Shown: piece after piece, positions 1 through 64,000 of the stretch
How the letters are laid out: the number at the start of each line of letters is the position of its first letter
Position numbering within the stretch: the stretch's first letter is position 1
Position numbers and translations under genes: made by a program
Origin: Minisyncoccota bacterium
Lineage (GTDB): Bacteria; Patescibacteriota; Minisyncoccia; Phycocordibacterales; PALSA-1337
Length of the DNA stretch: 64,000 bases
Direction of reading: 5' to 3'
NCBI GenBank assembly: GCA_018060945.1
Contig: JAGOVB010000001.1
Span: 5,238-69,237, forward strand
Notes under the pieces: generated by a model
The model's input: the letters and a program-made list of their open reading frames with translations, nothing else
Databases searched by the model: none
What the model was told of the DNA's origin: nothing

Positions 1-120
1 ACTAGTTCGATGCCCGATGTAACAGACGGTTCTTCTCTGGTCGATGCTCTTCACTCAGTCGGTGGCAATGTCCCACATTTTGTAAATCATTTGGTAGATA
101 TGGCACTCGAAAGCAAATAA
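1..120 (+). CDS. 3' end of an unidentified CDS (partial, runs off the window start)
   Basis: Frame 1 is open from position 1 to TAA at 118-120. No recognisable domain in the 39 residues. Confidence 0.3.
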   Translation, partial: TSSMPDVTDGSSLVDALHSVGGNVPHFVNHLVDMALESK

Positions 121-356
121 AAAGGAGTGATCCGCCTTCCCGCAGACCACTCCCCGAGCCGAAGCGATTACAGTTCACTCGCTACGGTAACGCCAGTGAC
201 AATTGCCAGACAGCTGAACAGTGCTGCAAATTCCAGCAAAAACAGTGTAGTCATAGCATATATAATGCTACTCTCGTTAAAAAAGGTGTCAAGGAATAAC
301 TTTGCAAAAACAATAATTTAAGCTATACTAACCATCGTTAAATAAATAGCCCTTAC

Positions 357-429
357 GGGCCTGTAGCTCAGTTGGTAGAGCAGTCGCTTTGCAAGCGAAA
401 GGTCAGGAGTTCGACTCTCCTCAGGTCCA
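357..429 (+). tRNA. tRNA-Ala (anticodon TGC)
   Basis: Cloverleaf by eye: acceptor GGGCCTG/CAGGTCC with the G3:U70 Ala identity pair, D-stem GCTC/GAGC, anticodon loop TTTGCAA, T-arm AGGAG-TTCGACT-CTCCT, discriminator A. No encoded CCA. Confidence 0.85.
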
Positions 430-433
430 CAAA

Positions 434-919
434 ATGAGTATCCCCGAATTTGGTCTCAAACGCGAAAACGAAGAACGACGTGACGGTGGTTGCGGTATTG
501 TGTATGATCCTCAAACTAAAAAGTTTGCAGTCGGTGAGCAGCACGATACTGGCATGTATCGATTATTTTCTGGTGGAGTTGATGTGGGTGAAGATATAGA
601 ACAAGGCGTAGTTCGTGAAGTCAAAGAGGAGAGCGGACTGTATGATTTTGCACGAATTGAAAAAGTAGCTGAGGCGATGTCGCATTATCGAAATGATTTA
701 AGAAATGTAAATCGAGTCGCGCATGCCACCTGCTTTTTAATAGTGGTAAATAGTACAAAAACAGAAGAAGTGCATCTGGAAGCACATGAAAAATTTTCAC
801 TTGTTTGGGTAACTGAAGAAGAACTTTTAAAGAACTGGAGCGAACGGAACCAAAACAAAGATCTGGATCATTGGGTTTACTTTTTTAGTCTTGCCAAAGA
901 AAAATTGGGGATAAAGTAG
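434..919 (+). CDS. Nudix (MutT-family) hydrolase
   Basis: Nudix box GGVDVGEDIEQGVVREVKEESGL (GX5EX7REUXEEXGU). Start moved to the ATG at 434 because the tracked ORF start at 389 lies inside the tRNA. Confidence 0.75.
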   Translation: MSIPEFGLKRENEERRDGGCGIVYDPQTKKFAVGEQHDTGMYRLFSGGVDVGEDIEQGVVREVKEESGLYDFARIEKVAEAMSHYRNDLRNVNRVAHATCFLIVVNSTKTEEVHLEAHEKFSLVWVTEEELLKNWSERNQNKDLDHWVYFFSLAKEKLGIK

Positions 920-945
920 AAAGACATTAGTGATACACTGCTGTC

Positions 946-1536
946 ATGAATGTTCTTTTTGTCGCAGAAGGCCTAGGGCACTTCTTGTTTTTCGTTGTCG
1001 CCTGCTCCTTTGCAGAGTGGGGGCTCCACAATTACATCATGCACCGGCCGTTTCAGTTACTGTTTTGGCGGCTTGTGTATGCATTCAAAGCACATGCACT
1101 TGTGCATCACGTCATCTACAAAGCAGACTACACCTATCATGCACAAGAAGGGGATGATGGGAAAAAAATACCGATGGCGTGGTGGAATTCTTTCGTGATC
1201 ATCGCGATTGGTTGCAGCCTGCTCACATGGTATTTTTGGTTCTTTGGCTGGAAGTGGTTGCTACTCGCCATCCCTACTATGTTTGCATACTACGGTGTGT
1301 ATGAGTACATACACTGGTGTATGCACTTGCCGAAAGCGCGGAGGATTGAACAGTCTTGGATCTTCTTCCGCTTGAACGGCCATCATTTGCTCCACCACCG
1401 GTACATGAACAAGAACTTTAATGTTGTGTTACCGCTCGCGGACTGGGTTCTAGGGACCCTTTTGTTGCGAGCAAAGACACGCTTTGCTCAGGCCCGAGGG
1501 CCTTCTGTACCAGACGTACAGCCATTAACAGCTTGA
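946..1536 (+). CDS. Fatty acid hydroxylase / sterol desaturase family membrane protein
   Basis: Multi-TM protein with histidine boxes (HxxxH, HHVIY, HHLLHHR) typical of di-iron membrane hydroxylases/desaturases. Confidence 0.55.
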   Translation: MNVLFVAEGLGHFLFFVVACSFAEWGLHNYIMHRPFQLLFWRLVYAFKAHALVHHVIYKADYTYHAQEGDDGKKIPMAWWNSFVIIAIGCSLLTWYFWFFGWKWLLLAIPTMFAYYGVYEYIHWCMHLPKARRIEQSWIFFRLNGHHLLHHRYMNKNFNVVLPLADWVLGTLLLRAKTRFAQARGPSVPDVQPLTA

Positions 1537-1606
1537 AAAAGCCCGAAAAGCGCAGGTCGTGACAGGACTTGCGCTTTCCATTTATATATGATATAATGTA
1601 ATTGTT

Positions 1607-1816
1607 ATGGAATTAATCGAAATATTAATTGAAGAAGTGTTCGGTATGGTAATAGATGGAATCAGCCTCCTATTTAGCGAGGGTATTCCATTCCTTTTTA
1701 AATTTGTGAACATTGTCCTATGGGCTATGGCGGGAGCGATCCTCCTTCCGATGGTCTTTGTATCGGGAAATATATATCCGATGTGGGAAAAATGGGCAGA
1801 AAATTTGAAAAGCTAA
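1607..1816 (+). CDS. Small hydrophobic membrane protein
   Basis: 69 aa ORF with two predicted TM helices. No homology recognised. Confidence 0.3.
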   Translation: MELIEILIEEVFGMVIDGISLLFSEGIPFLFKFVNIVLWAMAGAILLPMVFVSGNIYPMWEKWAENLKS

Positions 1817-1836
1817 AACTATGCTAGAATAGCTGC

Positions 1837-3096
1837 ATGAATAGCTTTTTCCGAAATCTATCCATCGGTTACTTCCTCGCGTATCGTGATATCAAGAAAG
1901 CTAATATCTGGACCACTCTCCTTATCGTAACCGTGATGGTACTAACATTCCTGAACCTTATCGTGGTTTCAGGAATTTTAGTTGGTCTCATCGAGGGTGC
2001 AGTTGTTGCAAACCGGGACCGATATTCCTCTGATGTGTTTGTTTCTACTTTGTTAAAGAAGAATTATGTTGAGAATAGCGGTGAGATCATCGACTTTGTT
2101 AAAACATACCCAGGTGTTGAGGCTTACTCTGCTCGATATTCTGAGAGTGGCCGCATAGAGACAAACTATAAAAACCGAACTCGACTGACAGATGAGCCAG
2201 ACCAAGCAGGGGCAAGCGTGGCTGGGATCGACCCCATTGCAGAAAACAATCTTACCGGAATCGCAAAATATGTAATAGAAGGGGAGTTTCTTACACCAGA
2301 CGATACTGATTCGGTTGTAATAGGAGCAAACCTTTTGTATAAGTACACACCGATCGAGGCCCCTGGCTTTCAGACGCTCAAAGATGTTGAGGTCGGGTCA
2401 AAGGTTCGCCTTGTCCTTGCAGGTAATACTCGTGAAGTTACTGTAAAGGGAATTATAAAAGCAAAGGCTGATTCGATCGATCAGCGTGTGTTTATGGTGG
2501 ACACATATATGAAAAAACTTATTGGACGAAATGATTTCAATGTCGATGAGATTTCTATAAAAGTGAACCCTGCTATTTCGACAGCAGTACAAGTAAAACA
2601 AGCCCTCATCGAACAAGGTTTTGATTCATATGCAAAAGTACAAACATGGGAAGATGCTCAGCCAAAGTTTTTGAAAGACATTCAAACAACATTTGCATTG
2701 CTTGGAAATATGATCGGTACTATTGGCCTAGCTGTTGCATGTATTACAATATTTATTATTATTTTCGTAAATGCGATTACTCGTCGACGTTTCATCGGTA
2801 TTTTGAAAGGAATCGGAATCAACTCTCAAGCGATTGAGATCTCATATGTCGTTCAGTCTCTTTTTTATGCATTAAGTGGTATTGTATTGGGTGCCCTGAT
2901 AGTATTTGGCTTCCTTCAGCCGTACATTGCAGCTCACCCGGTAAACTTCCCGTTTAGCGATGGTATATTGGTAGCTACAGCATCAGGAACGTTTGTCCGA
3001 GCGGTGATCCTGCTTATTGCTACCCTTATCGCAGGGTATATCCCAGCCAGAATCGTGGTCAAACAAAATACGCTCGATGCGATATTAGGAAGATAA
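1837..3096 (+). CDS. ABC transporter permease (FtsX/MacB family)
   Basis: N-terminal TM, large periplasmic domain, then three C-terminal TM helices, the FtsX-like topology. Immediately upstream of the ABC ATPase. Confidence 0.7.
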   Translation: MNSFFRNLSIGYFLAYRDIKKANIWTTLLIVTVMVLTFLNLIVVSGILVGLIEGAVVANRDRYSSDVFVSTLLKKNYVENSGEIIDFVKTYPGVEAYSARYSESGRIETNYKNRTRLTDEPDQAGASVAGIDPIAENNLTGIAKYVIEGEFLTPDDTDSVVIGANLLYKYTPIEAPGFQTLKDVEVGSKVRLVLAGNTREVTVKGIIKAKADSIDQRVFMVDTYMKKLIGRNDFNVDEISIKVNPAISTAVQVKQALIEQGFDSYAKVQTWEDAQPKFLKDIQTTFALLGNMIGTIGLAVACITIFIIIFVNAITRRRFIGILKGIGINSQAIEISYVVQSLFYALSGIVLGALIVFGFLQPYIAAHPVNFPFSDGILVATASGTFVRAVILLIATLIAGYIPARIVVKQNTLDAILGR

Positions 3097-3097
3097 T

Positions 3098-3778
3098 ATG
3101 ATCAAAACAAAAGGACTTACAAAAAAATATGTAACTGGGGCTGGAGAACTACTGGCGCTCAATAATATCGACCTCTCACTTAAGGAGGGCGAGTTTTTGG
3201 CGATCACTGGACGTTCTGGATCAGGTAAAAGTACACTACTGTATCAGCTTGGTCTATTGGATCGTCCAACATCAGGCTCGATAGAAATGGGTGGAAAGGA
3301 TGTATTGAAACTAAGTGAAGATGAGCGAACAAATTTTAGACTGAAGGAACTCGGTTATGTATTCCAGGATTATGCTGTTCTACCTGCTTTGACTGCATTA
3401 GAAAATACAATGCTTCCACTGCTTATGCTTGGGTATGATATGAAACATGCAAAGAAAAAAGCTGAGCACGCACTTACACGCGTCGGCTTGGGGGATAGGA
3501 TGATCAACTACCCATCACAGTTGTCGGGGGGACAGCAGCAACGCGTCGCTATTGCTCGAGCCATTGCACATTCACCAAAAATTTTGTTTGCCGATGAGCC
3601 AACTGCGAACCTCGACTCAGAAACTTCAGAGGTGATCCTCGGTGTATTTATCGACCTTCACAAAGAAGGTCAAACCATCGTCATGGTTACCCACGAAAAA
3701 GACTATGCCGCACTCACTGATCGCATTATTGAGCTTTCTGATGGTAAGATAGTAGACGACTATAAAGCTAAAAAATAA
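3098..3778 (+). CDS. ABC transporter ATP-binding protein (MacB/LolD-like)
   Basis: Walker [10 protein letters not shown], signature [14 protein letters not shown], Walker B ILFADEPT. Confidence 0.9.
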
Positions 3779-5124
3779 TGAATCCTACTATTTTCGTCAT
3801 ATTCGGTATCACAGGAGATTTGGCACAACGAAAACTTTTGCCATCGCTTTTGTCATTGTATGTAAAAAAACTTCTCCCCGAAAAGTTCGCAATCATCGGC
3901 GTGTCTCGCCGCATGCTTTCTCGCGAAGAATTTCGGCAATTTGTTCGAGATGAGATCAATATTAAGTTTGGTCAGTATCGTGAGGAAGATGTAAAACATT
4001 TTCTAGATCACATGTCATATGTGCAGGGCTCTTTTGATACAGACGATATGTACACACGCCTTGCAGAGCGACTACAGTCGATCGACAAACAACAGTTTAA
4101 AACCTGTTCAAACAAACTATTCCATCTTTCAGTTCCACCGACACTGTACGAAAATATTCTCGATCACCTTTCGAATTCTGGACTGACGCTTCCATGCGGA
4201 GGTGATGAAGGTTGGACTCGAGTACTCATCGAAAAGCCTTTTGGAAATGATAGCGAGACAGCAAAAAAGCTTGATAAAAAGCTCGGGGAACTTTTCAAAG
4301 AAGATCAGATTTTCAGAATCGACCACTATTTAGCAAAAGAGGCTTTACAGAATATCTTGGTATTTCGTTTTGCTAACTCACTATTTGAGCCAATTTGGAA
4401 TAACAAACACATCGACAAGGTGCACATCAAACTTTTTGAAAAAATAGATTTAGAAGGAAGAGGTGCGTTTTATGACAATGTGGGAGCACTACGAGATGTG
4501 GGACAAAACCACGTATTACAAATGCTTGCACTCATTGCTATGGAGCAACCAGAGGTACTAGATGCTGAGCACATTCGCAAGGAGCGCGCAAAGATTTTAA
4601 AAAATTTGCAGTGCGAAGATATAGTCCGTGGGCAGTATTCAGGCTATCGTGAAGAAAAAGGTGTGGCGGACGGCTCGATGACTGAAACATATTTTAGAAT
4701 CGAAGCACATATCGATACAGGTCGATGGAAAAAGACCCCATTCTTTCTGGAAAGCGGTAAGGCGCTCGATGAAGCAAAGACAGAGATCGATATCTATTTC
4801 AAAAATAAAACTGAAGAGCAAAATATTCTCACTTTTAGAATCCAACCTGACGAGGGGATCAAGATCCGATTTTGGGTTAAAAAGCCTGGGCTTGGTATGG
4901 AAATCGAAGCAAAACCACTCAAGTTCAAGTATTCTGACTTCCCAAGTAAGGAGTCGATCCCTGATGCATATGAAAAGGTGATCTATGATGCTTTTGTCGG
5001 TGATCAGACCTTATTTACAAGCACTGATGAGGTACTCGCGGCGTGGAAGTTCATCACTCCTATACTAAAAAACTGGGGCGACTTGCCACTCGAGAGGTAT
5101 CCGAAGGGTTCGCGACCAGAATAA
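3778..5124 (+). CDS. zwf: Glucose-6-phosphate 1-dehydrogenase
   Basis: N-terminal GITGDLAQRKLLPSL NADP-binding motif and the RIDHYLAKE active-site motif. 448 aa. TAATG overlap with the preceding gene. Confidence 0.9.
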   Translation: MNPTIFVIFGITGDLAQRKLLPSLLSLYVKKLLPEKFAIIGVSRRMLSREEFRQFVRDEINIKFGQYREEDVKHFLDHMSYVQGSFDTDDMYTRLAERLQSIDKQQFKTCSNKLFHLSVPPTLYENILDHLSNSGLTLPCGGDEGWTRVLIEKPFGNDSETAKKLDKKLGELFKEDQIFRIDHYLAKEALQNILVFRFANSLFEPIWNNKHIDKVHIKLFEKIDLEGRGAFYDNVGALRDVGQNHVLQMLALIAMEQPEVLDAEHIRKERAKILKNLQCEDIVRGQYSGYREEKGVADGSMTETYFRIEAHIDTGRWKKTPFFLESGKALDEAKTEIDIYFKNKTEEQNILTFRIQPDEGIKIRFWVKKPGLGMEIEAKPLKFKYSDFPSKESIPDAYEKVIYDAFVGDQTLFTSTDEVLAAWKFITPILKNWGDLPLERYPKGSRPE

Positions 5125-5126
5125 TT

Positions 5127-6857
5127 ATGAAAAAATTTATCAAGCAAAATATCGTTGCATTCATACTGTTTAACATCCTGTACTCCTTGCTTTTTCTAAG
5201 TTTCGTATTTATCCCTGATAGCAGGCAGACCTCACTTTTTCCAGCGCAATATTTCCAAGATGTAGGTAGTAGTGTGGGAAATCTCAGTGCTTCAGTCAAT
5301 AGTATCTTTGTTGAGCTGACCTACTCTAATTTGGCAAGTGGGGTGATGACGGTGTTCATTGTTATTATTCCAGTGTGTTTGCTCGTCACGTCTGTACTTT
5401 TTTTTAGGAGAAATAGGACGCTCTGGGTAATACCATTGTTTATTATATTTTGTACTGCTTACATAATCTCATTGGTTCTTACTCCACAGATAACGACTAT
5501 TCCTACTTTGTTTAGTTACGCTACACAAAATTTAAAAAGAATAGAACCGAGTTATGCTGGCAGTATTGCTGATCCTGAAAAAATAAAGTCCATACTTTCA
5601 AACAGTCCACAAAGAGTGGAAGTGATTTCGGGTTACGGTAACTATAATGAAGCTGTAAATATACTGACAGCTGGGAAACTAAATCAGTACAAGACTATGA
5701 TTGTGCCCACAGCCGCGATCCATCTTGCTTGGAAAGAGGGGTCAGAAACGATTCGAGATGATATGCAAGCTCTTTACTACTATCCCGAAACTCACCGCTT
5801 GGTGGTGAATCGACTAGATGGACTAGATAGCTTTATTGAGTTTCTCTCTATAGACATGATTTCGGATATTGGTAATGAACAACTAAAAAAACTTGTTATA
5901 AAAAAGGGAAATCCAGATGAGTACCGAATTGTTCAACCACAAGAGTATGCAAAATACTACATTGATAAGATTAAACAGAATAATCGGAATAATATTAACT
6001 CAGACTTGGCTATCAAAAATAAGAATCTTGCAGTAGTTAAAGATTGCGAAACTATTAACGCTGAGAACACTAAATTAATTGTGGAACAGAAAACAGATTA
6101 CCAGCTTAACTGCGTAAGTCGAGTACGCTATAGTGACTGTGCAGATTTCAAACTACGCATAGATGAAAACGTAGAGATTTCAAGAAAAACAAATTTATCT
6201 TGTGTTGCTGAAATAGCAAAAGTTAAAAAATACAATGCTGAAATAGATATGGCGGTAAAAACCTCAGTTGAAAGTATTCGTGAAATAGACACTTCTGGTA
6301 CGCTTGAGCGTAATAAAGCAGAGCAAGGGACAGGAGTGTTTATATACCCATCAACAATCTATATCAAGTCGGATCCTTTTACTCATGCCATAATTCCGGC
6401 CTCTGTTCATGAGTTCTTACACTACATCACATCAACACCTTCACGTGATTTACCTGTATCTGTTGACGAAGGTATGACCGACTACCTCACACTGAGATCG
6501 CTAGGGTACGATAAATATCTTACGGTTGCTTATTCTGGATATTATGCAGAAATTCAAATTTTGTATTCACTTCTCGAGAAAATTCCTTTTGATGAAATGG
6601 TGGGTGCGTATATTGCGGGAAGTGAAAGCGGCTTTAGGAAATTATTTGAAAAATACTTTCCTGGAGTGTCATATGAGAAATTTATCTCATTGAGTACTGA
6701 TGTGTACAATACCACATACAAGTTTAAAGGTAATGAAAGAGTAATTAATGCTTTAGGTGATCGAGAGTATATATGGACACAGGATGTGGTTGGGATTCGA
6801 AGATTTCTTGGCCTCGAAGATTTTATCTGGTATAGTAACCCCAATAATAATTTTTAA
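5127..6857 (+). CDS. Membrane protein with large extracytoplasmic domain and HExxH motif (putative zincin-like)
   Basis: N-terminal polytopic TM region followed by a roughly 400 aa soluble domain containing HEFLH. Start set at the ATG at 5127, just after the zwf stop. Confidence 0.4.
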   Translation: MKKFIKQNIVAFILFNILYSLLFLSFVFIPDSRQTSLFPAQYFQDVGSSVGNLSASVNSIFVELTYSNLASGVMTVFIVIIPVCLLVTSVLFFRRNRTLWVIPLFIIFCTAYIISLVLTPQITTIPTLFSYATQNLKRIEPSYAGSIADPEKIKSILSNSPQRVEVISGYGNYNEAVNILTAGKLNQYKTMIVPTAAIHLAWKEGSETIRDDMQALYYYPETHRLVVNRLDGLDSFIEFLSIDMISDIGNEQLKKLVIKKGNPDEYRIVQPQEYAKYYIDKIKQNNRNNINSDLAIKNKNLAVVKDCETINAENTKLIVEQKTDYQLNCVSRVRYSDCADFKLRIDENVEISRKTNLSCVAEIAKVKKYNAEIDMAVKTSVESIREIDTSGTLERNKAEQGTGVFIYPSTIYIKSDPFTHAIIPASVHEFLHYITSTPSRDLPVSVDEGMTDYLTLRSLGYDKYLTVAYSGYYAEIQILYSLLEKIPFDEMVGAYIAGSESGFRKLFEKYFPGVSYEKFISLSTDVYNTTYKFKGNERVINALGDREYIWTQDVVGIRRFLGLEDFIWYSNPNNNF

Positions 6858-6860
6858 CCC

Positions 6861-7094
6861 ATGGGAATATTTCAAAATTTTGTAATGAAGCAGATGATAA
6901 AAAAGCAGCTCAAGAGTCTGCCTCAAAAGGAGCAGGATCGTATTATCGCTGCAGTAGAAAGCAATCCTGATTTTTTCATGAAGATTGCAGAGGAGATAAA
7001 AGAAAAGATGAATGGTGGCATGGGTCAGACTGAAGCTTCTATGGCTGTCATGCGAAAGCATCAAGCAGAATTACAGAAGATAATGATGCCATAA
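6861..7094 (+). CDS. Hypothetical small protein
   Basis: 77 aa ORF in the same orientation, tightly packed. No recognised motif. Confidence 0.35.
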   Translation: MGIFQNFVMKQMIKKQLKSLPQKEQDRIIAAVESNPDFFMKIAEEIKEKMNGGMGQTEASMAVMRKHQAELQKIMMP

Positions 7095-7132
7095 GTGGTT
7101 TTTTGATACGAAGTACGCTAGTATAAACTCCT

Positions 7133-8167
7133 ATGTCACTATCCATTGGTATTGTTGGTCTCCCAAACGTCGGAAAATCTACACTTTTCACCGCTCTTAC
7201 AAAAAAGAGCGTGCTCATTGCGAACTATCCTTTTGCGACGATCGATCCATCGGTCGGAGTGGTTGCTGTGCCCGATGAGCGCCTATACAAACTCGCAGAG
7301 TTTTCTAAAACTCAAAAGACAGTTCCTGCTGCGGTAGAGTTCGTAGATATTGCCGGTCTCGTAAAGGGAGCTTCGTCTGGAGAAGGTTTGGGAAATAAGT
7401 TCCTCACAAATATTCGTGAGACTGATGCGATCGCTCACGTGGTGCGAATTTTCCAAGACGACAACATTATCCACGTCGATGGAAAGATCGATCCGATCAC
7501 TGATATCGAGATCATTAACATGGAGCTCATCATGGCCGATATGGAGACTGTTACAAAGCGTCTCGGAAACCTCCAAAAAGAAATAAAGGCAAACAAAAAA
7601 GAAGCGTTGATAGAAGCCGGTCTTTTAGAACGAATTAAAACTGCTCTGACTGCAAACAAACTTGCAAACACTGTAGAGGCATCAGAAGCTGAAGCCCCTT
7701 TTCTGAAATCATTCCACCTCCTTACTTCTAAGCCTGTTTTATATGTATTAAATAAAAAAGGAAATACCGTAGTTCCAGAAAACCTCATAGAATATTTTAA
7801 AAGCCAAAATGCAAAGTGGGTGGCGGTAGATGCTGCGACCGAGCATGATATGAAAGATTTTTCTGATGAAGATAAAAAAGCGATGCGAGAAGGCGATGGT
7901 GGAATCGATAATTTGATCAAAGCTGGATACGAGCTCCTCGGGTTGATTACCTATTTCACCACTGGAGAAAAAGAAACTCGGGCGTGGACAATTGTAAAAG
8001 GTTGGACAGCACCGATGGCAGGAACTGCGATTCACAACGATTTCAAAGATAAGTTTATCAAAGCAGACGTGATCGCTTGGGATGAGCTTTTGAAAAAAGG
8101 AAACTGGAGAACAGAGGGAAAAGAGTATGTGGTAAAGGATGGAGATGTGATGGAGTTCAAGGTTTAG
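7133..8167 (+). CDS. ychF: Ribosome-binding ATPase YchF (Obg-family GTPase)
   Basis: G1 motif [12 protein letters not shown], YchF-type G-domain, and a C-terminal TGS domain ([28 protein letters not shown]). Confidence 0.9.
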
Positions 8168-8260
8168 GCATATTGACAAAGACATTCTACTGTGTTATAC
8201 TTATTACGTAGGTATAGTTCTTTGAAAGTAGATAAGTTGAGTTTGGAAGGAAGACCGTAA

Positions 8261-8806
8261 TTGGCCTGCTGGCATCACGCCAAGCGAATTATTGTCCTTC
8301 CAACCACACTCAACTTTATGACCAATACCAACCTTGAAAAATACGAAATCTTCTACCCTATTAAAGGAAAGACTCTTCGGGAGCAGTTAGTCGGCAAGAA
8401 ACTTGCTGGCGTCGCTGTCATGAAGGAAATAATCAAGCGAGCCAAAAAACTTACGCTTGAGGAACGCCTGAAAATGTTTCCCGAGAGTTGGGGAGCTTTC
8501 AGTAGTAGCGGTCGGGATTTTTACTTCCCTGAAACGGAAGTAGTTGACCCAAGACCGATTTACCAGCACAGCATTCCTGAGGAAGTGCCAGGGAGGATTG
8601 TGAAGGGCATTCATTGGAGCAAGCAGGAAGACGGATTCTTCGGTTCGAGTCCTGAACACTGCGTGAATGTGATTGTATGCGAAACTCCTTATTACATCAG
8701 AACGACTTTCGAGTCTATCCTTGATCTCGTCGTGGGGTGCGATGAACACCACAACGAATGGATACCATCATATGGAATCATAATTGAAAAGGGAGAAGCT
8801 CAATAA
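8261..8806 (+). CDS. Hypothetical protein
   Basis: 181 aa ORF. An alternative start is the ATG at 8318. No recognised domain. Confidence 0.35.
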   Translation: MACWHHAKRIIVLPTTLNFMTNTNLEKYEIFYPIKGKTLREQLVGKKLAGVAVMKEIIKRAKKLTLEERLKMFPESWGAFSSSGRDFYFPETEVVDPRPIYQHSIPEEVPGRIVKGIHWSKQEDGFFGSSPEHCVNVIVCETPYYIRTTFESILDLVVGCDEHHNEWIPSYGIIIEKGEAQ

Positions 8807-9006
8807 TGGTGGTCCGTCCACTCGGTGAAGCAACCGCGAGTTCAATCCTCGTAAAACTTTCAAACAGAACGCACGACCTTCGGGTACGGCGCTCTTTTTC
8901 TTTTAGAAGATGGTGGTGCTATTGAGTTTAAGGTCTAGGTCTACTTTTTATAAAATTTCTTATAGCATAAAATGCAAATAGAATAAAACTAAGCTATTAT
9001 TTATCC

Positions 9007-9471
9007 ATGAACTACTGGCTCGTAAAATCTGAGGAACAATGCTACTCGATTGATGATCTCAAAAAAGAGAAACGAACTGCCTGGGAGGGTGTTCGCAATT
9101 TTCAAGCCCGCAATTTTATGAAAGATGGGATGAAGGTGGGGGATCTCGTCCTCTTTTATCACTCGATGTCCGATCCCACAGGTGTATATGGGATCGCAAA
9201 GGTAGTCAGTGCTACCCACATCGACGAGTCAGCACTTGATCCTAAAGACGAGCACTACGATCCTAAAGCAGTAAAATATCAAAAAGAAGGAAAAGATCCG
9301 CTGTGGGTCTGTGTTGATTTGCAGTTTGTTTCAAAATTTTCAAAGCCAGTTTCTCTCGAAGAGATAAAGCAAAATAAGCAATTGCAAGGAATGCTAGTGA
9401 CCAAACGTGGTCAGCGACTTTCAGTAATGCCTGTAGAGAAGAAACACTTTGAAATTATTCAAAAAATGTAA
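9007..9471 (+). CDS. EVE (PUA-like) domain protein
   Basis: MNYWLVKSEE...WEGVRNFQARNFMKDGMKVGDLVLFYHS matches the EVE/DUF55 signature. Confidence 0.75.
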   Translation: MNYWLVKSEEQCYSIDDLKKEKRTAWEGVRNFQARNFMKDGMKVGDLVLFYHSMSDPTGVYGIAKVVSATHIDESALDPKDEHYDPKAVKYQKEGKDPLWVCVDLQFVSKFSKPVSLEEIKQNKQLQGMLVTKRGQRLSVMPVEKKHFEIIQKM

Positions 9472-9478
9472 AACAAAA

Positions 9479-9501
9479 GCGAGTGGTCGTGAGCCACTCG
9501 C
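9479..9501 (-). terminator. Intrinsic terminator hairpin (serves the minus-strand small gene)
   Basis: GCGAGTGG-TCGTGAG-CCACTCGC perfect 8 bp stem. On the minus strand it is followed by TTTTGTTTT. On the plus strand no U-run follows. Confidence 0.5.
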
Positions 9502-9503
9502 TG

Positions 9504-9725
9504 CTAGAGGAGACTGCGCAATAAGCGAGCCCCATTTTCGACCAGCTGAAGCGTGAGTTTCAGAGTGAATCGAACGACCATCAGTGATCCTTTCAGATAC
9601 TGTGCTGCTACCTTGCTCATCACCTTCCGTCCCCCAAACATCGCTGCGACTCCGCATGAGATGAAGAAGAGGGAGAGAAAGAGAACGAACAGTGCGGACA
9701 AAGAGCTACCAATCGTGTCAATCAT
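9504..9725 (-). CDS. Small membrane protein (only clear minus-strand gene in the left 60 kb)
   Basis: ORF with a hydrophobic helix (SLSALFVLFLSLFFISCGVAAMFGG). Ends directly at the minus-strand terminator hairpin. Start taken at MIDTIGSS. Confidence 0.35.
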   Translation of the reverse strand: MIDTIGSSLSALFVLFLSLFFISCGVAAMFGGRKVMSKVAAQYLKGSLMVVRFTLKLTLQLVENGARLLRSLL

Positions 9726-9854
9726 GTATGTGTAATAGCATAGATTCAAGTATGTGTCAATATAGCTAGTCTTGCAATAGTTTTTTACTGCACTTTACAG
9801 ACAGTCCTAAAGATGGTATAAAATAGTCTGCTGTTCACTTCAAATCCTTATCTT

Positions 9855-10070
9855 ATGAATCCTGAGTTAAAAGAAGTAATGCAGGGAATCGCTTTTTATG
9901 GCGGTTCCATCATGTTCATCGTCTGCCTTTTTGTCCTGCTTGTGAGCCTGGTGCTTGCGAACTACTGGCGTGACGATGAAAATGCAAGAAAGTCGATCGT
10001 CAGCGTGTTTTGTTTGGCCTTCGGACTTGTCGCTGTAGCAGCGTTGCTCACTGGTTACAAACCTTGGTAA
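9855..10070 (+). CDS. Small membrane protein
   Basis: 71 aa with two TM helices. May overlap the leuS leader region. Confidence 0.3.
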   Translation: MNPELKEVMQGIAFYGGSIMFIVCLFVLLVSLVLANYWRDDENARKSIVSVFCLAFGLVAVAALLTGYKPW

Positions 10071-10159
10071 CTAGAACCCTCAACCTATCGCTCGCTGATC
10101 CATCCACGGACAGCGAGCTTTTCTTTTACATAATTTTTTATTTGTGGTATTTTAAATAC

Positions 10160-12997
10160 ATGAAACTAGACCCGAAGGCATACGATCATTCATACATCGA
10201 GAACAAGTGGCAAAAAGAGTGGTCAAAGAAGAAAACATTCGAAACAAAAGATAATTTTGATGCTCCTAAGTTCTATATTCTCGACATGTTTCCGTATCCA
10301 TCTGGCGAAGGTCTCCATGTAGGTCATCCAAAGGGGTATATCGCAACAGACGTTGTCTCTCGTATGAAGCGTATGCAAGGGTTCAATGTACTGCATCCTA
10401 TGGGTTTTGATGCCTTTGGTCTTCCAGCTGAAAACTATGCGATCAAAACAAAGACAAATCCTGTCGACTCAACAAAGAAAAATGTTGCTCGATACAAAAA
10501 GCAGTTAGAGATCCTCGGTTTTGACTATGACTGGAATCGAGAAATCAATACGACTGATCCAAAATATTATAAATGGACACAGTGGATTTTTCTCAAGCTA
10601 CTCGAAAAAGGACTTGCATATGAGTCGTATGAGCCGATCAACTGGTGTCCCGTCGACAAAACAGGGCTTTCGAACGAAGATATTGAAAATGGGCGCTGTG
10701 AACGCTGTGGTTCGCTTGTAGAGAAAAAGCCGATGCGTCAGTGGGTACTGCGCATCACCGACTATGCTGAACGCATGCTTGCAGATCTCGAATACGTAGA
10801 CTGGCCAGAATCTATAAAGGAGAGTCAGAGAAACTGGATCGGTAAAAGTGAAGGAGTAAATTTTAAATGCAAAATAAAAGACTTCGACATTGAAGTTGAG
10901 ATGTTTAACTCTGTACCTCAGACATACCGCGCTGAGACTTTTACAGTGATTGCTCCTGAGCACAAACTGGTAGAAAAATTAGTAAAAGGAACTCCCCAAG
11001 AACAAGTGGTTTTGGATTTTATTAAAAAGATTCAAGAAAAGAAAGCTACAAACAAGTTTGATATCGAAAATGACCTAGAGGGAATATTTACAGGTCGCTA
11101 TATAGAAAATTATGCTGGTACTGGTCGCGATCTCCCAATATGGGTCGCTTCATATGTAGTCGCTGACTACGGAACTGGTATGGTAAATTGCAGTGCTCAT
11201 GATGAGCGAGATTTTAAGTTTGCAAAGAAATACGGTATTCCACTACACCCTGTCGCTGAACCTCTTCTCGTTGTTACCAAAGGGGATGATGCGGTCAGGA
11301 AAGACATGCCATTTGTCGAGCGTAACGCAGTCGTCTGTGTGATCAAACACTGGGCAGAAGAGAAGTATCTTTGTCTTTCATGGAAATCAAATGATTGGAA
11401 AGGTTTTGTGATTGGAGGCATCGAAGAAGGTGAAAGCGCCACAGATGCAGCGACTCGTGAAATCATCGAAGAGACTGGATACAAAAATCCAGTAGTTGTT
11501 AAAAAACTTGGCGGAACTGTGCATGCACAGTTTTATCAAGCACTAAAAAAACAAAATCGTTTTGCGCACTTTACTCCTGTCCTCATCAAGCTTCGAAATG
11601 GAGACCAGAATCCAGTCACTGAGGAAGAAAAGAAAATCCACGACGTACACTGGCTCACTCCTGCAGAAGTTACAAATTTTATAAGCCGAGATGATCAAAA
11701 GGTGATCTGGGAGCGTGCTATAGGAACTGATAAACCTATAATTAAAAATGGCATCCTCACTGAACCAAAAGAGTTCAAAGGACGAGAGTGGAATGAAGTG
11801 CGTCCTGATATCATAGATTTTCTAGTAAAAAGCGGCTTTGCAACACGCAAAGTAAATTACAAACTCCGGGACTGGGTGTTTTCTCGACAGCGATATTGGG
11901 GAGAACCTATTCCTGTATTGCATAAAGATGGAAAGGTTTTTCCTGTATCTGAAAAAGAACTACCGGTGGAGTTACCTGCGGTAAAGTCATACGAGCCAAC
12001 AGGTACAGGTGAGTCACCACTCGCAGGTATCAAGAAGTGGATCAATGTAAAAATTGGGAAAGAAACCTACACCCGAGAGAGCAATACGATGCCTCAGTGG
12101 GCAGGTTCTTCTTGGTACTATCTCCGCTACATGGATCCTGATAATAAAAAAGTACTTGTCGATCCTAAAAAAGAAAAATATTGGAATCAAGTAGACCTCT
12201 ATGTAGGAGGAGCAGAACACGCCACTCGACACCTTATATATGCACGATTCTGGCATAAGTTCCTTTATGACATCGGGATAGTAAGTACGCTCGAACCTTT
12301 CAAACGACTACAGCATGTAGGTCTCATCATGGCAGAAGATGGCAGAAAGATGTCAAAACGATTTGGAAACGTAGTAAATCCAGATGAAATCGTCTCAAAA
12401 TATGGAGCAGACACCCTACGTATATATGAAATGTTTATGGGTCCGTTTGACCAGCAGATAAAATGGGACACAAATAGCATACTGGGGGCCAGACGATTTG
12501 TCGAACGCATCTGGAAGCTCAAAGAAAAGGTAGGCATCGACACTCCATCTAAACATGTTGAATCAGTTCTTCATAAAACAATAAAAAAAGTGAGTGAAGA
12601 CATTGTCATGATGCGTTTCAACACTGCAATCAGCACCCTCATGATCGCACTCAACGAGTTTGAAAAAGAAATGGTCATCCCAAAATCTGTGTACGAAAGC
12701 TTTATACAGTTGATTGCTCCTTTTGCACCGCATATAGCTGAAGAGATCTGGACCAAGATGGGGGGGAAAGAATCGATACATACGTCAGAATGGCCGACAC
12801 ATGACCCGGCAAAGATAACTGAAGATGCAAAGACAATCGTCATTCAGTTCAATGGCAAGACAAAAGGGACGATCGTGGTAGAGGGGAATCCGAGCGACAG
12901 TTATTTAGAGGAGAAAGCCAAGGAGTTTTTGAAGATAACGGAGGTAAAAAAGGTGATAGTTGTACCTGGAAAACTAGTGAATATCGTAGGTGCTTGA
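10160..12997 (+). CDS. leuS: Leucyl-tRNA synthetase with an embedded Nudix-hydrolase domain
   Basis: Class I HIGH (HVGHPKGY) and KMSKR motifs, CP1-like region (GTGMVNCSAHDERDFKFAKKYG) and the conserved RKVNYKLRDWVFSRQRYWGEPIP block. Between them lies about 140 aa with a Nudix box (GGIEEGESATDAATREIIEETGY). Start is the first ATG (MKLDPKAYDH) in the long ORF. Confidence 0.85.
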   Translation: MKLDPKAYDHSYIENKWQKEWSKKKTFETKDNFDAPKFYILDMFPYPSGEGLHVGHPKGYIATDVVSRMKRMQGFNVLHPMGFDAFGLPAENYAIKTKTNPVDSTKKNVARYKKQLEILGFDYDWNREINTTDPKYYKWTQWIFLKLLEKGLAYESYEPINWCPVDKTGLSNEDIENGRCERCGSLVEKKPMRQWVLRITDYAERMLADLEYVDWPESIKESQRNWIGKSEGVNFKCKIKDFDIEVEMFNSVPQTYRAETFTVIAPEHKLVEKLVKGTPQEQVVLDFIKKIQEKKATNKFDIENDLEGIFTGRYIENYAGTGRDLPIWVASYVVADYGTGMVNCSAHDERDFKFAKKYGIPLHPVAEPLLVVTKGDDAVRKDMPFVERNAVVCVIKHWAEEKYLCLSWKSNDWKGFVIGGIEEGESATDAATREIIEETGYKNPVVVKKLGGTVHAQFYQALKKQNRFAHFTPVLIKLRNGDQNPVTEEEKKIHDVHWLTPAEVTNFISRDDQKVIWERAIGTDKPIIKNGILTEPKEFKGREWNEVRPDIIDFLVKSGFATRKVNYKLRDWVFSRQRYWGEPIPVLHKDGKVFPVSEKELPVELPAVKSYEPTGTGESPLAGIKKWINVKIGKETYTRESNTMPQWAGSSWYYLRYMDPDNKKVLVDPKKEKYWNQVDLYVGGAEHATRHLIYARFWHKFLYDIGIVSTLEPFKRLQHVGLIMAEDGRKMSKRFGNVVNPDEIVSKYGADTLRIYEMFMGPFDQQIKWDTNSILGARRFVERIWKLKEKVGIDTPSKHVESVLHKTIKKVSEDIVMMRFNTAISTLMIALNEFEKEMVIPKSVYESFIQLIAPFAPHIAEEIWTKMGGKESIHTSEWPTHDPAKITEDAKTIVIQFNGKTKGTIVVEGNPSDSYLEEKAKEFLKITEVKKVIVVPGKLVNIVGA

Positions 12998-14088
12998 CCT
13001 TATACGCTAAGTATGATAAAACTATAACATCCTATAAAACACATATGGCACCAATAGACTTCAAACCAAAACAAACAGTTAAAAAGCTCCTCTCGGTGCT
13101 TCCTGAACGTGCTCGTGATGTTCTGATTCAGCGATATGGACTTGGTAAAAGCACTACTCGCATGACTCTAGATGCGATTGGTAAACTTTACGGTATTACC
13201 CGTGAACGTGTCCGCCAAATCGAAAACTATGCACTGACCAACATCCGTAAATCAGAAGCCTACAAGACCGAGAAGGCAGCTTTTGCTCATCTCGAAGAGA
13301 ACATCCACACTCTCGGTGGTATCGTGTTGGAGACAGATCTACTTGAGCATATGTCAAAAGAAGTTTCTACCCAAAACCATATTAACTTCCTCCTCGCACT
13401 CCATGAGTCATTTAAAAAGCGAAAAGAAGATGAACATTTTGAACATCGATGGCATGTAAATGAAGAGCTCGCACAAAAAGTAGAAGACGCGCTCCACAAG
13501 CTATATTCAAACCTTGACGATAACGATTTACTCCAAGAATCAGAGATGATTCAGTCATTCCTAGAACATCTAGAGGACGTTTCTGAAAAATACAAAAACC
13601 AGGAAATTCTTACTCGATGGCTTTCTATCTCAAAGAAAGTTGGAAAGAATGCGCTCGGTGAATGGGGTGTTTCAAACTCTTCAAATATTAAAACAAAAGG
13701 TATGCGAGACTATGCATTCCTTGTTATCCGAAAACATGGTTCTCCTATACACTTTCGAGAAGTAGCAAAGAACATTGAGAAAATCTTCAAAAAGAAGGCT
13801 CATGTTGCAACTTGTCACAATGAACTCATTAAAGATCCACGCTTTGTACTCGTTGGTCGTGGTCTCTATGCACTAAAAGAATGGGGATATGCTAGTGGAG
13901 TTGTCCGAGATGTGATCCGAGCAATCGTTGTTAAAAATGGCCCTCTCACAAAAGAGCAGGTTATTGAAAAAGTCCTCAAAGAACGATACGTAAAAGAAAA
14001 TACTATTATGGTAAATCTCCAGAACCAAAAGTATTTCAAGAAGGATAAAGAGGGACGATATTCTATTGTAGAACAAACTAAGGTATAA
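12994..14088 (+). CDS. Sigma-70 region-4-like HTH protein with C-terminal domain of unknown function
   Basis: N-terminal PERARDVLIQRYGL...TLDAIGKLYGITRERVRQIENYALTNIRK resembles sigma-70 region 4 (HTH). TTG start at 12994 overlaps the leuS stop. The first ATG in frame is at 13045. Confidence 0.5.
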   Translation: MTLYAKYDKTITSYKTHMAPIDFKPKQTVKKLLSVLPERARDVLIQRYGLGKSTTRMTLDAIGKLYGITRERVRQIENYALTNIRKSEAYKTEKAAFAHLEENIHTLGGIVLETDLLEHMSKEVSTQNHINFLLALHESFKKRKEDEHFEHRWHVNEELAQKVEDALHKLYSNLDDNDLLQESEMIQSFLEHLEDVSEKYKNQEILTRWLSISKKVGKNALGEWGVSNSSNIKTKGMRDYAFLVIRKHGSPIHFREVAKNIEKIFKKKAHVATCHNELIKDPRFVLVGRGLYALKEWGYASGVVRDVIRAIVVKNGPLTKEQVIEKVLKERYVKENTIMVNLQNQKYFKKDKEGRYSIVEQTKV

Positions 14089-14096
14089 TTTAGGGC

Positions 14097-15320
14097 ATGC
14101 TTGCCCAAGTTATCTTGATCCTCGCACAAACTGCACCGATTTGGGTGACCTTTATTCTACTTATGCTGTTTTGGCATATTTGGCTCATATATATTCGATC
14201 TGAATATTTCTTTAAAGTCGAAACTGTTCTACTACAAATAAAACTGCCAAAGGAGATGATGAAGTCGCCACTTGCGATGGAGCTTTTTCTTACCTCACTA
14301 CACCAGACCAGCGGTGAAGGAACTTGGTATGACAAGTATTGGCTCGGCAAGACCAGAACCTGGTATTCTCTCGAAATGGTTTCAATAGAAGGGGATGTTC
14401 GTTTCTACATCTGGACTCGAAAACTATTACAGAAATTCACAGAATCATCACTCTATGCACAGTTCCCAGGTATCGAAGTACATCCTGCTGAAGACTATGC
14501 ACGACCTGTTGATTATGACCCGGCTACGATGGGTATGTTTGCTACTGAAATGGAGTTTCTGAAAGATGATGCCTATCCTATAAAAACCTATGTTGATTTT
14601 GGGCTCGATAAAGATCCGAAGGAGGAATTTAAAGTAGACCCAATAGCCCCAGTGCTAGAATACTTGGGTTCGATTGGAGCAAATCAGCAAGCATGGATAC
14701 AGATCATTGTACGAGCATATCGACCTGACAAAAGAAAGCCAGGAAGTTTTTTCAAGTTTAAACATGACACCCTAAAAGATAATGCTCAAAAGATTATAAA
14801 TGAAATCTTGATTCGAGATCCGAAGACAAAAGTCTCAGGAAGTCCAGAAGAAGGTTTTTCGAAAAATCCGACGATTACAAAAGGTGAGCAAGAAGTCATC
14901 GCTGCAATCGAGCGAAATATGAACAAAATACAGTTCGATGTTGGAATCCGTTGTCTATATTGGGGTAAAAAAGGATTTTTTGATCCAGCATGTATATCAG
15001 GTATACTCGGATCTTGGAAACAGTACAACACTGGATCTCTAAACGGAATCAAACCGTATACTGATGAATACAGCATGTCATACAGCTATCCATGGCAAGA
15101 CTTTATGGGCTTAAAGCTTAAGAAAGATTTAAGGAGATTTCTAGATGGATACAAACGCAGAAATTTCTTTTTCCCTCCAGTTAAAGGGTACAACGTGCTC
15201 GTGATGAGTACAGAAGAACTTGCCACTATATTCCACTTCCCAGGACAGGTCGCTGCAGCCCCATCATTTACACGTATTCTCTCAAAGAAGTCAGAAGCAC
15301 CATCAAACCTTCCTCTATAA
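14097..15320 (+). CDS. Hypothetical membrane-anchored protein
   Basis: N-terminal TM helix followed by 370 aa with no recognised catalytic motif. Confidence 0.4.
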   Translation: MLAQVILILAQTAPIWVTFILLMLFWHIWLIYIRSEYFFKVETVLLQIKLPKEMMKSPLAMELFLTSLHQTSGEGTWYDKYWLGKTRTWYSLEMVSIEGDVRFYIWTRKLLQKFTESSLYAQFPGIEVHPAEDYARPVDYDPATMGMFATEMEFLKDDAYPIKTYVDFGLDKDPKEEFKVDPIAPVLEYLGSIGANQQAWIQIIVRAYRPDKRKPGSFFKFKHDTLKDNAQKIINEILIRDPKTKVSGSPEEGFSKNPTITKGEQEVIAAIERNMNKIQFDVGIRCLYWGKKGFFDPACISGILGSWKQYNTGSLNGIKPYTDEYSMSYSYPWQDFMGLKLKKDLRRFLDGYKRRNFFFPPVKGYNVLVMSTEELATIFHFPGQVAAAPSFTRILSKKSEAPSNLPL

Positions 15321-16150
15321 TGAAAAAGATTATTCCCTTATTTCTGATCTGTCTTTTGGTTGTCACCGCTGCTTTTTTAGTTAAGACTCCATCAAACTTT
15401 CCTGAGAAGAAGGTTGTAACTGTTGATAAAAAACTTACTATCGATCAGATCGGTATGCTTTTGAAAGAAAATCATGTAATACAATCGCCACTAATATTTA
15501 AAACACTGATCTTTAAAAGAAATGTTAAAGCAGGTGAATACTACTTTGATAAAGAAGAAAGTATTTTCAGTATCGTAAACAGACTAATTATAGGAAAAAG
15601 CAATCTTCCTATGATACGTATTACGATCCCTGAGGGCTCAAATAACGAGCAGATCGGAGCTATTATCTGGGGGAAAGTTCCCAACTTCAATGCACCACTA
15701 TTTTTAAAGAAAGGATTTGCATTGCAGGGCCGTTTGTTTCCAGACACTTACGATATTCCTCTGACTGCTGATGAGGATTTTGTTATCTCATTATTGAAAA
15801 ATACATTTGATAAAAAAGCAGGTAAAGTAAGTGATGAGACTGTAAACATGGCCGCAATACTTGAGGAAGAGGGTAGTAATGCAGAAAATAGAAAGATGAT
15901 TGCTAACATTTTGTGGCGTAGGCTAAAGATCGGTATGCCACTACAGGTGGATGTGGCGAGAGAAACATACAAGTGGAAGGGTTTTCCTTCAAAGCCTATT
16001 ACTAACCCAGGCCTACAATCGATTCAAGCAGCGCAAGAGCCTACCCCAAACTCTTACCTCTATTATATTTCTGACAAAGATGGTATATTCCACTACGCTA
16101 AAACATATGAAGAACATTTGGTCAATATTCAAAAATACCTCAAGAAATAA
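15320..16150 (+). CDS. mltG: Endolytic murein transglycosylase MltG (YceG-like)
   Basis: Signal/TM N-terminus. YceG-like blocks: EGSNNEQIGAII, LFPDTYDIP, PLQVDVARETYKWKGFPSKPITNPG. Confidence 0.75.
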   Translation: MKKIIPLFLICLLVVTAAFLVKTPSNFPEKKVVTVDKKLTIDQIGMLLKENHVIQSPLIFKTLIFKRNVKAGEYYFDKEESIFSIVNRLIIGKSNLPMIRITIPEGSNNEQIGAIIWGKVPNFNAPLFLKKGFALQGRLFPDTYDIPLTADEDFVISLLKNTFDKKAGKVSDETVNMAAILEEEGSNAENRKMIANILWRRLKIGMPLQVDVARETYKWKGFPSKPITNPGLQSIQAAQEPTPNSYLYYISDKDGIFHYAKTYEEHLVNIQKYLKK

Positions 16151-17153
16151 GGGTAAAAAAGTATTTGTTGGTATGTCGGGAGGAGTCGACAGCTCTGTTT
16201 CAGCATACTTGCTAAAAAAAGCTGGTTACGATGTAACCGGTGTCTTTATCGAAGTCTGGCAGCCAGATTGGATCACCTGTACTTGGAAAGAAGATAGGCT
16301 GGACGCTATGCGTGTGGCCGCACATCTCGGCATCTCATTTACGACATTAGACCTAGAAAAGGAATATAAAGAAGAAGTGGTTGACTATATGATTTCGGAA
16401 TACAGAAAAGGGCGGACACCAAACCCTGATGTGATGTGTAATAAATATGTAAAGTTTGGTGGCTTTTATAATTGGGCAGTGGGGCAAGGAGCTGACTTTG
16501 TAGCAACCGGTCACTACGCTCAGAGTAAAGAAGGAAATATGTATACTGCCAGAGATGCGAGCAAGGATCAAACATACTTTCTCTGGACAGTAAAAGATTT
16601 TTCAAAGATATTGTTTCCGATAGGACATCTACTAAAAACAGAGGTTCGCGATATTGCTCGCAAGGTAAATCTACCCGTAGCAGAAAAAAAGGACAGTCAA
16701 GGTCTTTGTTTTATCGGAAAAATAGATTTTAAAGAATTTCTTTCGCACTATATTACTCCGACTCCCGGTAATGTAATTTTAAATAATGAAATAGTAGGAA
16801 CACATGATGGTATCGAATACCTCACGATCGGACAACGACATGGATTTACTATAACCAAAAAGACCCCAAATGACGTCCCTCTATTTATCGTTGAAAAAAC
16901 AGGAAATGATGTAGCTGTAAGTCCAAAAGAAAAAACAAGTACAGCAATTACTATTGAAATAGCAAATTCAAATATAAAAAAAGATGGCACCTTTATGGCC
17001 CGTGCTCGTTATCGCCAGCCGCTTTTTGAATGTACTGTAGAAAAGAATAAAGTCACTTTTAAAGAACCTCAGATAGTCGCAGAGGGACAGTCTATCGTAG
17101 CCTATGATGGAAATCATTGCATAGGAGGAGGGATTATCGACAAAGTGTTATAA
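16113..17153 (+). CDS. mnmA: tRNA-specific 2-thiouridylase MnmA
   Basis: PP-loop VFVGMSGGVDSSVSAYLL, the CNKYVKF cysteine motif, and a C-terminal MnmA barrel. Start is uncertain: ATG at 16113 overlaps mltG by 38 nt, and the alternative ATG at 16173 would truncate the KKVFVG N-terminus. Confidence 0.8.
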   Translation, partial: NIWSIFKNTSRNKGKKVFVGMSGGVDSSVSAYLLKKAGYDVTGVFIEVWQPDWITCTWKEDRLDAMRVAAHLGISFTTLDLEKEYKEEVVDYMISEYRKGRTPNPDVMCNKYVKFGGFYNWAVGQGADFVATGHYAQSKEGNMYTARDASKDQTYFLWTVKDFSKILFPIGHLLKTEVRDIARKVNLPVAEKKDSQGLCFIGKIDFKEFLSHYITPTPGNVILNNEIVGTHDGIEYLTIGQRHGFTITKKTPNDVPLFIVEKTGNDVAVSPKEKTSTAITIEIANSNIKKDGTFMARARYRQPLFECTVEKNKVTFKEPQIVAEGQSIVAYDGNHCIGGGIIDKVL

Positions 17154-17160
17154 TGTTTGC

Positions 17161-18015
17161 ATGGAAAAACCCATATACATAAAGAAAGCTGACGGAACGC
17201 TAGAACCCTTTAATGAAAACAAACTGATTGAGTCTCTAGAGCATGTCGGTGCTGACAAAGATGTCATCGATAGTATTGTCGAAAAAGTAAAAAGAGAAAT
17301 CAAAGATGGGATGACGACAGGAGCTATCTATCACCTCGCTTTTTCACATTTACGAGAATCAAAGACAAATACCGCAGTAAAATATTCGCTTCGACGCGCA
17401 CTTTCAGAGCTCGGTCCAAACGGATTTCCTTTTGAGCGTTTTATTGCTGAAATATTCAAAACCCAAGGTTACGAAGCAGTAACTGATCAGGTTGTATATG
17501 GCGCTTGTGTACCACACGAAGTAGATGTAGTCGCTTGGAAAGGAGACGAGCTCATCATGGTTGAAGCAAAATTTCACAATGAGTTTGGGTTCAAGTCTGA
17601 TGTCAAAGTTGCTCTATATGTAAAAGCTCGATTTGATGATTTGAAAGAAAATGAATTTGAGTACGGAGGTAAAAAAAGAAAGATCACTGATGCATGGCTC
17701 GTTACCAATACAAAGTTTACTGATCAGGCGATTCACTATGCCGAATGTAAAGGTTTGAAACTTATTGGTTGGAACTATCCTGCTCAAAACAACCTCCAAG
17801 ATATGATTGAACAATCGAATCTGCATCCGTTTACCGCACTCACTTCGCTCAGCGCTACTCAAAAGAAATATCTGCTTGCTCATAATATTCTTATGTGTAA
17901 AGATATCCCGCATCACCAAGAATTATTAAAAGAACAAGGCATGTCATCGGAGGACATTGCTAAAGTACTAAAAGAAATCGACTCTATATATGAAACTTCT
18001 AGAAAGACTGAATAG
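17161..18015 (+). CDS. ATP-cone domain fused to Mrr-like (PD-(D/E)xK) restriction-endonuclease domain
   Basis: N-terminal ATP-cone (IYIKKADGTLEPFNENKLIESLEHVGADKDVIDSIVEKV...). Then an Mrr_cat-like core FERFIAEIFKTQGYEAV...VDVVAWKGDELIMVEAKFH (D-x12-EAK). Confidence 0.6.
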   Translation: MEKPIYIKKADGTLEPFNENKLIESLEHVGADKDVIDSIVEKVKREIKDGMTTGAIYHLAFSHLRESKTNTAVKYSLRRALSELGPNGFPFERFIAEIFKTQGYEAVTDQVVYGACVPHEVDVVAWKGDELIMVEAKFHNEFGFKSDVKVALYVKARFDDLKENEFEYGGKKRKITDAWLVTNTKFTDQAIHYAECKGLKLIGWNYPAQNNLQDMIEQSNLHPFTALTSLSATQKKYLLAHNILMCKDIPHHQELLKEQGMSSEDIAKVLKEIDSIYETSRKTE

Positions 18016-19768
18016 CGAGTACGCAAAACTACACACTGGATTTGAGCTTCTTTTTTGGGAAGTATATATGACTTCACCTGAAAAGGGTGAAAAGATGAAT
18101 ACTGCAGCAGCAAAGCGTGACGCTTTTCGTGCAAGCAAAAAGCTAGCAGTAGAAGTCGATGAGGCTTTGCAAAAAGCAAAAGGCGAAGAAAAAAGTAGAC
18201 TCCTGCACTGGAAGCATTTCTTCTCTCTATTTCAGACTCCAGAGCAAGTCTTACCGCTCAAAAGGAAAGCTACCGACATAGAGTCAAAGATTGCTACTAT
18301 TCGTCAGACTCGCAAAGAAGGATACACAGACCCATATACAAATACATTTGTAGAAGCTTCTGAGAACAAGATGCGCGGCTTGGTGCGGACAAACCCCGAT
18401 GAAAAGATTAGAAAAGCAGCTTATGCTGGCTTGCAGAAATTGCCTCTGGATACTTTGGATCTATATGTTGAGCTAGTTAAGGTTCGAAATGAGTTCGCAC
18501 GTGGCATGGGCTATGATAACTTTTACGCCTATAAACTAGACCTCGACGAACAGATGACACTCGATGAGCTTTTTTCAATTTTTAACAAACTCTACGAAAA
18601 AACAAAGTATGCGCTCGATGATATAAAGGCTTTGGAAAAACAAACTCGTGGTATAACAAAACCATGGAACTTCTCATATATGATTGCTGGAGATTTTGTG
18701 ACCGAAGAAGACAAATATTTTCCGCTCGACAAAGCGCTACTACGCTGGGGGCAGTCGTTTTCTGCACTTGGTGTAGGGCTTGAAGGTGGTAGACTCGTTC
18801 TCGATCTACTCGATAGAAAAGGGAAACACAACAATGGCTTTTGCCACTATCCTCGAATTGTTGAATTTAAAAATGGTAAACGAGTGCCAGCAGAAGCTCG
18901 AGTTTCGTGTACTGCAGTTGTCGGTGAAATAGGATCTGGGTACAACGATGGACACAATACCTTGTTCCACGAAGGAGGTCACGCTGCAGACAGACTCAAC
19001 AGTTATCAAAAAGACACCATACTAAATACCGAGTACCCACCAAGCTCAGTGTCATGGGCAGAAACTCATAGTATGTTTATGGACTCGATGCTTGGAGGAA
19101 TCGACTGGAAGACCAGATATGCCGACTATCCTTTTGAACTCTTTGAACGAAAGATCCGAAAGACTGGCTTTTTGGCTCCGCTACATATCTTCTCAATCAA
19201 CGCGGTGATGGAACTTGAGCGTAGAATATATGAATCAAAAAACCTAACAGACGATGAAGTAATCAAGATTGCTCAGCAAACATACAGAAAGTTCTGGGGA
19301 CTAGACGATGATTCTCTCAATCTGCTCAACGTCTCGCACATATACTCATGGGAGAGCAGCGGGTACTATCACGGCTACGGTCTAGCAGAGCTCCAAGTCT
19401 GCCAGTGGAGAGAATATTTTTACAAAAAATACGGCTACATCGTGGACAATCCAAACGTCGGTAAAGAATTGAAAAAGGTATGGAAACTTGGTTCATCACA
19501 ACCATCAAAAGAGTTCATCAAGATTGCAACTGGTAAAAAGCTCAGTCCAGATGCATACATCAGATCTGTTACAGGAACTCCTGAACAAAAGATAAAGACT
19601 GCTAAACAAAGAATTGCTCGTCTGGAGAAAGTAAAACGCTATACGAAACCAGTAAATCTAAATGGGACTGTCATCATGATGCACGGTAAAAAGAAAATTG
19701 CCGACTCTACAAAAGGGTTTGAAAAAATGGCGGAAAAGTACAAAAAATGGTTAAATACTCTCAAATGA
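17990..19768 (+). CDS. M32-like zinc carboxypeptidase (HEGGH)
   Basis: N-terminus ELLFWEVYMTSPEKG resembles the carboxypeptidase Taq LLGWDQQTQMP block. Zinc motif FHEGGHAAD plus a downstream ETHSMFMD glutamate. An M3-family assignment is the alternative. Start may instead be the ATG at 18068. Confidence 0.55.
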   Translation: MKLLERLNSEYAKLHTGFELLFWEVYMTSPEKGEKMNTAAAKRDAFRASKKLAVEVDEALQKAKGEEKSRLLHWKHFFSLFQTPEQVLPLKRKATDIESKIATIRQTRKEGYTDPYTNTFVEASENKMRGLVRTNPDEKIRKAAYAGLQKLPLDTLDLYVELVKVRNEFARGMGYDNFYAYKLDLDEQMTLDELFSIFNKLYEKTKYALDDIKALEKQTRGITKPWNFSYMIAGDFVTEEDKYFPLDKALLRWGQSFSALGVGLEGGRLVLDLLDRKGKHNNGFCHYPRIVEFKNGKRVPAEARVSCTAVVGEIGSGYNDGHNTLFHEGGHAADRLNSYQKDTILNTEYPPSSVSWAETHSMFMDSMLGGIDWKTRYADYPFELFERKIRKTGFLAPLHIFSINAVMELERRIYESKNLTDDEVIKIAQQTYRKFWGLDDDSLNLLNVSHIYSWESSGYYHGYGLAELQVCQWREYFYKKYGYIVDNPNVGKELKKVWKLGSSQPSKEFIKIATGKKLSPDAYIRSVTGTPEQKIKTAKQRIARLEKVKRYTKPVNLNGTVIMMHGKKKIADSTKGFEKMAEKYKKWLNTLK

Positions 19769-21492
19769 CATCACAAGAAATCCGTGCGAAATTCCTAGCA
19801 TTTTTTGAAAAAAGGGGACATGCGATCATCCCTTCGGCTCCACTCGTACCCGAAAACGATCCTTCTGTTCTATTCAATACTGCTGGTATGCAGCCTTTAG
19901 TTCCGTTTCTCATGGGGCGTGCTCATCCAAATGGCGACAAGATCGCTGACGTACAAAAATGTGTTCGAACAAATGATATTGAAGAAGTAGGCGACAACAC
20001 GCACCTTACTTTCTTTGAAATGCTTGGAAACTGGTCTTTGGGCGCATATTTTAAAGAAGATGCAATACAATGGAGTTACGAACTTCTTGTAGACGAGTTT
20101 AAACTTGATCCGCGTCGACTATATGTAACCTGTTTCGAGGGGGATGAGAACGCTCCGCAGGACACAGACTCAGCAACTATTTGGAAAAAGATGTTTGCAA
20201 GAGATGGTATCGGTGGTGAAAGAATATTTTTCCTTGGAGCACATGCGAACTGGTGGCCAGCAGTTAAAAAAGGTGAGGGAAGCTGGACTGGGCCGACTGG
20301 GCCGTGTACTGAAATGTTTTATGATGTAACAGGGTCACTCACGAACGGGCTTACAAAAGAAGAATTTTTGGCTGCAGATGAAAAACAGCAGGTTGTTGAG
20401 ATCTGGAATGACGTGTTCATGGAATACGTAAAAGATAATGGCAAAATAACAGGCAAACTAGAAAAGAAAAATGTTGATACTGGATCAGGACTTGAGAGAG
20501 TCACTGCAGTGATACAAGGTGTGCAGAGTGTATTTGATACAGATCTATTTAAACCTATTTTAGAAAAAATACAGTCGCTCTCAAGCACAAAAAATCAAAC
20601 TTCCGAACGCATCATCGCTGACCATATTCGTACTGCTGTATTTATGATTTCAGATGGAGTTACACCTTCAAACACAGACCAGGGGTATATTCTCCGACGG
20701 TTACTTCGACGTGCTATTCGCCACGCTGACATTTTGGGAATGGGGTCACTATCAAATCTCGTCGAGACAGTTATTACGACTTACAAAGGCGTCTATGATC
20801 TGAAAATCACTGACCAAATATCTGTAGAAGAAGAAAAATTTCGTAAAACACTTAAGGATGGTATAAAGCAGTTTGAAAAAGGCGAGGATCCTTTTATCCT
20901 TTTCTCAACGTACGGTTTCCCAATCGAGCTGACACTAGAACTAGCAAAAGAAAAAGCAATCGAAATAGACTTGGAAGATTTTAATAAAAAGATGAAAGCA
21001 CACCAAGACATCTCTCGAGCAGGCTCTGAACAAAAGTTCAAAGGAGGCCTTGCAGATACAAGCGAGCAATCTGTGCGATACCACACAGCTACTCATTTGT
21101 TACATTACGCTTTGCGAAAAGTACTTGGTGAGCACGTACAACAAAAGGGAAGCAACATCACTCCTGAACGACTTCGTTTTGATTTTGTACACCCGACAAA
21201 GATGACTGACGAAGAAAAGAAAAAAGTAGAAGATATTGTAAATGAAAAAATTCAGCAGGCGATCACTGTGGAAAACAAAATCATGTTAAAAGAAGAAGCT
21301 GTAAAAATTGGTGCCCTTCATTTCTTTAATGAAAAGTATCCTGACCAAGTTAGCGTTTATTTTATTGGAGATTCTATCGAATTTTGCGGAGGTCCTCATG
21401 TTAAAAATACAAAAGAGTTAGGTGTATTTAAAATTGCAAAAGAAGAAGCTGTATCCGCAGGTGTTCGTAGAATCAAAGCAATTCTTTCATGA
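19747..21492 (+). CDS. alaS: Alanyl-tRNA synthetase, short form lacking the C-Ala domain
   Basis: Class II catalytic core (FFEKRGHAIIPSAPLVP, FNTAGMQP, GNWSLGAYFK) and an editing domain with HTATHLLHYALRKVLG and CGGPHV. Only 581 aa versus about 870 typical. Confidence 0.85.
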   Translation: MVKYSQMTSQEIRAKFLAFFEKRGHAIIPSAPLVPENDPSVLFNTAGMQPLVPFLMGRAHPNGDKIADVQKCVRTNDIEEVGDNTHLTFFEMLGNWSLGAYFKEDAIQWSYELLVDEFKLDPRRLYVTCFEGDENAPQDTDSATIWKKMFARDGIGGERIFFLGAHANWWPAVKKGEGSWTGPTGPCTEMFYDVTGSLTNGLTKEEFLAADEKQQVVEIWNDVFMEYVKDNGKITGKLEKKNVDTGSGLERVTAVIQGVQSVFDTDLFKPILEKIQSLSSTKNQTSERIIADHIRTAVFMISDGVTPSNTDQGYILRRLLRRAIRHADILGMGSLSNLVETVITTYKGVYDLKITDQISVEEEKFRKTLKDGIKQFEKGEDPFILFSTYGFPIELTLELAKEKAIEIDLEDFNKKMKAHQDISRAGSEQKFKGGLADTSEQSVRYHTATHLLHYALRKVLGEHVQQKGSNITPERLRFDFVHPTKMTDEEKKKVEDIVNEKIQQAITVENKIMLKEEAVKIGALHFFNEKYPDQVSVYFIGDSIEFCGGPHVKNTKELGVFKIAKEEAVSAGVRRIKAILS

Positions 21493-21506
21493 TATAATTT
21501 AGAGGT

Positions 21507-22526
21507 ATGAAAGATTACCTCGTAATTGTGATTGATAGTTTTAGTGTACAAGTCATTTTGAATGGCAAAACTTCTCTGTACAAACGATTTGCTGTCCGAG
21601 AAAAGATCTCTAGCACGCATCTCGAGCATGTGATGATTGCAACGCTCACAAAGATCCTCCAAGACACCGTGAGACAGACATTGCGCGTCGACAAAATCCA
21701 CATAGTGCTTTCTTCTCCTTGGATTGTAAGTAAAACAAAAACTTCACGTTTTACCTATGCAAAGCCGCTCATGCTTGATCGTGAGTACTTAGATCAAACT
21801 ATCGAACAGGAACGTACAGCTTTTAAAAAGATATTTCCTTTTGATATAGAGTTTGTCGAGCAAAAAGTGTTTGAGACAAAGATAAACGGCTATACCGCAA
21901 AGCTGAAAAAGCCAGTACCAGCAATGTCTCTGGAGATAAGTGGTGCGATGAGTGCTATGTCAAAGACTGTATTGAAAAAGATCATGGATGTAACAGAACA
22001 TTTTTTCCATGGTGGAAAAGTGTCGTTTCATTCGTCTTTGATTTTGTCTTATATCAGTCTCCGCCACTTACAGCCAGAGCTTGAGAGTGGAGCCTTTGTA
22101 AACGTTCACGGAGAATGTACCGATGTCACTATATTTAAAAACTCAGTTCCGACACACTTTGCATCTACAAATTTTGGCTCCCACACACTCGTGCACACTG
22201 TTGCAAAAAGTATGAACACTTCAGAAGGTATAGCTGAATCAAAAATCACTCTCTTTGAAGATGGAGAGCTCAATACACAGGCGGAAGAGAAAGCTGCACC
22301 GCTCATTGAGCAAAAACTGGCAGAGTGGAGGGCTAGCCTCACCGAACTTATGGAGCAATTAGAGAAAAATACACCTCATGTTTTTGTTATCAACAGTGAT
22401 GTCTATGAAACCATATTCTCGAATACACTGAGAAACACATTTACAGATTCAACCGTTACCGCATTACCTGAAACAATCGATGCACTGTACAAAGCGGGAA
22501 TCGAACTTGTAGAATTTCACAAATAG
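21507..22526 (+). CDS. Hypothetical protein (possible ASKHA/Ppx-GppA-like fold, speculative)
   Basis: N-terminal YLVIVIDSFSVQVIL and a mid-protein VNVHGECTDVTIF loosely resemble the phosphate-1/2 motifs of actin-like ATPases. Not conclusive. Confidence 0.35.
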   Translation: MKDYLVIVIDSFSVQVILNGKTSLYKRFAVREKISSTHLEHVMIATLTKILQDTVRQTLRVDKIHIVLSSPWIVSKTKTSRFTYAKPLMLDREYLDQTIEQERTAFKKIFPFDIEFVEQKVFETKINGYTAKLKKPVPAMSLEISGAMSAMSKTVLKKIMDVTEHFFHGGKVSFHSSLILSYISLRHLQPELESGAFVNVHGECTDVTIFKNSVPTHFASTNFGSHTLVHTVAKSMNTSEGIAESKITLFEDGELNTQAEEKAAPLIEQKLAEWRASLTELMEQLEKNTPHVFVINSDVYETIFSNTLRNTFTDSTVTALPETIDALYKAGIELVEFHK

Positions 22527-22551
22527 TATGCTATAATTTCTGAATAAGCAC

Positions 22552-23835
22552 ATGGAACGAGAAAGAGAATATAAGATGAGTGACGTGGTATCACCGAGCA
22601 CCTCTCGGACAATTCGACGTATACCGATAAACCGCAAGCAGCTAGAACGTGAAGTAGAAGAAGAGCCTGTAGAAGAATACGTTCGTCCTCGCAGAACTAC
22701 TTCTCACCGCAGTGCGCCTCCAAAAGGTAGTAGTTTGTTTACAAAAATTACCCTCGTTGCAGTAGTACTCATCTCTATCGTTGCCATCGCAGCCGCTATA
22801 TCTCTTGCGTATTCAAAGGGAACACTCAGTATTGAACCTAAAAAGATAGAAACATCTATAAATATCGCTTTCGCTGCAAATCCTTCTGGTGATTCGCTCA
22901 CCTATTCTACGATCACCTCTTCTGATACATCTATGGAAGTAGTGGCAGCAAAACCTGGTAGTTTTTATCAAAGCAAAGCTCGCGGCAACGCAACTGTGAC
23001 AAACGGTAGCACCGAGGAGCAGCAACTTGTTATCAATACTCGCCTCGAAACTACTGAGGGCAAAATATACCGTCTTACAAAGCCTATAGTGATCCCTGCA
23101 GGGAAGAAAGTCAGCGTACCTATTGTAGCCGACGAGAGTGGAGCTGATTGGAATATCACAAAGGCAGCGGCTGGAAAGCTTCGAATACCCGGATTTAAGG
23201 GAAGTAAAAAGTACGAGCAATTTTTTGCTGAGCTTGATGACGATGTTATTGGTGGTTTTTCAGGTACTAAAAATGTAGTGGACGAAAAAGTTTTGAAAGA
23301 AACTCGCGATCGTTTGGTATCTTCTGTTACCGAACTTGTTAAAGCAAAACTAAAGGCACAGGTAGATTCTAATTCTGTCTATTTTGACTCACTTACCATA
23401 ATTACTATTGAGGACCTCCCACAGATTGCAAAAGGTGGCAACCAAAGCCAAATCGCAGTAAAGGGAAGTGGTCTAGCTTATGTGTTTGACCGAACTGCAC
23501 TCACAAAGACATTGGGTGCAAACGAAGTAAAAAAACTTGGTTCTGATTCTTTCAAAGCATTGGGTATAGAAAAAGTAAATATTACTTCAAAGACACCCCT
23601 AAAATACAGCTCTACAGCCGCACTTAGCCTTACAGCTGTGGGTAACATCACTATTGTCGGTAACGTGCCTGTGGAGACCTTAAAAAAGGAATTAGTCGGC
23701 ATAAAAGTGGCTGATTTAAACAATATTCTCAAGAAATACGACGGTATTAGCAAAGCTAGCGCAAAGATCTCACCATTCTGGAAAAAAGCCTTTCCTGCTA
23801 GTTCTGAGCGTATTTATGTCGATGTTAGCGAATAA
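22552..23835 (+). CDS. Membrane-anchored hypothetical protein
   Basis: Basic N-terminus, one TM helix (ITLVAVVLISIVAIAAAISLAY), then a large extracytoplasmic domain. Alternative start at the ATG at 22576. Confidence 0.4.
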   Translation: MEREREYKMSDVVSPSTSRTIRRIPINRKQLEREVEEEPVEEYVRPRRTTSHRSAPPKGSSLFTKITLVAVVLISIVAIAAAISLAYSKGTLSIEPKKIETSINIAFAANPSGDSLTYSTITSSDTSMEVVAAKPGSFYQSKARGNATVTNGSTEEQQLVINTRLETTEGKIYRLTKPIVIPAGKKVSVPIVADESGADWNITKAAAGKLRIPGFKGSKKYEQFFAELDDDVIGGFSGTKNVVDEKVLKETRDRLVSSVTELVKAKLKAQVDSNSVYFDSLTIITIEDLPQIAKGGNQSQIAVKGSGLAYVFDRTALTKTLGANEVKKLGSDSFKALGIEKVNITSKTPLKYSSTAALSLTAVGNITIVGNVPVETLKKELVGIKVADLNNILKKYDGISKASAKISPFWKKAFPASSERIYVDVSE

Positions 23836-23889
23836 TGATATTGCAATATAAGCATATCTCTGCTAGTATATCGAAACGCGCATTTACGA

Positions 23890-24117
23890 ATGGATGTAAC
23901 CCCAAACAACAAAGCAAGTACCCAAGCTACAGGAGTAGTTATTGAAGCCTTGCCAAATACTTTGTTTAAGGTGACGCTGAGTGGTAGTGATACCACTGTC
24001 CTCGCTTACTTAGCAGGAAAAATGCGAATGCATCACATTCGAGTATTGATCGGAGACAAGGTAGAACTTGAACTCGATCCATACGGAGGCAGAGCACGTA
24101 TTACAAAAAGACTTTAA
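23890..24117 (+). CDS. infA: Translation initiation factor IF-1
   Basis: S1-like OB fold: [16 protein letters not shown]...[34 protein letters not shown]. Confidence 0.85.
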
Positions 24118-24132
24118 TCGATTTTTATTATA

Positions 24133-24249
24133 ATGAAAGTTCGAGCGTCAGTTAAAAAAGTATGTGAAAAATGTAGCGTAGTTCGCCGAAAGGGCTACGT
24201 CTATGTTGTCTGCAAGGGAAACCCTCGACATAAACAACGACAAGGCTAA
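24133..24249 (+). CDS. rpmJ: 50S ribosomal protein L36
   Basis: 38 aa [38 protein letters not shown] with a CxxC...C...H zinc ribbon. Absent from the ORF track because it is under 60 aa. Confidence 0.85.
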
Positions 24250-24260
24250 ATTTTAATCAT

Positions 24261-24641
24261 ATGCGTATACTTGGTATTACAATTCCTGAAAACAAACGAC
24301 TTGAGATTGCACTCACTACTCTATATGGTGTAGGACGATCACGAGCACAATACATTTTGACAACAGCAGGCATCGATTTTGGTGCAAAAGCAAAAGACCT
24401 GACAACTGAACAAGAAAATGCAGTTCGAAAGATTTTTGAAGGATACAAAATAGAAGGTGACCTCAAGCGAGAGATCGGAGCAAACATCAAACGCCTCAAA
24501 GACATCAAAACATACAGAGGTAGCCGACACGCAAAGCGTCTCCCAGCTCGAGGGCAGCGAACAAAGACAAACTCTCGAACTCTTCGAGGAAACGTTCGAA
24601 AGACGATGGGATCAGGACGTAAAAAGGAAGATAAGAAGTAA
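24261..24641 (+). CDS. rpsM: 30S ribosomal protein S13
   Basis: MRILGITIPENKRLEIALTTLYGVGRSRA... is canonical S13. Confidence 0.9.
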   Translation: MRILGITIPENKRLEIALTTLYGVGRSRAQYILTTAGIDFGAKAKDLTTEQENAVRKIFEGYKIEGDLKREIGANIKRLKDIKTYRGSRHAKRLPARGQRTKTNSRTLRGNVRKTMGSGRKKEDKK

Positions 24642-24646
24642 TTTAT

Positions 24647-25069
24647 ATGGCTAAAAAAACCGAAACAACAACAGAAAAGAAAGTTGAAGCAAAGCCTGCA
24701 GTACAGGTATCTTCTAAAAAGCGACTTGATAGTGGCATACTTTTTGTTCAGTCTACCTACAACAACACAAAAGTAATGCTTGCTGATATGTCTGGAAATG
24801 CTGTAATGTGGTCAACTGCTGGAGCACTTGGCTTCAAAGGTGCAAAGAAAGGTACTCCATTCGCAGCTGCAAAGATTGGTGAAGCGCTCGCTGTAAAGGC
24901 TGCCCTTATCGGTCTCAAAGAAGTTGCTGTTGTTGTTAAAGGAGTAGGTTCTGGACGAGAATCTGCCATCCGAGGCTTTACTTCAAAAGGAATCAATATT
25001 TCAAGCATCAAGGATGAAACACCTGTACCTCATAACGGACCGAAGCCTAAAAAGCCACGTCGAGTATAA
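24647..25069 (+). CDS. rpsK: 30S ribosomal protein S11
   Basis: VQSTYNNTKVMLADMSGNAVMWSTAGALGFKGAKKGTPFAA is the S11 signature. Confidence 0.9.
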   Translation: MAKKTETTTEKKVEAKPAVQVSSKKRLDSGILFVQSTYNNTKVMLADMSGNAVMWSTAGALGFKGAKKGTPFAAAKIGEALAVKAALIGLKEVAVVVKGVGSGRESAIRGFTSKGINISSIKDETPVPHNGPKPKKPRRV

Positions 25070-25078
25070 TAAAAATAT

Positions 25079-25684
25079 ATGAAAATCGGACCAAAATACA
25101 AAATTGCACGAAGACTAGGAGCTCCAATATTTGAGAAAACTCAAACACAAAAGTTCGCGCTTCGAAATGCAAAAAAACTAGAGAACAATCCTCGACCACG
25201 ATCAAAGTCAGACTTCGGACTTGGTATGATCGAAAAGCAGAAAGCTCGATACACCTATGGAGTAAACGAACGCCAGTTCTCAAACTACGTAAAAGCTGCA
25301 CTTTTGAAAAAAGGAAACACTGGAGAACTTCTCATCTCTTCACTCGAAAGCCGACTCGACAGCGTGGTATTGCGCGCTGGGTTTGCAAGTACCCGACGGG
25401 CTGCACGACAGATGACTTCACACGGACACATAACTGTAAATGGCAAGATCGTCCGTGTTCCATCACTTTCAGTAAAGGTTGGCGATATCATCGGTATTCG
25501 AGAGGGAAGCAAAATCAAACCGCTCTTTGCTACATTGGAAGAGCGTTTAAAGACAGTAAAGCTACCTGCATGGCTAAAGCTTAATTTTGATAAAAAAGAG
25601 GTAACTATAGATGGTAAGCCTGTTGCACAAAATTCAGATCTTCTCTTCAATGTGGCGACTGTGCTCGAATTCTATACACGATAA
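25079..25684 (+). CDS. rpsD: 30S ribosomal protein S4
   Basis: N-terminal KIARRLG...S4 fold and a C-terminal S4 RNA-binding domain (RLDSVVLRAGFASTRRAARQMTSHGHITVNGK). Confidence 0.9.
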   Translation: MKIGPKYKIARRLGAPIFEKTQTQKFALRNAKKLENNPRPRSKSDFGLGMIEKQKARYTYGVNERQFSNYVKAALLKKGNTGELLISSLESRLDSVVLRAGFASTRRAARQMTSHGHITVNGKIVRVPSLSVKVGDIIGIREGSKIKPLFATLEERLKTVKLPAWLKLNFDKKEVTIDGKPVAQNSDLLFNVATVLEFYTR

Positions 25685-25752
25685 TTTGCAAAATATTAGA
25701 AAGTAGTGTACAATGTTTCGACTGATTTAATAATGTTAACTAGCTAAAAAAT

Positions 25753-26715
25753 ATGTCTCTTACCAACGTCGTTGTGCCATCAAAACCGAAAATCGTTAAA
25801 GAAGAAGGTTTTATGGGAATATATGAAATTGACGGGCTCTACCCAGGCTACGGTCATACGCTCGGAAACTCACTCCGACGTATCATTTTGTCATCTATCC
25901 CAGGTGCAGCTATCACAAAAGTAAAAATCGCAGGTGTAGAGCATGAGTTTTCTACTATAGAGGGTGTAAAAGAAGACGTTATCAACGTACTTTTGAACCT
26001 CAAGCGACTCCGCCTCAAAGTAACTGGTGATGAGCCACAAACTATTTTCATAAAAGCAAAAGGGGCAAAGAGCCTTACCGGAAAGGATGTAGAAGTTCCT
26101 GGACAAGTAGAAGTTTTGAATCCTGAACTGCACATTGCAGAGCTTACAAGCAAGACTGCAGAGCTTGATATCGAGGCAACTGTTCAGCAAGGACTTGGAT
26201 ATGTTCCAAAAGAAGTGATCGAAAAAGAGCGAGTTGAGATCGGAGCCATTTCTCTCGATGCAATCTTTACTCCTATCCGACGAGTAAACTACGAAGTAGA
26301 AAACATGCGAGTTGGAGATCGAACAGATTTCAACCGACTCCGTATCTCTATCGAAACAGACGGAACTCTTACTCCAAAGGAAGCACTTGAGCAGTCAATC
26401 ACCACTATGATCATGCAGCTCAAAGCTATCGTTGGTTTCCGTGAGGAAGAGGAGATTCCTGCAACTCCTGTGAAGGAGAGCGAGGGAGATATTTCTTCTA
26501 AAAAGGAAATCGATGTTGAATTCCTCAAAACACGCATCGATGATATTGGACTTTCAGCTCGTACTGTAAAGGCATTGACTGCTGCAAACATCCGCACAGT
26601 TGGTGGCCTTGCACGAAAGAAAGAAGCTGATATTCTAGATGTCGAAGGTCTTGGAAGCAAAGGAATTCAGGAAATCAAGAAGACACTCAGTAACTACGGA
26701 ATTACCCTAAAATAA
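25753..26715 (+). CDS. rpoA: DNA-directed RNA polymerase alpha subunit
   Basis: N-terminal domain GYGHTLGNSLRRIILSSIPGAAIT. C-terminal alpha-CTD helix-hairpin-helix (LSARTVKALTAANIRTVGGL). Confidence 0.9.
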   Translation: MSLTNVVVPSKPKIVKEEGFMGIYEIDGLYPGYGHTLGNSLRRIILSSIPGAAITKVKIAGVEHEFSTIEGVKEDVINVLLNLKRLRLKVTGDEPQTIFIKAKGAKSLTGKDVEVPGQVEVLNPELHIAELTSKTAELDIEATVQQGLGYVPKEVIEKERVEIGAISLDAIFTPIRRVNYEVENMRVGDRTDFNRLRISIETDGTLTPKEALEQSITTMIMQLKAIVGFREEEEIPATPVKESEGDISSKKEIDVEFLKTRIDDIGLSARTVKALTAANIRTVGGLARKKEADILDVEGLGSKGIQEIKKTLSNYGITLK

Positions 26716-26716
26716 T

Positions 26717-27067
26717 ATGCGACATCATTCGAACAAACGAAAATTTGGTAGAGAACAAGGACAGCGAAATGCTTTGATGAAAAGCCTTGCGATTTCTCTT
26801 GTAAAACACGAAAAGATCGAGACAACTCTTGCAAAAGCAAAGGAACTTCGACCATACGCAGAAAAGCTTGTCACCCGAGCAAAGTCTGATACTATTGCAT
26901 CACGACGACTTTTGATTTCACGAACAGGAAATGAGCTAGCAGCAAAAAAGCTAGTTGAAACTCTCGCTCCAAAGTACAAGACTCGAAACGGAGGCTATAC
27001 TCGTATCGTAAAAACTGGTCGACGACTAAAAGACGGTAGTAACATGGCCGTAATAGAATTTGTATAA
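26717..27067 (+). CDS. rplQ: 50S ribosomal protein L17
   Basis: MRHHSNKRKFGREQGQRNALMKSL...TGRRLKDGSNMAVIEFV is canonical L17. Confidence 0.9.
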   Translation: MRHHSNKRKFGREQGQRNALMKSLAISLVKHEKIETTLAKAKELRPYAEKLVTRAKSDTIASRRLLISRTGNELAAKKLVETLAPKYKTRNGGYTRIVKTGRRLKDGSNMAVIEFV

Positions 27068-27413
27068 TTATATGATTACCATCGACGCAACAGGAAAAAA
27101 ATTAGGACGAGTAGCAAGTGAAGCTGCTTCTTACCTCATGGGTAAAAAGTCAGTCGCTTTTGCACGCAACAAAGTCACTGATGTAAAAGTCAGCATTACA
27201 AACACTTCAAAGGCTGATATCAATGAAAAGAAACTTAACTCAACTGAGTACGTTACATTCACTGGTTTCCGAGGCGGTATTTACTCAGAAAAAATGAGTG
27301 AAATCGTTGCAAAGAAAGGATTTAAAGAAGTTTTTGAACGAGCAGTCTACGGCATGCTCCCAAAAAACAAGCTTACAAAAGGTATGATGAAAAATCTAAA
27401 CATCACCGAATAA
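27060..27413 (+). CDS. rplM: 50S ribosomal protein L13
   Basis: IDATGKKLGRVASEAASYLMGK... matches L13. An alternative start is the ATG at 27072. Confidence 0.85.
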   Translation: MYNYMITIDATGKKLGRVASEAASYLMGKKSVAFARNKVTDVKVSITNTSKADINEKKLNSTEYVTFTGFRGGIYSEKMSEIVAKKGFKEVFERAVYGMLPKNKLTKGMMKNLNITE

Positions 27414-27414
27414 T

Positions 27415-27822
27415 ATGGAAAAGAAAATTTCAGACAAATACATAGAAACTATTGGACGACGAAAGACTGCTACAGCTCGAGTTCGCATGACTCCGGCTTC
27501 AAAGACTTCGTATGTTATCAACGACAAGGAACTTGCTGCATATTTTCCTACAAAGCAATTGCAAGATACTGTAACCTCAGCTATCACTGACTCAAAGACA
27601 GTTGAAAAATTCAAGGTTACTGTAGTCACAAAGGGAGGAGGAGTGGCTGGACAGGCTATCGCAGTACGTCACGGTATCGCACGAGGACTCAACGAGTTCG
27701 ATGCACTACTCCGACCAGTACTCAAGAAGGCTGGATTCCTCAAACGAGATCCGCGAGCAAAAGAACGACGCAAGTTCGGTCTCAAGAAAGCTCGAAAGGC
27801 TCCTCAGTGGTCAAAGCGCTAA
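27415..27822 (+). CDS. rpsI: 30S ribosomal protein S9
   Basis: GRRKTATARVRM...GGGVAGQAIAVRHGIARGL...KFGLKKARKAPQWSKR is canonical S9. Confidence 0.9.
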   Translation: MEKKISDKYIETIGRRKTATARVRMTPASKTSYVINDKELAAYFPTKQLQDTVTSAITDSKTVEKFKVTVVTKGGGVAGQAIAVRHGIARGLNEFDALLRPVLKKAGFLKRDPRAKERRKFGLKKARKAPQWSKR

Positions 27823-27861
27823 CCCTTCGGTCCAAAGAAGGCTACCTAGATTAAAGAATGA

Positions 27862-27895
27862 ATACGGAAAGACACCCGACACCATCGGGTGTCTT
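27862..27895 (+). terminator. Rho-independent terminator after rpsI
   Basis: GACACCCGA-CACCA-TCGGGTGTC 9 bp stem followed by TTTTCTATTTT. Confidence 0.8.
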
Positions 27896-28162
27896 TTCTA
27901 TTTTGTGGTCAGTAAATCGACCACAGATCACTTGGCTTAGCCAGAGATGATTGCGGTCGGCTTACTGCCGGTCGTGGCAGTACGGTCCAATTATCAGCTA
28001 ATAAACGTGATCTATGAATACATATACACCCATAAGGCGGCTCTACGCCTGGGTCGGATTCATTACCTTGGTCTTTCTGGCGACTAAGGCGATTATCTGG
28101 CTCTTTGTAGCGCATCAAGTCCTTGCACTGTACGGGTATTGAGTTAGCTCATCTCACCCACT

Positions 28163-28702
28163 ATGCAAGAAGAAAAAAAGCAAAACTTGATACCCAATAG
28201 TACGCAGGTCCCAAACTTGATTCTGGATTTGCTGATCCCTCAAATTCCTGAGGGAGAAGCGCGCTGTCTTTTATACATCTGCCGCCGGACATTCGGTTTT
28301 CATAAGGAAGAAGACAATATCAGTTTTACACAATTTCAAAACGGCATCAGAACAAGCCAGGGAAGATTACTCGACTTGGGTACAGGAATGTCTCGACCAG
28401 CGGTTAATAACGCACTCCAAAACTTAAAAAAAGCGGAGGTAATTTTCGTGCAAAAAAGATCGATGGGGAATCGATACCGACTCAATCTCGAAATAGATGT
28501 GGATAAAGTAGTAAACGTAATTAACCAGTTAAGAAAGTTAACCGGAAGTGGTAAACGAAGATTACCAAAAGTGGTTAACGAAGTTAACACACAAAACCTA
28601 GTGAAAAAAGAGAAACCTAGTATTAGGGACCCTATGAATAAGTTATCCACAGAAATGAGGAATCTCACTGAAAAGATGACCATTAATCGCTTTAAGCATT
28701 AA
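28163..28702 (+). CDS. Replication-initiator-like wHTH protein (RepA_N / DnaD-like)
   Basis: PNLILDLLIPQIPEGEARCLLYICRRTFGF...ISFTQFQNGIRTSQGRLLDLGTGMSRPAVNNALQNLKKAEVIFVQKRSMGNRYRLNL follows the RepA_N / phage replisome-organiser N-terminal pattern. Confidence 0.5.
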   Translation: MQEEKKQNLIPNSTQVPNLILDLLIPQIPEGEARCLLYICRRTFGFHKEEDNISFTQFQNGIRTSQGRLLDLGTGMSRPAVNNALQNLKKAEVIFVQKRSMGNRYRLNLEIDVDKVVNVINQLRKLTGSGKRRLPKVVNEVNTQNLVKKEKPSIRDPMNKLSTEMRNLTEKMTINRFKH

Positions 28703-28781
28703 CAACAAAAATGAACACAAACATAAATACAAAATGCGCTTTGAAAGGTCGAAATTATCAATCAGTAATAATCAGCAACTA

Positions 28782-29981
28782 ATGAAATATCTTAGCCTGT
28801 TTTCCGGTATAGGCGGATTCGAGCTAGGAATTCTTAACGCGCATGTGGAAGCAACTCACAGAAAGACGAACAGAGGAGGCAAAGAAACTGAGAAGACTCG
28901 GGGTGGTAAAAGATACTCGAAGTCTGAAGGTTCTGATCCCAAGGGACGACGAGCTCGCCAACACAATCACCTCGGCGGCTCACGACAAGAACCGTTTACT
29001 TGCGTGGGTTACTCCGAAATCGACAAGTACGCCGTTGAGATTTACCAAAAGCGATTCCCTGAACATAAAAATTATGGAGACATCACAAAAATCAAACCAA
29101 GTAAGCTCCCCGACTTCGATCTACTGGTCGGAGGATTTCCGTGCCAGGCTTTCTCGATTGCTGGCAAACGGAAGGGCTTCAAAGACACCCGAGGTACGCT
29201 CTTTTTTGACATTGCACGCATTCTCAGAAGTAAAAAGCCAAGGCTTTTCGTTTTGGAGAACGTCAAAGGATTGCTATCTCATGACAGTGGCAATACTTTC
29301 AAGACCATTATCTCCACGCTTGCAAAATTGGGGTACGACATTCAGTGGCAGGTGCTTAACTCTAAGAATTTCGGAGTCCCTCAGAATCGGGAGCGCGTGT
29401 TCATTATTGGACATCTTAGAGGAACAGCCCGACCAAAAGTATTTCCTTTCACCGAAAACAACAGCGAGGATATTGTCCTACCAACCATCACGACACGAGT
29501 TACAGCTGACTCAAACGGAACTTATGTTGGTAAAAGATCGCCACGTCAAATAATCGGGTCCAGAAGCCAAGGTGATCGAGTGTATGACCCAAGTGGTATT
29601 TCGGTTACTCTGGCGTCCCAGGCAGGCGGTCTGGGGGCTAAAACGGGGCTGTATGCGGTGAAGATAAAGGAAGCGACAAAGAAGGGTTATGCCGAAGCAA
29701 GACCTGGTCAGGCGATAAATCTGGCGGTCCCAAACAGTAAAACAAGACGAGGGCGAGTAAGTGATGTGGCTCAGACTTTGGACACGAGTATGCAGCAACA
29801 CACGCTCACCCCTGATATGAAAATCCGCAGACTTACTCCGAGGGAATGCGAACGACTCCAAGGCTTTCCGGATGGGTGGACGGATGGCGTGAGCGATTCG
29901 CAGAAATATAAGACCTTAGGCAATGCAGTGACAGTCAATGTGGTCGAAGTGATTATCAGAAAAATAATCTCCTCACTTTGA
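28782..29981 (+). CDS. DNA (cytosine-5)-methyltransferase with about 55 aa low-complexity insert after motif I
   Basis: Motif I LFSGIGGFELG, motif II VGYSEIDKYAVEIY, motif IV GGFPCQAFSIAGKRKG, ENVKGL, and C-terminal GNAVTVNVV. A basic Gly/Lys/Arg-rich insert (HVEATHRKTNRGGKETEKTRGGKRYSKSEGSDPKGRRARQHNHLGGSRQEP) sits between motifs I and II. Confidence 0.8.
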   Translation: MKYLSLFSGIGGFELGILNAHVEATHRKTNRGGKETEKTRGGKRYSKSEGSDPKGRRARQHNHLGGSRQEPFTCVGYSEIDKYAVEIYQKRFPEHKNYGDITKIKPSKLPDFDLLVGGFPCQAFSIAGKRKGFKDTRGTLFFDIARILRSKKPRLFVLENVKGLLSHDSGNTFKTIISTLAKLGYDIQWQVLNSKNFGVPQNRERVFIIGHLRGTARPKVFPFTENNSEDIVLPTITTRVTADSNGTYVGKRSPRQIIGSRSQGDRVYDPSGISVTLASQAGGLGAKTGLYAVKIKEATKKGYAEARPGQAINLAVPNSKTRRGRVSDVAQTLDTSMQQHTLTPDMKIRRLTPRECERLQGFPDGWTDGVSDSQKYKTLGNAVTVNVVEVIIRKIISSL

Positions 29982-29985
29982 TGCC

Positions 29986-30366
29986 ATGCAAAACATTAAT
30001 AATCCTCGTCACAAACTGGTCCCTCAACAGATTCAAGAATTGCAAAGGCTTTTCGAAGATGAGGGGTGGAGACTTAATTGGCTCTCCGTATTCTTCAAAG
30101 TCCATCGTAGCTCGATCATCTTCCACATTCGCTTTAATGGCTGGGTCCGGAGGATGAAAGTGCTCAGACACATGCCAAAAGAGATTGCTGAAATTTATCG
30201 CCTGAGAAGAAAGCAAAAATACGAGAATAAGTTCAGAGGCTCCTACGATTACATCAAGAGGGTAAATGAGCAGAACAGGATAAATAATTGCGGACATATC
30301 AGGTGGGTTAAGCGATGCAGTCTCTGTGGCGAAATCTTAGGATCAGACGCCATACACAATCATTAA
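29986..30366 (+). CDS. Hypothetical phage protein with C-terminal Cys/His cluster
   Basis: CGHIRWVKRCSLCGE...HNH suggests a zinc-binding or HNH-like small protein. Confidence 0.35.
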   Translation: MQNINNPRHKLVPQQIQELQRLFEDEGWRLNWLSVFFKVHRSSIIFHIRFNGWVRRMKVLRHMPKEIAEIYRLRRKQKYENKFRGSYDYIKRVNEQNRINNCGHIRWVKRCSLCGEILGSDAIHNH

Positions 30367-30381
30367 TTAATTTAAACATTT

Positions 30382-30789
30382 ATGAAAAAACAAAAAGCAA
30401 AAACAGAAGTGAAGCATACACCGAATCCGATCAATCTCTCGGCTCGTTTTCTCACCGCTCGCCCCGATCTGGTAAGCGCTTGGATTATCGGAGCACACAG
30501 TCTCATTGCGATATTTAAATCTGAACATAGGGAAGGAATCATCGCATATCTTGAGACGGTCCAAGGAGAGTTCTTTTCAGCACTTCGCCATCATTGGGAA
30601 AAGAAATACCCAGACCAGAAGCTTACCTACACATTCGGCACGATCTGCCGGAATCGAAAGGGTATGGAGCGTTTGGTAATTGGTATTCAGCCGACAGAAA
30701 AGAAGAAGCCAGCATATGAGTACATTGATGATGATGGAAAGGTCGGCGCCTGCAATGAATCGAGTATGGTGGGCTGGATGGAAAAATAA
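30382..30789 (+). CDS. Hypothetical phage protein
   Basis: 135 aa ORF in the phage early/packaging region. Confidence 0.35.
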   Translation: MKKQKAKTEVKHTPNPINLSARFLTARPDLVSAWIIGAHSLIAIFKSEHREGIIAYLETVQGEFFSALRHHWEKKYPDQKLTYTFGTICRNRKGMERLVIGIQPTEKKKPAYEYIDDDGKVGACNESSMVGWMEK

Positions 30790-30797
30790 ATCAACCA

Positions 30798-31427
30798 ATG
30801 AATGAGAAATTGCAAAAAAGAGAACCATATCGACCACTTTCGGTCCCTGAAAAGGAACTCTTATTTGCGATGTACGACAAGCATAACGGCAATTTGATGG
30901 GCATGATTCGGGATAGAGAGTGTGTTTACAAGAGCCGGACTCAGCTTAGCTACTACAAAGGGCTCTATCATTTTGCCGAGCATTTAGTGCATTTAAGAAC
31001 GAAAAGGAACGCTGAAGTGCTGAATTCTCTCAAGGATTCGAAGATTTTAGCCATCCAGCAAGCTATTCAGATGATTGAGACTCGTCAGGTTCCACTCAAG
31101 AATAAGCAAGGAGACCTAATCTTAGACGCAGACGGTCAGCCAATGTTTTATTCAGTGGGTCCCGACCATAAGGAAATAGAGATGGCTTGGAAGATCATTA
31201 AGACCGAGTTGGGTGAACCTACGACAATCGGTAAGCATGACCACACATCCAAGGGTGAACGGATAAGGAGCTTGGTCGAATTAAACGAGAAGGAATCAGA
31301 GGATCATGAGTCAATATTTAAACGAGATGCTAAACAAACAACCGACAACAACATTGAAACCAGTGACAGCGGAGGGGTTAAAGACTCTCCGGATGGCACG
31401 GAAGGAGGCGCGTACGAAACACGCTAA
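30798..31427 (+). CDS. Hypothetical protein, positional candidate for terminase small subunit
   Basis: 209 aa, immediately upstream of and overlapping the large terminase gene. Assigned by position only. Confidence 0.3.
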   Translation: MNEKLQKREPYRPLSVPEKELLFAMYDKHNGNLMGMIRDRECVYKSRTQLSYYKGLYHFAEHLVHLRTKRNAEVLNSLKDSKILAIQQAIQMIETRQVPLKNKQGDLILDADGQPMFYSVGPDHKEIEMAWKIIKTELGEPTTIGKHDHTSKGERIRSLVELNEKESEDHESIFKRDAKQTTDNNIETSDSGGVKDSPDGTEGGAYETR

Positions 31428-33006
31428 AGAGCATTTTGGGTACTTCCTCGCTTACTATTTACCGCATTATGTGCGGACTGAATTCGCTCCTTATCACTAC
31501 GATATGATGGGCGACTTTCACGATTTAGTAGAGATGAAAATAAATGAGCTTGCTTGGTTTATGTACCGAGAAAGTGCAAAAACAAGCTTTGCCAAAGGAG
31601 GCATTCTTTATCTTCTTGCATATGGCTTGGCTGAATATCCGAATGTGGACTCACTTGATGGTGATAACAGCGAAAGAATCCTATATGACGTAACATGGGA
31701 GCTTCAAACAAATAAAAGATTCATTAATGATTTCGGGGAATTACATGTCGGCAAGAGAACTCAGGATCAAGTAAGTCAAAAACGAGTCTCTAACTTCGTT
31801 ACCAACCCACTTTACAAAGAGGATGGAACGATCGAAAGAATAGGTGCTCGAGTTGAAGCTCATACCACAAATGAAGACGCTCGAGGATTTCAACATAACA
31901 GCAAGCGCCCAGACTTCCTATTGCTTGATGACTTTGAGACAAAGAAAAGTGTGCGTAGCGAAGTGATGACAAAGTCTGTTCGTGATCACATCGGAGAATT
32001 CAAGGGAGGTATTGCAAGTGAGGCTCAAAGAATTCTCTATCTCGGTAACTATTTCAGTGAGTATGGAAATATTCAAAGTATCATCAATCGAGCGGATCAT
32101 GACCCAAAACTCCGAGTACGCATTGTACCAATCTGTGAGGGAAGCCTAGGAGATTTACACGATCCTACATGGCCACAGAGATGGGTTCTGACTGATAAGG
32201 AGGCAGAGCTTACAGGCAAGGCAAGCATCGAATCGAAACAGAGAAGCATGTGGACACCTGAAGAAGGTGACACTGACTTTCAGGCTGAAATGCTCTGTCA
32301 GCCAATCGATGAGACAAAGACAATATTCAAGCGTGAATGGTTCATGCCTGTCACATGGGATGCACTCATGCAGAAGAAGCTCGCAGCATACGTGACTATC
32401 GACACACCGAGCAGAAAAGAGGATGGCGGAGTCAGCAAGGATGGAGATTTCGTAGGAATCTGTGTGAATTGGGTCGATAGAGAGGGTAAATGGCATTTAA
32501 AAGCATGGAGAGAAAAACTAGGTCCCACAGCGATCATCGAGAAGATGTTCGGAGTCTATAACTTCCTTATTCAGGCAGGTACACCGCCTATCAAGTTCGG
32601 ATGGGAAGATACTGCATTCACTCGAGGACTCGAGCCGATGCTCCGACATGAACAGAGAATGCGTCAGACATTTCTACCTCTCATGTGGCTCAAACATGAA
32701 GGCAGATCGAAGCAAGACCGAATTCGTACAGGATTACTCTATCGATACGAGACTCGTAGTATTTATCACCTCGAAGGTGAATGCAGAGACCTTGAAAATG
32801 AGTTAGTTCGCTTTCCTGACGCAGAACATGACGATACAAGTGATGCAACTGCATATCAAAGCGATATTGCACGTCCTGCCGGAGTGGAAAAGCCTCGAGA
32901 AGCTAGACCAGAGAGAGTGATGGAGACTCCATACGGCAAGGCGAAGCCTGCATACGAAGACGAATTGGTCGATGAAGGTCCTCAATACCCTGATATCGGT
33001 ATCTAA
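31306..33006 (+). CDS. Terminase large subunit
   Basis: N-terminal ATPase with a Walker-B-like FLLLDDFETKKS, a C-terminal RNaseH-like nuclease region with acidic residues, and the typical 566 aa size. The true start may be the internal ATG at 31393. Confidence 0.7.
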   Translation: MSQYLNEMLNKQPTTTLKPVTAEGLKTLRMARKEARTKHAKEHFGYFLAYYLPHYVRTEFAPYHYDMMGDFHDLVEMKINELAWFMYRESAKTSFAKGGILYLLAYGLAEYPNVDSLDGDNSERILYDVTWELQTNKRFINDFGELHVGKRTQDQVSQKRVSNFVTNPLYKEDGTIERIGARVEAHTTNEDARGFQHNSKRPDFLLLDDFETKKSVRSEVMTKSVRDHIGEFKGGIASEAQRILYLGNYFSEYGNIQSIINRADHDPKLRVRIVPICEGSLGDLHDPTWPQRWVLTDKEAELTGKASIESKQRSMWTPEEGDTDFQAEMLCQPIDETKTIFKREWFMPVTWDALMQKKLAAYVTIDTPSRKEDGGVSKDGDFVGICVNWVDREGKWHLKAWREKLGPTAIIEKMFGVYNFLIQAGTPPIKFGWEDTAFTRGLEPMLRHEQRMRQTFLPLMWLKHEGRSKQDRIRTGLLYRYETRSIYHLEGECRDLENELVRFPDAEHDDTSDATAYQSDIARPAGVEKPREARPERVMETPYGKAKPAYEDELVDEGPQYPDIGI

Positions 33007-33011
33007 ACAAA

Positions 33012-33036
33012 AGTAATGCACGCAATTTTGCATTTT
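33012..33036 (+). promoter_or_regulatory. Copy 1 of conserved 25-nt hairpin motif AGTAATGCACGCAATTTTGCATTTT
   Basis: Exact repeat also at 36276 and 41137. AATGCA/TGCATT 6 bp stem, 8 nt loop, then a T-run. Located 6 nt after the terminase stop and 24 nt before the portal start. Confidence 0.6.
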
Positions 33037-33059
33037 CTAAACCCCATACTGAATCCAAT

Positions 33060-35069
33060 ATGGCATTAGCCCACTACAAGAAACGAGACACGCTTTCCAC
33101 TCAAGCTCTCAAAGAGATTGATTATTCGTATCGATACAAGAAAGCTCGAATGAGCTCTTGGAATAAGAACGAGGACATGATGAATCCTGATCGCACAAGT
33201 CCTGCGGTTGTTTCTCCCTACGGAGGTAGCACCTTCCAGCAAGCTGGTGACACTCGAGCTCAAGTACCTCTCTACAAGATGCACGGATTTGTTCATACGA
33301 TTCTCTCAAAGATTGATAGTCCTCTCACATTTAAATACGTAAAGGGAGAATCGGCAGATTTGAAGAAAGCGAAGCTTATGAATGCGATCAAGGATAAAGA
33401 TTCCAAGGTAGGACGTTGGAACTTCAAAGATTTGATGGGCAAGAGAGATGCAGCAATCTACGGCCGAACAATTTATTTGTACATGACCCGAAATGACAAA
33501 GGAGTTTATAAGAGCCTTTTGAATTTAATTGATCCAAAAGACTTCCTTATTGATCCAGACGTAGGAGGTCTTTGCACGGAAGAAGAAGATGGGAGCGGAG
33601 TTGAGAAAGCAGCATATCTCGGATGGTGGAATACCAAGCTCACTCGAGCTCAGCTTACTCAGGGAATCAAAGATGGGATTTACTACAAGAAAGTTGTTGA
33701 AGAATTGCTTGATGGGGGAGGAAACAATACTACTAAGACTCAGCAGGATATTGATAAGGACAATCGAAAGATCAATGGAGCTCCTCGAGAGCGTTTCAAG
33801 AACGAGAACCAGTTTATTTTCTATACATGGATCACCACTGACGAGAATGATGATCGATACTATCTAGTTCTCACTCCATCGGGTGACTGCATTCGATGCG
33901 AACCCTGGAAAGAAATTCGAAAGAGTGAAAGATATCCAATCTGGACATGGGCAGCATTTCCAGATCCTCGAGAGTTCTGGACACCTTCATATTGCGATTA
34001 TGCACGAGGTATCTTCATGGCTCAGGAAAAGAGCATCAATCAGTCACTTGATAACTCAGAGCAAATTAACAGACCTCAAACCGCTGTAAACGTAGACTAC
34101 GTTCGAAATCTTGCTCAAGTTAGATATCGAAAGGATGGATACATTGAGATTGAAGGAAATATCGATGTGAACAAAGTGCTTCAGACACGCCAGACACCCC
34201 CGATCCAAGGTCCTTTCATGGTCTATGACAAGCTCGAAACAATTGTTGAAGGTGAAAGCGGAGTGACTGCTGGAGTCAAAGGAGTGGGTAACGAAGATAC
34301 TCTCGGAATCTACGAAGGAAATATTGCACAAGCAGGTGATCGCTTCGGACTTTTGAATAAGAGTTATGCCGAAGGTTACTACCGATTTGCAGTTCTTCAC
34401 AAAGAAGGTGTCATGCAGGATTTGAAGAAGAAAACAGCAGTTCAAATTCTCGGTCCTATGGGTCTTGAGATAGAAATGGTTACCTCAAGAGATCTAAAGC
34501 CGTATCAGAACGATTACGACATTCTCGTCGAATCAAGTAATGCTGAAGCTCAAAACAATGCAGTTGAAAGCAAGAATAAGATCACGTTCCTCGGAAACTA
34601 TAAGGGTGATCAGAACATAAATCAGAAAGTTCTTTTTGAAACTCAAGCAGCGATTGCAGGAGTCGATGACGATACAGTCAAAAGACTTCTCGATACGAGT
34701 GACTACGATGCAATCGAAGTAGTAGCTCAAGCTGATGAAGCCTTTCAATTAATTATCGGTGGGGATAAAGCTCCAATTTACAAAGATGCCAATACTGCAT
34801 TCTTGCAGAGACTACATGATCTCTCCGATAAGTTCGATCACGAGCTCACTCCTGAACAGCACGGTGCTGTGTTTGCCTACATCGAGCAAATAACTCCGAT
34901 TGTAGAGCAAAATGCTGCACGTTCGGTTGTGGCTCAGGCAGCGAAGCAAGGCATGATCAGTAATCCAGGTGATGCGGTCGATATTACACCTCCTGGTGAA
35001 AAGATTGATCCTGCCATGCGAGGTGATCCTGTGGCAGATGCGGCAAAAGCCGTAGCATTAACAAAATAA
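33060..35069 (+). CDS. Putative portal protein
   Basis: 669 aa protein directly downstream of the terminase, of portal size and position. No direct motif proof. Confidence 0.5.
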   Translation: MALAHYKKRDTLSTQALKEIDYSYRYKKARMSSWNKNEDMMNPDRTSPAVVSPYGGSTFQQAGDTRAQVPLYKMHGFVHTILSKIDSPLTFKYVKGESADLKKAKLMNAIKDKDSKVGRWNFKDLMGKRDAAIYGRTIYLYMTRNDKGVYKSLLNLIDPKDFLIDPDVGGLCTEEEDGSGVEKAAYLGWWNTKLTRAQLTQGIKDGIYYKKVVEELLDGGGNNTTKTQQDIDKDNRKINGAPRERFKNENQFIFYTWITTDENDDRYYLVLTPSGDCIRCEPWKEIRKSERYPIWTWAAFPDPREFWTPSYCDYARGIFMAQEKSINQSLDNSEQINRPQTAVNVDYVRNLAQVRYRKDGYIEIEGNIDVNKVLQTRQTPPIQGPFMVYDKLETIVEGESGVTAGVKGVGNEDTLGIYEGNIAQAGDRFGLLNKSYAEGYYRFAVLHKEGVMQDLKKKTAVQILGPMGLEIEMVTSRDLKPYQNDYDILVESSNAEAQNNAVESKNKITFLGNYKGDQNINQKVLFETQAAIAGVDDDTVKRLLDTSDYDAIEVVAQADEAFQLIIGGDKAPIYKDANTAFLQRLHDLSDKFDHELTPEQHGAVFAYIEQITPIVEQNAARSVVAQAAKQGMISNPGDAVDITPPGEKIDPAMRGDPVADAAKAVALTK

Positions 35070-35082
35070 TTAAAATAAATTT

Positions 35083-35421
35083 ATGACTGAATCAAATAAT
35101 GTAAAGTTCGTAGAAGATAGCAATAAATGGCTCTGGAAGCGATATGACCAGAACGGATCGGTAATTTATCGAAGTCCTTTGTTCGATACTGAGCGTCTCG
35201 CTCGAGAAGATTATGAACAGTATGGTGATAAGGCTCACACCAATCCTCAAGCTGATGCTCCTGTCCAAGAAGAATCGGCGGAGGTAAAGGGGGGAGTGAA
35301 TGTTGCCTCACCAACTGATACTGCTCCTCAAGATGAAATGGCGGCTGGTAATACTACTCCAGAAGGAGAAGTTGGTGCAGGGAGTGCATCTCCCACTGAG
35401 TCAGAAGCTGGCTTGGTATAG
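35083..35421 (+). CDS. Hypothetical acidic phage protein
   Basis: 112 aa with an acidic/Pro-rich C-terminus, in the head-morphogenesis region. Confidence 0.35.
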   Translation: MTESNNVKFVEDSNKWLWKRYDQNGSVIYRSPLFDTERLAREDYEQYGDKAHTNPQADAPVQEESAEVKGGVNVASPTDTAPQDEMAAGNTTPEGEVGAGSASPTESEAGLV

Positions 35422-35448
35422 TAAGGTCATATATCTCATTGTCATACC

Positions 35449-35823
35449 ATGCTAGCCTTCACATACAAAATTAAGAGAAAAGCCAAGGATAAGGGCGACT
35501 ATCGCATTACAAAGCACGGCCAAGTTGCAGAATTTTCTTTGCGTGAAATGAGCCGTAATGTTGAGCAGGTTCGCAAGCAGGCAAGGGAAATGGAGGCTAA
35601 CGCAAAACTTCAAGAGGCTCTAGCTGACAACATCCGTCGAGCGAATCGTGACCTTGTAGTATGGATAAAAAAGCTGTCTCCAAAAAAACGATACGCTCTC
35701 ACCATGCTTGCCATCCAAGAAAACAAAGCAAAGCAATTCAAGGATCAGGAAAAGATGGCAAAAAGCATTCTTAGGACTCTTTTATCAGAAGATAAAGTCG
35801 TACGTAACCAACTAAAGCTATGA
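35449..35823 (+). CDS. Hypothetical phage protein (coiled-coil)
   Basis: 124 aa, charged and helical. Confidence 0.35.
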   Translation: MLAFTYKIKRKAKDKGDYRITKHGQVAEFSLREMSRNVEQVRKQAREMEANAKLQEALADNIRRANRDLVVWIKKLSPKKRYALTMLAIQENKAKQFKDQEKMAKSILRTLLSEDKVVRNQLKL

Positions 35824-36212
35824 GCGAACCACAAGAAACACAACCCGAACTTACTGGTCCGCACAATGCCGATCAAGAAGTAGACCCAGAGAAGCAAGCA
35901 GCTGAAGAAGCTGAAGTTGAGGAGCTCAATGATGCAATCGATGTGACGAGCGATCTTGTCTCCTGGTCCAAGACTCCTGCCGGTAAGGACACGATAGAGC
36001 GTCTTCAAACTGAATCTCGTAAGGCGATGAACGAACTCTTTGCCGTTCTCCATGACAGTCCAGAGCTAGGGAAATTAATATCAGTTGTAGCTCGATTTGA
36101 AGCGTCGGTGCAGATGCTCAGACGATTTATCGGAGCAGACGAAGACTTGGATACCTTACTCGATGAACTTGCTAGGAAGCGACCTAGTGCAGCAGCTAAG
36201 GTTGCGAAGTAA
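35820..36212 (+). CDS. Hypothetical acidic phage protein
   Basis: 130 aa, highly acidic, with an ATGA overlap to the previous gene. Confidence 0.35.
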   Translation: MSEPQETQPELTGPHNADQEVDPEKQAAEEAEVEELNDAIDVTSDLVSWSKTPAGKDTIERLQTESRKAMNELFAVLHDSPELGKLISVVARFEASVQMLRRFIGADEDLDTLLDELARKRPSAAAKVAK

Positions 36213-36275
36213 AGAAAAGATAAAGTATTTATCAAGAAAAAATCATCAGGAAACTGGTGATTTTTCTATTCCAAA

Positions 36276-36301
36276 AGTAATGCACGCAATTTTGCATTTT
36301 T
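36276..36301 (+). promoter_or_regulatory. Copy 2 of conserved hairpin motif AGTAATGCACGCAATTTTGCATTTTT
   Basis: Identical 25-26 nt to the copies at 33012 and 41137. Lies 64 nt after the 36212 stop and upstream of the scaffold-like gene. Confidence 0.6.
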
Positions 36302-36421
36302 CTGGCATCACACTATCAGCATAGAGGGGCCAACCTCTTTTATTAAAAAGGTTAATGCGCTAATGCTCTGCGTTCCACAATCGAGCATCAATGGGGCGAA
36401 ACCATTGAAAATATAAAACGT

Positions 36422-37273
36422 ATGCCAAAACCACATCAGGAAGCAGCACCCACTGACGATAAGTCAGGAAAAGCTGCAGGGGAATCTCAGCCAGCCGATA
36501 AGGGTGGCAAGAAAGATTCAGACAACCCTTCAAATGGTCAATCGATTGCACAAGTTGCAGGAGCAGAAGGTGATTCCAAGGGAGGTAAGCCTAAAGAAGG
36601 TGATGAGAAAGAAAATCTCATAGTAGACCTCAAGAAAGAGAATCGTGAAATGAAAAAAATGATCCGTGACGAGGTCATTCCTACCATTAAAGATTTGCAA
36701 CAGCAGATCAAGAAAGGAGGTACCACCGCCGATGACGCTCTCGATGAGCTCGACGCACTCGCCAAAGAGTGGGAATTGCAGCCGAAGTTTGTACAGAAGC
36801 TTGCAAGCATCCTTCTCAACAAGTCTAAGAAGCAATTCGAAGACGAGTACCTTTCAGATATCAAAGACATCAAGAAGAAGACCGAGGATCAATCCAAGGA
36901 AATCTCAAATGCGCAGATTACCGGTGCAATCTCAAAAGAGTTTGATCGAGTGATTGCTGACAACCCAGACCTTGCCAAAGTCGCCAAAAAGGAAGCCGTG
37001 AAGAAATACATCATGTCGAGTGAGGAAAACCTCTCACGCACGATGGAAGAAATTCTCGAGGAACTCTATGGTGACGCTGTAAAGCCAGAACCAGGCATGG
37101 AAGGCTACAGCTCTCAGGGCAGCAATCATCAGAAGGAACCAGACTACAAGGCTCCTACTGAAGATGATCACAAGCGCATTGCTCAATCTCGTGAAAAGGG
37201 AGGTCAGGAATTCGAGAAATATCAGGAAGGCTTGATTGATCGCCTGACTCACCGATCACGTCATCGAAAGTAA
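36422..37273 (+). CDS. Putative scaffolding protein
   Basis: 283 aa, highly charged (K/E/D-rich) with predicted coiled coil, immediately upstream of the capsid candidate. Confidence 0.45.
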   Translation: MPKPHQEAAPTDDKSGKAAGESQPADKGGKKDSDNPSNGQSIAQVAGAEGDSKGGKPKEGDEKENLIVDLKKENREMKKMIRDEVIPTIKDLQQQIKKGGTTADDALDELDALAKEWELQPKFVQKLASILLNKSKKQFEDEYLSDIKDIKKKTEDQSKEISNAQITGAISKEFDRVIADNPDLAKVAKKEAVKKYIMSSEENLSRTMEEILEELYGDAVKPEPGMEGYSSQGSNHQKEPDYKAPTEDDHKRIAQSREKGGQEFEKYQEGLIDRLTHRSRHRK

Positions 37274-37317
37274 TTGATTCTGGAAGGGTAAATTTATTCA
37301 CTTAATTTTATCCAACC

Positions 37318-38520
37318 ATGTTAGCAGTATTCAAAGAACAGTTCGATAACGCCTACCAAGCCGTTTTCGACAAAGTGCTCGTGGCAATGGAGATCGCCAA
37401 CACGCGCCTCGAGAAGAAACTCGAGTACGGAGCATCCGTAAAGCGTGTGAAGTATTCTCTCGCACCGATTCGTGTGCGTAACATCACGATAGGTGTAAAC
37501 CGAACCATTGACTCGCTCAATGACTCCGGTGAGACCCTCTTGGTCAATAAGAACAAGGGTGCAGACTTCCGAGTCTCGAAGAAAGAAATGATTCAGGCAG
37601 GCCCACTGAATCCGGCTGAGACTATCGGTGCCGAGGTAGCCAAGAAGCTCTCTCGATACATTGATGCCGATGTTTTTGCGCAAGTAAAAAATGCGCTTAG
37701 AACATTCGATACCGGCGACCTCACCACAATGAGTTCGAACGGAACGGCCATTGTACTTTCCACCACGAATATCCCTCAGCTCCTCGCTCAGGGTCGTGCG
37801 AAGCTCAGGAAGGCGAATCAAGACCTTACGAGTCTTGCCTTGGTTCTCGACAGTTACGGAGGCTCGATTATCGAGCAGTACGTGATGTCGAAGAATATCG
37901 ACCTTGCTGCAGCAGCGTTCAAGAATGGTTACGCCGGACCAGTGGGTGGCGCCGAGTTGTACCTTTCGGAAAACCTTCTCGCAGAAGCCGTTATCACAAT
38001 GGCGTCGAACCCTTCAAACGGAGAGACGTTCTCGATCAATGGCTATATTTACACCTTTGTAACTTCAATTGGCACTACGCCAGGTAATGTCTTGATTGAA
38101 GCTGGTGTCGATGCGACCCGAGACAACCTGATTGATGCGATTCATCAGGCGACCGGTACTGCCGGATCGAAGTATATCGCATGGACTGATGTTGATCCTG
38201 GATACGATCAGTCCAACTGGGTCGACTTGCAGCTTGCTGCGGTTGACAGCGACGGTGCGGACACTATCACCATTACCGGAACTGGTTCAGGTCGTCTTGT
38301 ATTCGGCGGAAACGCTACGTATACAGTCACCAAGAACCTCGTACACGCTTACTACGGTAAGAAGGGTGCGATCGACGTGGTCATCCAAGACCTCGCCGAG
38401 ATGGAAATGGTTGATGATCCATACCAGCGCGCAAAGATCATTCGAGCTGACGCTATCTACGGTATCTTCACGTTTGCCGATGGAAAGCCTCAGTTCCTCG
38501 ACGTTCTTCTCCAGTCGTAA
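37318..38520 (+). CDS. Putative major capsid protein
   Basis: 400 aa following the scaffold-like gene. Strong structured RNA hairpins follow its stop, as expected for a highly expressed capsid gene. Assigned by synteny. Confidence 0.5.
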   Translation: MLAVFKEQFDNAYQAVFDKVLVAMEIANTRLEKKLEYGASVKRVKYSLAPIRVRNITIGVNRTIDSLNDSGETLLVNKNKGADFRVSKKEMIQAGPLNPAETIGAEVAKKLSRYIDADVFAQVKNALRTFDTGDLTTMSSNGTAIVLSTTNIPQLLAQGRAKLRKANQDLTSLALVLDSYGGSIIEQYVMSKNIDLAAAAFKNGYAGPVGGAELYLSENLLAEAVITMASNPSNGETFSINGYIYTFVTSIGTTPGNVLIEAGVDATRDNLIDAIHQATGTAGSKYIAWTDVDPGYDQSNWVDLQLAAVDSDGADTITITGTGSGRLVFGGNATYTVTKNLVHAYYGKKGAIDVVIQDLAEMEMVDDPYQRAKIIRADAIYGIFTFADGKPQFLDVLLQS

Positions 38521-38532
38521 ATGCTGCACTGA

Positions 38533-38581
38533 CCCGAGCGAAAGTTCGGGCTCAGTGTCAGGCGCAGGGGCTAATCCCTGC
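38533..38581 (+). other. Twin stem-loops downstream of the capsid gene
   Basis: CCCGAGC-GAAA-GTTCGGG (7 bp stem with GNRA tetraloop) and GCAGGG-GCTAAT-CCCTGC (6 bp stem). No U-run follows. Confidence 0.5.
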
Positions 38582-38604
38582 CTCTGGCACTGAGAAATAA
38601 AAAT

Positions 38605-39234
38605 ATGGCAACACCACTTACCGGACAACAAATTATTGAAAGATTCGAGTTGTATACAGATGATACGACTGATCTTTCGAGTGATGAGGAACTTATTCTT
38701 GCCAATGACAAGATTCGCTTGGTGTACATGGAGCAACCTTGGGAATTTCTACGCAGGAAGAAGTCAGGGGCAGTAGAGATAGACGGAAAAATTACTTTAC
38801 CAATTGATTTTGATGAATTCCTAGAAAACTTTAGTGACGATCCAACAATCGGTGAGCCAATTATGAGGGTGGTCTATATAGGTAGTCAGAAAGCTCCGTA
38901 TCTCGTGGTGCCTATGGGTCAGAGAAATGCCAATAACTTTAGCAATGTCTGTTGGATTGATCCTTCTGATGGAAAAATAAACTTCTCACAGAATCCTGGC
39001 ACTGGTGCCTCTTACGAATATGACTACAAGACAAGCCCTGATGACATCACAGTAGGTACATCTCCAAAACTTCCTCCTGAATACCATCCAATGATTGTAT
39101 TCTCGATGCTTATCGATGAAGACATCATCAAGAAGTCTGAGAAGGCTCGAAGCAACATGCAGGACAATGCGGTTCAGTATCAGCGCTACATGAAAAATCT
39201 AAAGTTGCGAGATGCTCGCTTTAAACTTGCGTAA
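38605..39234 (+). CDS. Hypothetical virion protein (head-tail adaptor candidate)
   Basis: 209 aa, immediately after the capsid gene. Assigned by position. Confidence 0.35.
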   Translation: MATPLTGQQIIERFELYTDDTTDLSSDEELILANDKIRLVYMEQPWEFLRRKKSGAVEIDGKITLPIDFDEFLENFSDDPTIGEPIMRVVYIGSQKAPYLVVPMGQRNANNFSNVCWIDPSDGKINFSQNPGTGASYEYDYKTSPDDITVGTSPKLPPEYHPMIVFSMLIDEDIIKKSEKARSNMQDNAVQYQRYMKNLKLRDARFKLA

Positions 39235-39239
39235 TTTAT

Positions 39240-41138
39240 ATGGCTAATCATGAAATTAAAAAATTTGGATCAGGAGTACATAATCGTGAAGACAATGAGG
39301 ATACTCCCAAAGACAGTGCCAAAGATGGTCTCAATTGGCTAACGATTGATGGACGTATTGAACTCGCTCGAGGAAAAGTAACTGTGGGTCCCGAGGGTCC
39401 TGCCGGTGCGTGCCCGGCAATCCATGTAGGATACAAAGCAAACGGTACAGGCATTTTGTGGAGAAAAGTAGCGACTGCAATTCAGTATTTTACAGGTGTC
39501 ATTTGGGTCGATGTTGTTACAGGACTTAATCCCAACGATATCTATGTCTTTGCGAACTACAGCTCACTTACAGGCGCTTGGACGTTTGTGGGTGGTCCAG
39601 GAGGGGTATTCAAATTTGCAAACTCAAATCCCACGAGTTATATCCAGCTTTACACAACTACAGACTTTTTTTGTGGGTATCCACTGATTGATAAGGCAAG
39701 AATGTATCTCTGGGGAATTGCAAAAGATCCCACAAGTCTTTATCGAAGCTATATCGATGTACAACGAGATGGAACGAGTTTCACTCAAATATCAAATGAA
39801 AATGCTGCAAGTGGAAACGGATCACAAACAGTATTCTCTGGCACACTCGCATTCAAGACAGGACAGCCGAAACGAAACTGTGGACTTGTGACTATTAAGT
39901 GTACAGATGGAGGTGGTGAAATATTTACTGACGACAAAAACGGAAACCTGAAGGGAACTGCTGGAGGTGCTGGAACTATAAATTATATCACTGGAGCGTG
40001 GAGTGTGACCTTTGTGACCGTCCCAGCAAATATTGCAAACAACATCAAAGCTGACTATGTCTGGGAGAATAGCACTAGCAAAGGTGTTGCTGACTTTACC
40101 TACAGCGCTTCACGGCTTGCCGGAGAAGGGGACGTGATTCGCCAGGATGAAGGTGGTGATGCCATTCAGCAACTCGTGATTGGTATTGATGGAAATTACT
40201 ACTCACTCAAGAAACAGAGTGCATATCAACATAAATATACTGATGATGATAAAAGTTTTAATAATCAAGTGGTCCGAAGAAATATCGGTGTACTTACCCG
40301 GAAAAGCTCGGTAACTACTGGACGAGGTGTTGTTTTCATCAACACTGCGAACCCAGACAGACCACAGCTTACAGTCCTAGAAAAGAATCCTCTCGGTGAT
40401 GATATTCTCGCAACTGAACTCATTCCACATTTTGCTTGGGAGAGATTTGATTACTCAGATGCGGTTATGGAAACTTACGGACAATTTATTGTCCTCTCGT
40501 GCCGTGCCCAATCGAGCATCGTGAACGATAGAACGCTCGTGATCGACATCGTAAAAAATACTGTCGACATCTCAAACTACGGCATGAAGGCACTCATCAA
40601 GGATTCTGGAGTGCTCTATGGCGGAAGTCCCCACACTCAGACGGTTTATAAAATCCTGAATGGATTTGATGACGATGGCTACGTTATCCAAAATAACTGG
40701 GACAGCAAGTACGAAACCTATGGTGTTCGAAGGCTCAAGAAATATAGAAGACTACGATATCGAGGTGAGATTGATCCTGCTCAATATGTAGAAGTCTATG
40801 CTGATTTTGATGGAGCAGGGTATGCACTCATTGGAACGATTCGAGGAGATGGAACCTACGTCAATCGCACGAGCCCCTCAAGTGTGGGTACAACCATGAT
40901 CGGAGATGCTGCTGTTGGAGGCGACGGAGCAGCTCAGGTATACCCATACGAACTCCAAATCAAGGCAATGAAGATTCCAAAGTTCCGAAGACGCAGCATT
41001 CGCTTCATAGCCAAGGGAATAGGCTATGTGAGCGTAATGGAGTCGGTCGATTGGGACATCCTGACCTACGAGGACAAATTACCAAAGGTCTACAGGCAAA
41101 AAGAGCATGTCAGTCTCGATGGCAAAAGCGTGAACTAG
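39240..41138 (+). CDS. Hypothetical large virion structural protein
   Basis: 632 aa, Gly/Thr/Asn-rich and beta-rich in composition, in the tail region. Confidence 0.4.
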   Translation: MANHEIKKFGSGVHNREDNEDTPKDSAKDGLNWLTIDGRIELARGKVTVGPEGPAGACPAIHVGYKANGTGILWRKVATAIQYFTGVIWVDVVTGLNPNDIYVFANYSSLTGAWTFVGGPGGVFKFANSNPTSYIQLYTTTDFFCGYPLIDKARMYLWGIAKDPTSLYRSYIDVQRDGTSFTQISNENAASGNGSQTVFSGTLAFKTGQPKRNCGLVTIKCTDGGGEIFTDDKNGNLKGTAGGAGTINYITGAWSVTFVTVPANIANNIKADYVWENSTSKGVADFTYSASRLAGEGDVIRQDEGGDAIQQLVIGIDGNYYSLKKQSAYQHKYTDDDKSFNNQVVRRNIGVLTRKSSVTTGRGVVFINTANPDRPQLTVLEKNPLGDDILATELIPHFAWERFDYSDAVMETYGQFIVLSCRAQSSIVNDRTLVIDIVKNTVDISNYGMKALIKDSGVLYGGSPHTQTVYKILNGFDDDGYVIQNNWDSKYETYGVRRLKKYRRLRYRGEIDPAQYVEVYADFDGAGYALIGTIRGDGTYVNRTSPSSVGTTMIGDAAVGGDGAAQVYPYELQIKAMKIPKFRRRSIRFIAKGIGYVSVMESVDWDILTYEDKLPKVYRQKEHVSLDGKSVN

Positions 41139-41162
41139 TAATGCACGCAATTTTGCATTTTT
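41137..41162 (+). promoter_or_regulatory. Copy 3 of conserved hairpin motif AGTAATGCACGCAATTTTGCATTTTT
   Basis: Overlaps the TAG stop of the 39240 gene, 20 nt before the next gene. Confidence 0.6.
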
Positions 41163-41181
41163 CCACATTCATACTTACAAC

Positions 41182-41955
41182 ATGGCATCCAAACTCACTA
41201 AAGTAGTCGCAAACTTCGAAACATCTCTTGCCACAAAGCTAGCTAACGGGGCTACTTCAGGTGCTCTTACGAGCATCACTGACAAAAATAGTGTAGCCCT
41301 TCCTGCTGGCAAATATTGCATGATCATTGACCGAGGAACCGGTGACGAAGAACATCTCCTGTTCGATCTCTCAGGTACAGCTATGAGCAATATCTTTAGC
41401 GTTTCAAGACAAGGTGTCCAAACTGCTGGAGTCCAAAATCTCAATGGCCATAGAGCAGGATCAAAATGCTATCTCACCGATTTTGTGAACCTCAAAGTCA
41501 TTGTCGACATTCTGAATGGCGCCGATTCTCTCGATTCAGCAAATCCTGTGAAATATGATGCTGATCCGACTTTCAATGATTCAAAGCAAGTTGTCTCAAA
41601 GGGATATGTAGATGTGAACCTAGCCGGTAAAGCATCAACAAACGGAAACAATACCTTCACTGGAAATAATAATTTTATAAACTCTCCGAATGTTCCCAAT
41701 GCGGTAAGCGCATCACAGCCCGTAACACTCTCACAGCTCATGGCTGCTGCGCTAACTGGTATTCAGGCAGGACTTGAGTATGTCGATATCGCATTAAATG
41801 CTGACGGAAGCGTCAGGTCCCTTCATGACAACGTGAATGGAAAGACGATTGTGTTTGAGTACGACGATAACCGATTGCTTCGAAGCATCTATGACGGCGT
41901 GAAGAAGTGGTCAGTTAGAGCTGTCGATGAGAGGATCGCAAGCATTATTCATTAA
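41182..41955 (+). CDS. Hypothetical virion protein (fibre/adaptor-like)
   Basis: 257 aa, Ala/Ser/Asn-rich. Confidence 0.35.
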   Translation: MASKLTKVVANFETSLATKLANGATSGALTSITDKNSVALPAGKYCMIIDRGTGDEEHLLFDLSGTAMSNIFSVSRQGVQTAGVQNLNGHRAGSKCYLTDFVNLKVIVDILNGADSLDSANPVKYDADPTFNDSKQVVSKGYVDVNLAGKASTNGNNTFTGNNNFINSPNVPNAVSASQPVTLSQLMAAALTGIQAGLEYVDIALNADGSVRSLHDNVNGKTIVFEYDDNRLLRSIYDGVKKWSVRAVDERIASIIH

Positions 41956-41969
41956 TTTAATTTTTTAAC

Positions 41970-44048
41970 ATGATTAATTTACAAGTAGATCGAAGGTTAG
42001 ATAAGACGACAATAGTTAAAGGGCAACAGACTGTACCTTTCCCTAAATTTGTCGAATGGGATAGACCAGGAATGGCACAATGGCCTGCCGTTAAAGCGCA
42101 AGGGAAACTCACTATGCCGAATCAGCCCTCAGTGGGAGAGACGATCACTCTCGGCATAAAAACATACTCTTTCGTGGCAAGTCTTGTTACCAATACTGAT
42201 GGTCAGATTGTGATTGGTGCCAGTGTTGCGGCTACTCGTGCAAATATTATGGCTGCTGTGAATCTTTCGGGTCTACCTGGAAGTCAGTATGCAACCGCAA
42301 CCTCTCTTAACGGCGATGTGGAAGTAACTTCCATCTCAGGAAATGACATTTTCTTTACTGCAAAAGTAGGTGGTACCGCAGGAAACTCCATAGCATCAAC
42401 ATCCACACTTGTCGCTCCTAACGTATTTGATGCATCGACTCTTGGAACTTACCGAGCCGGTGCAGCCGCAAGTGATGCTGACTCCTTGATCATCCCCGGA
42501 TACCGAGGATGCTTCAACAACTATGTGAATAATATGTACAACAACCGAGAAATGTTCTACGTCGGCCGAGCATCATGGGATGGCGATGAAGACAGAGCAT
42601 TCGGTATTCAAAATGAACTTCTGCGAGAGTTTCCTTTCCATGAGTATTTCATAAGTCCTGGTGCTACTCGAAAGATGTATGCAATGAACTTCATTGAAAA
42701 GAGGGTAAAGAGTGTGAAAACTCTGACGATGTACACAAAACTTAGAGATATAGAGACTCAGACACTCTCATCGCCATTTGCCAAATCAACAAGTAACGTC
42801 GTCTTTAAAACTCTTGAACTCGACGCAACTCGATTTATAACTTTCTACCGTCAGCAAGCAGGTACGACAGGAATCTATGCAGTTGTAGGAAATACAAATG
42901 CAAACGGAACGATCACATGGGGTGCTCCGCTTCTCATGTACACAGTCGACTGGTATAACGAAAACTTTGATGCGGTGGTAATTAATACCGACAAAGTTTT
43001 GATGGCGCTTCCAAATGGAGGATCGAACTTTATTCACACAGCCGTTCTCACAATTTCTGGAACTGGTATCGCCCTCAACACACCGGTCCAGGTTGTAGCA
43101 CTCGCACCAGCATATAAGCAGCTTGTGAAGGTTGGAACTGATAAGGCAATCCTAGCCTTTGAAAACGGTGGTGCGATTAACCTCTATTGCGTTTCAGTTT
43201 CTGGAACCGTTCCATCATACGGAACACTCGCAAGCGTCGCTTCAACATCAAAACCTCACCTTGCTCCAAACGGAACTGACAAATGCCAGATTGCATACAT
43301 TGGCTCGGGCGGATGGTATTCAGCTGTAGTTACGACCTCAGGAAGCACAATCACAGTACAGGCCGGAGTCCAAATTAGCTACGATGCAAACTTTCAGTAT
43401 CGACATATTTGGCTATTTCCACTAGCGACAGATACTTTCGTTTTCTGGAGTCATTGGGGACAGGTTCAATTTCAAACTAGAGATCGATACAAAATGGGAC
43501 TCATAACTGTTTCTGGTACGAACACAACTCTTGCAAGCAGCACCTACGTTCCGTGTGGCTGGTGGGGAAACATGATGTATCCAAAATCGATAGATGCAAC
43601 AAACTTCTATCTTTATCGCTTCGAGAATAGTCGTATCACAGGAGGAAAGGTCACATTAAGTAACGGATCTCTATCACTCGCCAACATGCCATACAAAGGA
43701 TTTGGTTGGAATGAAAATGATGGAGGTCAGGCAAATTACAGATATCAGCAATATAACAACATGCCTCAAATTGCTGATCCTGTGAGTTGTAATGGCAACA
43801 TGTTTTTCATTACTACTGACAACAATATGAGTGGTCAGTTTGCTGTGTACAGTGACAGGTCGTTTAGCTTCGATCTTTACAACGGGGATGATTATTTCGG
43901 TACATTCACAAAATCTGATCTTGGGTTTATGCAAAAGATTGTTGTCGATATTCCGATTGGTAAAGAAGAATTTGGTCTAAAGATAAAGAGCAATGACAGC
44001 GTAGTACGCACTGCAATGATCGATCACATGTATCTGATAACTGATTAA
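41970..44048 (+). CDS. Hypothetical large virion protein (tail fibre / receptor-binding candidate)
   Basis: 692 aa, Gly/Thr/Ser/Asn-rich with many aromatic residues, typical of beta-rich tail proteins. Confidence 0.4.
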   Translation: MINLQVDRRLDKTTIVKGQQTVPFPKFVEWDRPGMAQWPAVKAQGKLTMPNQPSVGETITLGIKTYSFVASLVTNTDGQIVIGASVAATRANIMAAVNLSGLPGSQYATATSLNGDVEVTSISGNDIFFTAKVGGTAGNSIASTSTLVAPNVFDASTLGTYRAGAAASDADSLIIPGYRGCFNNYVNNMYNNREMFYVGRASWDGDEDRAFGIQNELLREFPFHEYFISPGATRKMYAMNFIEKRVKSVKTLTMYTKLRDIETQTLSSPFAKSTSNVVFKTLELDATRFITFYRQQAGTTGIYAVVGNTNANGTITWGAPLLMYTVDWYNENFDAVVINTDKVLMALPNGGSNFIHTAVLTISGTGIALNTPVQVVALAPAYKQLVKVGTDKAILAFENGGAINLYCVSVSGTVPSYGTLASVASTSKPHLAPNGTDKCQIAYIGSGGWYSAVVTTSGSTITVQAGVQISYDANFQYRHIWLFPLATDTFVFWSHWGQVQFQTRDRYKMGLITVSGTNTTLASSTYVPCGWWGNMMYPKSIDATNFYLYRFENSRITGGKVTLSNGSLSLANMPYKGFGWNENDGGQANYRYQQYNNMPQIADPVSCNGNMFFITTDNNMSGQFAVYSDRSFSFDLYNGDDYFGTFTKSDLGFMQKIVVDIPIGKEEFGLKIKSNDSVVRTAMIDHMYLITD

Positions 44049-44055
44049 AATATTA

Positions 44056-45651
44056 ATGAATTCCTACACGATACAATACGGCGATACTCTAAGCGGAATC
44101 GCATCGAAGACCGGAAAGAGCATGCAAGAGCTCATGCGTCTAAATCCGTCAATAACTGATCCCAACAAAATCTATGCTGGGCGTACTTTGTCGTTAGGTG
44201 CTTCACCCGCTCCAGCTCCTGCACCAGCTCCGACTCCTGCGGCAAAACAGACAATCGCTCAAGTGGCGAAAGTGACCGTTCCAACTTTCGTAGAAGACTC
44301 AGGTAGGGCTCAGATAGGTAAAGACCTCAAGTCTCAAGCTACACAACAAGCGAATGATGAGGCAATTCGGGCAGCCACAAGAGCTCGCATTCAGGGACAA
44401 ATTGATGCTATAAACGCTGCTGTACAAGATCAAATAATCAACTTTAGAAATACCACAGGTAAAAACCGGCAAGGTCAAAGCTACGCATTGGCAGCAGCTG
44501 GGGGTCGAATTGGAAGTCCTACCGGAGAAGCAGAATTTCAGAAAGTTGAAGATTATAACAATCAAGAGGAGCAAACATATCGAAGTGAAGCGAATCTTAA
44601 AATCTCTGCTCTCTATGGTCAGGCAAATCGGGATGCTGATGCAGAGATTAAAACAAAACGAGAGGCAATTCAGCAGGGTATCGATAAATATTTTGAATTT
44701 CTAGATAACCAAGGTCAACGAAAACGTGAGCAAGTTTCAGCATTCGTTAAAAATATGTTGGCACTTGGAGTTGACCCAACATCTCTCAGTGATGCTGACT
44801 TCGAGAAACTTCAAGATCAGTATGGATTTAGTAAGGAGCAGCTCTCAACTTTGTATAACGATGCAAAAGCAGAAAGAGATCAATCTACTCTCAAAACTGA
44901 AAAAGAAAAGGTTGATCTTGATAAAGCCAAGAATGATGCAAATCAATTTAGCCTCAATGAAGGCGATGCTCGTTATGTTTACGATCCTGAAACTGGCACG
45001 GCGAAACTTATTGCTTCTCGAGCTAAAACTTATGCGCCAAAAGGTGCAGATGGTCCAGATACTCCTGGCACAAGTCTCGGATATGATGATCCGAATTACA
45101 CTCTCGACTCTATTCGCAAATCAAAAGGCGGAAGATTCCTCACTCAAGGCGAGCTAAAACCCATCACTGATATTCAAACTGTTGTTGGCCAAGCGGAAAC
45201 TCTTTCTGGTCTCATAAATAGTGTTGATACCGGTCCAATTGTTGGAATCGTAAAGAGTGCAAATCCTTACGACACAAAAGCACAGCTCATGAAATCAGCA
45301 ATCACTGCGATCGTTCCAAAACTTGCTCGAGGTGTTTATGGAGAAGTGGGTGTACTTACTGATGCTGACATTGAGAACTACTCTCGAACCATTGCGAATC
45401 TGAAGAATACAGCTGATGTGAACAAGGCGGTCATGGCAATGACACTTGATATCGCTACTCGATCTCTTGCGAATCAGTTGAACTCACTCTCAGCTGGTGG
45501 CAGAGATGTATCAAGATTCGAAGCAATTTATACAGGAATGAATACTAAAGCAGCTTCAATCAAATCGGAGTTGGGTACGGGTCAACCTCAAACATCACAG
45601 CCTTCACCTTTCACAAGTAAGAGCGGAAAGACATATAACCTTCCAAACTAA
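44056..45651 (+). CDS. LysM-domain virion protein with (Pro-Ala)n linker and coiled-coil region
   Basis: N-terminal LysM (YTIQYGDTLSGIASKTGKSMQELMRLNPSITDPNKIYAGRTLSL), then an APAPAPAPAPTPA linker and a long helical region. Confidence 0.6.
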   Translation: MNSYTIQYGDTLSGIASKTGKSMQELMRLNPSITDPNKIYAGRTLSLGASPAPAPAPAPTPAAKQTIAQVAKVTVPTFVEDSGRAQIGKDLKSQATQQANDEAIRAATRARIQGQIDAINAAVQDQIINFRNTTGKNRQGQSYALAAAGGRIGSPTGEAEFQKVEDYNNQEEQTYRSEANLKISALYGQANRDADAEIKTKREAIQQGIDKYFEFLDNQGQRKREQVSAFVKNMLALGVDPTSLSDADFEKLQDQYGFSKEQLSTLYNDAKAERDQSTLKTEKEKVDLDKAKNDANQFSLNEGDARYVYDPETGTAKLIASRAKTYAPKGADGPDTPGTSLGYDDPNYTLDSIRKSKGGRFLTQGELKPITDIQTVVGQAETLSGLINSVDTGPIVGIVKSANPYDTKAQLMKSAITAIVPKLARGVYGEVGVLTDADIENYSRTIANLKNTADVNKAVMAMTLDIATRSLANQLNSLSAGGRDVSRFEAIYTGMNTKAASIKSELGTGQPQTSQPSPFTSKSGKTYNLPN

Positions 45652-45652
45652 A

Positions 45653-47953
45653 ATGCTTACACGATTACAAATACAAGATAATATCGATGCCCTAGAAGAA
45701 CAGGGAGCAAGCCAGGATGAAATTCAGGAGTGGCTTGATAGTTTACCTAAACAATCCTCACAGGCTGAACCCGAACCTCCGAAAAAGGAAGGGATTTTTA
45801 AAAGGATAGGAAAGGCCATCATTTCAAGCGAGCTTAAATTTGGTAAAAGCATTGCTGATGCCATGCCTTCGTTTGTGCCAGGAAGTGCGGCGTGGACGAA
45901 CAAGCAAAATGAACAGATTATGGCAAACCAACACGCCATGATGGAAAACTTATTGGTCCAAAGAAAGAAGCTCAAGGCTGAGGGTAAAGATACCTCACGT
46001 ATCGATGCCGCAATTCAAGATATGCAGGAGCAAATGAGTAAGCCTGCAATCGATATTAATGAGACAAATGCTTCAGTAAACAAAACAGCTAAACAAGTCT
46101 TTGGTGAAGGTCTCGGTGTGGCAGCAGACATCCTCTCGGCTGGATCATATGGAAAAGCAGCTCAAGGCGCTCAGAGTGGCAAGTTACTTATTGCAGGCAA
46201 GGCTTCCGGAAAGGTTGCGAATGTTCTCGGTAAAGCAGGAATTCAAAGTACAGTCTCACCGGCTGCAGGTGCGCTTCCAAGCATCATCGGTGGAGGTACG
46301 AAGGCTCAGGCTGCGCTCAAAGGTGCATGGCAAGGTGCAAAACAAGGATTCACATCCGGTGCAGTCTTTGGCACTGCCCAAGGTGCCACTCGAGCAATGC
46401 AGGATAACAAAGAAAATATCGACATTGTATCTGATGCGATTACTGGCGGTGTGGTTGGAGGTGTTGCCGGTGGAGTAGTTGGTGGAGTTGTGGGAGGTAC
46501 AAGCGGATACATCAATCGTCGTAGGGAAATAAATAAATTGCTAAAGCCTGCCATGACACCGGATGAGACGATGAATTCTCTTCACAAAGAAATTGCTACT
46601 CATGCCGATGAGACTTCATTTAAGACATCTATTCAAAAAGGTGATCTTACAATCGATCAGGTCTATCAAAAGAATGGTGCTCTTAATCCTGAACTTGCGA
46701 AAGGTAGGATTGATGATATTGCAGCAAACCTCGATCTCAAGGTCCCAGGTGCTGGAGAAAAATATAGAACTCTCATTGATCCGAATAATACGAGCTTCGA
46801 CGAGCTTATTTCAAAAGCCGATGATGTTATCGATGAAAGCAGGAAGATTCCTGTTGAAGCTATTAAATACACAGTAAATGCTGAAGGCAAAAAAGTATTT
46901 GATACAAAAGCAAACGAGGCTCTCAAGGCAGGTATTGCAGATCAAGACATAGCCTTTATTAAAAACGCCTCTGCTGCAGATAAAAAAATATTTGATAAAG
47001 CGATGAAGGTTGCTGAGCAGGCATCAAAAGATAAGACCTACGCACGTCAGCCCGTTGAGCAAGCAGGTAAAGTTATCATTGACCAAGCAAACACCGTAGA
47101 AAATGCTCGCATGAAAGTCGGGTCCGAACTTGGTATTGTTCGCTCAAAACTCGCAGCTGTACCAGTTGATGTGACTGACACTGCACAAAACTTCTACGAT
47201 GATCTTGCAGATGCAGGTATCTCTGTTGGTGACGACGGTCTCGATTTCTCTAAGTCAAAATATGCGAATGTTCCTAAAATTCAGAAACTGGTCGAGAGTG
47301 TTCATCAGCGATTAGTGAGTGCAGGGGATACACCGAACGTAAAAACTGTAGATATGATTCGACAACAACTTGGTACTGAAGTTGATCTAGGAACTCTTGA
47401 AGGAAATCTCGATAAGAGTGCAAAGCGAATCTTGCAAAAAGTTTATGGAGGCTTGGGAGAAAATATCACCTACATTGATCCAAAATATGCAGAACTCTCA
47501 GATCAATATTCAAAGCTTACAAGTGCGATGGATTACTTCCAGAGAGCTCTCGGAAAAGACTTTGATGCAACCAATATTAATTCTGCGTTGAAAGCAGGTG
47601 AAGTCGGCCGACGAATGCTTGGTAACGCTGCATCTCGGCCGCTGGTTGTGGTTGAAAACATCCAAGACCTTGCACGAGCATATGGCTACAATCCCAATGT
47701 TGACTCTCGTAGTCAAATTCTCTTTGCAAGCTTCCTAGAAGACCTCTTTGGCACTACTCAATCCCAGAGTCTACAAAGTCAGATGACAAAGGGGGTTAAT
47801 GCAGCCGAAGAAGCCACAGGAGCTCTCACAGACGCTGCTACAGGTAACGCAAGCGGACTTATGTCCAAAGCACTCCGAAAAGGCATAAATCTGGTCCGAA
47901 ATATCACGCCAGAGCGACAAATTGAGGCTGTAAGGGCTCTTATTACCCCATAA
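45653..47953 (+). CDS. Tape-measure-like / internal virion protein (Gly-rich repeats)
   Basis: 766 aa, mostly alpha-helical and charged, with a GGVVGGVAGGVVGGVVGGTSG repeat. Lies just upstream of the lysis cassette. Confidence 0.45.
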   Translation: MLTRLQIQDNIDALEEQGASQDEIQEWLDSLPKQSSQAEPEPPKKEGIFKRIGKAIISSELKFGKSIADAMPSFVPGSAAWTNKQNEQIMANQHAMMENLLVQRKKLKAEGKDTSRIDAAIQDMQEQMSKPAIDINETNASVNKTAKQVFGEGLGVAADILSAGSYGKAAQGAQSGKLLIAGKASGKVANVLGKAGIQSTVSPAAGALPSIIGGGTKAQAALKGAWQGAKQGFTSGAVFGTAQGATRAMQDNKENIDIVSDAITGGVVGGVAGGVVGGVVGGTSGYINRRREINKLLKPAMTPDETMNSLHKEIATHADETSFKTSIQKGDLTIDQVYQKNGALNPELAKGRIDDIAANLDLKVPGAGEKYRTLIDPNNTSFDELISKADDVIDESRKIPVEAIKYTVNAEGKKVFDTKANEALKAGIADQDIAFIKNASAADKKIFDKAMKVAEQASKDKTYARQPVEQAGKVIIDQANTVENARMKVGSELGIVRSKLAAVPVDVTDTAQNFYDDLADAGISVGDDGLDFSKSKYANVPKIQKLVESVHQRLVSAGDTPNVKTVDMIRQQLGTEVDLGTLEGNLDKSAKRILQKVYGGLGENITYIDPKYAELSDQYSKLTSAMDYFQRALGKDFDATNINSALKAGEVGRRMLGNAASRPLVVVENIQDLARAYGYNPNVDSRSQILFASFLEDLFGTTQSQSLQSQMTKGVNAAEEATGALTDAATGNASGLMSKALRKGINLVRNITPERQIEAVRALITP

Positions 47954-47999
47954 AGTAATGCACCACTTTTTGCCAAAAAGTGGATTTAAGCTTGGGGTA
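47944..47999 (+). terminator. Nested stem-loop carrying a variant of the AGTAATGCA motif
   Basis: Outer stem TACCCCA/TGGGGTA, inner stem CCACTTTTT-GCC-AAAAAGTGG (9 bp). It overlaps the TMP stop and ends at the ATG of the next gene. Confidence 0.45.
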
Positions 48000-48280
48000 T
48001 GGATAAAACAGAAGGATTTAAGAAATTTCTATATAACCAGGTCTCATTGGTGATCGGAATTGTAGGTGTGACATTCGGAATCTTTAATATGCTTCAAACT
48101 CCTCAGACCGATATTAAGGTCATCGAGGCTTTGAATAATATTCGAGATAACCACATCCACACAATTGAGGAAAACGTAAAACGAATTGATCAGGAAAATC
48201 AAAATCAGTACAGAGATATGAGTGAACGTATGACAAGAATTGAAACAATTCTCAACGAGCGATTACCAGTTAAAAAATAA
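47999..48280 (+). CDS. Holin candidate (single TM helix plus coiled coil)
   Basis: 93 aa with TM segment VSLVIGIVGVTFGIFNML, immediately upstream of the amidase. Confidence 0.35.
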   Translation: MDKTEGFKKFLYNQVSLVIGIVGVTFGIFNMLQTPQTDIKVIEALNNIRDNHIHTIEENVKRIDQENQNQYRDMSERMTRIETILNERLPVKK

Positions 48281-48283
48281 TTT

Positions 48284-48889
48284 ATGAATATTCCATTTCA
48301 ACAGACTCCAAACTACGCAGTCGGTCCCACAAAGAAAACAGTGGTAGTCCTTCATTTCACACTCGGGGCGTACAGAGGAGCGGTAGAGTGGCTATCAAAT
48401 GCTAACCGGCCGAACCGATCATCAGCTCATTTCGTAATAGGTCGCAATCAAGGTGAGGCGGTGCAACTCGTAAAGGTTACTGACATCGCATGGCACGCCG
48501 GTGCGGTCAGTAATCCAAATGAACGTGCAAAGCGTGTCATGAGAAAGAATCTTGATGGCACATGGGTCAACCCAAATCAGTACACAATCGGGATCGAATT
48601 AGCTGCCGGATATGACGTGGATCAGGATGGTGCGGTCGAGCCAAACGAAAATGACATTACAGAGTGGCAGTATCAGCAGCTCACAGAACTCGTAAGGGCA
48701 TTTGCAAACAATCCAGACACTGCATTTGTCCTGGATGAGAAAAATATCATCATTCACGGAGATATAACTGACTACAAAGAGAAGCCTGAAATAGTTCGTA
48801 AAGAACTTCTCAAGAGATTGTTTCCGGTCCAGCCAAGTAACAAAGAGGCAATCAAATCTCAGATCATCAGCCTCTTGAATCAACTATGA
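48284..48889 (+). CDS. N-acetylmuramoyl-L-alanine amidase (endolysin, Amidase_2/PGRP type)
   Basis: SSAHFVIGRNQGEAVQLVKVTDIAWHAGAVSN and surrounding blocks match the amidase_2 zinc-amidase fold. Confidence 0.8.
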   Translation: MNIPFQQTPNYAVGPTKKTVVVLHFTLGAYRGAVEWLSNANRPNRSSAHFVIGRNQGEAVQLVKVTDIAWHAGAVSNPNERAKRVMRKNLDGTWVNPNQYTIGIELAAGYDVDQDGAVEPNENDITEWQYQQLTELVRAFANNPDTAFVLDEKNIIIHGDITDYKEKPEIVRKELLKRLFPVQPSNKEAIKSQIISLLNQL

Positions 48890-48983
48890 GGTACATATCG
48901 CAAACCCTAGTAGCATTGGCAGCATTTCTATTTGCGTATGCGATCTGGCTCGAGCACGTGCATTAATAATTAACAAAATATTT

Positions 48984-49163
48984 ATGAGTAAAATTTATAC
49001 ATCAGCAAGCAAGATCGTTTTCATTCTTATGGCAGTGGCAGTAGTTGTTGGAATGTTTTATGGAAAGGTGGATGCCAAAGATTTTATGATCCTGGCTTCA
49101 ATGGCATTTTCATTCTACTTCGCCAACAAAGGAGAAAATAACGAGCCTTTTGCAGGTAAATAG
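48984..49163 (+). CDS. Small two-TM protein (alternative holin candidate), not in supplied ORF track
   Basis: 59 aa MSKIYTSASKIVFILMAVAVVVGMFYGKVDAKDFMILASMAFSFYFANKGENNEPFAGK. ATG at 48984, TAG at 49161-49163. Two hydrophobic helices. Confidence 0.35.
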   Translation: MSKIYTSASKIVFILMAVAVVVGMFYGKVDAKDFMILASMAFSFYFANKGENNEPFAGK

Positions 49164-49256
49164 ATAGGAAGTATCGTATTCGATTTCTAAAGCTCTGTAT
49201 AAGGCCTATACGGGGCTTTAGAATACGTAATGGCCATGCTAAAATGGTTTTAACGG

Positions 49257-50330
49257 ATGAAAAAGACCCAATCTCAACTAAAACCCACATACAAAGTCAT
49301 TGATTTGTTTTCCGGATGTGGGGGACTTTCTTTTGGCTTTACAAAACAGAAATTTGATGTCATTGCAGGAATTGATAATTGGAAAGATGCACTCATCACT
49401 TTTGAGAAAAACCACAACGGGGCAAAATCTATTTTAATGGATCTCGGAAATTTTGATCCCGCTGATCTTAAAAAGAAATTAGGTAAAGTCGACATAATTG
49501 TTGGCGGCCCACCATGCCAAGGCTTCTCAATTTCTGGAAAAAGAAATCCTAGCGATCCACGTAACCAGCTTTATATTGGCTTTGTGAAAACAGTCGAGGT
49601 ATTCAAGCCGAAAGCTTTTGTTTTAGAAAATGTACCTAATCTCGTATCAATGAATGGGGGGAAAATAAAGGATGAAATCATAAAAGACTTTACTGCGCTA
49701 GGGTACGACGTTAAGTATAAGGTGATGCTCGCATCAGATTATGGCGTTCCTCAGAATCGGCGCCGAGTTGTTTTTGTTGGAATGCTCGGCAAGAATACCT
49801 TTGAATTTCCTGAGGGAGAGTTTAAGGCTGCGGATTTAAAAATAACTACTAGTCAGGCGATTTCTGATTTACCTGAACATTCAGTCGTAGATGGGTCAGA
49901 ACACAAACTAGTCTCTAAATCGATGTATCAGGCATTAATGCGAAAGGATAGTGGAAAAATCTTTAATCACGTATCCACAAATCACGATGATAAAACTGTA
50001 AAAATTATTTCACTTGTTCCCGATGGTGGAAATTTTAAGGATTTACCAAAGCACCTGAGGAAAACTCGTAATGTAAATATTGCCTGGACAAGGTATAATA
50101 GTTCAAGGCCTAGTTTTACAATTGATACAGGTCACAGGCACCATTTTCATTATAAATTCAATCGAGTGCCTACAGTTCGTGAATCTGCACGTCTCCAATC
50201 ATTTCCTGACGACTTCATATTCATGGGGTCAAAGACTAGTCAGTATAAACAAGTCGGAAATGCGGTCCCTCCGTTGATGGCTGAGAAGATCGCAAAGGCA
50301 TTGTCGGTCGCCTTAAATAAAAGACAATAA
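49257..50330 (+). CDS. DNA (cytosine-5)-methyltransferase (R-M cassette, MTase 1)
   Basis: Motif I LFSGCGGLSFGF, motif IV GGPPCQGFSISGKR, ENVPNL, and C-terminal QVGNAVPPLMA. Confidence 0.85.
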   Translation: MKKTQSQLKPTYKVIDLFSGCGGLSFGFTKQKFDVIAGIDNWKDALITFEKNHNGAKSILMDLGNFDPADLKKKLGKVDIIVGGPPCQGFSISGKRNPSDPRNQLYIGFVKTVEVFKPKAFVLENVPNLVSMNGGKIKDEIIKDFTALGYDVKYKVMLASDYGVPQNRRRVVFVGMLGKNTFEFPEGEFKAADLKITTSQAISDLPEHSVVDGSEHKLVSKSMYQALMRKDSGKIFNHVSTNHDDKTVKIISLVPDGGNFKDLPKHLRKTRNVNIAWTRYNSSRPSFTIDTGHRHHFHYKFNRVPTVRESARLQSFPDDFIFMGSKTSQYKQVGNAVPPLMAEKIAKALSVALNKRQ

Positions 50331-50334
50331 TTTT

Positions 50335-51756
50335 ATGTACGAAGTACCTGAAGAATATTTTTATAGAATCCATCACATACGACCACGTTTTAAGAATGAT
50401 GTTGAAAACGTGCTTTTTTACATGGCAACTGAAATTGCCAAACTCGATCCCGAAAAACAAGAAGCTTTCAAAGAAAAATTAAATAATACGATCAAGTTTT
50501 ATCCTGGCAACACTTCAAAAGAAGAAAAGACTATCAATAATTGGCGTACAGAAATTTCTGCTCTCTTTGGATTGATCGAATACGAGGGTGAGGTTTCAAA
50601 ACCAGGAAGAATGTCTTTGCTATTGTCAGAGACTCAAGACCTCATCGAGTTTTTTAGATATTTCTTGTTCTATTTTCAGTATCCAGGAGGGCATTTGAAG
50701 CCTGCTGAGACGTTAGAGTTTATTAAAGCAGGAATTAGATTGAAGCCAGCGAAATATCTCATGCAAGTAATGCTTGAAGGGAAAAAGCTTGTGGGCGACG
50801 AGGGAAAATTTGGTATTACCAAGGCAGAAGCAACCCATCTCATATTTAATGATCTTCGAGTAACAAGAGACCATCGACCAGCAAAGGAAACTGCTGAGAT
50901 TATTCTCGAGAATAGGAAAAATGATGTTCAGTATGATAATTCTGGTGATGTAATTCGTTACGCCGGAGATGTTTTGGATTATATGGAGCTTGCAGACCTA
51001 GTAAAGCTACGTCCGAACTATCAATATTATTTGAATACGATAAATCTTGAGACGATTCAAGCTTTTATTAATGATGGAAATTATTTTGAGCCATACGAAG
51101 CACTTTATGGAAAAGCTGATGTATCGATCGCTGATGTTGTAGCAACACAGCAAGCTTGGTTCCATTACGTAAACAACAAGCTCGATTCAAGTATATTTAA
51201 AGCCAATATTCTCTCTATTATCGAGGAAGCAGGAGCAACTACAGAGGATGCAGAAAAGAGCGCTATTATCAAAGAGGTTCTCGCACGAATCCAAGCTACT
51301 CGTGAAGGTCAGGCTATAAAAACCAAAGAGATTGGAGATATTGGCGAGACAATGGTGATTGAACATGAGAAAGCTCGTCTCACTATTTTGACTAGAGAGG
51401 ATTTGCTACACCTCATCAAGAAAATTCCTGAGACGTTTGCAGTTGGATATGACATCTCATCATATGAAGGTGAGGGTGACATTCGAAGATACATTGAAGT
51501 GAAAACTAGTATCAGCCGTGGGCGACTTGCTGCACAAAATTTCCACATGACTCCGAGTGAGTGGAGTGCGGCAAACTCTCTCCGTAAGACTTACTTCGTA
51601 TACCGTCTTATGATATCGACGAACGATGTCAGCCTTTTCTTGATCCAAGACCCAGTTGGTCAATATAAATCGGACTTGTTAGATATGATTCCTAGGGATG
51701 GGGCCGATATAAGGTATAATGAGAAGAGTGGAGTATGGGAAAAACTACTAGTATGA
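50335..51756 (+). CDS. Putative restriction endonuclease (C-terminal PD-(D/E)xK domain)
   Basis: Sandwiched between two C5-MTases with 4 nt and overlapping spacing. The C-terminus has GDIGETMVIEHEKARL...VGYDISSYEGEGDIRRYIEVKTS...FHMTPSEWSAA...YFVYRL, a D-x13-EVK nuclease motif (DUF3883-like). Confidence 0.5.
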   Translation: MYEVPEEYFYRIHHIRPRFKNDVENVLFYMATEIAKLDPEKQEAFKEKLNNTIKFYPGNTSKEEKTINNWRTEISALFGLIEYEGEVSKPGRMSLLLSETQDLIEFFRYFLFYFQYPGGHLKPAETLEFIKAGIRLKPAKYLMQVMLEGKKLVGDEGKFGITKAEATHLIFNDLRVTRDHRPAKETAEIILENRKNDVQYDNSGDVIRYAGDVLDYMELADLVKLRPNYQYYLNTINLETIQAFINDGNYFEPYEALYGKADVSIADVVATQQAWFHYVNNKLDSSIFKANILSIIEEAGATTEDAEKSAIIKEVLARIQATREGQAIKTKEIGDIGETMVIEHEKARLTILTREDLLHLIKKIPETFAVGYDISSYEGEGDIRRYIEVKTSISRGRLAAQNFHMTPSEWSAANSLRKTYFVYRLMISTNDVSLFLIQDPVGQYKSDLLDMIPRDGADIRYNEKSGVWEKLLV

Positions 51757-52796
51757 AAAACAATAAACCTTACAAAATAGTTTCCTTATTCAGTGGTTGC
51801 GGAGGGATGGATATGGGTGCAGAAGGCGGATTTACTTATTTAGGAAAAAAATACAAGAAGCATTCAACTGATTTGTTGTATGCAATGGATTTCGATAAGC
51901 CTATCTGCGAAATATATAACGCAAACTTTTCTCGTAAAATTGATGTAAAAGATATACGTGAATTAAAATCGGAAGACGTTCCCAATCACGATATCCTCAC
52001 CGGTGGCTTTCCGTGCCAATCGTTCTCAGTGAGTGCACAAAATCCAAAGAGACTTGGCTATAAGGATGCTCGAGGCAAGCTTTTCTTTGAAATGTGCAGA
52101 ATTTTAAGAGATAAACAACCTGCGGTTTTTGTAGGTGAGAACGTAAAGGGATTACTTTCAGCAAATAAGGGTGAGGCTTTTGCTCTGATCATAAAGGAAT
52201 TCGAAAAAGTTGGTTATCATGTCAAATATCAAATCTTGAATGCGTCCCACTTCGGAGTACCTCAGAAAAGAGAGCGTGTTTTCATTGTTGGATTTAGAGA
52301 TAAAAATACTTTTGATAAATTTGAATTCCCAAAGACAGTTACAGAAGGTAATCCGGTCCCACTTTCGGCCGTAGTTATTCCGGAGAAAGAGATAGAGGAG
52401 AAATACTACTTTAGTGAAAAGGCAGTAAAGGGAATGCAGGAAACTAAGAATGCAAAGACAATGAATAAAGGAAGGGCACAAGACCTAAGCGAGCCTTGCA
52501 ACACTGTTACTTCTCATCTTGCAAAAGTGAGTCTAAATAGCACTGATCCGGTCCTATTCTCAAAAGGGAAGTATAGAATGTTTACACCCAGAGAGGTGGC
52601 TCGAATTCAGTCATTTCCAGATACTTTTGTTCTGCCAGCATCACGTGGAGTAAATTATAAAGCGCTTGGTAATGCAGTCGCACCCGTAATGATGTGGTAT
52701 GTCACAAAAAAGATTATCGAGGCTTTAGAAAATAGTAATCAACCTACTACTTCTGTTGTCAGCATTTCGAGAAATCGTGAGCTAGTTACTAGTTAG
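51753..52796 (+). CDS. DNA (cytosine-5)-methyltransferase (R-M cassette, MTase 2)
   Basis: Motif I LFSGCGGMDMG, motif IV GGFPCQSFSVSAQ, ENVKGLL, and C-terminal GNAVAPVMM. ATGA overlap with the upstream gene. Confidence 0.85.
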   Translation: MKNNKPYKIVSLFSGCGGMDMGAEGGFTYLGKKYKKHSTDLLYAMDFDKPICEIYNANFSRKIDVKDIRELKSEDVPNHDILTGGFPCQSFSVSAQNPKRLGYKDARGKLFFEMCRILRDKQPAVFVGENVKGLLSANKGEAFALIIKEFEKVGYHVKYQILNASHFGVPQKRERVFIVGFRDKNTFDKFEFPKTVTEGNPVPLSAVVIPEKEIEEKYYFSEKAVKGMQETKNAKTMNKGRAQDLSEPCNTVTSHLAKVSLNSTDPVLFSKGKYRMFTPREVARIQSFPDTFVLPASRGVNYKALGNAVAPVMMWYVTKKIIEALENSNQPTTSVVSISRNRELVTS

Positions 52797-52955
52797 ACCA
52801 AGCTAAATTACAAATCTATAAACCTGATTATTCGGGCATTTTTCCTATGTTGCTGCTGAGCTTGGAGATTTGGTTATATTGTGGTATGCTGTTGTTCGTA
52901 CCTTTCCCAAGTATTTAGTGCTAGAATTATAAATATGCTCTAGCCGCAACGTAAA

Positions 52956-53474
52956 ATGACCACCCAATCTTTTTTCGCACAACCAATTTTTTTTATAATA
53001 TTAGTGCTACTTCTTTCAGTTGTAATAAATACTTTTTTTCTTCGACTCCTCATTTCTGCAATTGTGAGAAAAATAGGTGATGTACACACCAAGCTTCGGG
53101 AAGAAATTAAGTTTTCTTTGCAGCCAATTGGAGATATTCCAATGGGAGTAGAGGAAATTACCGAACTTGCAACAGAGATTTGGAGAATTGAGCAGAGACT
53201 CTCAAAAACGGCAGATAAAATATCTGACGTACACAAAAAAGGACTTGAGAATTCCGTTCAACGCCTCAAAAGATATCTACAGAAGTTCGATGTTGAAATT
53301 CAGGATTATACTGGCCAAAAATATAATGATGGCTTTAATTTTGATATCTTATCGCGCGAACAAGACCCTTCTCTCGAGCATCCCATAATAAAAGAGACAG
53401 TCGAACCAACAATCACCTGTAGGGGAAGGATAGTAAAGAAGGCAAAGGTGATTCTAGCCTCAAACCAAGTATAA
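52956..53474 (+). CDS. Membrane-anchored GrpE-like protein (putative nucleotide-exchange factor)
   Basis: N-terminal TM helix and a long helical coiled coil. The C-terminal small beta domain RLKRYLQKFDVEIQDYTGQKYNDGFNFDILS...TVEPTITCRGRIVKKAKVIL aligns with the GrpE C-terminus (GxxFDPxxH...GYKLxDRVLRPAxVxV). Assignment is tentative. Confidence 0.4.
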   Translation: MTTQSFFAQPIFFIILVLLLSVVINTFFLRLLISAIVRKIGDVHTKLREEIKFSLQPIGDIPMGVEEITELATEIWRIEQRLSKTADKISDVHKKGLENSVQRLKRYLQKFDVEIQDYTGQKYNDGFNFDILSREQDPSLEHPIIKETVEPTITCRGRIVKKAKVILASNQV

Positions 53475-53480
53475 AATTTT

Positions 53481-55973
53481 ATGGCCACCCGACACATACA
53501 AATTGGAATCGATTTAGGAACCACCAACTCGGAGGTGGCTATTAACAATGGAAGCTCTGTTGAGATAATCAAGAACGGATTCAATGATGAATATACACCT
53601 TCTGTATTTGGAATCGATAAATCCAAGAATAAAATCGTCGGTAAAAAGGCATATGAGAGACTTTTTAAGTATGCCTCAAAAGAGGAACTGGCTAATAATA
53701 AGGCTGAGGTAAAGAGAATAATGGGTACAGCCGAAACAGTTAGATTTGAGCGAACAGATGAAGATTTAAAGCCAGAAGAAATCTCAGCTGAAATCTTAAA
53801 ATCTCTAAAAGAAGACATTTTAAGAAAATACCCTGAATTCAACACAACCTCAGCTGTTATTACTATCCCGGCACATTTTTCGGTAGTTCAAGCTGAGGCA
53901 ACTAAACGAGCTGGTAATATTTCAGGTTTTGATTACGTTGTGCTTTTGCAAGAACCAATCGCCGCAGCAATTGGTTATGGATTCATGAATGCCAAAAACG
54001 AAAATTGGCTTGTTTATGATCTTGGGGGTGGTACTTTTGACGTAGCTCTTATCTCCGCAAAAGACGGACATCTTACTGTGGTAGCACAAAACGGCGATAA
54101 TTTTCTAGGTGGTAAGGATTTCGATAAATTAATTATTGAAAAAGTCTTAATTCCAAAAATTAAAGAGGAATTTAACTGTCCAGACATCAAAGAAGATAAG
54201 GTTATTTTCTCAAAACTAAAAAATCTTGCAGAAGTTGCAAAAATTGAGCTCACCTCATACGACAAGACAAATATCCAGATTGAAAATATTGGCGAGGATG
54301 CCGATGGGAAGGAAATCTACTTATCGATAGACTTTTCTCGAAGTGAATTTGAAAAGTTAATCAAACCTTTGGTAGACAGGACTATTAAACTCTCCCAAGA
54401 AACAATCAAGGAATCGGGAATAAAACAAACCTCGGTTGATAAAATCATCCTTGTTGGTGGTCCCACATTAATACCATATGTGAAAAATAGACTTGAGAGC
54501 GATTTGAAAATACAAGTGGATGCATCTGTTGATCCTTTAACCATTGTTGCTCGAGGTGCTTGTATTTATGGCGTAAGTCAGCAAGTTCCTGATGAATTTG
54601 CAAAGAAAGTGGTCCAGAATAAAGACGCAATGAATTTAAAGCTTCACTTCGACTCACTGTCCTCTGATGTTGAGACAACAGTGAGCGGAATTGTTGAGGA
54701 GTTGCGTGACAGTGAGGAAGATCACTATCTCCAAATTCAAGGAGATTCAGGTACATATAGCGGTCCCAAAGTTAAAATCAAAAATGGGAAATTTTTTGAT
54801 ACTATTACCCTAGATGCAAATCGAACGAATTTATTTTGGATATACCTTTTTGATGCACAGGGTAATGCGGTTCCTATAGAACCCGATTCATTCACCATTA
54901 TTCATGGACTCTCGATTTCTGGAGCTCCTATACCTCATGCGATTGGTGTTGGGGTGGTTAAAAAAGATTTTAAAACTGGCTTAGCAACAGAAATTTTTGA
55001 TAAATACTTTGCAAAAAACAGTGTACTTCCATTAAAAGAAACTCGAACATTTAAGACTCTAAGAAAGCTCAAGAAAGGTGATAAAGAAAATGTCTTACCT
55101 ATCAATGTATACGAGGGCGAATCTGATAGACAAGATCGAAATCAAAGAGTTTGCAGCCTGAAAATTTCAGGTGAAAAGATACCATATGATTTGCCTGAGG
55201 GCACTCCAATCGAAATTACAATCGAGATAAACGAATCTCGAGAGGTCAGCGTAAATGCATATATCGAATCAATCGATCTTTCTCTTGATGCGCGAGCGTC
55301 AATCCATGCAGAAGACCTGAATGTGGAGCAGATGAAAGAAGAGTTGGGGTCACAACGTGCTCGAATAGATAATGCTAAAGAAAATTGTTCTCCTGAGGAG
55401 CGAAAAAGTCTCGAGCATACTTATGATTCCGTAGACAATAGTCTCGACCGCGCAGAAGATGACCAAGATGAAAAGAGGAAGGCTAACAAGCAGTTGAAGG
55501 ACTTGAAATTACAGTTAGATATGATCGAAAGGGATAAGGAAATGCCTCAGTTGATTCGTGAGTTTAAGGAAGGCGTTCAGAAAGCAGCAGAGGCAATAAA
55601 GGAAGTGGGGAACAAAGAAGAATTGAATCAACACAAAGAACTACTCGACTCTCTTAAAACTGAAGGGGAAATGGCTATTGAAGACGAGGACAAACATCTT
55701 CTTATTCGTGTAAACGAACAGATTGATGACTTGAAACATAAGATCATTTTCTCAAATCCTGCTGCTTGGGCATATTTCTTTGAAAAGATTGTCAAAGATA
55801 ACAAAAAATTCATTAGTGACAAAGAAGCCGAGTATTATATCAATAAAGGTCGTCGAGCTATTGAAATGGGGGATACTGAGGAGCTCAAGCGATGTGTGAA
55901 AGGCCTGATGCTTCTCCTGCCTCCTGAGGAACAGGCGATGCTGCAAAATACGATGTCTGGAATAACATATTAA
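53481..55973 (+). CDS. Divergent Hsp70-family chaperone (DnaK paralogue) with inter-domain insertion
   Basis: NBD motifs IGIDLGTTNSEVAI, DLGGGTFDVALIS, ILVGGPTLIPYV. SBD-beta-like region NVYEGESDRQDRNQRVCSLKISGEKIPYDLPEGTPIEITIEINESREVSVNA. A long charged helical lid. About 115 extra aa between NBD and SBD. 830 aa. Confidence 0.8.
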   Translation: MATRHIQIGIDLGTTNSEVAINNGSSVEIIKNGFNDEYTPSVFGIDKSKNKIVGKKAYERLFKYASKEELANNKAEVKRIMGTAETVRFERTDEDLKPEEISAEILKSLKEDILRKYPEFNTTSAVITIPAHFSVVQAEATKRAGNISGFDYVVLLQEPIAAAIGYGFMNAKNENWLVYDLGGGTFDVALISAKDGHLTVVAQNGDNFLGGKDFDKLIIEKVLIPKIKEEFNCPDIKEDKVIFSKLKNLAEVAKIELTSYDKTNIQIENIGEDADGKEIYLSIDFSRSEFEKLIKPLVDRTIKLSQETIKESGIKQTSVDKIILVGGPTLIPYVKNRLESDLKIQVDASVDPLTIVARGACIYGVSQQVPDEFAKKVVQNKDAMNLKLHFDSLSSDVETTVSGIVEELRDSEEDHYLQIQGDSGTYSGPKVKIKNGKFFDTITLDANRTNLFWIYLFDAQGNAVPIEPDSFTIIHGLSISGAPIPHAIGVGVVKKDFKTGLATEIFDKYFAKNSVLPLKETRTFKTLRKLKKGDKENVLPINVYEGESDRQDRNQRVCSLKISGEKIPYDLPEGTPIEITIEINESREVSVNAYIESIDLSLDARASIHAEDLNVEQMKEELGSQRARIDNAKENCSPEERKSLEHTYDSVDNSLDRAEDDQDEKRKANKQLKDLKLQLDMIERDKEMPQLIREFKEGVQKAAEAIKEVGNKEELNQHKELLDSLKTEGEMAIEDEDKHLLIRVNEQIDDLKHKIIFSNPAAWAYFFEKIVKDNKKFISDKEAEYYINKGRRAIEMGDTEELKRCVKGLMLLLPPEEQAMLQNTMSGITY

Positions 55974-55977
55974 TTTT

Positions 55978-57441
55978 ATGAGCCTTTTAAAAGATAATTC
56001 ATACCACATACTAGGACTAGACACTTCTGCGAACCAAAAAGAAGTATCTAAACGGTCAAAAGAAATACTGACTCGCCTAAAAATCGATGATGTACCTCAA
56101 TATGATCTCGATCTGAATCTTTTTAAGGATTTTAGAAATGAGCACTCTGTAAAAGAGGCAGTTTCGAATCTTTCGACTCCAAAAAAACACATCAAGGAGT
56201 ATTTTTTCTGGTTTCAAATAGCGGATACTGTAGATGAGCAAGCAGTAGGTATCTTTAGAAGTGGTCACTATGAGGATGCTACGAGAGTGTGGGAACATCA
56301 TTCTTCTGAAGACAACGCAAAGTCCCTTTTGTATAAAAAAAATCTTGCCATACTTTATAGCTTACTGCTCTATAAGTCTAAGAATCAAGACTATTTAAAG
56401 AAATCAGTTGCAATATGGGGTGAGTTAGTCAATTCACCTAAATTCTGGAGCTCTTTCTCCAAGGTGCACAGGCTTCATGATGAACTCGGAGCCGAGCAAG
56501 ACGTTATAGATGATTTCAAAAAGCATGTTTCTGGTTATATTTCTGATATTTACACTGATCTATCAAACTTCCATAAGGATAACGAATTCATTGCCGCTTT
56601 CTCTAAAAACTTTGGATTGAAGGGTGAAAAGATTGAGACTGATGTGCTGAATCCAATATATAGAATCATAAACGATGCAGTAGAAGATTTGGAAAAGCTA
56701 AAAGTAAGTGATGACGGCATTTTGGACAAACATGAGTCTGACGAAATAAAACGTCTGATTTCGGTAATTCAAGCTGAGCTCAATAAACTTATTGATCTCG
56801 GACTCTATGAAGAAAGCAAAATAAAAGTGGTCAGAGATAGGGCTGCAGCTACACTTAGAAGGTTAAGCATCGAAATCAACAACAATTTGAACGATACAGG
56901 AATCGCACTTGGTCTTGCTAAGATTGCGGAAAAAATATCTGGCACAGAGAGTTTTAAAAGCAAGGTTCAGCAAGATAAGAAAACACTGCAAGACAATCAC
57001 GACTACAAAAATAAAGAGGAGAAACAGAAGGCTGTTGTTGACCCAATAATTGCTGATTTCCATGCAGGAAATACTGAGCGAGCAATACAAACAATTAATG
57101 GCTACATATACAATGACAGTACGGATAAGGACTTAAAAGAAACCCTTACTGGAATCAAAGCTGCTATTGAAGAAAGAATTGTAAAGAATGGAAAGCCTGT
57201 GTCGAAGGCTCCAGCGATGCAGAGTATTAATGGTTTCGGTACTACCATCTACGGCGATACTGTTTATGCCATAGCTTTGTTTGTCCCTCTTTTCGCAATT
57301 GGGAGATACAAGGTTACGAATCATGGAGGCAATAGCTACTCATTCCAAGGTAAGCTGGAGCTTAAAAAATGGCAGAAGATTTATAACTGGGTGGTCCCAG
57401 GGATAATTATTCTTTGGATACTAATATCTTATAACAGCTAA
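55978..57441 (+). CDS. J-domain-like protein lacking HPD, with C-terminal TM anchor
   Basis: N-terminal SYHILGLDTSANQKEVSKRSKEILTRL...EAVSNLSTPKKHIKEYF follows the J-domain helix II/III pattern, but the HPD position reads IDD. Helical repeat middle region. Two C-terminal hydrophobic helices. Confidence 0.45.
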   Translation: MSLLKDNSYHILGLDTSANQKEVSKRSKEILTRLKIDDVPQYDLDLNLFKDFRNEHSVKEAVSNLSTPKKHIKEYFFWFQIADTVDEQAVGIFRSGHYEDATRVWEHHSSEDNAKSLLYKKNLAILYSLLLYKSKNQDYLKKSVAIWGELVNSPKFWSSFSKVHRLHDELGAEQDVIDDFKKHVSGYISDIYTDLSNFHKDNEFIAAFSKNFGLKGEKIETDVLNPIYRIINDAVEDLEKLKVSDDGILDKHESDEIKRLISVIQAELNKLIDLGLYEESKIKVVRDRAAATLRRLSIEINNNLNDTGIALGLAKIAEKISGTESFKSKVQQDKKTLQDNHDYKNKEEKQKAVVDPIIADFHAGNTERAIQTINGYIYNDSTDKDLKETLTGIKAAIEERIVKNGKPVSKAPAMQSINGFGTTIYGDTVYAIALFVPLFAIGRYKVTNHGGNSYSFQGKLELKKWQKIYNWVVPGIIILWILISYNS

Positions 57442-57442
57442 T

Positions 57443-58045
57443 ATGAGCGACCATCTTAATTTTGATACAGACTTCCTCAATAGCACTAAGGCTACCCCAA
57501 AGCCTAAGGTTAATTCACCTAAACAATCAGGTGGATCGGGAGGTGGCAATGATACAGTAAAAAAATGGGCGTGGGGAATAGGAATTGTGCTTGGTATAAT
57601 TGTACTTTCCGCCTTGTTTGATGATTCTAGTTCAACATCAACATATACACCACCAGCTACACCAGCGACAACACAAGCATCCGGAGGAGATGACAATACT
57701 TTTACTTACAATGGTCAAACCTTCAGGTGTTCTGATTACCATTACGACAAAGCAATTGCGTTACGACCGAATGCTACTCTTAGCTCTCAACTTGATACTG
57801 AAGCAGCAGGATTCGAAACTAGATTGGCGGCGTTGAAAAGAGAAAAAGATCGAATAGATGACATGTATGTCGATGAATATGATCAGGATTCCTTGGATGA
57901 GTATAATGCGGCTGTTGATAGCTTTAATTATAATAACAATAAATATAAGAGTGATGTTTCCTTATTCGAAGTGAGAGCTGAAGCATTCGACCGTCAAATT
58001 GATACCTACAACAACTACTTGGATGCTAATTGCAGACCACAATAA
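57443..58045 (+). CDS. Single-pass membrane protein with Ser/Thr/Pro-rich linker
   Basis: TM segment WAWGIGIVLGIIVLSALF followed by a roughly 140 aa extracytoplasmic domain. Confidence 0.35.
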   Translation: MSDHLNFDTDFLNSTKATPKPKVNSPKQSGGSGGGNDTVKKWAWGIGIVLGIIVLSALFDDSSSTSTYTPPATPATTQASGGDDNTFTYNGQTFRCSDYHYDKAIALRPNATLSSQLDTEAAGFETRLAALKREKDRIDDMYVDEYDQDSLDEYNAAVDSFNYNNNKYKSDVSLFEVRAEAFDRQIDTYNNYLDANCRPQ

Positions 58046-58046
58046 T

Positions 58047-59108
58047 ATGGCGATCCAGACTAAACCAATTCTATATAATGGCTTTGAGGTCAAAGACGGC
58101 GTAAAAATTAAAAGCCGTATTGATAAAGCTTTTTTCACTGAAATATACGAACTCTCCAATGATTCGTTTTTTTACCTATTCTTGAATCTTAATCCAAATG
58201 AGGTGATTGATAGGCGAGGGAAATATGAACTCATTCGAGTAACTGTGGCAGCGAAGGAATGGATCGGTGTAATGGTAAAAAATCACTCAAATCAACATCT
58301 ATCGCTGGTAATTGAGGAACTCACTACGCTCAGAGGGTTTGATAACATTGCTGGAATGAAGGAACTCAAACAGACCCTTATTGCTGAAGTCATTAACCCC
58401 CTAAGAGACCCTGAAAAGTTCAAAAAGTTTAAAGTCTCAATTCCCAACGGAATTCTTTTGTATGGTCCCCCTGGATGCGGAAAAACTTTCATTGTCCGAA
58501 AGCTTTCAGAAGAACTTGGATATAACTTCTTTGAGGTTAAGCATTCTGATCTAGCAACTCCTTTCATTCATGGTTCAGTAGGAAATATTGGAAAAGTTTT
58601 TGAAATGGCCAAGATGAATGCCCCTGCGATTGTATTTTTCGATGAAATTAGTGGTCTGGTCCCAGATCGTCAAAATCTCCACGATTCTTCTTCACATAAA
58701 GAGGAAGAAATAAATGAATTCCTTATTCAGCTAAACGATGCTGCTGATAACAATATTTTGGTTGTGGGTGCTACTAACTATATAAACAGAATCGATCAAG
58801 CAATTCTTAGACCTGGACGTATGGATAAAAAAATTCATGTCCCCCCACCAGACAAGGAAGCAAGGCATGAATTATTTAAACTTGGTCTCTCCGGCCGACC
58901 ACATGACAAAGACATTGACTTCGATAAGCTAACAGAGCTTACAGATGGGTATAGCGCTGCAGATATTATAGAGGGTATTGTTGAAGGATCAGCCAGACTT
59001 GCTGCCAATTTAGATAAGCAATCTATTGATCAGGAGTTACTAGAGCAGGAAATTAAAAAGGTAAAGCCAGTTGAGGAAGAACGACCAAAAATCGGCTTTT
59101 CAATTTAA
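58047..59108 (+). CDS. AAA+ ATPase (classic clade)
   Basis: Walker A GPPGCGKT, Walker B IVFFDEI, second region of homology ILVVGATNYINRIDQAILRPGRMDKKIHV. A roughly 130 aa N-terminal domain of unknown function. Start taken at the ATG at 58047, just after the upstream stop. Confidence 0.8.
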   Translation: MAIQTKPILYNGFEVKDGVKIKSRIDKAFFTEIYELSNDSFFYLFLNLNPNEVIDRRGKYELIRVTVAAKEWIGVMVKNHSNQHLSLVIEELTTLRGFDNIAGMKELKQTLIAEVINPLRDPEKFKKFKVSIPNGILLYGPPGCGKTFIVRKLSEELGYNFFEVKHSDLATPFIHGSVGNIGKVFEMAKMNAPAIVFFDEISGLVPDRQNLHDSSSHKEEEINEFLIQLNDAADNNILVVGATNYINRIDQAILRPGRMDKKIHVPPPDKEARHELFKLGLSGRPHDKDIDFDKLTELTDGYSAADIIEGIVEGSARLAANLDKQSIDQELLEQEIKKVKPVEEERPKIGFSI

Positions 59109-59110
59109 AT

Positions 59111-59431
59111 ATGATTACTCCTGAACAAAAAAACTACAGAATAATTTTCTCCAAGATAGCAGGTGTACTGCTGTTAATTGCCATGATTCCAATTTGGCCT
59201 TATTTCTTCTATCAATTCCTTAAATTGGTCGTGTTCGGTGCTGCGATTCATTCTGTATACCTATACCACAAGGAAAAGAATACAAAGTGGGTAGTAATCA
59301 TGGTCATAATTGCCATAATATTTAATCCTATTAATCCTCTCTATTTCGGCCATTTCCTTTGGTCGATAGTAGATTTTATAGTTGCAGCGATATTCTTTAA
59401 TTCCGCAAAGAAGCACGCTGTTCATAGTTAA
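59111..59431 (+). CDS. Small polytopic membrane protein
   Basis: 106 aa with three predicted TM helices. Confidence 0.3.
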   Translation: MITPEQKNYRIIFSKIAGVLLLIAMIPIWPYFFYQFLKLVVFGAAIHSVYLYHKEKNTKWVVIMVIIAIIFNPINPLYFGHFLWSIVDFIVAAIFFNSAKKHAVHS

Positions 59432-59447
59432 TATAAACAAATTCCAC

Positions 59448-60314
59448 ATGAAATATTTTGAATGGCTGAAGACGAATAAACATATCCGAAGAATATTTCT
59501 ATCGGGAGTAATAGCTATTTCTTTTGTCGTTTTAAGTTTTATTAGTCTAGCACTCTATGAAGCCGTAATTTATGGCGATACGGATTCCGAGGGAGAAATG
59601 ATTGCTGGAAATGATTTGTCATGCAATGTGCTAGGTATAAATCTTCATGGAGACCTTTATACCTATATTCCAGAAAGTAACGACGATGAGCTTCTAAGCG
59701 ATAAAGATGTCGTGGCAAGCGAAGAAATCATGAACCTTATTGATGAAGCAGAAGCAGATGAAGAAATTAGGGCAATCATCGTAGAGGTAGATTCAGCTGG
59801 AGGATACCCTGTAGCAGGTGAAGAAATCGCCGCAGCAATAAAAGCTGCGACAAAGCCTGTTATTGCTTTCATTCGACAAAGCGGAACTTCAGCATCATAT
59901 TGGGCAATTACTACAGCAGATCATATATTTGCATCTAAAAACTCAGATGTCGGAAGCATTGGAGTGACCATATCTTATGTAGACAATGTCTCAAAAAATG
60001 AAAAGGAAGGTCTTGCGTATGTTCAATTAAGCTCAGGTAAGTACAAAGATGCTGGTAGTCCGGATAAGCCACTCACTGAAGAAGAAAAGGGGCTAATCGT
60101 GAGAGATTTGAAAATCATTCATGAAAACTTTATCAAGGAGGTTTCAGCTAATAGGAATATTCCAATAGAAAAGGTTAGAGCCGTTGCCGATGGATCATCA
60201 GTACTTGGCGAAAGAGCAAAGGAGCTTGGCTTGATTGACTCAATCGGTGGGTACCCAGAAGTCAAAAAGTACGTAGAGGAAAAAATAGGTGAAAAAGTAG
60301 ATGTTTGCTGGTAA
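59448..60314 (+). CDS. Signal peptide peptidase SppA-like (S49 family, ClpP/crotonase fold)
   Basis: N-terminal TM. IRAIIVEVDSAGGYPVAGEEIAAAIKAATKPVIAFIRQSGTSASYWAITTADHIF...GSIGV matches the 36K-type SppA core. Confidence 0.6.
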   Translation: MKYFEWLKTNKHIRRIFLSGVIAISFVVLSFISLALYEAVIYGDTDSEGEMIAGNDLSCNVLGINLHGDLYTYIPESNDDELLSDKDVVASEEIMNLIDEAEADEEIRAIIVEVDSAGGYPVAGEEIAAAIKAATKPVIAFIRQSGTSASYWAITTADHIFASKNSDVGSIGVTISYVDNVSKNEKEGLAYVQLSSGKYKDAGSPDKPLTEEEKGLIVRDLKIIHENFIKEVSANRNIPIEKVRAVADGSSVLGERAKELGLIDSIGGYPEVKKYVEEKIGEKVDVCW

Positions 60315-60322
60315 TCAAAATC

Positions 60323-61228
60323 ATGGAAGAAAAAGTAAAACTATATCGCATACAAGCGGAAAAATTACGTTCCTATCCTGAGTTTTTAAAGAATTTTAAT
60401 GCAACTTTAAACTGGGAAGAAGGGAAGGGGTTGTCACTAACTCATACTGGCTTTGATGATAAAACCATTACCGCTGTATTTATGGCAGCAAGGCCTTTTT
60501 TGATGGACGAAAGGATTAATTTCGAGCAACTGTGTCAGGATGTTATCGCCTCAGAACAGAATGATGTAATTAAAAAGGATGCTATTGACGCTCTCGAAGC
60601 CTGGAATAAACTCATGCATCCGGATAAAGAGAGTCCCTTGATGCAAGTAAACGAAAAGGGGATTACCTATCTACAAAACTTTAGATATTGGATGAATGAA
60701 GAACATTTCCATCCCGAAGAATATAAAATTGATGGGTCCCGAGGACTTTCATCTATCAAGCAATCAGAAGCACTCGAATGGTTTTCAAAGCCATTTATGG
60801 TCGACTTTTTACAGAAGATCGTTCAACTTATCCTATGGCTCGATATTCGAGTCGTCTCAAATATTCACCAAGAACCTATAAAGATAATAAAAAAGTATCG
60901 CAATCCTACAAAAGAAGCTGCAGATTTAAAAGAAGCTCTGGAAAAGAAAGGGGTGCGAGTTCTGGTTGAGTTACACGATGGGCATAAACATATAGACCTA
61001 GCAATTCCTAAGGCGAGGATAAATGTGGAGGTAGATGGGATTCAACACCTCACTAACCCAGAACAGATTGTAGCTGATCTTAGTAGGGGATTTTACTCAC
61101 ATAAAAATGGCTTTGACACTATGCACATTCCGAATGAGATGATTCGCTTACACCTCAAGGAAATTTCAGCTGCTTTGGCTGAAGCGTCTAAAATAAGAGA
61201 GCGTAAAATACATCTTCATTTAGAATAA
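60323..61228 (+). CDS. Protein with C-terminal DUF559-like (PD-(D/E)xK) domain
   Basis: C-terminus RVLVELHDGHKHIDLAIPKARINVEVDGIQH follows the DUF559 / Vsr-like pattern (D-x10-EVDG-x2-H). The N-terminal 200 aa are unknown. Confidence 0.45.
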   Translation: MEEKVKLYRIQAEKLRSYPEFLKNFNATLNWEEGKGLSLTHTGFDDKTITAVFMAARPFLMDERINFEQLCQDVIASEQNDVIKKDAIDALEAWNKLMHPDKESPLMQVNEKGITYLQNFRYWMNEEHFHPEEYKIDGSRGLSSIKQSEALEWFSKPFMVDFLQKIVQLILWLDIRVVSNIHQEPIKIIKKYRNPTKEAADLKEALEKKGVRVLVELHDGHKHIDLAIPKARINVEVDGIQHLTNPEQIVADLSRGFYSHKNGFDTMHIPNEMIRLHLKEISAALAEASKIRERKIHLHLE

Positions 61229-61229
61229 T

Positions 61230-61451
61230 ATGGAAACAAAAGAGCCAAATACATACATATACGTTTTCAAATGTCAGGTCCAAGAGTGCCGGCTAGAGTT
61301 TGCTATATTCTCCTGGCATAAGGACTGGCGAGAGAAGTTCAACCCTTTTTGTCCTGAATGTGGGAAACAGGAAGCAGCTTTTTTACGAGTTGCAACCTCA
61401 GACAAGCCAGTTTGCGTAATCGTATATAGTGACAAATTAGGCAATGAATAA
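61230..61451 (+). CDS. Small zinc-ribbon protein
   Basis: 73 aa with CQVQEC...CPEC Cys pairs. Confidence 0.35.
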   Translation: METKEPNTYIYVFKCQVQECRLEFAIFSWHKDWREKFNPFCPECGKQEAAFLRVATSDKPVCVIVYSDKLGNE

Positions 61452-61989
61452 AATCTCCATCAATCCTTCTGATATTAGCAAGCTAGCCGATGCGGTGGTC
61501 GAAGCAACCACAAGATCATTTACTTTTTTCTTTAAAGATGCAGAGGAAATCTTTGATCTTAAGAGAATCAGTGTTGTTGAACTACAAATCTTCCAGGTTT
61601 TTCATGGGACTGCAATCTTAAAGAGTCACATGAGGCAAGACGGCGCATCAGAACAGGATCAAGCTGCTCTAGTTGATGAGGTTATAAGCAAATTCTCTGA
61701 TAATGTAGCTCGAATGTTGCATAGGAGAAACCCTACACCCGATGGTCCTGATTTTGAATATTGGAAACCTGAATTAAGAGAGCGATTCGAATATTATCAA
61801 GCCTTTTTAGATCCAGATCCCAGTGATGCCACAATCCTACTGGATGTTGGATATAAAAAGATATTTAAACCTGGTCTATCTAACATGTTTGCAAGGCCAG
61901 CACTTGATTCAAAATTCGGTAAAGTTTTTATGAGTGCAATGTATATTGTTACGGTTTACGTAGAAGACAAATATAAAGAATTGGTGTAG
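61444..61989 (+). CDS. Hypothetical protein
   Basis: 181 aa ORF, last gene of the plus-strand block before the tRNA. Confidence 0.35.
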   Translation: MNKISINPSDISKLADAVVEATTRSFTFFFKDAEEIFDLKRISVVELQIFQVFHGTAILKSHMRQDGASEQDQAALVDEVISKFSDNVARMLHRRNPTPDGPDFEYWKPELRERFEYYQAFLDPDPSDATILLDVGYKKIFKPGLSNMFARPALDSKFGKVFMSAMYIVTVYVEDKYKELV

Positions 61990-62078
61990 GATATTAGCAA
62001 TAAGATGAAAAACTTTCGAAGAAGAGCATAAGCCGCAGAGAACGCACCTAAACGTGTGTCTTTTGCGGTTTTTTGCTT

Positions 62079-62150
62079 GCCTCCGTAAGTTAATGGATAG
62101 ACTCACTCGATTCTAACGAGGAAGTAGGGGTTCGATTCCTCTCGGGGGCA
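62079..62150 (+). tRNA. tRNA-Arg (anticodon TCT)
   Basis: Acceptor GCCTCCG/CGGGGGC, D-stem AGTT/GACT, anticodon stem CTCG/CGAG with loop ATTCTAA, T-arm AGGGG-TTCGATT-CCTCT, discriminator A. Confidence 0.75.
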
Positions 62151-62296
62151 CAAAGCTCTCAAAATTGATATAATAGCATTATGAGTGGTGAGAGTTGGTA
62201 TTCTTCGGCTCACGCTGAGGACACCGCTGTTTAATAAGTCCGACTCGTTCGGTTAAAAGCAGTGGTGGCTTACGGGTCTACCAAGAGTGCTACTCA

Positions 62297-62330
62297 ACAA
62301 AAAACTCCTATCTCTAGGAGTTTTTTGTTT
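62297..62330. terminator. Bidirectional intrinsic terminator
   Basis: A-run, then CTCCTA-TCTC-TAGGAG stem-loop, then TTTTTTGTTTT. It abuts the stop of the minus-strand gene 62330..62767. Confidence 0.7.
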
Positions 62331-62767
62331 TATATAAAATCAATTTGAGAAACTTCGTCTTTAAAACTTTCTATTTCTTTAAGAACTTTATTATGGATAC
62401 CTACTGCCTTATCGTAATTTTCTTTATTAATCGAATCGGGGTTAGCCAAGGACTCTTTCACTGAATTTATAATTTCAAGTTCCTCGGGACTGACAAAAGT
62501 TGCCAGAGAGACATAGGAATTTGCAAGAACCATGATCTGGTCCTTAATCTTTTTCTTTATTTCCTCTTTTGAGCCTGACAGTGTAGAGGAATCATTAAGC
62601 GATACAGCAAAAGGCACGTGCCCAAATAGGAGTGCTTTGTTGGTATTAAATTTTGGGGGTTCGTAAATTGGATTCTTCATAGGGTTCATATGATACACAA
62701 AAAGCCCACCACATGAGTAGAGGCCGAAGCCCCTCATACCAGTTTCCCGGTATGGCCTGACGGACAC
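62330..62767 (-). CDS. Hypothetical protein (minus strand)
   Basis: 145 aa ORF ending at the bidirectional terminator. No motif recognised. Confidence 0.35.
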   Translation of the reverse strand: MSVRPYRETGMRGFGLYSCGGLFVYHMNPMKNPIYEPPKFNTNKALLFGHVPFAVSLNDSSTLSGSKEEIKKKIKDQIMVLANSYVSLATFVSPEELEIINSVKESLANPDSINKENYDKAVGIHNKVLKEIESFKDEVSQIDFI

Positions 62768-63344
62768 CCCATATGATGGGTTCTTTGTGTCCGTCAGGAC
62801 TTTTTCGCCATGCCAGTGATGTCACTAGTTTAGGCTACTTTATATTCAGTTGTGAGTGCATTATACCAAAAACTTTTACTCATTTGAAGGCCTCATCTTT
62901 TTGTTTCGTAATTTGAAAATACTAGGCCACATATATTAAAAATGTCTGGTATGCAAGAAATAAAATGTGCATAAATCTGTGTATTAATTGTGGATGAAAA
63001 TGGAGTTAAAATTCATTGACGATCAAAACCAGCGGCGCTAGTATTGGCATTAAGAAGCCACCCAAAAAGCTTCGAATTAAATTAATAGTCTAATAAGCCT
63101 TGGTGTTCCTACGGGAACCTGCCTCTCGAAAAGGCATATATTAACCCAAGTGTTGACGATTTACCGATAATATAACTCTGTCCTTCAAGGCCTAGCATTG
63201 CCTGCGACGTTGTTATAGTATCAGTTTTAAGCTTTTCCCTTTGATTAGCATCGAGGGTTTCCCAGCTAGTAATAGGTGGGTGGAAAAAGCGTCGCACAAA
63301 CCCAGGGTTAATATACTGGGTTTTGTGTTATCTAAGGAAAATGT

Positions 63345-64000
63345 ATGTTCACAAGATTTGAGGATAAATACGAGGATTACTTGCTGCACCTCGAAAAAGA
63401 AGGCAGAAAGGCGAAAACGATAGCTGAGCACAGGAAGTTTCTCTATGAGTATTTCCCGGAAAGTCTCAGGAGAAAGTGGTTGTCGAATGTGAGTCGTGCG
63501 GACATAGACATTCTAAAGGAAGTCGGCCGAACGCATGGCGAGCATGGAGCCACAAGGATGGTTGTCACGTTACGAAGGTACTTTGACTTTATGCAGTCCC
63601 ATCTCGGTATGAAAATGCCGTTTGATTGGAGAGACGTAAGGGTCCCAGTAGTAAGGCAGAAGGAACAGCCGGTATTCGAGGATCATGAACTAGCCACCTT
63701 GTTCCATGTCATGGAAACAATGGAAGCAGGGAGTGTTCACGGTCGAAGGATGGCATGGACGATGCAGGCATTCTTCGAGACACTATTCGGTACAGGGCTG
63801 CGTATTCACGAGGCATTGAGATTAAATAGAATTGATCTCAACAGCATCAAAGAAAGCGGAAGGTTGATGGTTCTTAGAAAAGGAGGGAAGACTTGCGAGG
63901 TCTCGTTCTCAGAACGAGCGATTAAAAAGCTCGAGGAATATTACGGAAGACGCAATGATACTAATGATGCGATGTTCGTAAATTCATGTGGTGAACGTCT
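63345..64000 (+). CDS. Tyrosine recombinase / phage integrase (5' partial, continues beyond window)
   Basis: AAGGAAA SD 7 nt upstream of the ATG. N-terminal SAM-like core-binding domain, then the start of the catalytic domain with box-I Arg (TGLRIHEALRL). No stop before the window end. Confidence 0.8.
   Translation, partial: MFTRFEDKYEDYLLHLEKEGRKAKTIAEHRKFLYEYFPESLRRKWLSNVSRADIDILKEVGRTHGEHGATRMVVTLRRYFDFMQSHLGMKMPFDWRDVRVPVVRQKEQPVFEDHELATLFHVMETMEAGSVHGRRMAWTMQAFFETLFGTGLRIHEALRLNRIDLNSIKESGRLMVLRKGGKTCEVSFSERAIKKLEEYYGRRNDTNDAMFVNSCGER

Follow-up and report, generated by a model that had tools for sequence, protein, structure and literature searches.

Hydrolases associated with aminoacyl-tRNA synthetases

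Few enzymes have been studied as thoroughly as the aminoacyl-tRNA synthetases (aaRSs), and new biology, such as editing, signaling, and complex formation, has come to light time and again through their accessory domains. Several aaRSs carry hydrolytic modules that are spliced into or onto the synthetase, such as CP1 of Leu/Ile/ValRS, INS of bacterial ProRS, and N2 of ThrRS, and an IleRS with a GNAT domain (NCBIfam NF040702) represents a comparable accessory-domain variant. The leucyl-tRNA synthetase (LeuRS) described here likewise contains a spliced-in module, a Nudix domain located in CP1, an element that is in turn inserted in the Rossmann fold. However, the known editing modules hydrolyze the aminoacyl ester of mischarged tRNA, whereas Nudix domains cleave pyrophosphate bonds.

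The best PDB sequence and structure matches of the module belong to the bacterial ApnA-hydrolase/RppH group (Aquifex aeolicus Ap4A hydrolase 3I7U, Thermus thermophilus Ndx1 1VC8, Chlamydia CT771 4MPO, and E. coli RppH 4S2W), whose members have the same fold, a canonical Nudix box, and an aromatic X-loop residue at about +17. These enzymes are free-standing, whereas the module is nested in an aaRS, possesses invariant residues of its own, and scores far below the RppH cut-offs. Mycobacterial MutT1/Rv2985, which hydrolyzes 8-oxo-(d)GTP and diadenosine polyphosphates, also ranks near the top structurally. MutT1 pairs its Nudix domain with a second phosphohydrolase, a histidine phosphatase, much as LeuRSs related to the one described here are paired with a HAD domain and an IleRS-like gene with His_Phos_1; yet MutT1 lies outside any synthetase and is only ~20% identical to the module.

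Ap4A made by aaRSs, of which LysRS and PheRS rather than LeuRS are the main producers, is degraded by separate hydrolases, such as ApaH and RppH in E. coli and those of the eukaryotic LysRS–Ap4A–NUDT2/HINT1 axis. These systems follow the same logic as the explanation favored below, in which a synthetase side product is removed by a hydrolase; however, hydrolase and synthetase are separate and unlinked in them. Literature searches yielded no description of an aaRS that contains a Nudix domain, and tRNA synthetases are nowhere mentioned in a Nudix-clan survey from 2017 (PMC5389931).

The LeuRS gene and its synthetase parts

The window, i.e., the whole stretch of 64,000 nucleotides analyzed, derives from a Patescibacteria (Parcubacteria-like) organism with a bacterial-type LeuRS. 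The leuS gene is a single unbroken open reading frame (ORF), which starts at 10010 (TTG) or, more plausibly, at the ATG adopted in Table 1 (MKLDPK...), and its product scores 923 bits against TIGR00396 leuS_bact (cut-off 548). Pfam recognizes tRNA-synt_1, the LeuRS editing domain, NUDIX (PF00293), and Anticodon_1. H53, G55, and H56 of HVGH are invariant in an alignment of relatives (A3), as are H347, D348, R350, and D351 of the editing-site motif AHDERD. The editing-domain profile PF13603 covers aa 224-368, but only its positions 1-142 of 185 are matched, and the threonine-rich motif NSVPQT retains the last Thr alone of the expected TTRPDT. This motif falls into three classes among the relatives, including SAHFEA in another subclade.

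The leucine-specific domain, which precedes KMSKS in T. thermophilus (Tth) and E. coli LeuRS, is absent from the window's LeuRS in the alignment around residues 726/730 (Tth 580/637); to our knowledge, this domain is not universal among bacterial LeuRSs.

Table 1. Features of leuS, with its domains and motifs, and of the free-standing Nudix gene in the window.
Feature	Position	Strand	Basis
Free-standing Nudix gene (161 aa), distant member of the module's family	434..919	+	PF00293 E=4.4e-11
leuS CDS, 945 aa, bacterial-type LeuRS with insert	10160..12997	+	TIGR00396; alignment to Tth and E. coli LeuRS structures
HIGH-type motif HVGH (aa 53-56)	10316..10327	+	Aligned with HMGH of Tth LeuRS
CP1 editing domain, N-terminal part (aa 224-367)	10829..11260	+	PF13603
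Threonine-rich editing motif NSVPQT (aa 250-255), non-canonical	10907..10924	+	Alignment to Tth FTTRPDT
Editing-site motif AHDERD (aa 346-351), conserved Asp residues present	11195..11212	+	Alignment with Tth
Nested Nudix module (aa 368-528), insertion site S2	11261..11743	+	Pfam NUDIX, gap in PDB alignment, family HMM, AF2, Foldseek, dN/dS
Nudix box GGIEEGESATDAATREIIEETGY (aa 419-441)	11414..11482	+	Sequence; residue conservation
X-loop aromatic pair F458/Y459 and family motif K463-x2-N466-R467	11531..11560	+	Nearly invariant in family alignments
CP1 C-terminal remainder through KVNYKLRDW (aa 529-572)	11744..11875	+	Alignment restarts at query 529 = Tth 379
KMSKS-type motif KMSKR (aa 730-734)	12347..12361	+	Query 726/730 pairs with Tth 580/637

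Position and identity of the nested module

The module, of ~160 residues, occupies a surface loop in the CP1 editing domain and begins 17 residues past AHDERD. In the alignment to Tth LeuRS (1H3N), query 367 corresponds to Tth 363 and query 529 to Tth 379, which leaves ~146 extra residues. PF00293 matches aa 392-505 with E=1.7e-13 (51.2 bits, gathering cut-off 21.1), the family HMM matches the module at positions 1-160, and all positions of the Nudix signature GX5EX7REUXEEXGU are satisfied, with G419 followed by GIEEG, E425 by SATDAAT, R433-E434 by II, and E437-E438 by T, G440, and Y441. The AF2 model of the module alone reaches a pLDDT of 95.9 and a pTM of 0.89, and in the full-length LeuRS model, the pLDDT of the module region, junctions included, is 86-95. 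With the module as query and a threshold of E<=1e-3, Foldseek retrieved 529 Nudix chains from the PDB, with TM scores up to 0.80; together with the AF2 model, this shows the alpha/beta/alpha Nudix fold. The original prediction, that a true Nudix domain with its canonical box is nested in this 945-aa LeuRS, is thus confirmed. Its interval of 11240-11860 (aa 361-567) encloses the module, the Nudix box was quoted exactly, and its spacing of ~190 residues, where ~50 are usual, agrees with the distance from AHDxRD to YKLRDW, which is 221 residues in the window and 80 in a relative without the insertion (P0115, 817 aa); the stand-alone Nudix gene that it placed at 434-919 is likewise real.

The top Foldseek matches are a MutT/nudix protein of E. 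faecalis (2AZW) and the Aquifex Ap4A hydrolase 3I7U (TM 0.80, 24% identity), the latter also being the best PDB sequence match (E=1e-5). Further top matches include M. smegmatis MutT1, M. tuberculosis Rv2985 diadenosine polyphosphatase, Tth Ndx1 Ap6A hydrolase, Chlamydia CT771 Ap4A hydrolase, and E. coli RppH. While 3I7U, 1VC8, 4MPO, and 9CXX rank high, MutT1, RppH, NudB, and NudI do so as well, and structural similarity does not separate an ApnA hydrolase from an RppH-like RNA pyrophosphohydrolase or a MutT-like NTPase. RNA-bound RppH, Dcp2, and Nudix effectors that act in decapping also occur among the PDB neighbors. All NCBIfam equivalog models score the module far below their cut-offs; the best is RppH (PRK00714) with 29.6 bits against 118. 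The MutT 8-oxo-dGTPase models (TIGR00586/PRK10776) gave no match at E<=0.01, and the MutT1 model reached 19 bits against 475.

Conservation and selection

Among 103 copies at insertion site S2, the metal-ligand glutamates are retained in 94-99%, i.e., E434 in 102, E437 in 97, and E438 in 99. The positions +17/+18 past the Nudix box are occupied by an aromatic pair (FY, FF, YY, or YF) in 142 of 165 copies. A Tyr in the X-loop ~17 residues downstream of the Nudix motif is regarded as a marker of ApnA hydrolases (Dunn 1999, cited in PMC5389931); the window's module has Phe (F458) at +17, where the classical ApnA hydrolases have Tyr, and Tyr (Y459) at +18. The family-specific invariant residues are R388, K463-x2-N466-R467, and W498. 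In comparison with the closest genome (L007), at a dS of ~0.9, the module has a dN/dS of 0.033 and the synthetase core one of 0.038; the two evolve under the same purifying selection. From the conserved metal-ligand glutamates and the purifying selection, we infer that the module is probably an active Mg2+-dependent pyrophosphohydrolase.

Two departures from this pattern were encountered. A Q-type flavor of the module carries E425Q and R433A, and in the closest relatives (P0002/3/5/6; 82% identity), the catalytic glutamates have been lost together with ~20 residues, indicating that the predicted Nudix activity is dispensable in some lineages.

Occurrence in relatives and gene neighborhoods

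The architecture extends well beyond the window, to hundreds of very small bacteria of the candidate phyla. The module is present in 119 of the 120 closest LeuRS homologues, and a scan of species-representative genomes with a narrow alignment (A2) as the query identified at least 518 loci encoding a relative of the module. Of the best 80 loci, 79 lie inside a LeuRS ORF, and the genomes of all 80 are labeled as or resemble Patescibacteria/Parcubacteria. When the module by itself was used as query against a word-indexed protein set, at least two matches were obtained, both of them informative. In the LeuRSs of relatives, there is a second insertion site (S1), both S1 and S2 being located in or beside CP1, and one to three copies of the module are present per protein. 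Copies in the same protein are only 30-36% identical, and the Q-type flavor groups together regardless of the site, which indicates that the insertions are old and repeated. A recent intragenic duplication was considered as the origin of the multi-copy forms and rejected on account of this low identity. The same module also occurs in five clusters of ProRS, in which it is inserted past the anticodon-binding domain. Hence, this is a lineage-specific Nudix family that has been built repeatedly into LeuRS, at two sites, in two flavors, and in one to three copies, and also into ProRS.

Other hydrolases are inserted in the LeuRSs of relatives as well, namely Ham1/ITPase (P0106), HAD (P0014, P0017, P0078), and alpha/beta Ser_hydrolase (P0046, P0063, P0087). 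As a side observation, an IleRS-like gene in L090 contains an inserted His_Phos_1 domain.

Free-standing members of the family are found near aaRS genes. The product of the stand-alone gene in the window is 27% identical to the LeuRS insert over 97 aa (E=4e-8) and has the xxNRxAH motif in common with it. In four of nine sampled loci (P0121, P0122, P0139, P0148), the free-standing gene abuts the 5' end of leuS at a distance of 2-11 nt, and seven of the nine lie within ~2.5 kb of an aaRS gene. The separate Nudix gene beside leuS and the fused form represent Rosetta-stone neighbors. Neither these neighbors nor the clade-wide recurrence of the architecture were part of the original prediction. Other genes next to free-standing members encode a dUTPase, a YfbR-like HD nucleotidase, TatD, and fpg.

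A proposed role in nucleotide clean-up coupled to LeuRS

The explanation that we favor, with a rough probability of 0.5, is that the module is an active pyrophosphohydrolase attached to LeuRS, which clears dinucleoside polyphosphates or aberrant NTPs and does not serve amino-acid proofreading. In this mechanism, a Nudix pyrophosphohydrolase would work while physically joined to an ATP-consuming synthetase. By analogy with its nearest structural relatives, its likeliest substrates would be Ap4A and related ApnA, or aberrant purine NTPs. ApnA arises when the enzyme-bound aminoacyl-adenylate reacts with ATP, and the module would remove it, thereby acting as a nucleotide clean-up unit on LeuRS rather than as a second amino-acid proofreading site. 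Several points count against this explanation: LeuRS is not known as a strong producer of Ap4A, every NCBIfam equivalog score is far below its cut-off, the X-loop residue at +17 is Phe, and the closest relatives have lost the catalytic glutamates. Of the functions put forward in the original prediction, the hydrolysis of Ap4A-type by-products fits best, the nearest neighbors being Ap4A/Ap6A hydrolases, MutT1/Rv2985, and RppH, while the hydrolysis of mischarged adenylates, or proofreading, is chemically unlikely.

In a bacterial radiation that is large and little understood, a Nudix domain predicted to be catalytically intact has become part of the LeuRS editing domain, independently at several sites and with several copies. 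The LeuRS insertions and the same-family gene upstream of leuS would constitute strong comparative evidence for a putative, previously unrecognized link between aminoacylation and the hydrolysis of nucleotides (ApnA/NTP). The loops of CP1 emerge as permissive sites for domain grafting, and the locus provides a concrete, clonable system to ask whether dinucleoside polyphosphates made by synthetases are a real cellular burden or signal.

Alternative functions

A tentative alternative, to which we attach a minor share of the probability, is that the module sanitizes the nucleotide pool in the manner of MutT/ITPase (e.g., 8-oxo-GTP or damaged NTPs) and has no mechanistic tie to leucylation; aaRS genes are essential and constitutively expressed in a streamlined genome, and CP1 loops tolerate insertions, so that LeuRS would merely be a convenient location. 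The insertion of Ham1/ITPase, HAD, and alpha/beta Ser_hydrolase in related LeuRSs and of His_Phos_1 in the L090 gene is in line with such hitch-hiking, as are the dUTPase, YfbR-like HD nucleotidase, TatD, and fpg genes adjoining free-standing members, the rank of MutT1 among the top structural matches, and the decay of the module in the closest relatives, which have kept LeuRS. The Ham1/ITPase, HAD, alpha/beta hydrolase, His_Phos, dUTPase, YfbR-like HD, and fpg occurrences fit a looser picture of house-cleaning enzymes on aaRS genes as well as they fit a by-product specific to the synthetase. However, operon adjacency or a terminal fusion would suffice for simple co-expression, whereas the module is internal, repeatedly so, at two specific positions within the CP1 region as well as in ProRS, and four of the nine free-standing members abut leuS specifically. 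This repeated internal insertion, together with the abutment on leuS, suggests selection for physical proximity to LeuRS.

A bolder proposal, which we regard as rather unlikely, is that patescibacterial synthetases, chiefly LeuRS but also ProRS and IleRS-like enzymes, are scaffolds for an unrecognized layer of quality control or signaling, in which CP1-mounted Nudix and HAD/His-phosphatase/Ham1/esterase domains would act on a synthetase-bound species, either ApnA alarmones made in situ or modified tRNA ends (capped 5' or pyrophosphorylated CCA). If true, aminoacylation would be coupled directly to nucleotide signaling or tRNA repair.

It is also unlikely that the module is an RppH-like or decapping enzyme mounted on the domain that handles the acceptor end, where it would remove a 5' triphosphate, an Np4N/NAD cap, or a CCA-end pyrophosphate from tRNALeu or other RNAs. 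CP1 of LeuRS binds the 3' end of tRNA, S1 and S2 each lie within or next to this domain, and the HAD or His_Phos phosphatase inserts of relatives could complete end repair. The RNA-related PDB neighbors named above also point in this direction, and RppH models are the best NCBIfam matches, albeit weak ones (E=5e-7 for the module and 4e-10 for P0121), since every NCBIfam score is far below the family cut-off. Furthermore, the ProRS insertion past the anticodon-binding domain is remote from the acceptor end, and the 5' ends of tRNAs are normally monophosphates made by RNase P, which argues against this function.

Improbable, in our assessment, is a role in extra proofreading, in which the module would hydrolyze Leu-AMP, adenylates of non-cognate amino acids, or mischarged tRNA and so make up for a degenerate CP1 site, or in modulating LeuRS as a non-catalytic nucleotide-binding domain (for ADP-ribose/ApnA). 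The degenerate motifs NSVPQT in the window and SAHFEA in another subclade, in place of TTRPDT, could be explained in this way; some other proteins contain Nudix domains that are not catalytic (PMC5389931), and the Q-type flavor would suit a regulatory function. Nonetheless, the module is present equally in LeuRSs with the canonical FTTRPDT, and no correlation between the Nudix insert and the loss of the canonical editing motif was found among the relatives; hence, nothing ties the insert to editing. The conserved editing aspartates are retained, and Nudix enzymes cleave pyrophosphate linkages rather than acyl-phosphate or ester bonds, which counts against proofreading. As for regulation, the retention of the metal-binding glutamates in 94-99% of the copies argues for catalysis over mere binding.

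Finally, an artefact or selfish element, i.e., a frameshift, assembly chimera, intein, or recent mobile insertion, can practically be dismissed. The module is flanked by a 10-nt near-repeat (TCGCTGAACC at 11253 and TCACTGAACC at 11757), but an imperfect repeat of this length is expected by chance, and only such short, chance-level repeats were found in the search for a mobile-element signature around the module. A frameshift or chimera is ruled out by the single ORF with LeuRS sequence on either side, the uniform GC content (0.40-0.45), and the same nested architecture in independent assemblies (NCBI, JGI, ENA, and Logan); the dN/dS of the module also counts against an artefact. An intein is rejected since the module runs from PLLVV to DKPII-KNG, its first (PLLV) and last (KPII) residues not being splice residues, with neither an N-terminal Cys/Ser nor a C-terminal His-Asn plus nucleophile, and Pfam matched no Hint, LAGLIDADG, or endonuclease domain in LeuRS. 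Nor is the insert a leucine-specific domain lacking the Nudix fold, since that domain is located elsewhere in LeuRS and is absent here; the original prediction thus withstood both objections that it had itself raised, this one and a fusion by frameshift or misassembly.

Many synthetases with such inserts are annotated merely as "class I tRNA ligase family protein", and others are misannotated as "alpha/beta fold hydrolase" or "non-canonical purine NTP pyrophosphatase".

A Nudix module nested in the LeuRS editing domain

The leuS product is, on sequence grounds, a bacterial-type leucyl-tRNA synthetase (LeuRS): it scores 923 bits on TIGR00396 against a cut-off of 548, carries the signature motifs HVGH and KMSKR, and aligns over its full length to the LeuRS structures of T. 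thermophilus and E. coli. The original prediction placed a Nudix domain inside this enzyme, and it holds throughout, given a Pfam NUDIX match at residues 392–505 (E=1.7e-13, 51 bits), a gap in the PDB alignment, and a Nudix box, GGIEEGESATDAATREIIEETGY (residues 419–441), that fits the consensus at all defined positions. Residues 367 and 529 pair with T. thermophilus residues 363 and 379, respectively, which leaves about 146 extra residues between them; this insert begins 17 residues past the editing-site motif AHDERD, and the Pfam model of the LeuRS editing domain ends at profile position 142 of 185, directly ahead of the NUDIX domain. The stand-alone Nudix gene that had also been predicted is present, and its product is a distant family member of the insert (27% identity, with the xxNRxAH motif in common).

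An artefact is ruled out, since a single reading frame carries LeuRS sequence on either side of the insert. GC content is even across leuS (0.40–0.45), no intein signature was found in the window LeuRS by domain search or sequence inspection, and repeats bracketing the module occur only at chance level. A direct repeat of 10 nt, nearly identical in its two copies (TCGCTGAACC / TCACTGAACC, encoding AEP and TEP), flanks the module; it is probably due to chance, though the insertion event could have left it behind.

Compared with L007, the closest available genome (94% amino-acid identity, dS about 0.9), dN/dS is 0.033 for the module and 0.038 for the synthetase core; the constraint on the insert thus equals that on the surrounding essential enzyme. 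AlphaFold2 predicts a confident fold for the module alone (pLDDT 95.9, pTM 0.89), and residues 361–530, including the junctions, are among the most confident regions of the full-length model (pLDDT 85, pTM 0.70).

Coordinates of features in the window and in related loci
Feature	Position	Strand	Remarks
tRNA-Ala(UGC) gene	357–430
Free-standing Nudix gene	434–919		Starts 4 nt past the tRNA-Ala gene
leuS, alternative start	10010	+	TTG, same single ORF; less plausible than ATG 10160
leuS ORF	10160–12997	+	ATG (MKLDPKAYDH...) to stop; 945 aa
CP1 motif NSVPQT	10907–10924	+	aa 250–255
Direct repeat	11253–11262 / 11757–11766		10 nt
Nudix insert	11261–11743	+	aa 368–528
Site of missing leucine-specific domain	12320–12361	+	aa 721–734
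Sigma70_r4 + HARE-HTH gene	12994–14088		Overlaps leuS stop codon by 4 nt
ATP-cone + Mrr-type ORF	17161–18015
LOOT RNA motif (RF03000)	62719–62836	−
Short LeuRS ORF	L084 2909–4507
Archaeal-type ProRS with Nudix module	L006 2762–4693		P0243; also P0270–P0273
IleRS-like class I synthetase	L090 4594–7498		tRNA-synt_1, Anticodon_1, DUF5915; inserted His_Phos_1 (histidine-phosphatase)

Distribution and architectures

A collection of 5.8 billion proteins was searched for LeuRS homologues, and 119 of the closest 120 contain the module, which is about 160 residues long. Across prokaryotes, with each species represented by one genome, at least 518 loci were found to encode a relative, and 79 of the best 80 lie inside a LeuRS ORF. 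The carriers are labelled Taylor-, Vogel-, Nomura-, Kaiser-, Jorgensen-, Zambryski-, Adler-, Komeili-, Colwell- and Moraniibacteria, as well as Paceibacterota and Parcubacteria group; all taxon labels come from submitters, and a few automatic ones (Saccharibacteria, Gammaproteobacteria, Nanoarchaeota) are not trustworthy. An exhaustive profile search with the module family returned 172 clusters (50% identity) at E<=1e-30, the top 150 of which include 101 LeuRS or LeuRS fragments, 36 free-standing proteins of 126–232 aa, and a remaining 12 that are chiefly LeuRS fragments plus one ProRS.

Two insertion sites are recognized, numbered on the insertion-free relative P0115 (817 aa): S1 follows residue 214, at the junction of catalytic core and CP1, where tandem doubling of the module occurs, and S2, the site used in the window, follows residue 377. 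A single canonical module at S2, as in the window, is the commonest form (60 of 121); other enzymes carry it at S1 only, at both sites, or as three modules in about 1300 aa. The E-type flavour, to which the window module belongs, has the canonical Nudix box, and the Q-type shows the covarying changes E425Q and R433A with the three metal-ligand glutamates kept. Copies within one protein are only 30–36% identical, and Q-type copies group together at 50–57% identity whichever site they occupy; recent duplication as the source of the multi-copy forms is thereby excluded, and the insertions of the family were repeated and old. At L084, a LeuRS ORF ends just past the Nudix module, with only the N-terminal part of LeuRS in frame, which is either a natural split or a long-read assembly indel error.

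Some LeuRS relatives of 1100–1558 aa (P0014, P0017, P0046, P0063, P0069, P0078, P0087 and P0106) have between one and three Nudix modules and bear further hydrolase inserts as well. A HAD phosphatase is lodged in the zinc knuckle CPKCGG, an alpha/beta Ser_hydrolase (PF06821) lies among the initial strands of CP1 or farther along, and Ham1/ITPase occupies the junction of core and CP1. The same Nudix module is found in five ProRS clusters, between the anticodon-binding and C-terminal (ProRS-C_1) domains, and about 115 close ProRS relatives are without it. The nearest ProRS relatives without the insert bear the labels Woesearchaeota or Nanoarchaeota, and on that basis the ProRS insertion may have taken place in DPANN archaea. 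The neighbours of the IleRS-like gene at L090 are two Nudix genes, a dUTPase and argS.

Gene neighbourhoods

In a small sample of nine free-standing family members, four (P0121, P0122, P0139, P0148) lie directly 5' of leuS, separated from it by 2–11 nt; no insert is present in the LeuRS encoded 3' of P0121, and the enzymes encoded 3' of P0122 and P0139 already have one. Of the other five, one lies in a metS...leuS cluster where a second Nudix gene adjoins leuS, one next to argS ahead of an IleRS-like gene that contains a histidine-phosphatase insert, one two genes upstream of a Nudix-bearing proS, one next to fpg, and one among uninformative neighbours. The Nudix family is thus fused to LeuRS in some genomes and closely adjoins leuS in others; this is the Rosetta-stone pattern, a classic signature of a functional link. 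The window retains the YchF ... [Nudix]-leuS-sigma70_r4/HARE-HTH synteny of the sampled loci, with an EVE-domain gene in the slot upstream of leuS in place of the Nudix gene. The Sigma70_r4/HARE-HTH gene also lies 3' of leuS in a related metagenomic locus, which suggests that the two form a conserved operon.

Likely function of the module

The catalytic residues of the module are well preserved: of 103 copies at S2, 102 retain E434, 97 E437 and 99 E438. The nearest solved structures include an uncharacterised E. faecalis MutT/nudix protein, the Aquifex Ap4A hydrolase (also the top sequence match, E=1e-5), mycobacterial MutT1 and Rv2985, which are 8-oxo-GTP and diadenosine polyphosphate hydrolases, the T. 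thermophilus Ap6A hydrolase, the Chlamydia Ap4A hydrolase, and E. coli RppH. Hydrolases of dinucleoside polyphosphates are marked by a tyrosine in the X-loop, about 17 residues past the Nudix motif (PMC5389931), a position at which the module has the conserved aromatic pair F458/Y459. The conserved glutamates, nearest structures and X-loop aromatics together favour reading the module as an active pyrophosphohydrolase. It scores far below threshold on all curated subfamily models and is thus not assignable to any characterised subfamily.

We therefore give a probability of about one half to synthetase-coupled nucleotide clean-up, in which a predicted pyrophosphohydrolase tethered to the synthetase would act on dinucleoside polyphosphates or aberrant purine NTPs. 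That the module is a house-cleaning passenger uncoupled from the enzyme is somewhat unlikely, and the company of Ham1, HAD, His_Phos, dUTPase, YfbR and fpg speaks for it. Action on RNA or tRNA ends is improbable. Proofreading of mischarged adenylates, one of the roles first proposed, or a purely regulatory role is very improbable. Nudix chemistry is ill-suited to acyl-adenylate or ester hydrolysis. The insert is also uncorrelated with editing-motif state, occurring with FTTRPDT, YNSVPQT and FSAHFEA alike.

In the four closest relatives under 90% identity (P0002, P0003, P0005 and P0006; 925–926 aa, 82% identical to the window LeuRS), the module has decayed: GG is replaced by NE and the catalytic EE by MI or NN, about 20 residues are deleted, and the Pfam NUDIX score falls to 24 bits. 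These losses indicate that Nudix activity is not essential to LeuRS.

FTTRPDT, YNSVPQT and FSAHFEA are the three classes of CP1 threonine-rich editing motif among the relatives. TTRPDT is near-universal at this position; the window LeuRS has NSVPQT, in which only the last Thr is kept. A T-to-A change in the editing motif of E. coli LeuRS is known to enable deacylation of Leu-tRNALeu, and the FSAHFEA class has its Ala at that position. Editing may be altered in lineages with a non-canonical motif. A leucine-specific domain of about 55 aa precedes KMSKS in the enzymes of E. coli and T. thermophilus; it is missing from the window LeuRS, which reads GLIMAEDGRKMSKR there.

Novelty and further observations

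The sequences are already public, with automatic Pfam matches. Full-text searches of the literature turned up no publication that describes an aminoacyl-tRNA synthetase with a Nudix domain, and a comprehensive review of the Nudix clan nowhere mentions tRNA synthetases (PMC5389931). The module resembles known accessory hydrolase domains in being a hydrolase carried by an aminoacyl-tRNA synthetase; however, its chemistry differs, and it is nested inside the editing domain. The interest of the architecture lies in its recurrence, in the strong selection on it and in the fact that it can be put to a direct test.

Elsewhere in the window, the LOOT RNA motif is matched over its full length and scores 82 bits (gathering score 46), and one ORF has the unusual combination of an ATP-cone at its N terminus with the catalytic domain of an Mrr-type restriction endonuclease.

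Follow-up and report, generated by a model that had tools for sequence, protein, structure and literature searches.

An apparently short-tailed prophage downstream of rpsI in a Candidatus Paceibacterota genome

Gene content of the block downstream of rpsI

Proteins encoded in the window (the whole 64,000-nt stretch of DNA that was analysed) are exact matches to the NCBI proteins MBP9701362–MBP9701409 of a metagenome-assembled Candidatus Pacebacteria/Paceibacterota bacterium, which bears out the original prediction of a CPR-like host with a small genome. One related locus, L009, is labelled 'Candidatus Paceibacteria bacterium'. The host flank was also as described, with a 581-aa AlaRS and compact ribosomal proteins, and the rpsI stop codon lies at 27,822. 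Downstream is a conserved core of ~21 kb, from ~27.8/28.0 kb to 49,163, with ~22 ORFs (Table 1). All of these ORFs are full length relative to their relatives, and the 16 gene comparisons showed no internal stops. The large ORFs between 28,163 and 49,163 are all on the plus strand, confirming the predicted gene order on the coding strand of the host. GC content is 0.43–0.49 in the core, 0.39–0.43 to its left and 0.37–0.39 to its right.

Table 1. Features of the block downstream of rpsI and of its right flank
Feature	Position	Strand	Evidence or remark
Left junction region	27823..28013	+	Hairpin 27871-27893, with its T run 27871-27898; motif GGTCCAATTATCAGCTAA 27984-28001
42-aa membrane ORF, first gene of the element	28014..28142	+	Read from sequence
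Rep-O-like winged-helix replication initiator	28163..28702	+	Pfam Phage_rep_O 7.4e-9; phrog_678 5.9e-19
Phage C5 cytosine DNA methyltransferase	28734..29981	+	Pfam DNA_methylase 2.8e-89; phrog_116
Two small conserved proteins, 126 and 135 aa	29986..30789	+	44-99% conserved, all relatives
Candidate small terminase, 209 aa	30798..31427	+	Directly 5' of TerL
Large terminase (TerL)	31378..33006	+	phrog_38 4.9e-42
Late promoter-like/operator motif, copy 1	33010..33058	+	AAGTAATGCAC-N5-TTTTGCATTTT...CATACT; 5' of portal gene
SU10-type portal protein	33060..35069	+	Pfam SU10_portal 1.3e-12
Three small head or neck proteins, 112, 124 and 130 aa	35083..36212	+	Position and sequence kept in all relatives
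Late motif copy 2 and structured 5' leader of ~100 nt	36274..36421	+	5' of candidate scaffold gene
Candidate scaffolding protein, 283 aa	36422..37273	+	Position 5' of capsid gene
Major capsid protein, HK97 fold	37318..38520	+	Predicted structure
Head-to-tail adaptor, SU10 type	38605..39234	+	Pfam SU10_adaptor 2.7e-6
632-aa virion protein, candidate nozzle or tail hub	39240..41138	+	Position 3' of adaptor
Late motif copy 3	41135..41183	+	5' of 257-aa gene
257-aa and 692-aa proteins, candidate tail fibre or receptor-binding module	41182..44048	+	Allele mosaic, position
LysM-domain virion protein, 531 aa	44056..45651	+	Pfam LysM 1.3e-12
766-aa all-alpha protein with Gly-rich hydrophobic segment, candidate internal or ejection protein	45653..47953	+	
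Late motif copy 4, degenerate	47952..47973	+	5' of lysis genes
Lysis cassette	47999..49163	+	Amidase_2 endolysin and small membrane proteins
93-aa membrane protein, holin candidate	Lysis cassette from 47999	+	Sequence
Amidase_2 endolysin	48284-48889	+	Pfam Amidase_2 4.2e-18; phrog_1863
26-aa membrane ORF	48886-48966	+	
59-aa membrane protein	48984-49163	+	
BpuJI-like type IIS R-M: C5 MTase, REase, C5 MTase	49257..52796	+	Pfam; PADLOC MTase_II, REase_II
tRNA-Arg	62079-62151		Near tyrosine recombinase gene
Tyrosine recombinase fragment, cut by window and contig end	63345..64000	+	Pfam Phage_integrase 2.8e-8

The initiator gene had been taken for RepA_N-like. Its profile matches place it instead in the Rep-O type, and NCBI names the product (MBP9701385.1) 'replication protein'. 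The predicted methyltransferase proved to be a C5 DNA methylase; the motif of the left junction recurs as AAAGGTCGAAATTATCA at 28744–28764. We propose that the initiator would recruit the host replisome and that the methylase would protect the phage's own DNA. The 126-aa and 135-aa proteins had no match in a Pfam/PHROG search.

The large terminase and portal claims both held. The TerL ORF opens at 31306, and its likely start at 31378 gives 542 aa, as in the relatives. TerL shares no more than 26% identity with the TerL of cultured phages, and its dN/dS against L007 is 0.013. The 209-aa allele of the window itself had no family match; its counterpart in relatives matches DUF5681. The portal scored 47 bits (curated cut-off 30 bits) and has 1281 homologues, with no match by tblastn against 50,697 phage records, while the adaptor scored 28.4 bits (cut-off 27 bits). 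No Pfam or PHROG family matched the 112-, 124- and 130-aa proteins. The name 'scaffold' for the 283-aa protein, based on position only, was not confirmed; this protein has weak PHROG matches without an assigned function.

The capsid sequence had no match in Pfam, the PDB or 50,697 phage genomes. Its AlphaFold (AF2) model (pLDDT 80.6, pTM 0.78) was used in a Foldseek search, and the top 50 matches were all HK97-fold phage capsids (E 4e-11 to 1e-7, prob 1.0). From this predicted structure we conclude that the protein is an HK97-fold major capsid protein, in agreement with the original prediction. The accompanying statement that several structural proteins lack recognisable relatives is true of cultured phages and the PDB but not of metagenomes, where portal homologues number more than 1000 and capsid homologues more than 600.

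Downstream of the adaptor, the 632-aa protein is 89–95% conserved and had no family or PDB match; we infer a nozzle or tail-hub role. The 257-aa and 692-aa genes occur as two allelic types among otherwise similar copies (81–93% versus 40–67% identity), and this mosaic pattern together with their position makes them candidates for receptor binding or fibres. Receptor-binding alleles of the nozzle/fibre set would thus be swappable. The LysM and amidase claims were upheld, and the 93-aa and 59-aa ORFs adjoining the amidase encode membrane proteins. As the block combines an SU10-type portal and adaptor with no recognised tube, sheath or tape-measure gene, its gene content indicates that the virion is short-tailed and podovirus-like. 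The 766-aa protein, an exact match to KBD47_00270, had been called TMP-like, a designation that finds no support in such a virion: its AF2 model, of low confidence (pLDDT 60), contains only alpha-helices, with a hydrophobic core rich in Gly, and a fold search with it gave no match. Relatives of this protein have a weak PH_gly_zipper match.

The late motif occurs in three exact copies (0.01 expected), and every relative has it at the four equivalent positions. A promoter or activator site specific to the phage is its most likely role, and the late genes would form four units, each preceded by this shared conserved motif. The leader that follows copy 2 is conserved and contains the hairpins AGAGG-GGCCAA-CCTCT and GATGG-GGCGAAA-CCATC, the former with compensatory changes in the distant relative L004.

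Related elements and their insertion sites

The order alaS...rpoA-rplQ-rplM-rpsI is kept in 80 related contigs. Downstream sequence was available for 41 of these, in which rpsI is followed by grpE, a small ORF, dnaK, dnaJ and trpS; none contains a phage gene. This empty-site comparison, the one named in the original prediction as able to speak against it, favours insertion. Close relatives of the element are found after ychF (L001, L003, L010, L091, L101 and a 36-kb ENA contig; n=6) and after gap (L002; n=1). The claim of a prophage is thus borne out by a full complement of genes for head, packaging, neck and lysis that includes an HK97-fold capsid, by the empty rpsI-grpE junction and by the relatives at ychF and gap.

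Host YchF is only 53–71% identical at the amino acid level between host pairs, whereas in the same pairs identity is 92–98% for the capsid and reaches 99.6% for the portal and 98% for RepO. Because phage proteins are 92–99% identical between such hosts, we conclude from these sequence comparisons that the element spreads horizontally and site-specifically, and the family moves between quite different Paceibacteria. L007, from a different sample, is 90% identical at the nucleotide level over 10.7 kb. The genes are under purifying selection, with dN/dS of 0.013–0.063 in 13 of 16 gene comparisons and saturated dS in the other three. Some copies have decayed, L002 by a frameshift and L006 by a 3.7-kb deletion removing scaffold, capsid and adaptor, so the intactness of the window copy is informative.

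In the ychF copies, identity between elements of different hosts begins at the stop codon, and in L091 and L010 it reaches 100% from GATATAA (final ychF codon and stop) onwards. The layout of host stop codon, hairpin, T run, ~24 nt, GGTCGAAaTTATCAGCAA and first ATG is shared by L001, L003, L010, L091, L101 and L002. Taking the ychF copies as a guide, we place the probable start of the element in the window at about the rpsI stop codon; the hairpin and T run that serve rpsI as terminator would then probably be element-borne. The originally predicted start 270 nt after the terminator agrees with the position of the RepO ATG, ~265 nt 3' of the hairpin, but probably not with the start of the element. 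The 42-aa ORF is 90% conserved at the nucleotide level in L007, whose contig ends at the equivalent of 28019.

No integrase, excisionase or CI-like repressor was recognised in the 21-kb core of any copy, so the classical lysogeny module is missing. No direct repeats bracketing the block were found, and the right flanks at hand contain no displaced rpsI or ychF 3' end. The canonical grpE-dnaK-dnaJ genes are absent from the window region downstream of the block, which suggests that the locus was remodelled by more than one event. We envisage integration in one orientation at the extreme 3' end of conserved housekeeping genes, rpsI in the window and ychF or gap elsewhere, which would swap out the last codon or stop and provide a new terminator. 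As the core has no recognisable recombinase, the gene for the integrating enzyme may lie in the variable arm to the right, or the enzyme may come in trans from the host or have gone unrecognised. With moderate confidence, we read the block from 28,0xx to 49,163 as a temperate phage genome that integrated just 3' of rpsI, is intact and is probably still active. Prophages in CPR bacteria are of a kind already known; this one belongs to a widespread uncultured family without a recognisable integrase of its own.

Right flank, extent and state of the element

Similarity between all copies ends at the stop codon of the 59-aa ORF. The predicted right end at 49,163 is therefore sound as the end of the conserved core but not as that of the element, as the R-M genes beyond it are probably cargo. 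All 10 independent right flanks open with R-M or defence genes, which is why the BpuJI-like system would probably represent the variable defence cargo arm of the prophage, each copy carrying its own distinct set directly 3' of the lysis genes. Flank genes are common to the diverged copies L006/L192 (82% nucleotide identity) and L097/L194 (69%). At the other end of this flank, locus-tag numbering suggests that the contig ends near the tyrosine recombinase fragment.

It is possible, if doubtful, that the core belongs to a larger composite prophage of ~36 kb, from the rpsI stop to ~64 kb, with an accessory arm (R-M, Hsp70-like cassette, IetA-like AAA, S49 peptidase, tRNA-Arg and LOOT RNA) and its own tyrosine integrase from 63,345, which would carry out the integration. 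The Phage_integrase-family ORF lies 36 kb from the left end with a core-like GC content of 0.44, and free or complete-looking relatives measure 35–38 kb, including a circularly permuted contig of 36,329 nt; as the nearest free-phage-like contigs are ~35–36 kb and not 21 kb, the core may be a partial genome. Several contigs begin exactly at the left end of the element and continue unbroken for 13–35 kb beyond the lysis genes. An S49 peptidase lies 8–10 kb to the right of the 59-aa ORF both in the window (rpsI) and in L008/L009 (ychF), every right flank has defence genes and these flanks are co-inherited, and 49–64 kb lacks synteny to relatives. However, separate islands inserted in a tRNA are classically recognised by the tRNA with an integrase behind it, and the order seen here fits such an island reaching rightwards. 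Moreover, the GC content of 49–62 kb (0.37–0.39) is unlike that of the core, the rpsI 3' repeat is found nowhere up to 64 kb, no integrase was seen within 9 kb to the right of the core in L009, L097, L099, L103, L192 and L194, and the recombinase has no homologue in 191 related loci (2.1 Mb). This enzyme could be the integrase of the prophage; a separate tRNA-linked island is more likely.

The missing integrase, excisionase and repressor, together with the decay of L002 and L006, would also suit a cryptic remnant that lost its integrase and regulators, cannot excise and is decaying in place. We regard this as unlikely, since the ORFs are full length with dN/dS of 0.01–0.06, L007 retains its close identity in a different sample, and the same integrase-less gene set, more than 90% identical, occupies a precise site in hosts of different genera or families, a spread beyond a dead remnant. 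Strong purifying selection without a lysogeny module, and wide presence in one bacterial class, could instead reflect a domesticated, host-beneficial particle system (GTA-like or tailocin-like). That is very improbable for a locus that is neither fixed nor co-diverging with its host, is missing from 41 related rpsI loci, combines in a single block its own initiator and methylase, both terminases and the lysis genes, and swaps receptor-binding alleles as infectious phages do. Finally, the source is a metagenome-assembled genome and the contigs that carry relatives frequently end at the left junction, as might be expected had a free phage contig been misjoined to a CPR contig during assembly or binning. 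We give such a chimera almost no credence: host–phage junctions recur in independent NCBI, JGI, ENA and Logan assemblies, on contigs of up to 789 kb. In the window, the sequence runs on without interruption on either side of the block, the strand bias does not change and there is no coverage-independent oddity; host genes lie to the left of the block, and a tRNA and non-phage genes to its right.

Gene content and predicted virion of the block

Every sizeable ORF of the 64-kb window lies on the + strand. Housekeeping genes ending with rpsI are followed by a hairpin and then by a tight gene cluster at 28,014–49,163, with a GC content of 0.43–0.49 compared to 0.39–0.43 on its left and 0.37–0.39 on its right. 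The original prediction had read this block as a compact prophage in a CPR-like host. Its phage nature was borne out by matches to a large terminase (TerL, phrog_38), an SU10-type portal and adaptor and an amidase, together with a predicted HK97-fold capsid. The host guess was also right: window proteins match a single 70,003-nt contig of an NCBI MAG, Candidatus Pacebacteria (Paceibacterota) bacterium (locus tags KBD47_), exact matches being obtained for the 766-aa protein, the initiator RepO, the capsid protein, RpsI, YchF and an Hsp70-like protein. An exact look-up of the portal protein returned no record. A relative of the element resides in 'MAG: Candidatus Paceibacteria bacterium JTS-AC154'.

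Features of the block and its flanks, in window coordinates
Feature	Position	Strand	Evidence or remark
tRNA-Ala, ychF, leuS, 581-aa alaS, infA-rpsM-rpsK-rpsD-rpoA-rplQ-rplM-rpsI	ends 27,822 (ychF 7133–8167)		left flank, housekeeping DNA
Hairpin and T run	27,871–27,898		junction 3' of rpsI
AAAGGTCGAAATTATCA motif	27,984; 28,744		candidate early promoter or iteron
Rep-O-type initiator (RepO), 179 aa	28163–28702	+	N-terminal winged-helix; Phage_rep_O 7e-9; phrog_678 6e-19
C5 methylase	28734–29981	+	Pfam DNA_methylase 2.8e-89
Large terminase	31378–33006	+	phrog_38 4.9e-42
Late motif (4 sites)	33,010; 36,274; 41,135; 47,952		candidate late promoter or activator site
SU10-type portal	33060–35069	+	Pfam SU10_portal 1.3e-12, above curated cut-off
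Scaffold-capsid leader	36323–36421		two hairpins
Major capsid protein, 400 aa	37318–38520	+	HK97 fold predicted by AlphaFold model
SU10-type adaptor	38605–39234	+	Pfam SU10_adaptor, above curated cut-off
LysM protein	44056–45651	+	Pfam LysM 1.3e-12
Amidase_2 endolysin	48284–48889	+	4.2e-18; small membrane proteins on both sides
tRNA-Arg(TCT)	62079		right flank
LOOT RNA match	62719–62836	-	82 bits, gathering score 46
Tyrosine-recombinase fragment	63,345–64,000		first 218 codons, runs off the window

The 400-aa protein gave no sequence match in Pfam, the PDB or 50,697 deposited phage genomes. Its AF2 model (pLDDT 80.6) retrieved only phage capsids of the HK97 fold among the top 50 Foldseek matches in the PDB (prob 1.0), and on the strength of this model it is assigned as the predicted major capsid protein. 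PDB sequence searches likewise gave no meaningful match for the capsid (single sequence and profile), the 632-aa protein, the portal, TerL, the adaptor or RepO. As the block contains an SU10-type portal and adaptor and no tail-tube, sheath or tape-measure gene was found in it, the gene content points to a short-tailed (podovirus-type) virion. The 766-aa protein had been called TMP-like. This label did not hold, as the predicted model, too weak for a firm fold, is all-alpha with a Gly-rich hydrophobic stretch and found no match in a fold search; the protein is a candidate internal or ejection protein.

Both portal and adaptor belong to Pfam families of Escherichia phage SU10 (Kuravirus), with scores above the curated cut-offs, and a short-tailed virion is implied by the order portal ... 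capsid-adaptor-large tail protein. The SU10 genome is ~77 kb, and the present one is about a quarter of that. No phage polymerase or sigma factor was found here, and the element is integrated and temperate rather than virulent. Membership in the SU10-like (Kuravirus) genus was rejected because tblastn gave no match and polymerase genes are absent, leaving only a podovirus-like neck; the relation to SU10 is at the level of protein fold and family only. When portal and capsid were compared by tblastn with 50,697 phage records, no match was obtained, and TerL is at most 26% identical to that of unrelated phages.

Comparison with two related loci, L007 and L103, gave dN/dS values of 0.013–0.063 in 13 of 16 gene comparisons, with dS saturated in 3 of the 16, and no internal stops were present. 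Decayed copies do occur: the portal, adaptor and 632-aa genes are split in L002, and L006 lacks scaffold, capsid and adaptor. Along the comparison of the window with L007, dS ranges from 0.08 to 0.92, and exchangeable alleles exist for the small terminase, the 257/692-aa genes and the left-end genes, which is the mosaicism typical of infectious phages. The prophage in the window is real, looks intact and represents a new phage family that is widespread in Paceibacteria.

Insertion and horizontal spread

A metagenome scan with RpoA yielded 80 related contigs (62–75% identity), all of which have the same alaS...rpsI order. In each of the 41 with downstream sequence, rpsI is followed by grpE, a ~105-aa ORF, dnaK, dnaJ and trpS, and none of the 41 contains any block gene, including one contig (L017) checked with Pfam. 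The next ORF 3' of rpsI, i.e. grpE or a small unannotated ORF before it, starts 26–151 nt downstream in the six relatives whose ORFs beyond rpsI were compiled. The empty site does not match base for base, as the closest relative has 75% RpoA identity and the window has no grpE or dnaK. Rather than carrying the same genes at the same locus with no sign of insertion, the related genomes lack the block, and the comparison with the unoccupied rpsI locus supports the insertion that had been proposed.

Close relatives of the block (portal 76–93% identical) were found at other loci of large contigs. One contig of 97,350 nt probably carries both a YchF at least 90% identical to that of the window and a capsid 95% identical. 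The 3' end of ychF is occupied in L001 (789 kb), L003, L010/L009 (147 kb), L091, L101/L103 and a 36-kb ENA contig, and the 3' end of gap in L002 (687 kb). The window's own ychF carries no such prophage. Among the hosts with an occupied ychF site, YchF is 53–71% identical and the upstream neighbours of ychF differ, whereas for the same pairs identity reaches 92–98% for the capsid, up to 99.6% for the portal and up to 98% for RepO. Low YchF identity combined with near-identical element proteins indicates that the element spreads horizontally, and not vertically, to different hosts at one precise site. Vertical inheritance at ychF is ruled out by the same contrast (92–99% for element proteins versus 53–71% for YchF).

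Four ychF junctions were aligned. L091 and L010 differ throughout ychF and are 100% identical from GATATAA (last codon and stop), which places the start of the element at the stop codon and makes the terminator hairpin behind it part of the element. The ychF-type left-end region extends from GATATAACAACACCATCTTCTA... through GGTCGAAATTATCAGCAA. By analogy, the hairpin downstream of rpsI in the window is probably also borne by the element. No direct repeats bracketing the block were found. The att search compared 27.76–28.06 kb with 48.9–49.3 kb and 52.7–53.0 kb by repeat search, 10-mer sharing and blastn-short; the junction regions shared no repeat of at least 10 nt, only 7–9-mers at chance level. 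L101/L103 showed a weak pair of inverted repeats in two blocks (E 0.001 and 0.004), which is not regarded as established, being A/T-rich and not seen in the other two end pairs compared, L010/L009 and the window. The right flanks at hand contained no displaced ychF or rpsI 3' end that could mark attR; the sole ychF pseudo-end, at window position 8909, lies away from this element. Scanning IMG/VR with the left-end motif returned eight chance matches, none with related genes. Confidence is high that the block is a prophage-type mobile element.

Insertion at gene ends is familiar from Tn7 at glmS and from the many integrases that act at tRNA/tmRNA genes or gene 3' ends, both cases of safe-harbour targeting. 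The present element is likewise inserted in one orientation at the very 3' terminus of highly conserved genes, with gene end and terminator restored, a choice of target that opens very different hosts to it. It differs in that neither an integrase nor a transposase or TnsD-like protein was identified, and a search for target duplications and att repeats detected none.

Probable cargo arm and possible source of the integrase

All copies are similar up to the stop codon of a 59-aa ORF, at 49,163 in the window, and no further. The right boundary originally predicted is therefore the end of the conserved core, though not necessarily that of the element. Among five flanks, no right-terminal sequence was shared beyond this ORF. 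In all 10 independent flanks, R-M or defence genes, and never ordinary housekeeping DNA, lie directly to the right of the core, such that variable defence genes occupy one fixed position of a conserved backbone, as in a defence hotspot. Directly after the 59-aa ORF, the window has two C5 methylases and a BpuJI-like nuclease (flank genes checked with PADLOC). At the same position the relatives carry a ResIII helicase and methylases (L006/L192), two methylases, AAA_13 and DUF2779 (L009), NYN, PD-(D/E)XK, a methylase and a reverse transcriptase (L097), methylases and a 1265-aa protein (L099), Mod/Res (L103), a C5 methylase (L193) or NYN and a Mod-like protein (L194). Flank genes are common to L006 and L192 (82% nt) and to L097 and L194 (69% nt), with a similarity at least equal to that of the phage cores, and in several cases a contig starts precisely at the left end and continues for 13–35 kb beyond the lysis genes. 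Shared flank genes and unbroken contigs make it likely that the defence genes are a variable cargo arm of the element, but neither a right end nor an attR was found.

P2/P4 prophages and satellites carry variable anti-phage cargo at a fixed position, and the arrangement here is the same, with a conserved backbone and a hypervariable slot at one end. The slot contains, in each of the copies read, R-M, ResIII helicase, NYN/PD-(D/E)XK, reverse transcriptase or AAA_13 genes. The present host differs in being a CPR bacterium with few known defences.

In the window and >20 relatives, no gene of the conserved core matched an integrase, an excisionase or a repressor in Pfam or PHROG. A tyrosine-recombinase fragment lies 14 kb to the right of the core and 36 kb from the left end; locus-tag numbering suggests that the MAG contig ends at about this fragment. 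The 36-kb distance is similar to the size of free-looking relatives (35–38 kb). A tRNA followed by an integrase is also the classic mark of a separate tRNA island, and here tRNA-Arg(TCT) and a match to the Rfam LOOT RNA, on which the literature offered nothing informative, are located near the fragment. Using tblastn, the fragment found no homologue in all 191 related loci, no integrase related to it was seen near other copies, and IMG/VR scans with the fragment and with the S49 peptidase of the right flank returned nothing.

Several explanations of these data can be compared. A gene transfer agent or domesticated phage particle was rejected, as the element occurs at three loci and its proteins are 92–99% identical across hosts versus 53–71% for YchF. 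A Xer-dependent element (IMEX) was rejected because insertion is at the 3' ends of rpsI, ychF and gap, and inspection of the ychF-type left-end and window junctions by eye revealed no dif-like palindrome; the cumulative GC skew increases monotonically from one end of the window to the other and shows no switch like that of a terminus. On balance we favour an active element with a cargo arm. We consider it doubtful that this abundant family encodes no known type of recombinase and integrates site-specifically at housekeeping stop codons across genera, via a host enzyme in trans or a new integration protein among the small conserved ORFs, with a swappable defence arm in each copy that would make it a main vehicle of CPR anti-phage immunity. 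If the integrase were truly absent, the integration mechanism would be new. The element's interest lies in precise multi-host integration with no integrase found in the core, and in the defence-gene arm.

Paceibacteria prophages have been found in aquifer MAGs (PMC12455944), and CPR viruses are predicted to be mostly lysogenic, with Paceibacteria as the main host (PMC12647753). The present family shares with these survey prophages the host class, a tailed phage in a very small genome, a C5 methylase and adjoining islands or R-M genes. The survey prophages are ~44-kb co-binned viral contigs whose lifestyle was derived from integrase-type marker genes, whereas the core conserved in the present family spans 21 kb and has none of these markers, insertion is at a defined point, the stop codon of ychF, gap or rpsI, and spread across hosts can be demonstrated. 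A literature search of incomplete coverage found no paper describing this family. A prophage in a MAG is an expected kind of object, and the CPR prophage is a known one; the family itself is without a cultured or deposited relative. A large part of bacterial diversity belongs to the CPR/Patescibacteria. Few of them have been cultured, there are no genetic tools for them, and what is known of their phages comes almost entirely from surveys. The locus provides a concrete example of a temperate phage family in Paceibacteria, with >1000 portal homologues and contigs of up to 789 kb. Its integration site, known to the base in the ychF copies, works in very different hosts and would be useful for a CPR integration vector.

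Candidate regulatory features and neighbouring loci

A late motif, AAGTAATGCAC-N5-TTTTGCATTTT...CATACT, precedes the portal, scaffold, 257-aa and lysis genes. It includes three exact 25-mers, compared to 0.01 expected, and every integrated relative has it in the corresponding positions. The spacing of the motif is not that of a sigma-70 promoter. It is a candidate phage-specific late promoter or activator site. Upstream of the scaffold-capsid operon is a conserved leader of ~100 nt in which two hairpins follow the pattern NNNGG-GGCNAA(A)-CCNNN, the first of which shows compensatory changes in a distant relative. Equivalents are present in L001, L003, L010, L101, L097, L002 and L004, and no Rfam family matched the leader, a candidate translational operator or processing site. 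The second motif, AAAGGTCGAAATTATCA, occurs upstream of the first gene in every copy and, in the window, again just 3' of RepO.

The Rep-O winged-helix, a RusA-like gene directly after RepO in relatives and a repeated motif flanking the initiator recall lambdoid replication. In contrast to lambdoid phages, the window RepO has 179 aa, there is no P-type or DnaC-type loader and the motif does not lie inside the gene as in lambda ori. In a 35.6-kb relative (L126, 162–3518; IMGVR_UViG_3300049489_000672; portal 79%), RepO is replaced by a 710-aa PD-(D/E)XK-FtsK/HerA fusion and an IstB/DnaC-like ATPase, indicating that this family can exchange its replication module. Two further loci, L004 and L005 (Logan ERR12387303 and ERR12387302), are the same 36,329-nt contig, circularly permuted between runs. 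With portal 61% and capsid 73% identical to the window, a SAM synthetase and several methylases, this contig probably represents a complete relative in free-phage form.

The ~770 nt that separate ychF from the following gene in the window (8168–8940) hold a 181-aa ORF, a tRNA-like 3' fragment (gcgagttcaatcctcg, ~8850) and a terminator. The ORF matched no family, and a look-up gave a 1.2-kb contig only. An in-frame pseudo-copy of the ychF 3' end (EDGGAIEFKV*) is present at 8909–8940, and the left end of the ychF-type prophage has an inverted copy of the same ychF codons. The interval looks like the scar of another element once in the ychF 3' end, which would make ychF a recombination hot spot in this lineage.

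A four-gene cassette (52956–58045) occupies the place where relatives have grpE-dnaK-dnaJ. It encodes a 172-aa membrane-anchored protein with a sub-threshold GrpE match, an 830-aa Hsp70-like protein and two proteins of 487 and 200 aa with no assigned function. That the first two are the displaced syntenic grpE and dnaK was rejected, since the Hsp70-like protein is 34% identical to DnaK in the ATPase domain only and GrpE gave no match. The cassette had no PADLOC match and may be a defence or stress system not yet characterised. In the cluster of the 830-aa protein (at least 90% identity) there are five further 830-aa proteins, each on a short contig. Next to it (57999–60314) are an AAA ATPase (PADLOC IetA 3e-33), a 106-aa ORF and the S49 peptidase. 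An S49 gene 64–69% identical is also found 8 kb to the right of the core in L008/L009 (21367–22146), copies inserted at a different host gene, which hints that S49 travels with the element.

By ychF in the host flank of L003, a 383-aa protein (1210–2361, minus strand) has a weak AcrVA2-like Pfam annotation. In the left flank of the window, the LeuRS ORF (995 aa, 10010–12997) contains a NUDIX hydrolase domain (residues 442–555, 1.8e-13) 3' of the editing domain, which is unusual for LeuRS.

Follow-up and report, generated by a model that had tools for sequence, protein, structure and literature searches.

A 25-nt motif repeated through the late region of a prophage is, in the reading that we favor with a probability of roughly 70%, the upstream recognition element of phage late promoters, four of which (P1 to P4) occur here and which would depend on an activator and yield leaderless or nearly leaderless mRNAs. 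The motif is probably read by a phage-encoded DNA-binding protein. The window, meaning the whole 64-kb stretch of DNA analyzed, is bacterial chromosome rather than phage from position 1 to about 27900, a part that ends with an S13-S11-S4-RpoA-L17-L13-S9 operon; the phage part is a small prophage whose host is a CPR bacterium of the Saccharibacteria type. Its portal and adaptor are of the SU10 (podovirus) type, the 283-aa and 400-aa genes downstream of the P2 leader are the probable scaffold and capsid, and P4 precedes a 93-aa membrane protein and then an amidase, which form a lysis unit. The terminase label assigned by the initial annotation to the gene upstream of copy 1 was correct, and we found no support for its "TMP" label of the 766-aa gene.

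The sequence AGTAATGCACGCAATTTTGCATTTT was detected at 33012, 36276, and 41137, with no occurrence expected by chance (0 matches in 100 shuffles). As a 26-mer, the motif is exact at 36276 and 41137, and the copy at 33012 carries a single mismatch at the last base (C), which leaves 25 nt common to all three. The copy at 47954 is a weaker variant in which 16 of the 26 positions are common to the other copies, including AGTAATGCAC and TTTTGC. A repeat finder assigned 33010, 36274, 41135, and 47952 to a single family of 22-nt repeats with an identity of 82% or more, and a position weight matrix (PWM) scan over the entire window returned these four sites only, the next best scoring at most 5 bits. 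The repeated motif described by the initial annotation was thus confirmed by exact search, repeat finder, and PWM, and its sites are not randomly placed: all four copies are intergenic and on the + strand. The AGTAATGCA 9-mer occurs at two other positions, 9875 and 15875, both within ORFs and neither matching the remainder of the motif. The distances reported previously to the upstream stops and the next genes also held on re-measurement at every copy. Copy 1 starts 5 nt past the terminase stop (33006), with the next ATG at 33060; copy 2 starts 63 nt past the stop at 36212 (next ATG, 36422); copy 3 overlaps the stop TAG (41136–41138) of the 632-aa gene (next ATG, 41182); and copy 4 immediately follows the stop at 47953 (next ATG, 47999). 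The parts of the four putative promoters are as follows.

33012..33037, + strand: P1 upstream element, composed of AGTAAT, the specificity block GCACGCAA, and TTTTGCATTTTC; 46.0 bits
33045..33050, + strand: P1 -10-like hexamer CATACT, separated from AGTAAT by 27 nt and from the portal ATG (33060) by 9 nt
36276..36301, + strand: P2 upstream element; exact consensus copy, 45.9 bits
36309..36314, + strand: P2 -10-like hexamer CACACT; in relatives, at the same spacing, CACACT, CAAACT, TACACT, or GATACT
41137..41162, + strand: P3 upstream element; exact consensus copy, 49.4 bits
41170..41175, + strand: P3 -10-like hexamer CATACT, exactly 6 nt before ATG 41182
47954..47979, + strand: P4 upstream element, variant; AGTAAT GCACCACT TTTTGCCAAAAA, 15.9 bits
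47987..47992, + strand: P4 -10-like hexamer TAAGCT, 27 nt past AGTAAT and 6 nt before ATG 47999

In each copy, AGTAAT is followed by an 8-nt block (here GCACGCAA) and a second, T-rich box (TTTTGCATTTTT); 7 variable nt then separate this box from a weak -10 hexamer. At P1, relatives carry the upstream element at the orthologous position ahead of the portal gene, its predicted position is about -45 to -20, and there is no Shine-Dalgarno sequence; the CATACT is unchanged in an 89%-identical relative although the flanking bases differ. At P3, the position 7 nt downstream of the hexamer is the A of the ATG. The block of P4 is the one that a different phage clade (L010, L011, and L029) has at P2, and the P4 layout recurs in L012 at 18386 (TACTAT, 6 nt, ATG). 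A -35 hexamer is absent from P1–P4, and the conserved element lies further upstream than the site of sigma region 4, both of which count against the promoter reading.

The same geometry was found at the host genes of the window, where TGnTATAAT stands 6–9 nt before the ATG at 1837, 14097, 17161, 21507, 25079, and other positions. Hexamers resembling a -10 peak 6 nt upstream of starts and are enriched across positions 5–10 (11 observed vs about 3.6 expected), and almost no gene has a Shine-Dalgarno sequence; the phage hexamers (CATACT, CACACT, and TAAGCT) are without the TG extension found at the host promoters. The mRNAs of P1, P3, and P4 are predicted, from sequence, to be leaderless or nearly so. 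In the leaderless units of Actinobacteria, Deinococcus, and others, a -10 hexamer lies about 6–7 nt before the start codon, as exemplified by the leaderless transcriptome of Mycobacterium tuberculosis (cited in PMC12641261). Host genes and phage promoters here are alike in having the hexamer 6–9 nt before the ATG and no Shine-Dalgarno sequence, and differ in belonging to a Saccharibacteria-type genome, where the arrangement is deduced from the sequence; our literature search turned up no published map of start sites in this group.

We then compared about 60 related loci drawn from IMG/VR viral contigs, metagenomes, and MAGs named Patescibacteria or Saccharibacteria. The conserved architecture was AGTAAT, 27 nt, a -10-like hexamer (yAnACT), 6–11 nt (mostly 6 or 9), and ATG, except at P2, where a structured and conserved leader of 100 nt takes the place of the short gap to the ATG. 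AGTAAT was nearly universal among the family copies, and copies at the orthologous P1, P2, and P3 sites carried a hexamer of the form nAnAnT 27 nt past it. At orthologous P3 sites located by coding sequence alone, A2, A4, and T6 were present in 17 of 17 cases, with the hexamer at -12 to -7 from the ATG. Counting against the promoter reading, one clade (L003, L018, L067, and L069) shows an apparent spacing of 29 nt rather than 27. Repeated 10-mers of GTAAT plus 5 nt occurred 85 times on the coding strand of the related loci and once on the opposite strand. Motif positions 7–14 form a phage-specific block, alike among the copies of one phage and differing between phages: positions 7–12 are identical in 84–100% of within-genome copy pairs, whereas positions 7 and 9–12 match in 36–59% of between-genome pairs, position 8 being conserved in both.

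In the mechanism that we propose, a phage protein would bind the upstream element at about -45 to -20, and the host RNA polymerase would start 6–8 nt past the -10-like hexamer. Judged by this geometry, transcription would begin on the ATG or a few nt from it at P1, P3, and P4, and near 36321, the foot of the conserved structured leader, at P2. The core promoters are weak, so firing would need the bound phage protein. Two further features belong to the P2 region.

36235..36267, + strand: intrinsic terminator ending the portal unit, with the stem UCAUCAGG/CUGGUGA between an A-tract and a U-tract; -14.4 kcal/mol, z -4.3
36321..36421, + strand: P2 structured leader; 5'-terminal hairpin AGAGG-GGCCAA-CCTCT (36323–36338) plus two more hairpins

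The terminator lies 10 nt upstream of copy 2, and the orthologous hairpins of relatives differ in stem sequence and keep the pairing; the folding energies of terminators immediately upstream of P2 run from -14 to -18 kcal/mol, with z between -2.3 and -5.7. The leader has no match in Rfam and shows compensatory changes in one stem (TGCTC/GAGCA to TGCTT/AAGCA, TGCCC/GGGCA, and TGTCC/GGACA) and in another (CAATGG/CCATTG to CGATGG/CCATCG and CGAGGG/CCCTCG). Inside copy 4 lies a terminator-like 9-bp hairpin, CCACTTTTT-GCC-AAAAAGTGG (47963–47983). Together with the terminator and this hairpin, P1–P4 would divide the late region into four units, for portal, capsid, tail, and lysis. Some relatives carry an extra copy, P0, before the packaging genes; it is absent from this prophage, and terminase expression here is therefore not accounted for by the promoter scheme. 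In L016, L027, and L032, an additional motif copy directly follows the gene of the following protein.

29986..30366, + strand: candidate specificity factor, a 126-aa orphan phage protein with an HTH-like bundle, co-varying with motif positions 7–14

The structural model of this protein predicts, with confidence, an N-terminal three-helix (HTH-like) bundle. Residues C102, H104, C111, C114, and H126 of the C-terminal part are invariant, which suggests that they may bind zinc. Its best structural matches, which were weak, were all HTH DNA-binding regulators, and neither sequence nor structure searches linked it significantly to a known family of regulators or a known structure. Across 21 genomes, block distance correlated at rho 0.43 (Mantel p 0.0005) with distance in the 126-aa protein and at rho 0.60 with distance in its HTH region (residues 27–56), compared with 0.30 for the portal, 0.21 for g30382, 0.16 for a RepO-like protein, 0.10 for g35449, and 0.06 for TerL, a co-variation that is confounded by shared ancestry and for which the blocks of divergent clades were aligned by hand. 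The ranking repeated in 25 dereplicated genomes (0.31 and 0.49 vs 0.19, 0.16, and 0.05). The gene is the last before the packaging and structural genes, and such early/late junctions are the usual place of late activators (PMC3152322, PMC3753634). We infer that the 126-aa protein is the best candidate for the late activator.

The same co-variation would be expected were the protein a repressor, and an operator is the first alternative: a phage repressor, possibly this one, would silence four otherwise constitutive late promoters in the lysogen. The element adjoins or overlaps the core promoter and is partly palindromic in this phage (ATGCA-N8-TGCAT), as the initial annotation had proposed for an operator. 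However, the palindrome is not kept across the family, the conserved part, at -45 to -32, is further upstream than repressors usually act, the weakness of the core promoters (-10 off TATAAT, no TG extension, no -35) would seem to make repression unnecessary, and the junction position is the usual one for a late activator; we consider an operator unlikely.

It is improbable that the motif is instead an RNA processing site, at which a host or phage endoribonuclease would cut a long late transcript and possibly make leaderless 5' ends. Recognition at the RNA level is compatible with the sequence, and the motif's place between cistrons, its strict strand bias, and its strongly conserved sequence would fit. 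This explanation nevertheless accounts neither for the constant 27-nt spacing to a hexamer that bears the -10-like A2/A4/T6 signature nor for a hexamer–ATG distance equal to the TATAAT–ATG distance at host genes; the motif has no conserved RNA structure, and the strong terminator before P2 would let little read-through RNA reach that site.

A promoter for a phage-encoded sigma factor or RNA polymerase, comparable to the promoters of T7-like phages, which are long and almost identical to one another, or to those of SPO1/T4 sigma factors, could explain three copies identical over 25 nt with positions 7–14 varying between phages, and a highly diverged sigma like T4 gp55 may be present among the unannotated small proteins. 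We regard it as quite improbable, given that scans of prophage genes with Pfam, PHROGs, or NCBIfam yielded neither an RNA polymerase nor a sigma-like protein, that the downstream hexamer resembles an ordinary sigma-70-family -10, and that the 27-nt spacing does not suit a -35/-10 pair.

The AATGCA/TGCATT stem with its 8-nt loop exists in the sequence as first described but is weak and missing in many relatives. That its RNA form with the U-run acts as a weak intrinsic terminator or attenuator, stopping or pausing RNA polymerase after each upstream gene, is highly improbable: the three main copies resemble Rho-independent terminators in having an inverted repeat and then a T-run just past a stop codon, and the hairpin test was not cleanly negative (helix cells paired in 69.5% vs 64.3% in shuffles; 47 instances), but the stem is A/T-rich and 6 bp long, the 41-nt stretches, of which it is only part, fold at a marginal -4.7 to -7.3 kcal/mol (z -1.0 to -1.8; 10–26 of 200 shuffles fold equally well), the terminator scan did not list it, the inner GCA/TGC pairs in 53–64% of instances with most pairing being AAT against the T-run, whole clades have a stemless element (TCCTACAG type, ACACCCTA type, and most P1 sites of the GCACCA type), and separate true terminators adjoin copy 2 and lie inside copy 4. 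Among the functions suggested initially, the hairpin-based ones thus fell away, and the late-promoter element dividing the late region into expression units was supported by the comparative evidence.

Late promoters of the kind proposed here have close parallels. In Gram-positive temperate phages, small DNA-binding proteins of the RinA/ArpU/Ltr families are required for turning on the morphogenesis and lysis genes (PMC3152322, PMC3753634). As in those systems, a small phage DNA-binding protein (here a candidate) is encoded just before the packaging genes and the site lies upstream of a weak promoter, whereas the 126-aa protein has no detectable sequence similarity to these families, four promoters are spread across the late region instead of one in front of terS, none precedes the terminase genes of this prophage, leaderless transcripts are predicted, and the host is a CPR bacterium. 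The arrangement of several late promoters with a common upstream site, a -10, and no -35 is also shared with Mu and P2/186/P4. Those phages have several late promoters per genome, with a conserved upstream site, a recognizable -10, and a poor or absent -35, served by a small phage activator (Mu C protein; the Ogr, B, and Delta zinc-finger activators, of which Ogr and Delta bind zinc). Their activators show no homology to the candidate, and the P2-type site is a dyad centered near -55, in contrast to the element here, which has no conserved dyad and spans about -45 to -20. T4 middle promoters combine a MotA box, TTTGCTTTA, near -30 with a sigma-70 -10 and act with AsiA. They are likewise marked by a phage-specific box in place of the -35 upstream of an ordinary -10, and TTTTGCTTT occurs in the second box of some relatives (L004, L010, and L011). 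Unlike the MotA box, the box here is about 4 nt closer to the -10 and is missing from P1 of several clades, the most conserved part (AGTAAT plus the block) lies further upstream, and no MotA or AsiA homologues were found. The system would thus be of a known type, in a host clade that is as yet unexplored.

The left 28 kb of the window is bacterial chromosome that carries tRNA-Ala, G6PD, YchF, LeuRS, MnmA and AlaRS and ends in an S13-S11-S4-RpoA-L17-L13-S9 operon with a strong terminator at 27866-27898. A compact phage genome follows, with its genes arranged in this order:

From about 28.1 kb: RepO-like protein, C5 methyltransferase, three small proteins, large terminase
Next: SU10-type portal and adaptor, unannotated structural genes, LysM protein
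Last: small membrane protein, and an amidase ending at 48889

Annotated relatives were unusable, since megablast with 31000-48500 found no counterpart among GenBank phages, where the protein-level matches of TerL were at most 30% identical. Portals 79-95% identical were found both in contigs from IMG/VR and in MAGs labelled Patescibacteria, Candidatus Saccharibacteria, Parcubacteria or Paceibacteria, and the flanking host genes differ among the genomes with a related prophage. From its relatives in such MAGs and these differing flanks, we regard the element as a mobile prophage of CPR bacteria, the host assignment following the MAG names of the relatives. No integrase, attachment-site repeat or tRNA was found at the prophage ends (27900-28160 and 48890-49260). 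Here the prophage immediately follows the rpsI terminator; in relatives it occupies other loci, for example after GAPDH in L032 (L-numbers denote related loci from viral contigs, metagenomes and MAGs).

Several neighboring genes were recorded in passing. Three C5 cytosine methyltransferase genes, located in 49257-52796 and 28734-29981, have conserved motif stretches in common at the DNA level; one is in the prophage and two flank a BpuJI-like restriction endonuclease just to its right. A cluster at 52956-59108, possibly host chaperone machinery, encodes GrpE-like (172 aa) and Hsp70-like (830 aa, unusually long) proteins, an AAA ATPase (369 aa) and two unannotated proteins of 487 and 200 aa. 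On the host side, a 364-aa protein (12994-14088) has an unusual domain combination, with region 4 as its only sigma-70 domain, at the N-terminus (residues 32-86), and an RNA polymerase delta-like HARE-HTH (237-297). In LeuRS (10010-12997; true start probably 10286), a NUDIX domain (ORF residues 442-555) separates the editing domain from the remainder of the catalytic core.

A 25-nt motif recurs in the late region of the prophage, all copies being on the + strand:

33012 (+), copy 1, site P1, before the portal gene
36276 (+), copy 2, site P2, before the 283-aa and 400-aa genes
41137 (+), copy 3, site P3, before the 257-aa gene
47954 (+), copy 4 (a weaker variant), site P4, before the lysis genes

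The initial annotation had reported three identical copies, and we confirmed this: a 26-mer is exact at 36276 and 41137, and its last base differs at 33012, so that 25 nt are shared. The placement of the copies relative to stop and start codons had also been described correctly, while the label "TMP" given to one upstream gene found no support. A PWM derived from related sequences, run over both strands of the 64 kb, returned the four known sites only, at 49.4, 46.0, 45.9 and 15.9 bits, with everything else at 5 bits or less. Shuffled sequence gave 0 matches (100 shuffles), and a repeat finder grouped the site at 47952-47973 with the three main copies as one family. The 9-mer AGTAATGCA was found twice more, at 9875 and 15875, both within ORFs and with no further likeness to the motif. 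The first of these (9875-9913), with CATCAT after 27 nt, lies within a small ORF (9855-10070) upstream of LeuRS and is probably a chance match, its PWM score being about 0.

The motif is most likely the upstream element of late promoters, with the start points placed from their geometry. At each site across the relatives, exactly 27 nt separate AGTAAT, or a close variant of it, from a hexamer of the yAnACT type; the hexamers in the window are CATACT, CACACT, CATACT and TAAGCT. As in -10 elements of the sigma-70 family, the hexamers carry A2 and T6 and keep a fixed, short spacing to the predicted transcription start. The distance from hexamer to ATG is 6 nt at P3 and P4, and 6-11 nt, mostly 9, at P1. 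When P3 sites were located by coding sequence alone, A2, A4 and T6 were present in 17/17 hexamers, exactly 6 nt before the ATG. In a relative 89-90% identical, both motif copies are exact and the CATACT 8 nt downstream is kept, with the surrounding bases changed.

Each related phage has 2-4 motif sites on the coding strand at orthologous positions, namely P1, P2, P3 and P4, and in some phages also P0, after the homologue of the gene at 29986. Repeated 10-mers of GTAAT plus 5 nt in the related loci numbered 85 on the coding strand versus 1 on the other. As in activator-dependent phage late promoters (RinA/ArpU/Ltr, Mu C, P2 Ogr type), one conserved upstream site is common to the predicted late promoters and occurs nowhere else in the 64 kb. 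No TTGACA-like -35 hexamer lies 16-18 nt upstream of the -10 at the four sites; the sequences 17 nt upstream of the hexamers (GCAATT, CCTATT, ACAGAA etc.) are without conservation, and a consensus promoter scan of the window listed none of the four. The upstream element would span about -45 to -20 in place of the -35. One clade (L003, L018, L067, L069 and L070) has an upstream element reading ATGATT/TTGATT GCACACAC, and there the distance from it to the hexamer is apparently 29 nt, not 27, or the hexamer is ambiguous (TAAATA vs AATAAT). A test for internal repeats within the motif gave modest signals for a direct repeat (0.47, at offset 12) as well as an inverted one (0.56); the two are not separable because TGCA is self-complementary.

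Host genes of the window (1-27900) are almost wholly devoid of Shine-Dalgarno sequences, and first genes of operons show TGnTATAAT 6-9 nt before the ATG:

1825-1839, TGnTATAAT example at 1837
10274-10288, TGnTATAAT example at 10286
14084-14099, TGnTATAAT example at 14097
17149-17163, TGnTATAAT example at 17161
21493-21509, TGnTATAAT example at 21507
25065-25081, TGnTATAAT example at 25079

Hexamers resembling a -10 are about three-fold enriched 5-10 nt before start codons, with a peak at 6, and the host promoters in the window also lack a -35 and have TGn instead. This geometry bears the signature of leaderless transcription units, which, to judge from the sequence, implies that leaderless mRNAs are widespread in the CPR-type host. 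The motif sites are read as promoters because they share the geometry of these host genes; compared with the host promoters, their hexamer is poorer, the TG extension and the -35 are absent, and a long conserved upstream element is found instead. Transcription would start at each of P1-P4.

Two features mark P2 as the start of a unit: a terminator precedes it, and a conserved, covarying leader of 100 nt follows. The terminator (36235-36267), 10 nt upstream of copy 2, is a genuine one (-14.4 kcal/mol, z -4.3), and its counterparts in relatives have the same structure with different stem sequences. Behind P2, relatives likewise have a conserved hairpin followed by the 283-aa and 400-aa genes. 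The leader of ~100 nt (36321-36421) between P2 and these genes forms three hairpins, with compensatory changes across relatives in two of them. An Rfam search of 27800-49300 assigned it to no family and gave two chance-level snoRNA matches only. The leader could act on the scaffold and capsid genes as a stabilizer or as a translational operator.

Next to the invariant part of the motif lies a block that is specific to each phage. Positions 7-12 match in 84-100% of within-genome pairs. In between-genome pairs the figure falls to 36-59% for positions 7 and 9-12, with position 8 conserved in either comparison. The blocks fall into the types GCACGCAA (the window), GCACCCAA, GCACTCAA, ACACCCTA, GCACCA, GCAACG, TGACACAG, TCCTACAG, ACCTACCG, ACCCACAA and GCACACAC. 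Two types, GCACTC and GCAACA, coexist in each of L027 and L032. The P4 block of the window (47954-47979), GCACCACT TTTTGC, equals the P2 block of another clade (L010 9387, L011 5321, L029 13215), and the lysis genes behind P4 are nearest to those of L012 (75-80%); together these suggest that the lysis module was exchanged along with its promoter.

A block that differs from phage to phage would need a specificity factor encoded by the phage itself. Among the prophage proteins scanned, there was no sigma factor, RNA polymerase or T7-like single-subunit RNA polymerase. The 126-aa protein encoded at 29986-30366 (+) is kept in all relatives, its gene lying at the early/late junction. The extra motif copy P0 lies directly after this gene and before the packaging genes (L016 6572, L027 6037, L032 6030); the window has no copy there, where 30366 to 30382 leaves just 15 nt. 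The model of the protein shows an N-terminal three-helix bundle (pLDDT >90), and C102, H104, C111, C114 and H126 are invariant. Its best structural matches are weak and all HTH regulators, with Foldseek E-values no better than 0.05. Neither the protein nor 20 relatives matched Pfam, PHROG or NCBIfam, a PDB sequence search with it gave no match, and no homology to a known late-activator family was detected. The family comprises 52 representative clusters among 1.84 billion (E <=0.001).

In 21 genomes, block distance correlated with the distance of the 126-aa protein (rho 0.43, Mantel p 0.0005; residues 27-56, rho 0.60), which, as the genomes share ancestry, is suggestive and not proof. The corresponding values were 0.30 for the portal, 0.21 for g30382, 0.16 for the RepO-like protein, 0.10 for g35449 (g30382 and g35449 being other prophage genes) and 0.06 for TerL. 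The 126-aa protein co-varied best with the block among 6 proteins (common-set Mantel) to 11 (pairwise test), the correlation was unchanged once portal and TerL distances had been regressed out, and the ranking holds on 25 dereplicated genomes including new metagenome loci. Proteins with ...IRFH... pair with nCCyAC blocks, and those with ...I(I/L/Y)FH..R.. with GCAC blocks. These correlations are suggestive of the 126-aa protein as a candidate reader of the motif. The co-variation would fit equally if it were a repressor.

Beyond the promoter reading, we propose tentatively, at a probability of about 0.35, that this orphan family of ~126-aa HTH/zinc-type proteins is the late-gene switch in one lineage of small, podovirus-like phages that infect Saccharibacteria and related CPR bacteria, reading a lineage-specific 8-nt code beside the invariant AGTAAT, and that matched, mutually orthogonal protein/promoter pairs drive leaderless mRNAs.

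The initial annotation had considered the motif hairpin a possible terminator, a claim that we do not uphold. The stem AAUGCA/UGCAUU is marginal, with two G-C pairs; the folding energy of the 41 nt around each copy is -4.7 to -7.3 kcal/mol (z -1.0 to -1.8), and copy 4 has its own 9-bp hairpin. The copies form no stable G+C-rich stem-loop directly before a U-tract, as a rho-independent terminator does, and a terminator scan of the window did not report them. The six stem pairs, scored on 47 distinct instances (18 genomes), form in 69.5% of cells versus 64.3% in shuffles. Most of this pairing sets the invariant AAT opposite the T-run, the inner three pairs being kept in just 53-64%, and whole clades retain the element without any stem, e.g. 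AGTAATTCCTACAG... in at least 6 genomes.

Other readings were rejected. A sigma-54 promoter (TGGCACG-N4-TTGCW, GG/GC doublets 10 nt apart) has the wrong spacing and no conservation: the motif reads ATGCACG-N5-TTGCA, with TG in place of GG and one nt too far apart, and relatives read TACACC, TTCCTA etc. A Bacteroidota-type promoter (TTTG at -33, TAnnTTTG at -7), prompted by CAATTTTG, was rejected because the TA is unconserved and the relatives are in Patescibacteria MAGs. TTGCAT as -35 leaves just 11 nt to the hexamer, and AGTAAT as -10 has G where A is invariant and leaves the downstream hexamer unexplained. The idea of a huge phage equipped for translation, prompted by LeuRS, AlaRS and G6PD, was dropped, as the ribosomal-protein/RpoA operon shows these to be host genes.

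To our knowledge, almost nothing is known of transcription and translation in CPR (Patescibacteria) bacteria and their phages, and we found no publication that analyzes promoters or leaderless expression in Saccharibacteria or in the phages that infect them. Surveys catalog the prophages of Saccharibacteria without analysis of regulation, and the word "promoter" is absent from one of them (PMC10746230). The locus offers promoter sequences, predicted leaderless expression in host and phage, a conserved structured leader before the capsid genes and a candidate regulator with natural specificity variants, and any of these could be put to use for gene expression in the few Saccharibacteria that are in culture. 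If the protein/promoter pairs are indeed matched, this would be the first description of a regulatory circuit in CPR phages, and the pairs would supply inducible, orthogonal expression parts for organisms only lately genetically tractable.

The principle of a phage late activator acting with a weak promoter is already well known, so that conceptually the finding is a modest surprise. Mu C, P2 Ogr and the T4 MotA box are examples of such activator-dependent promoters. The 126-aa protein is not a detectable member of these families or of RinA/ArpU/Ltr. In temperate phages, the late promoters of the RinA/ArpU/Ltr type depend on a small phage activator (PMC3152322, PMC3753634). The sites described here resemble them in having a small phage protein, in this case a predicted activator, encoded at the early/late junction.
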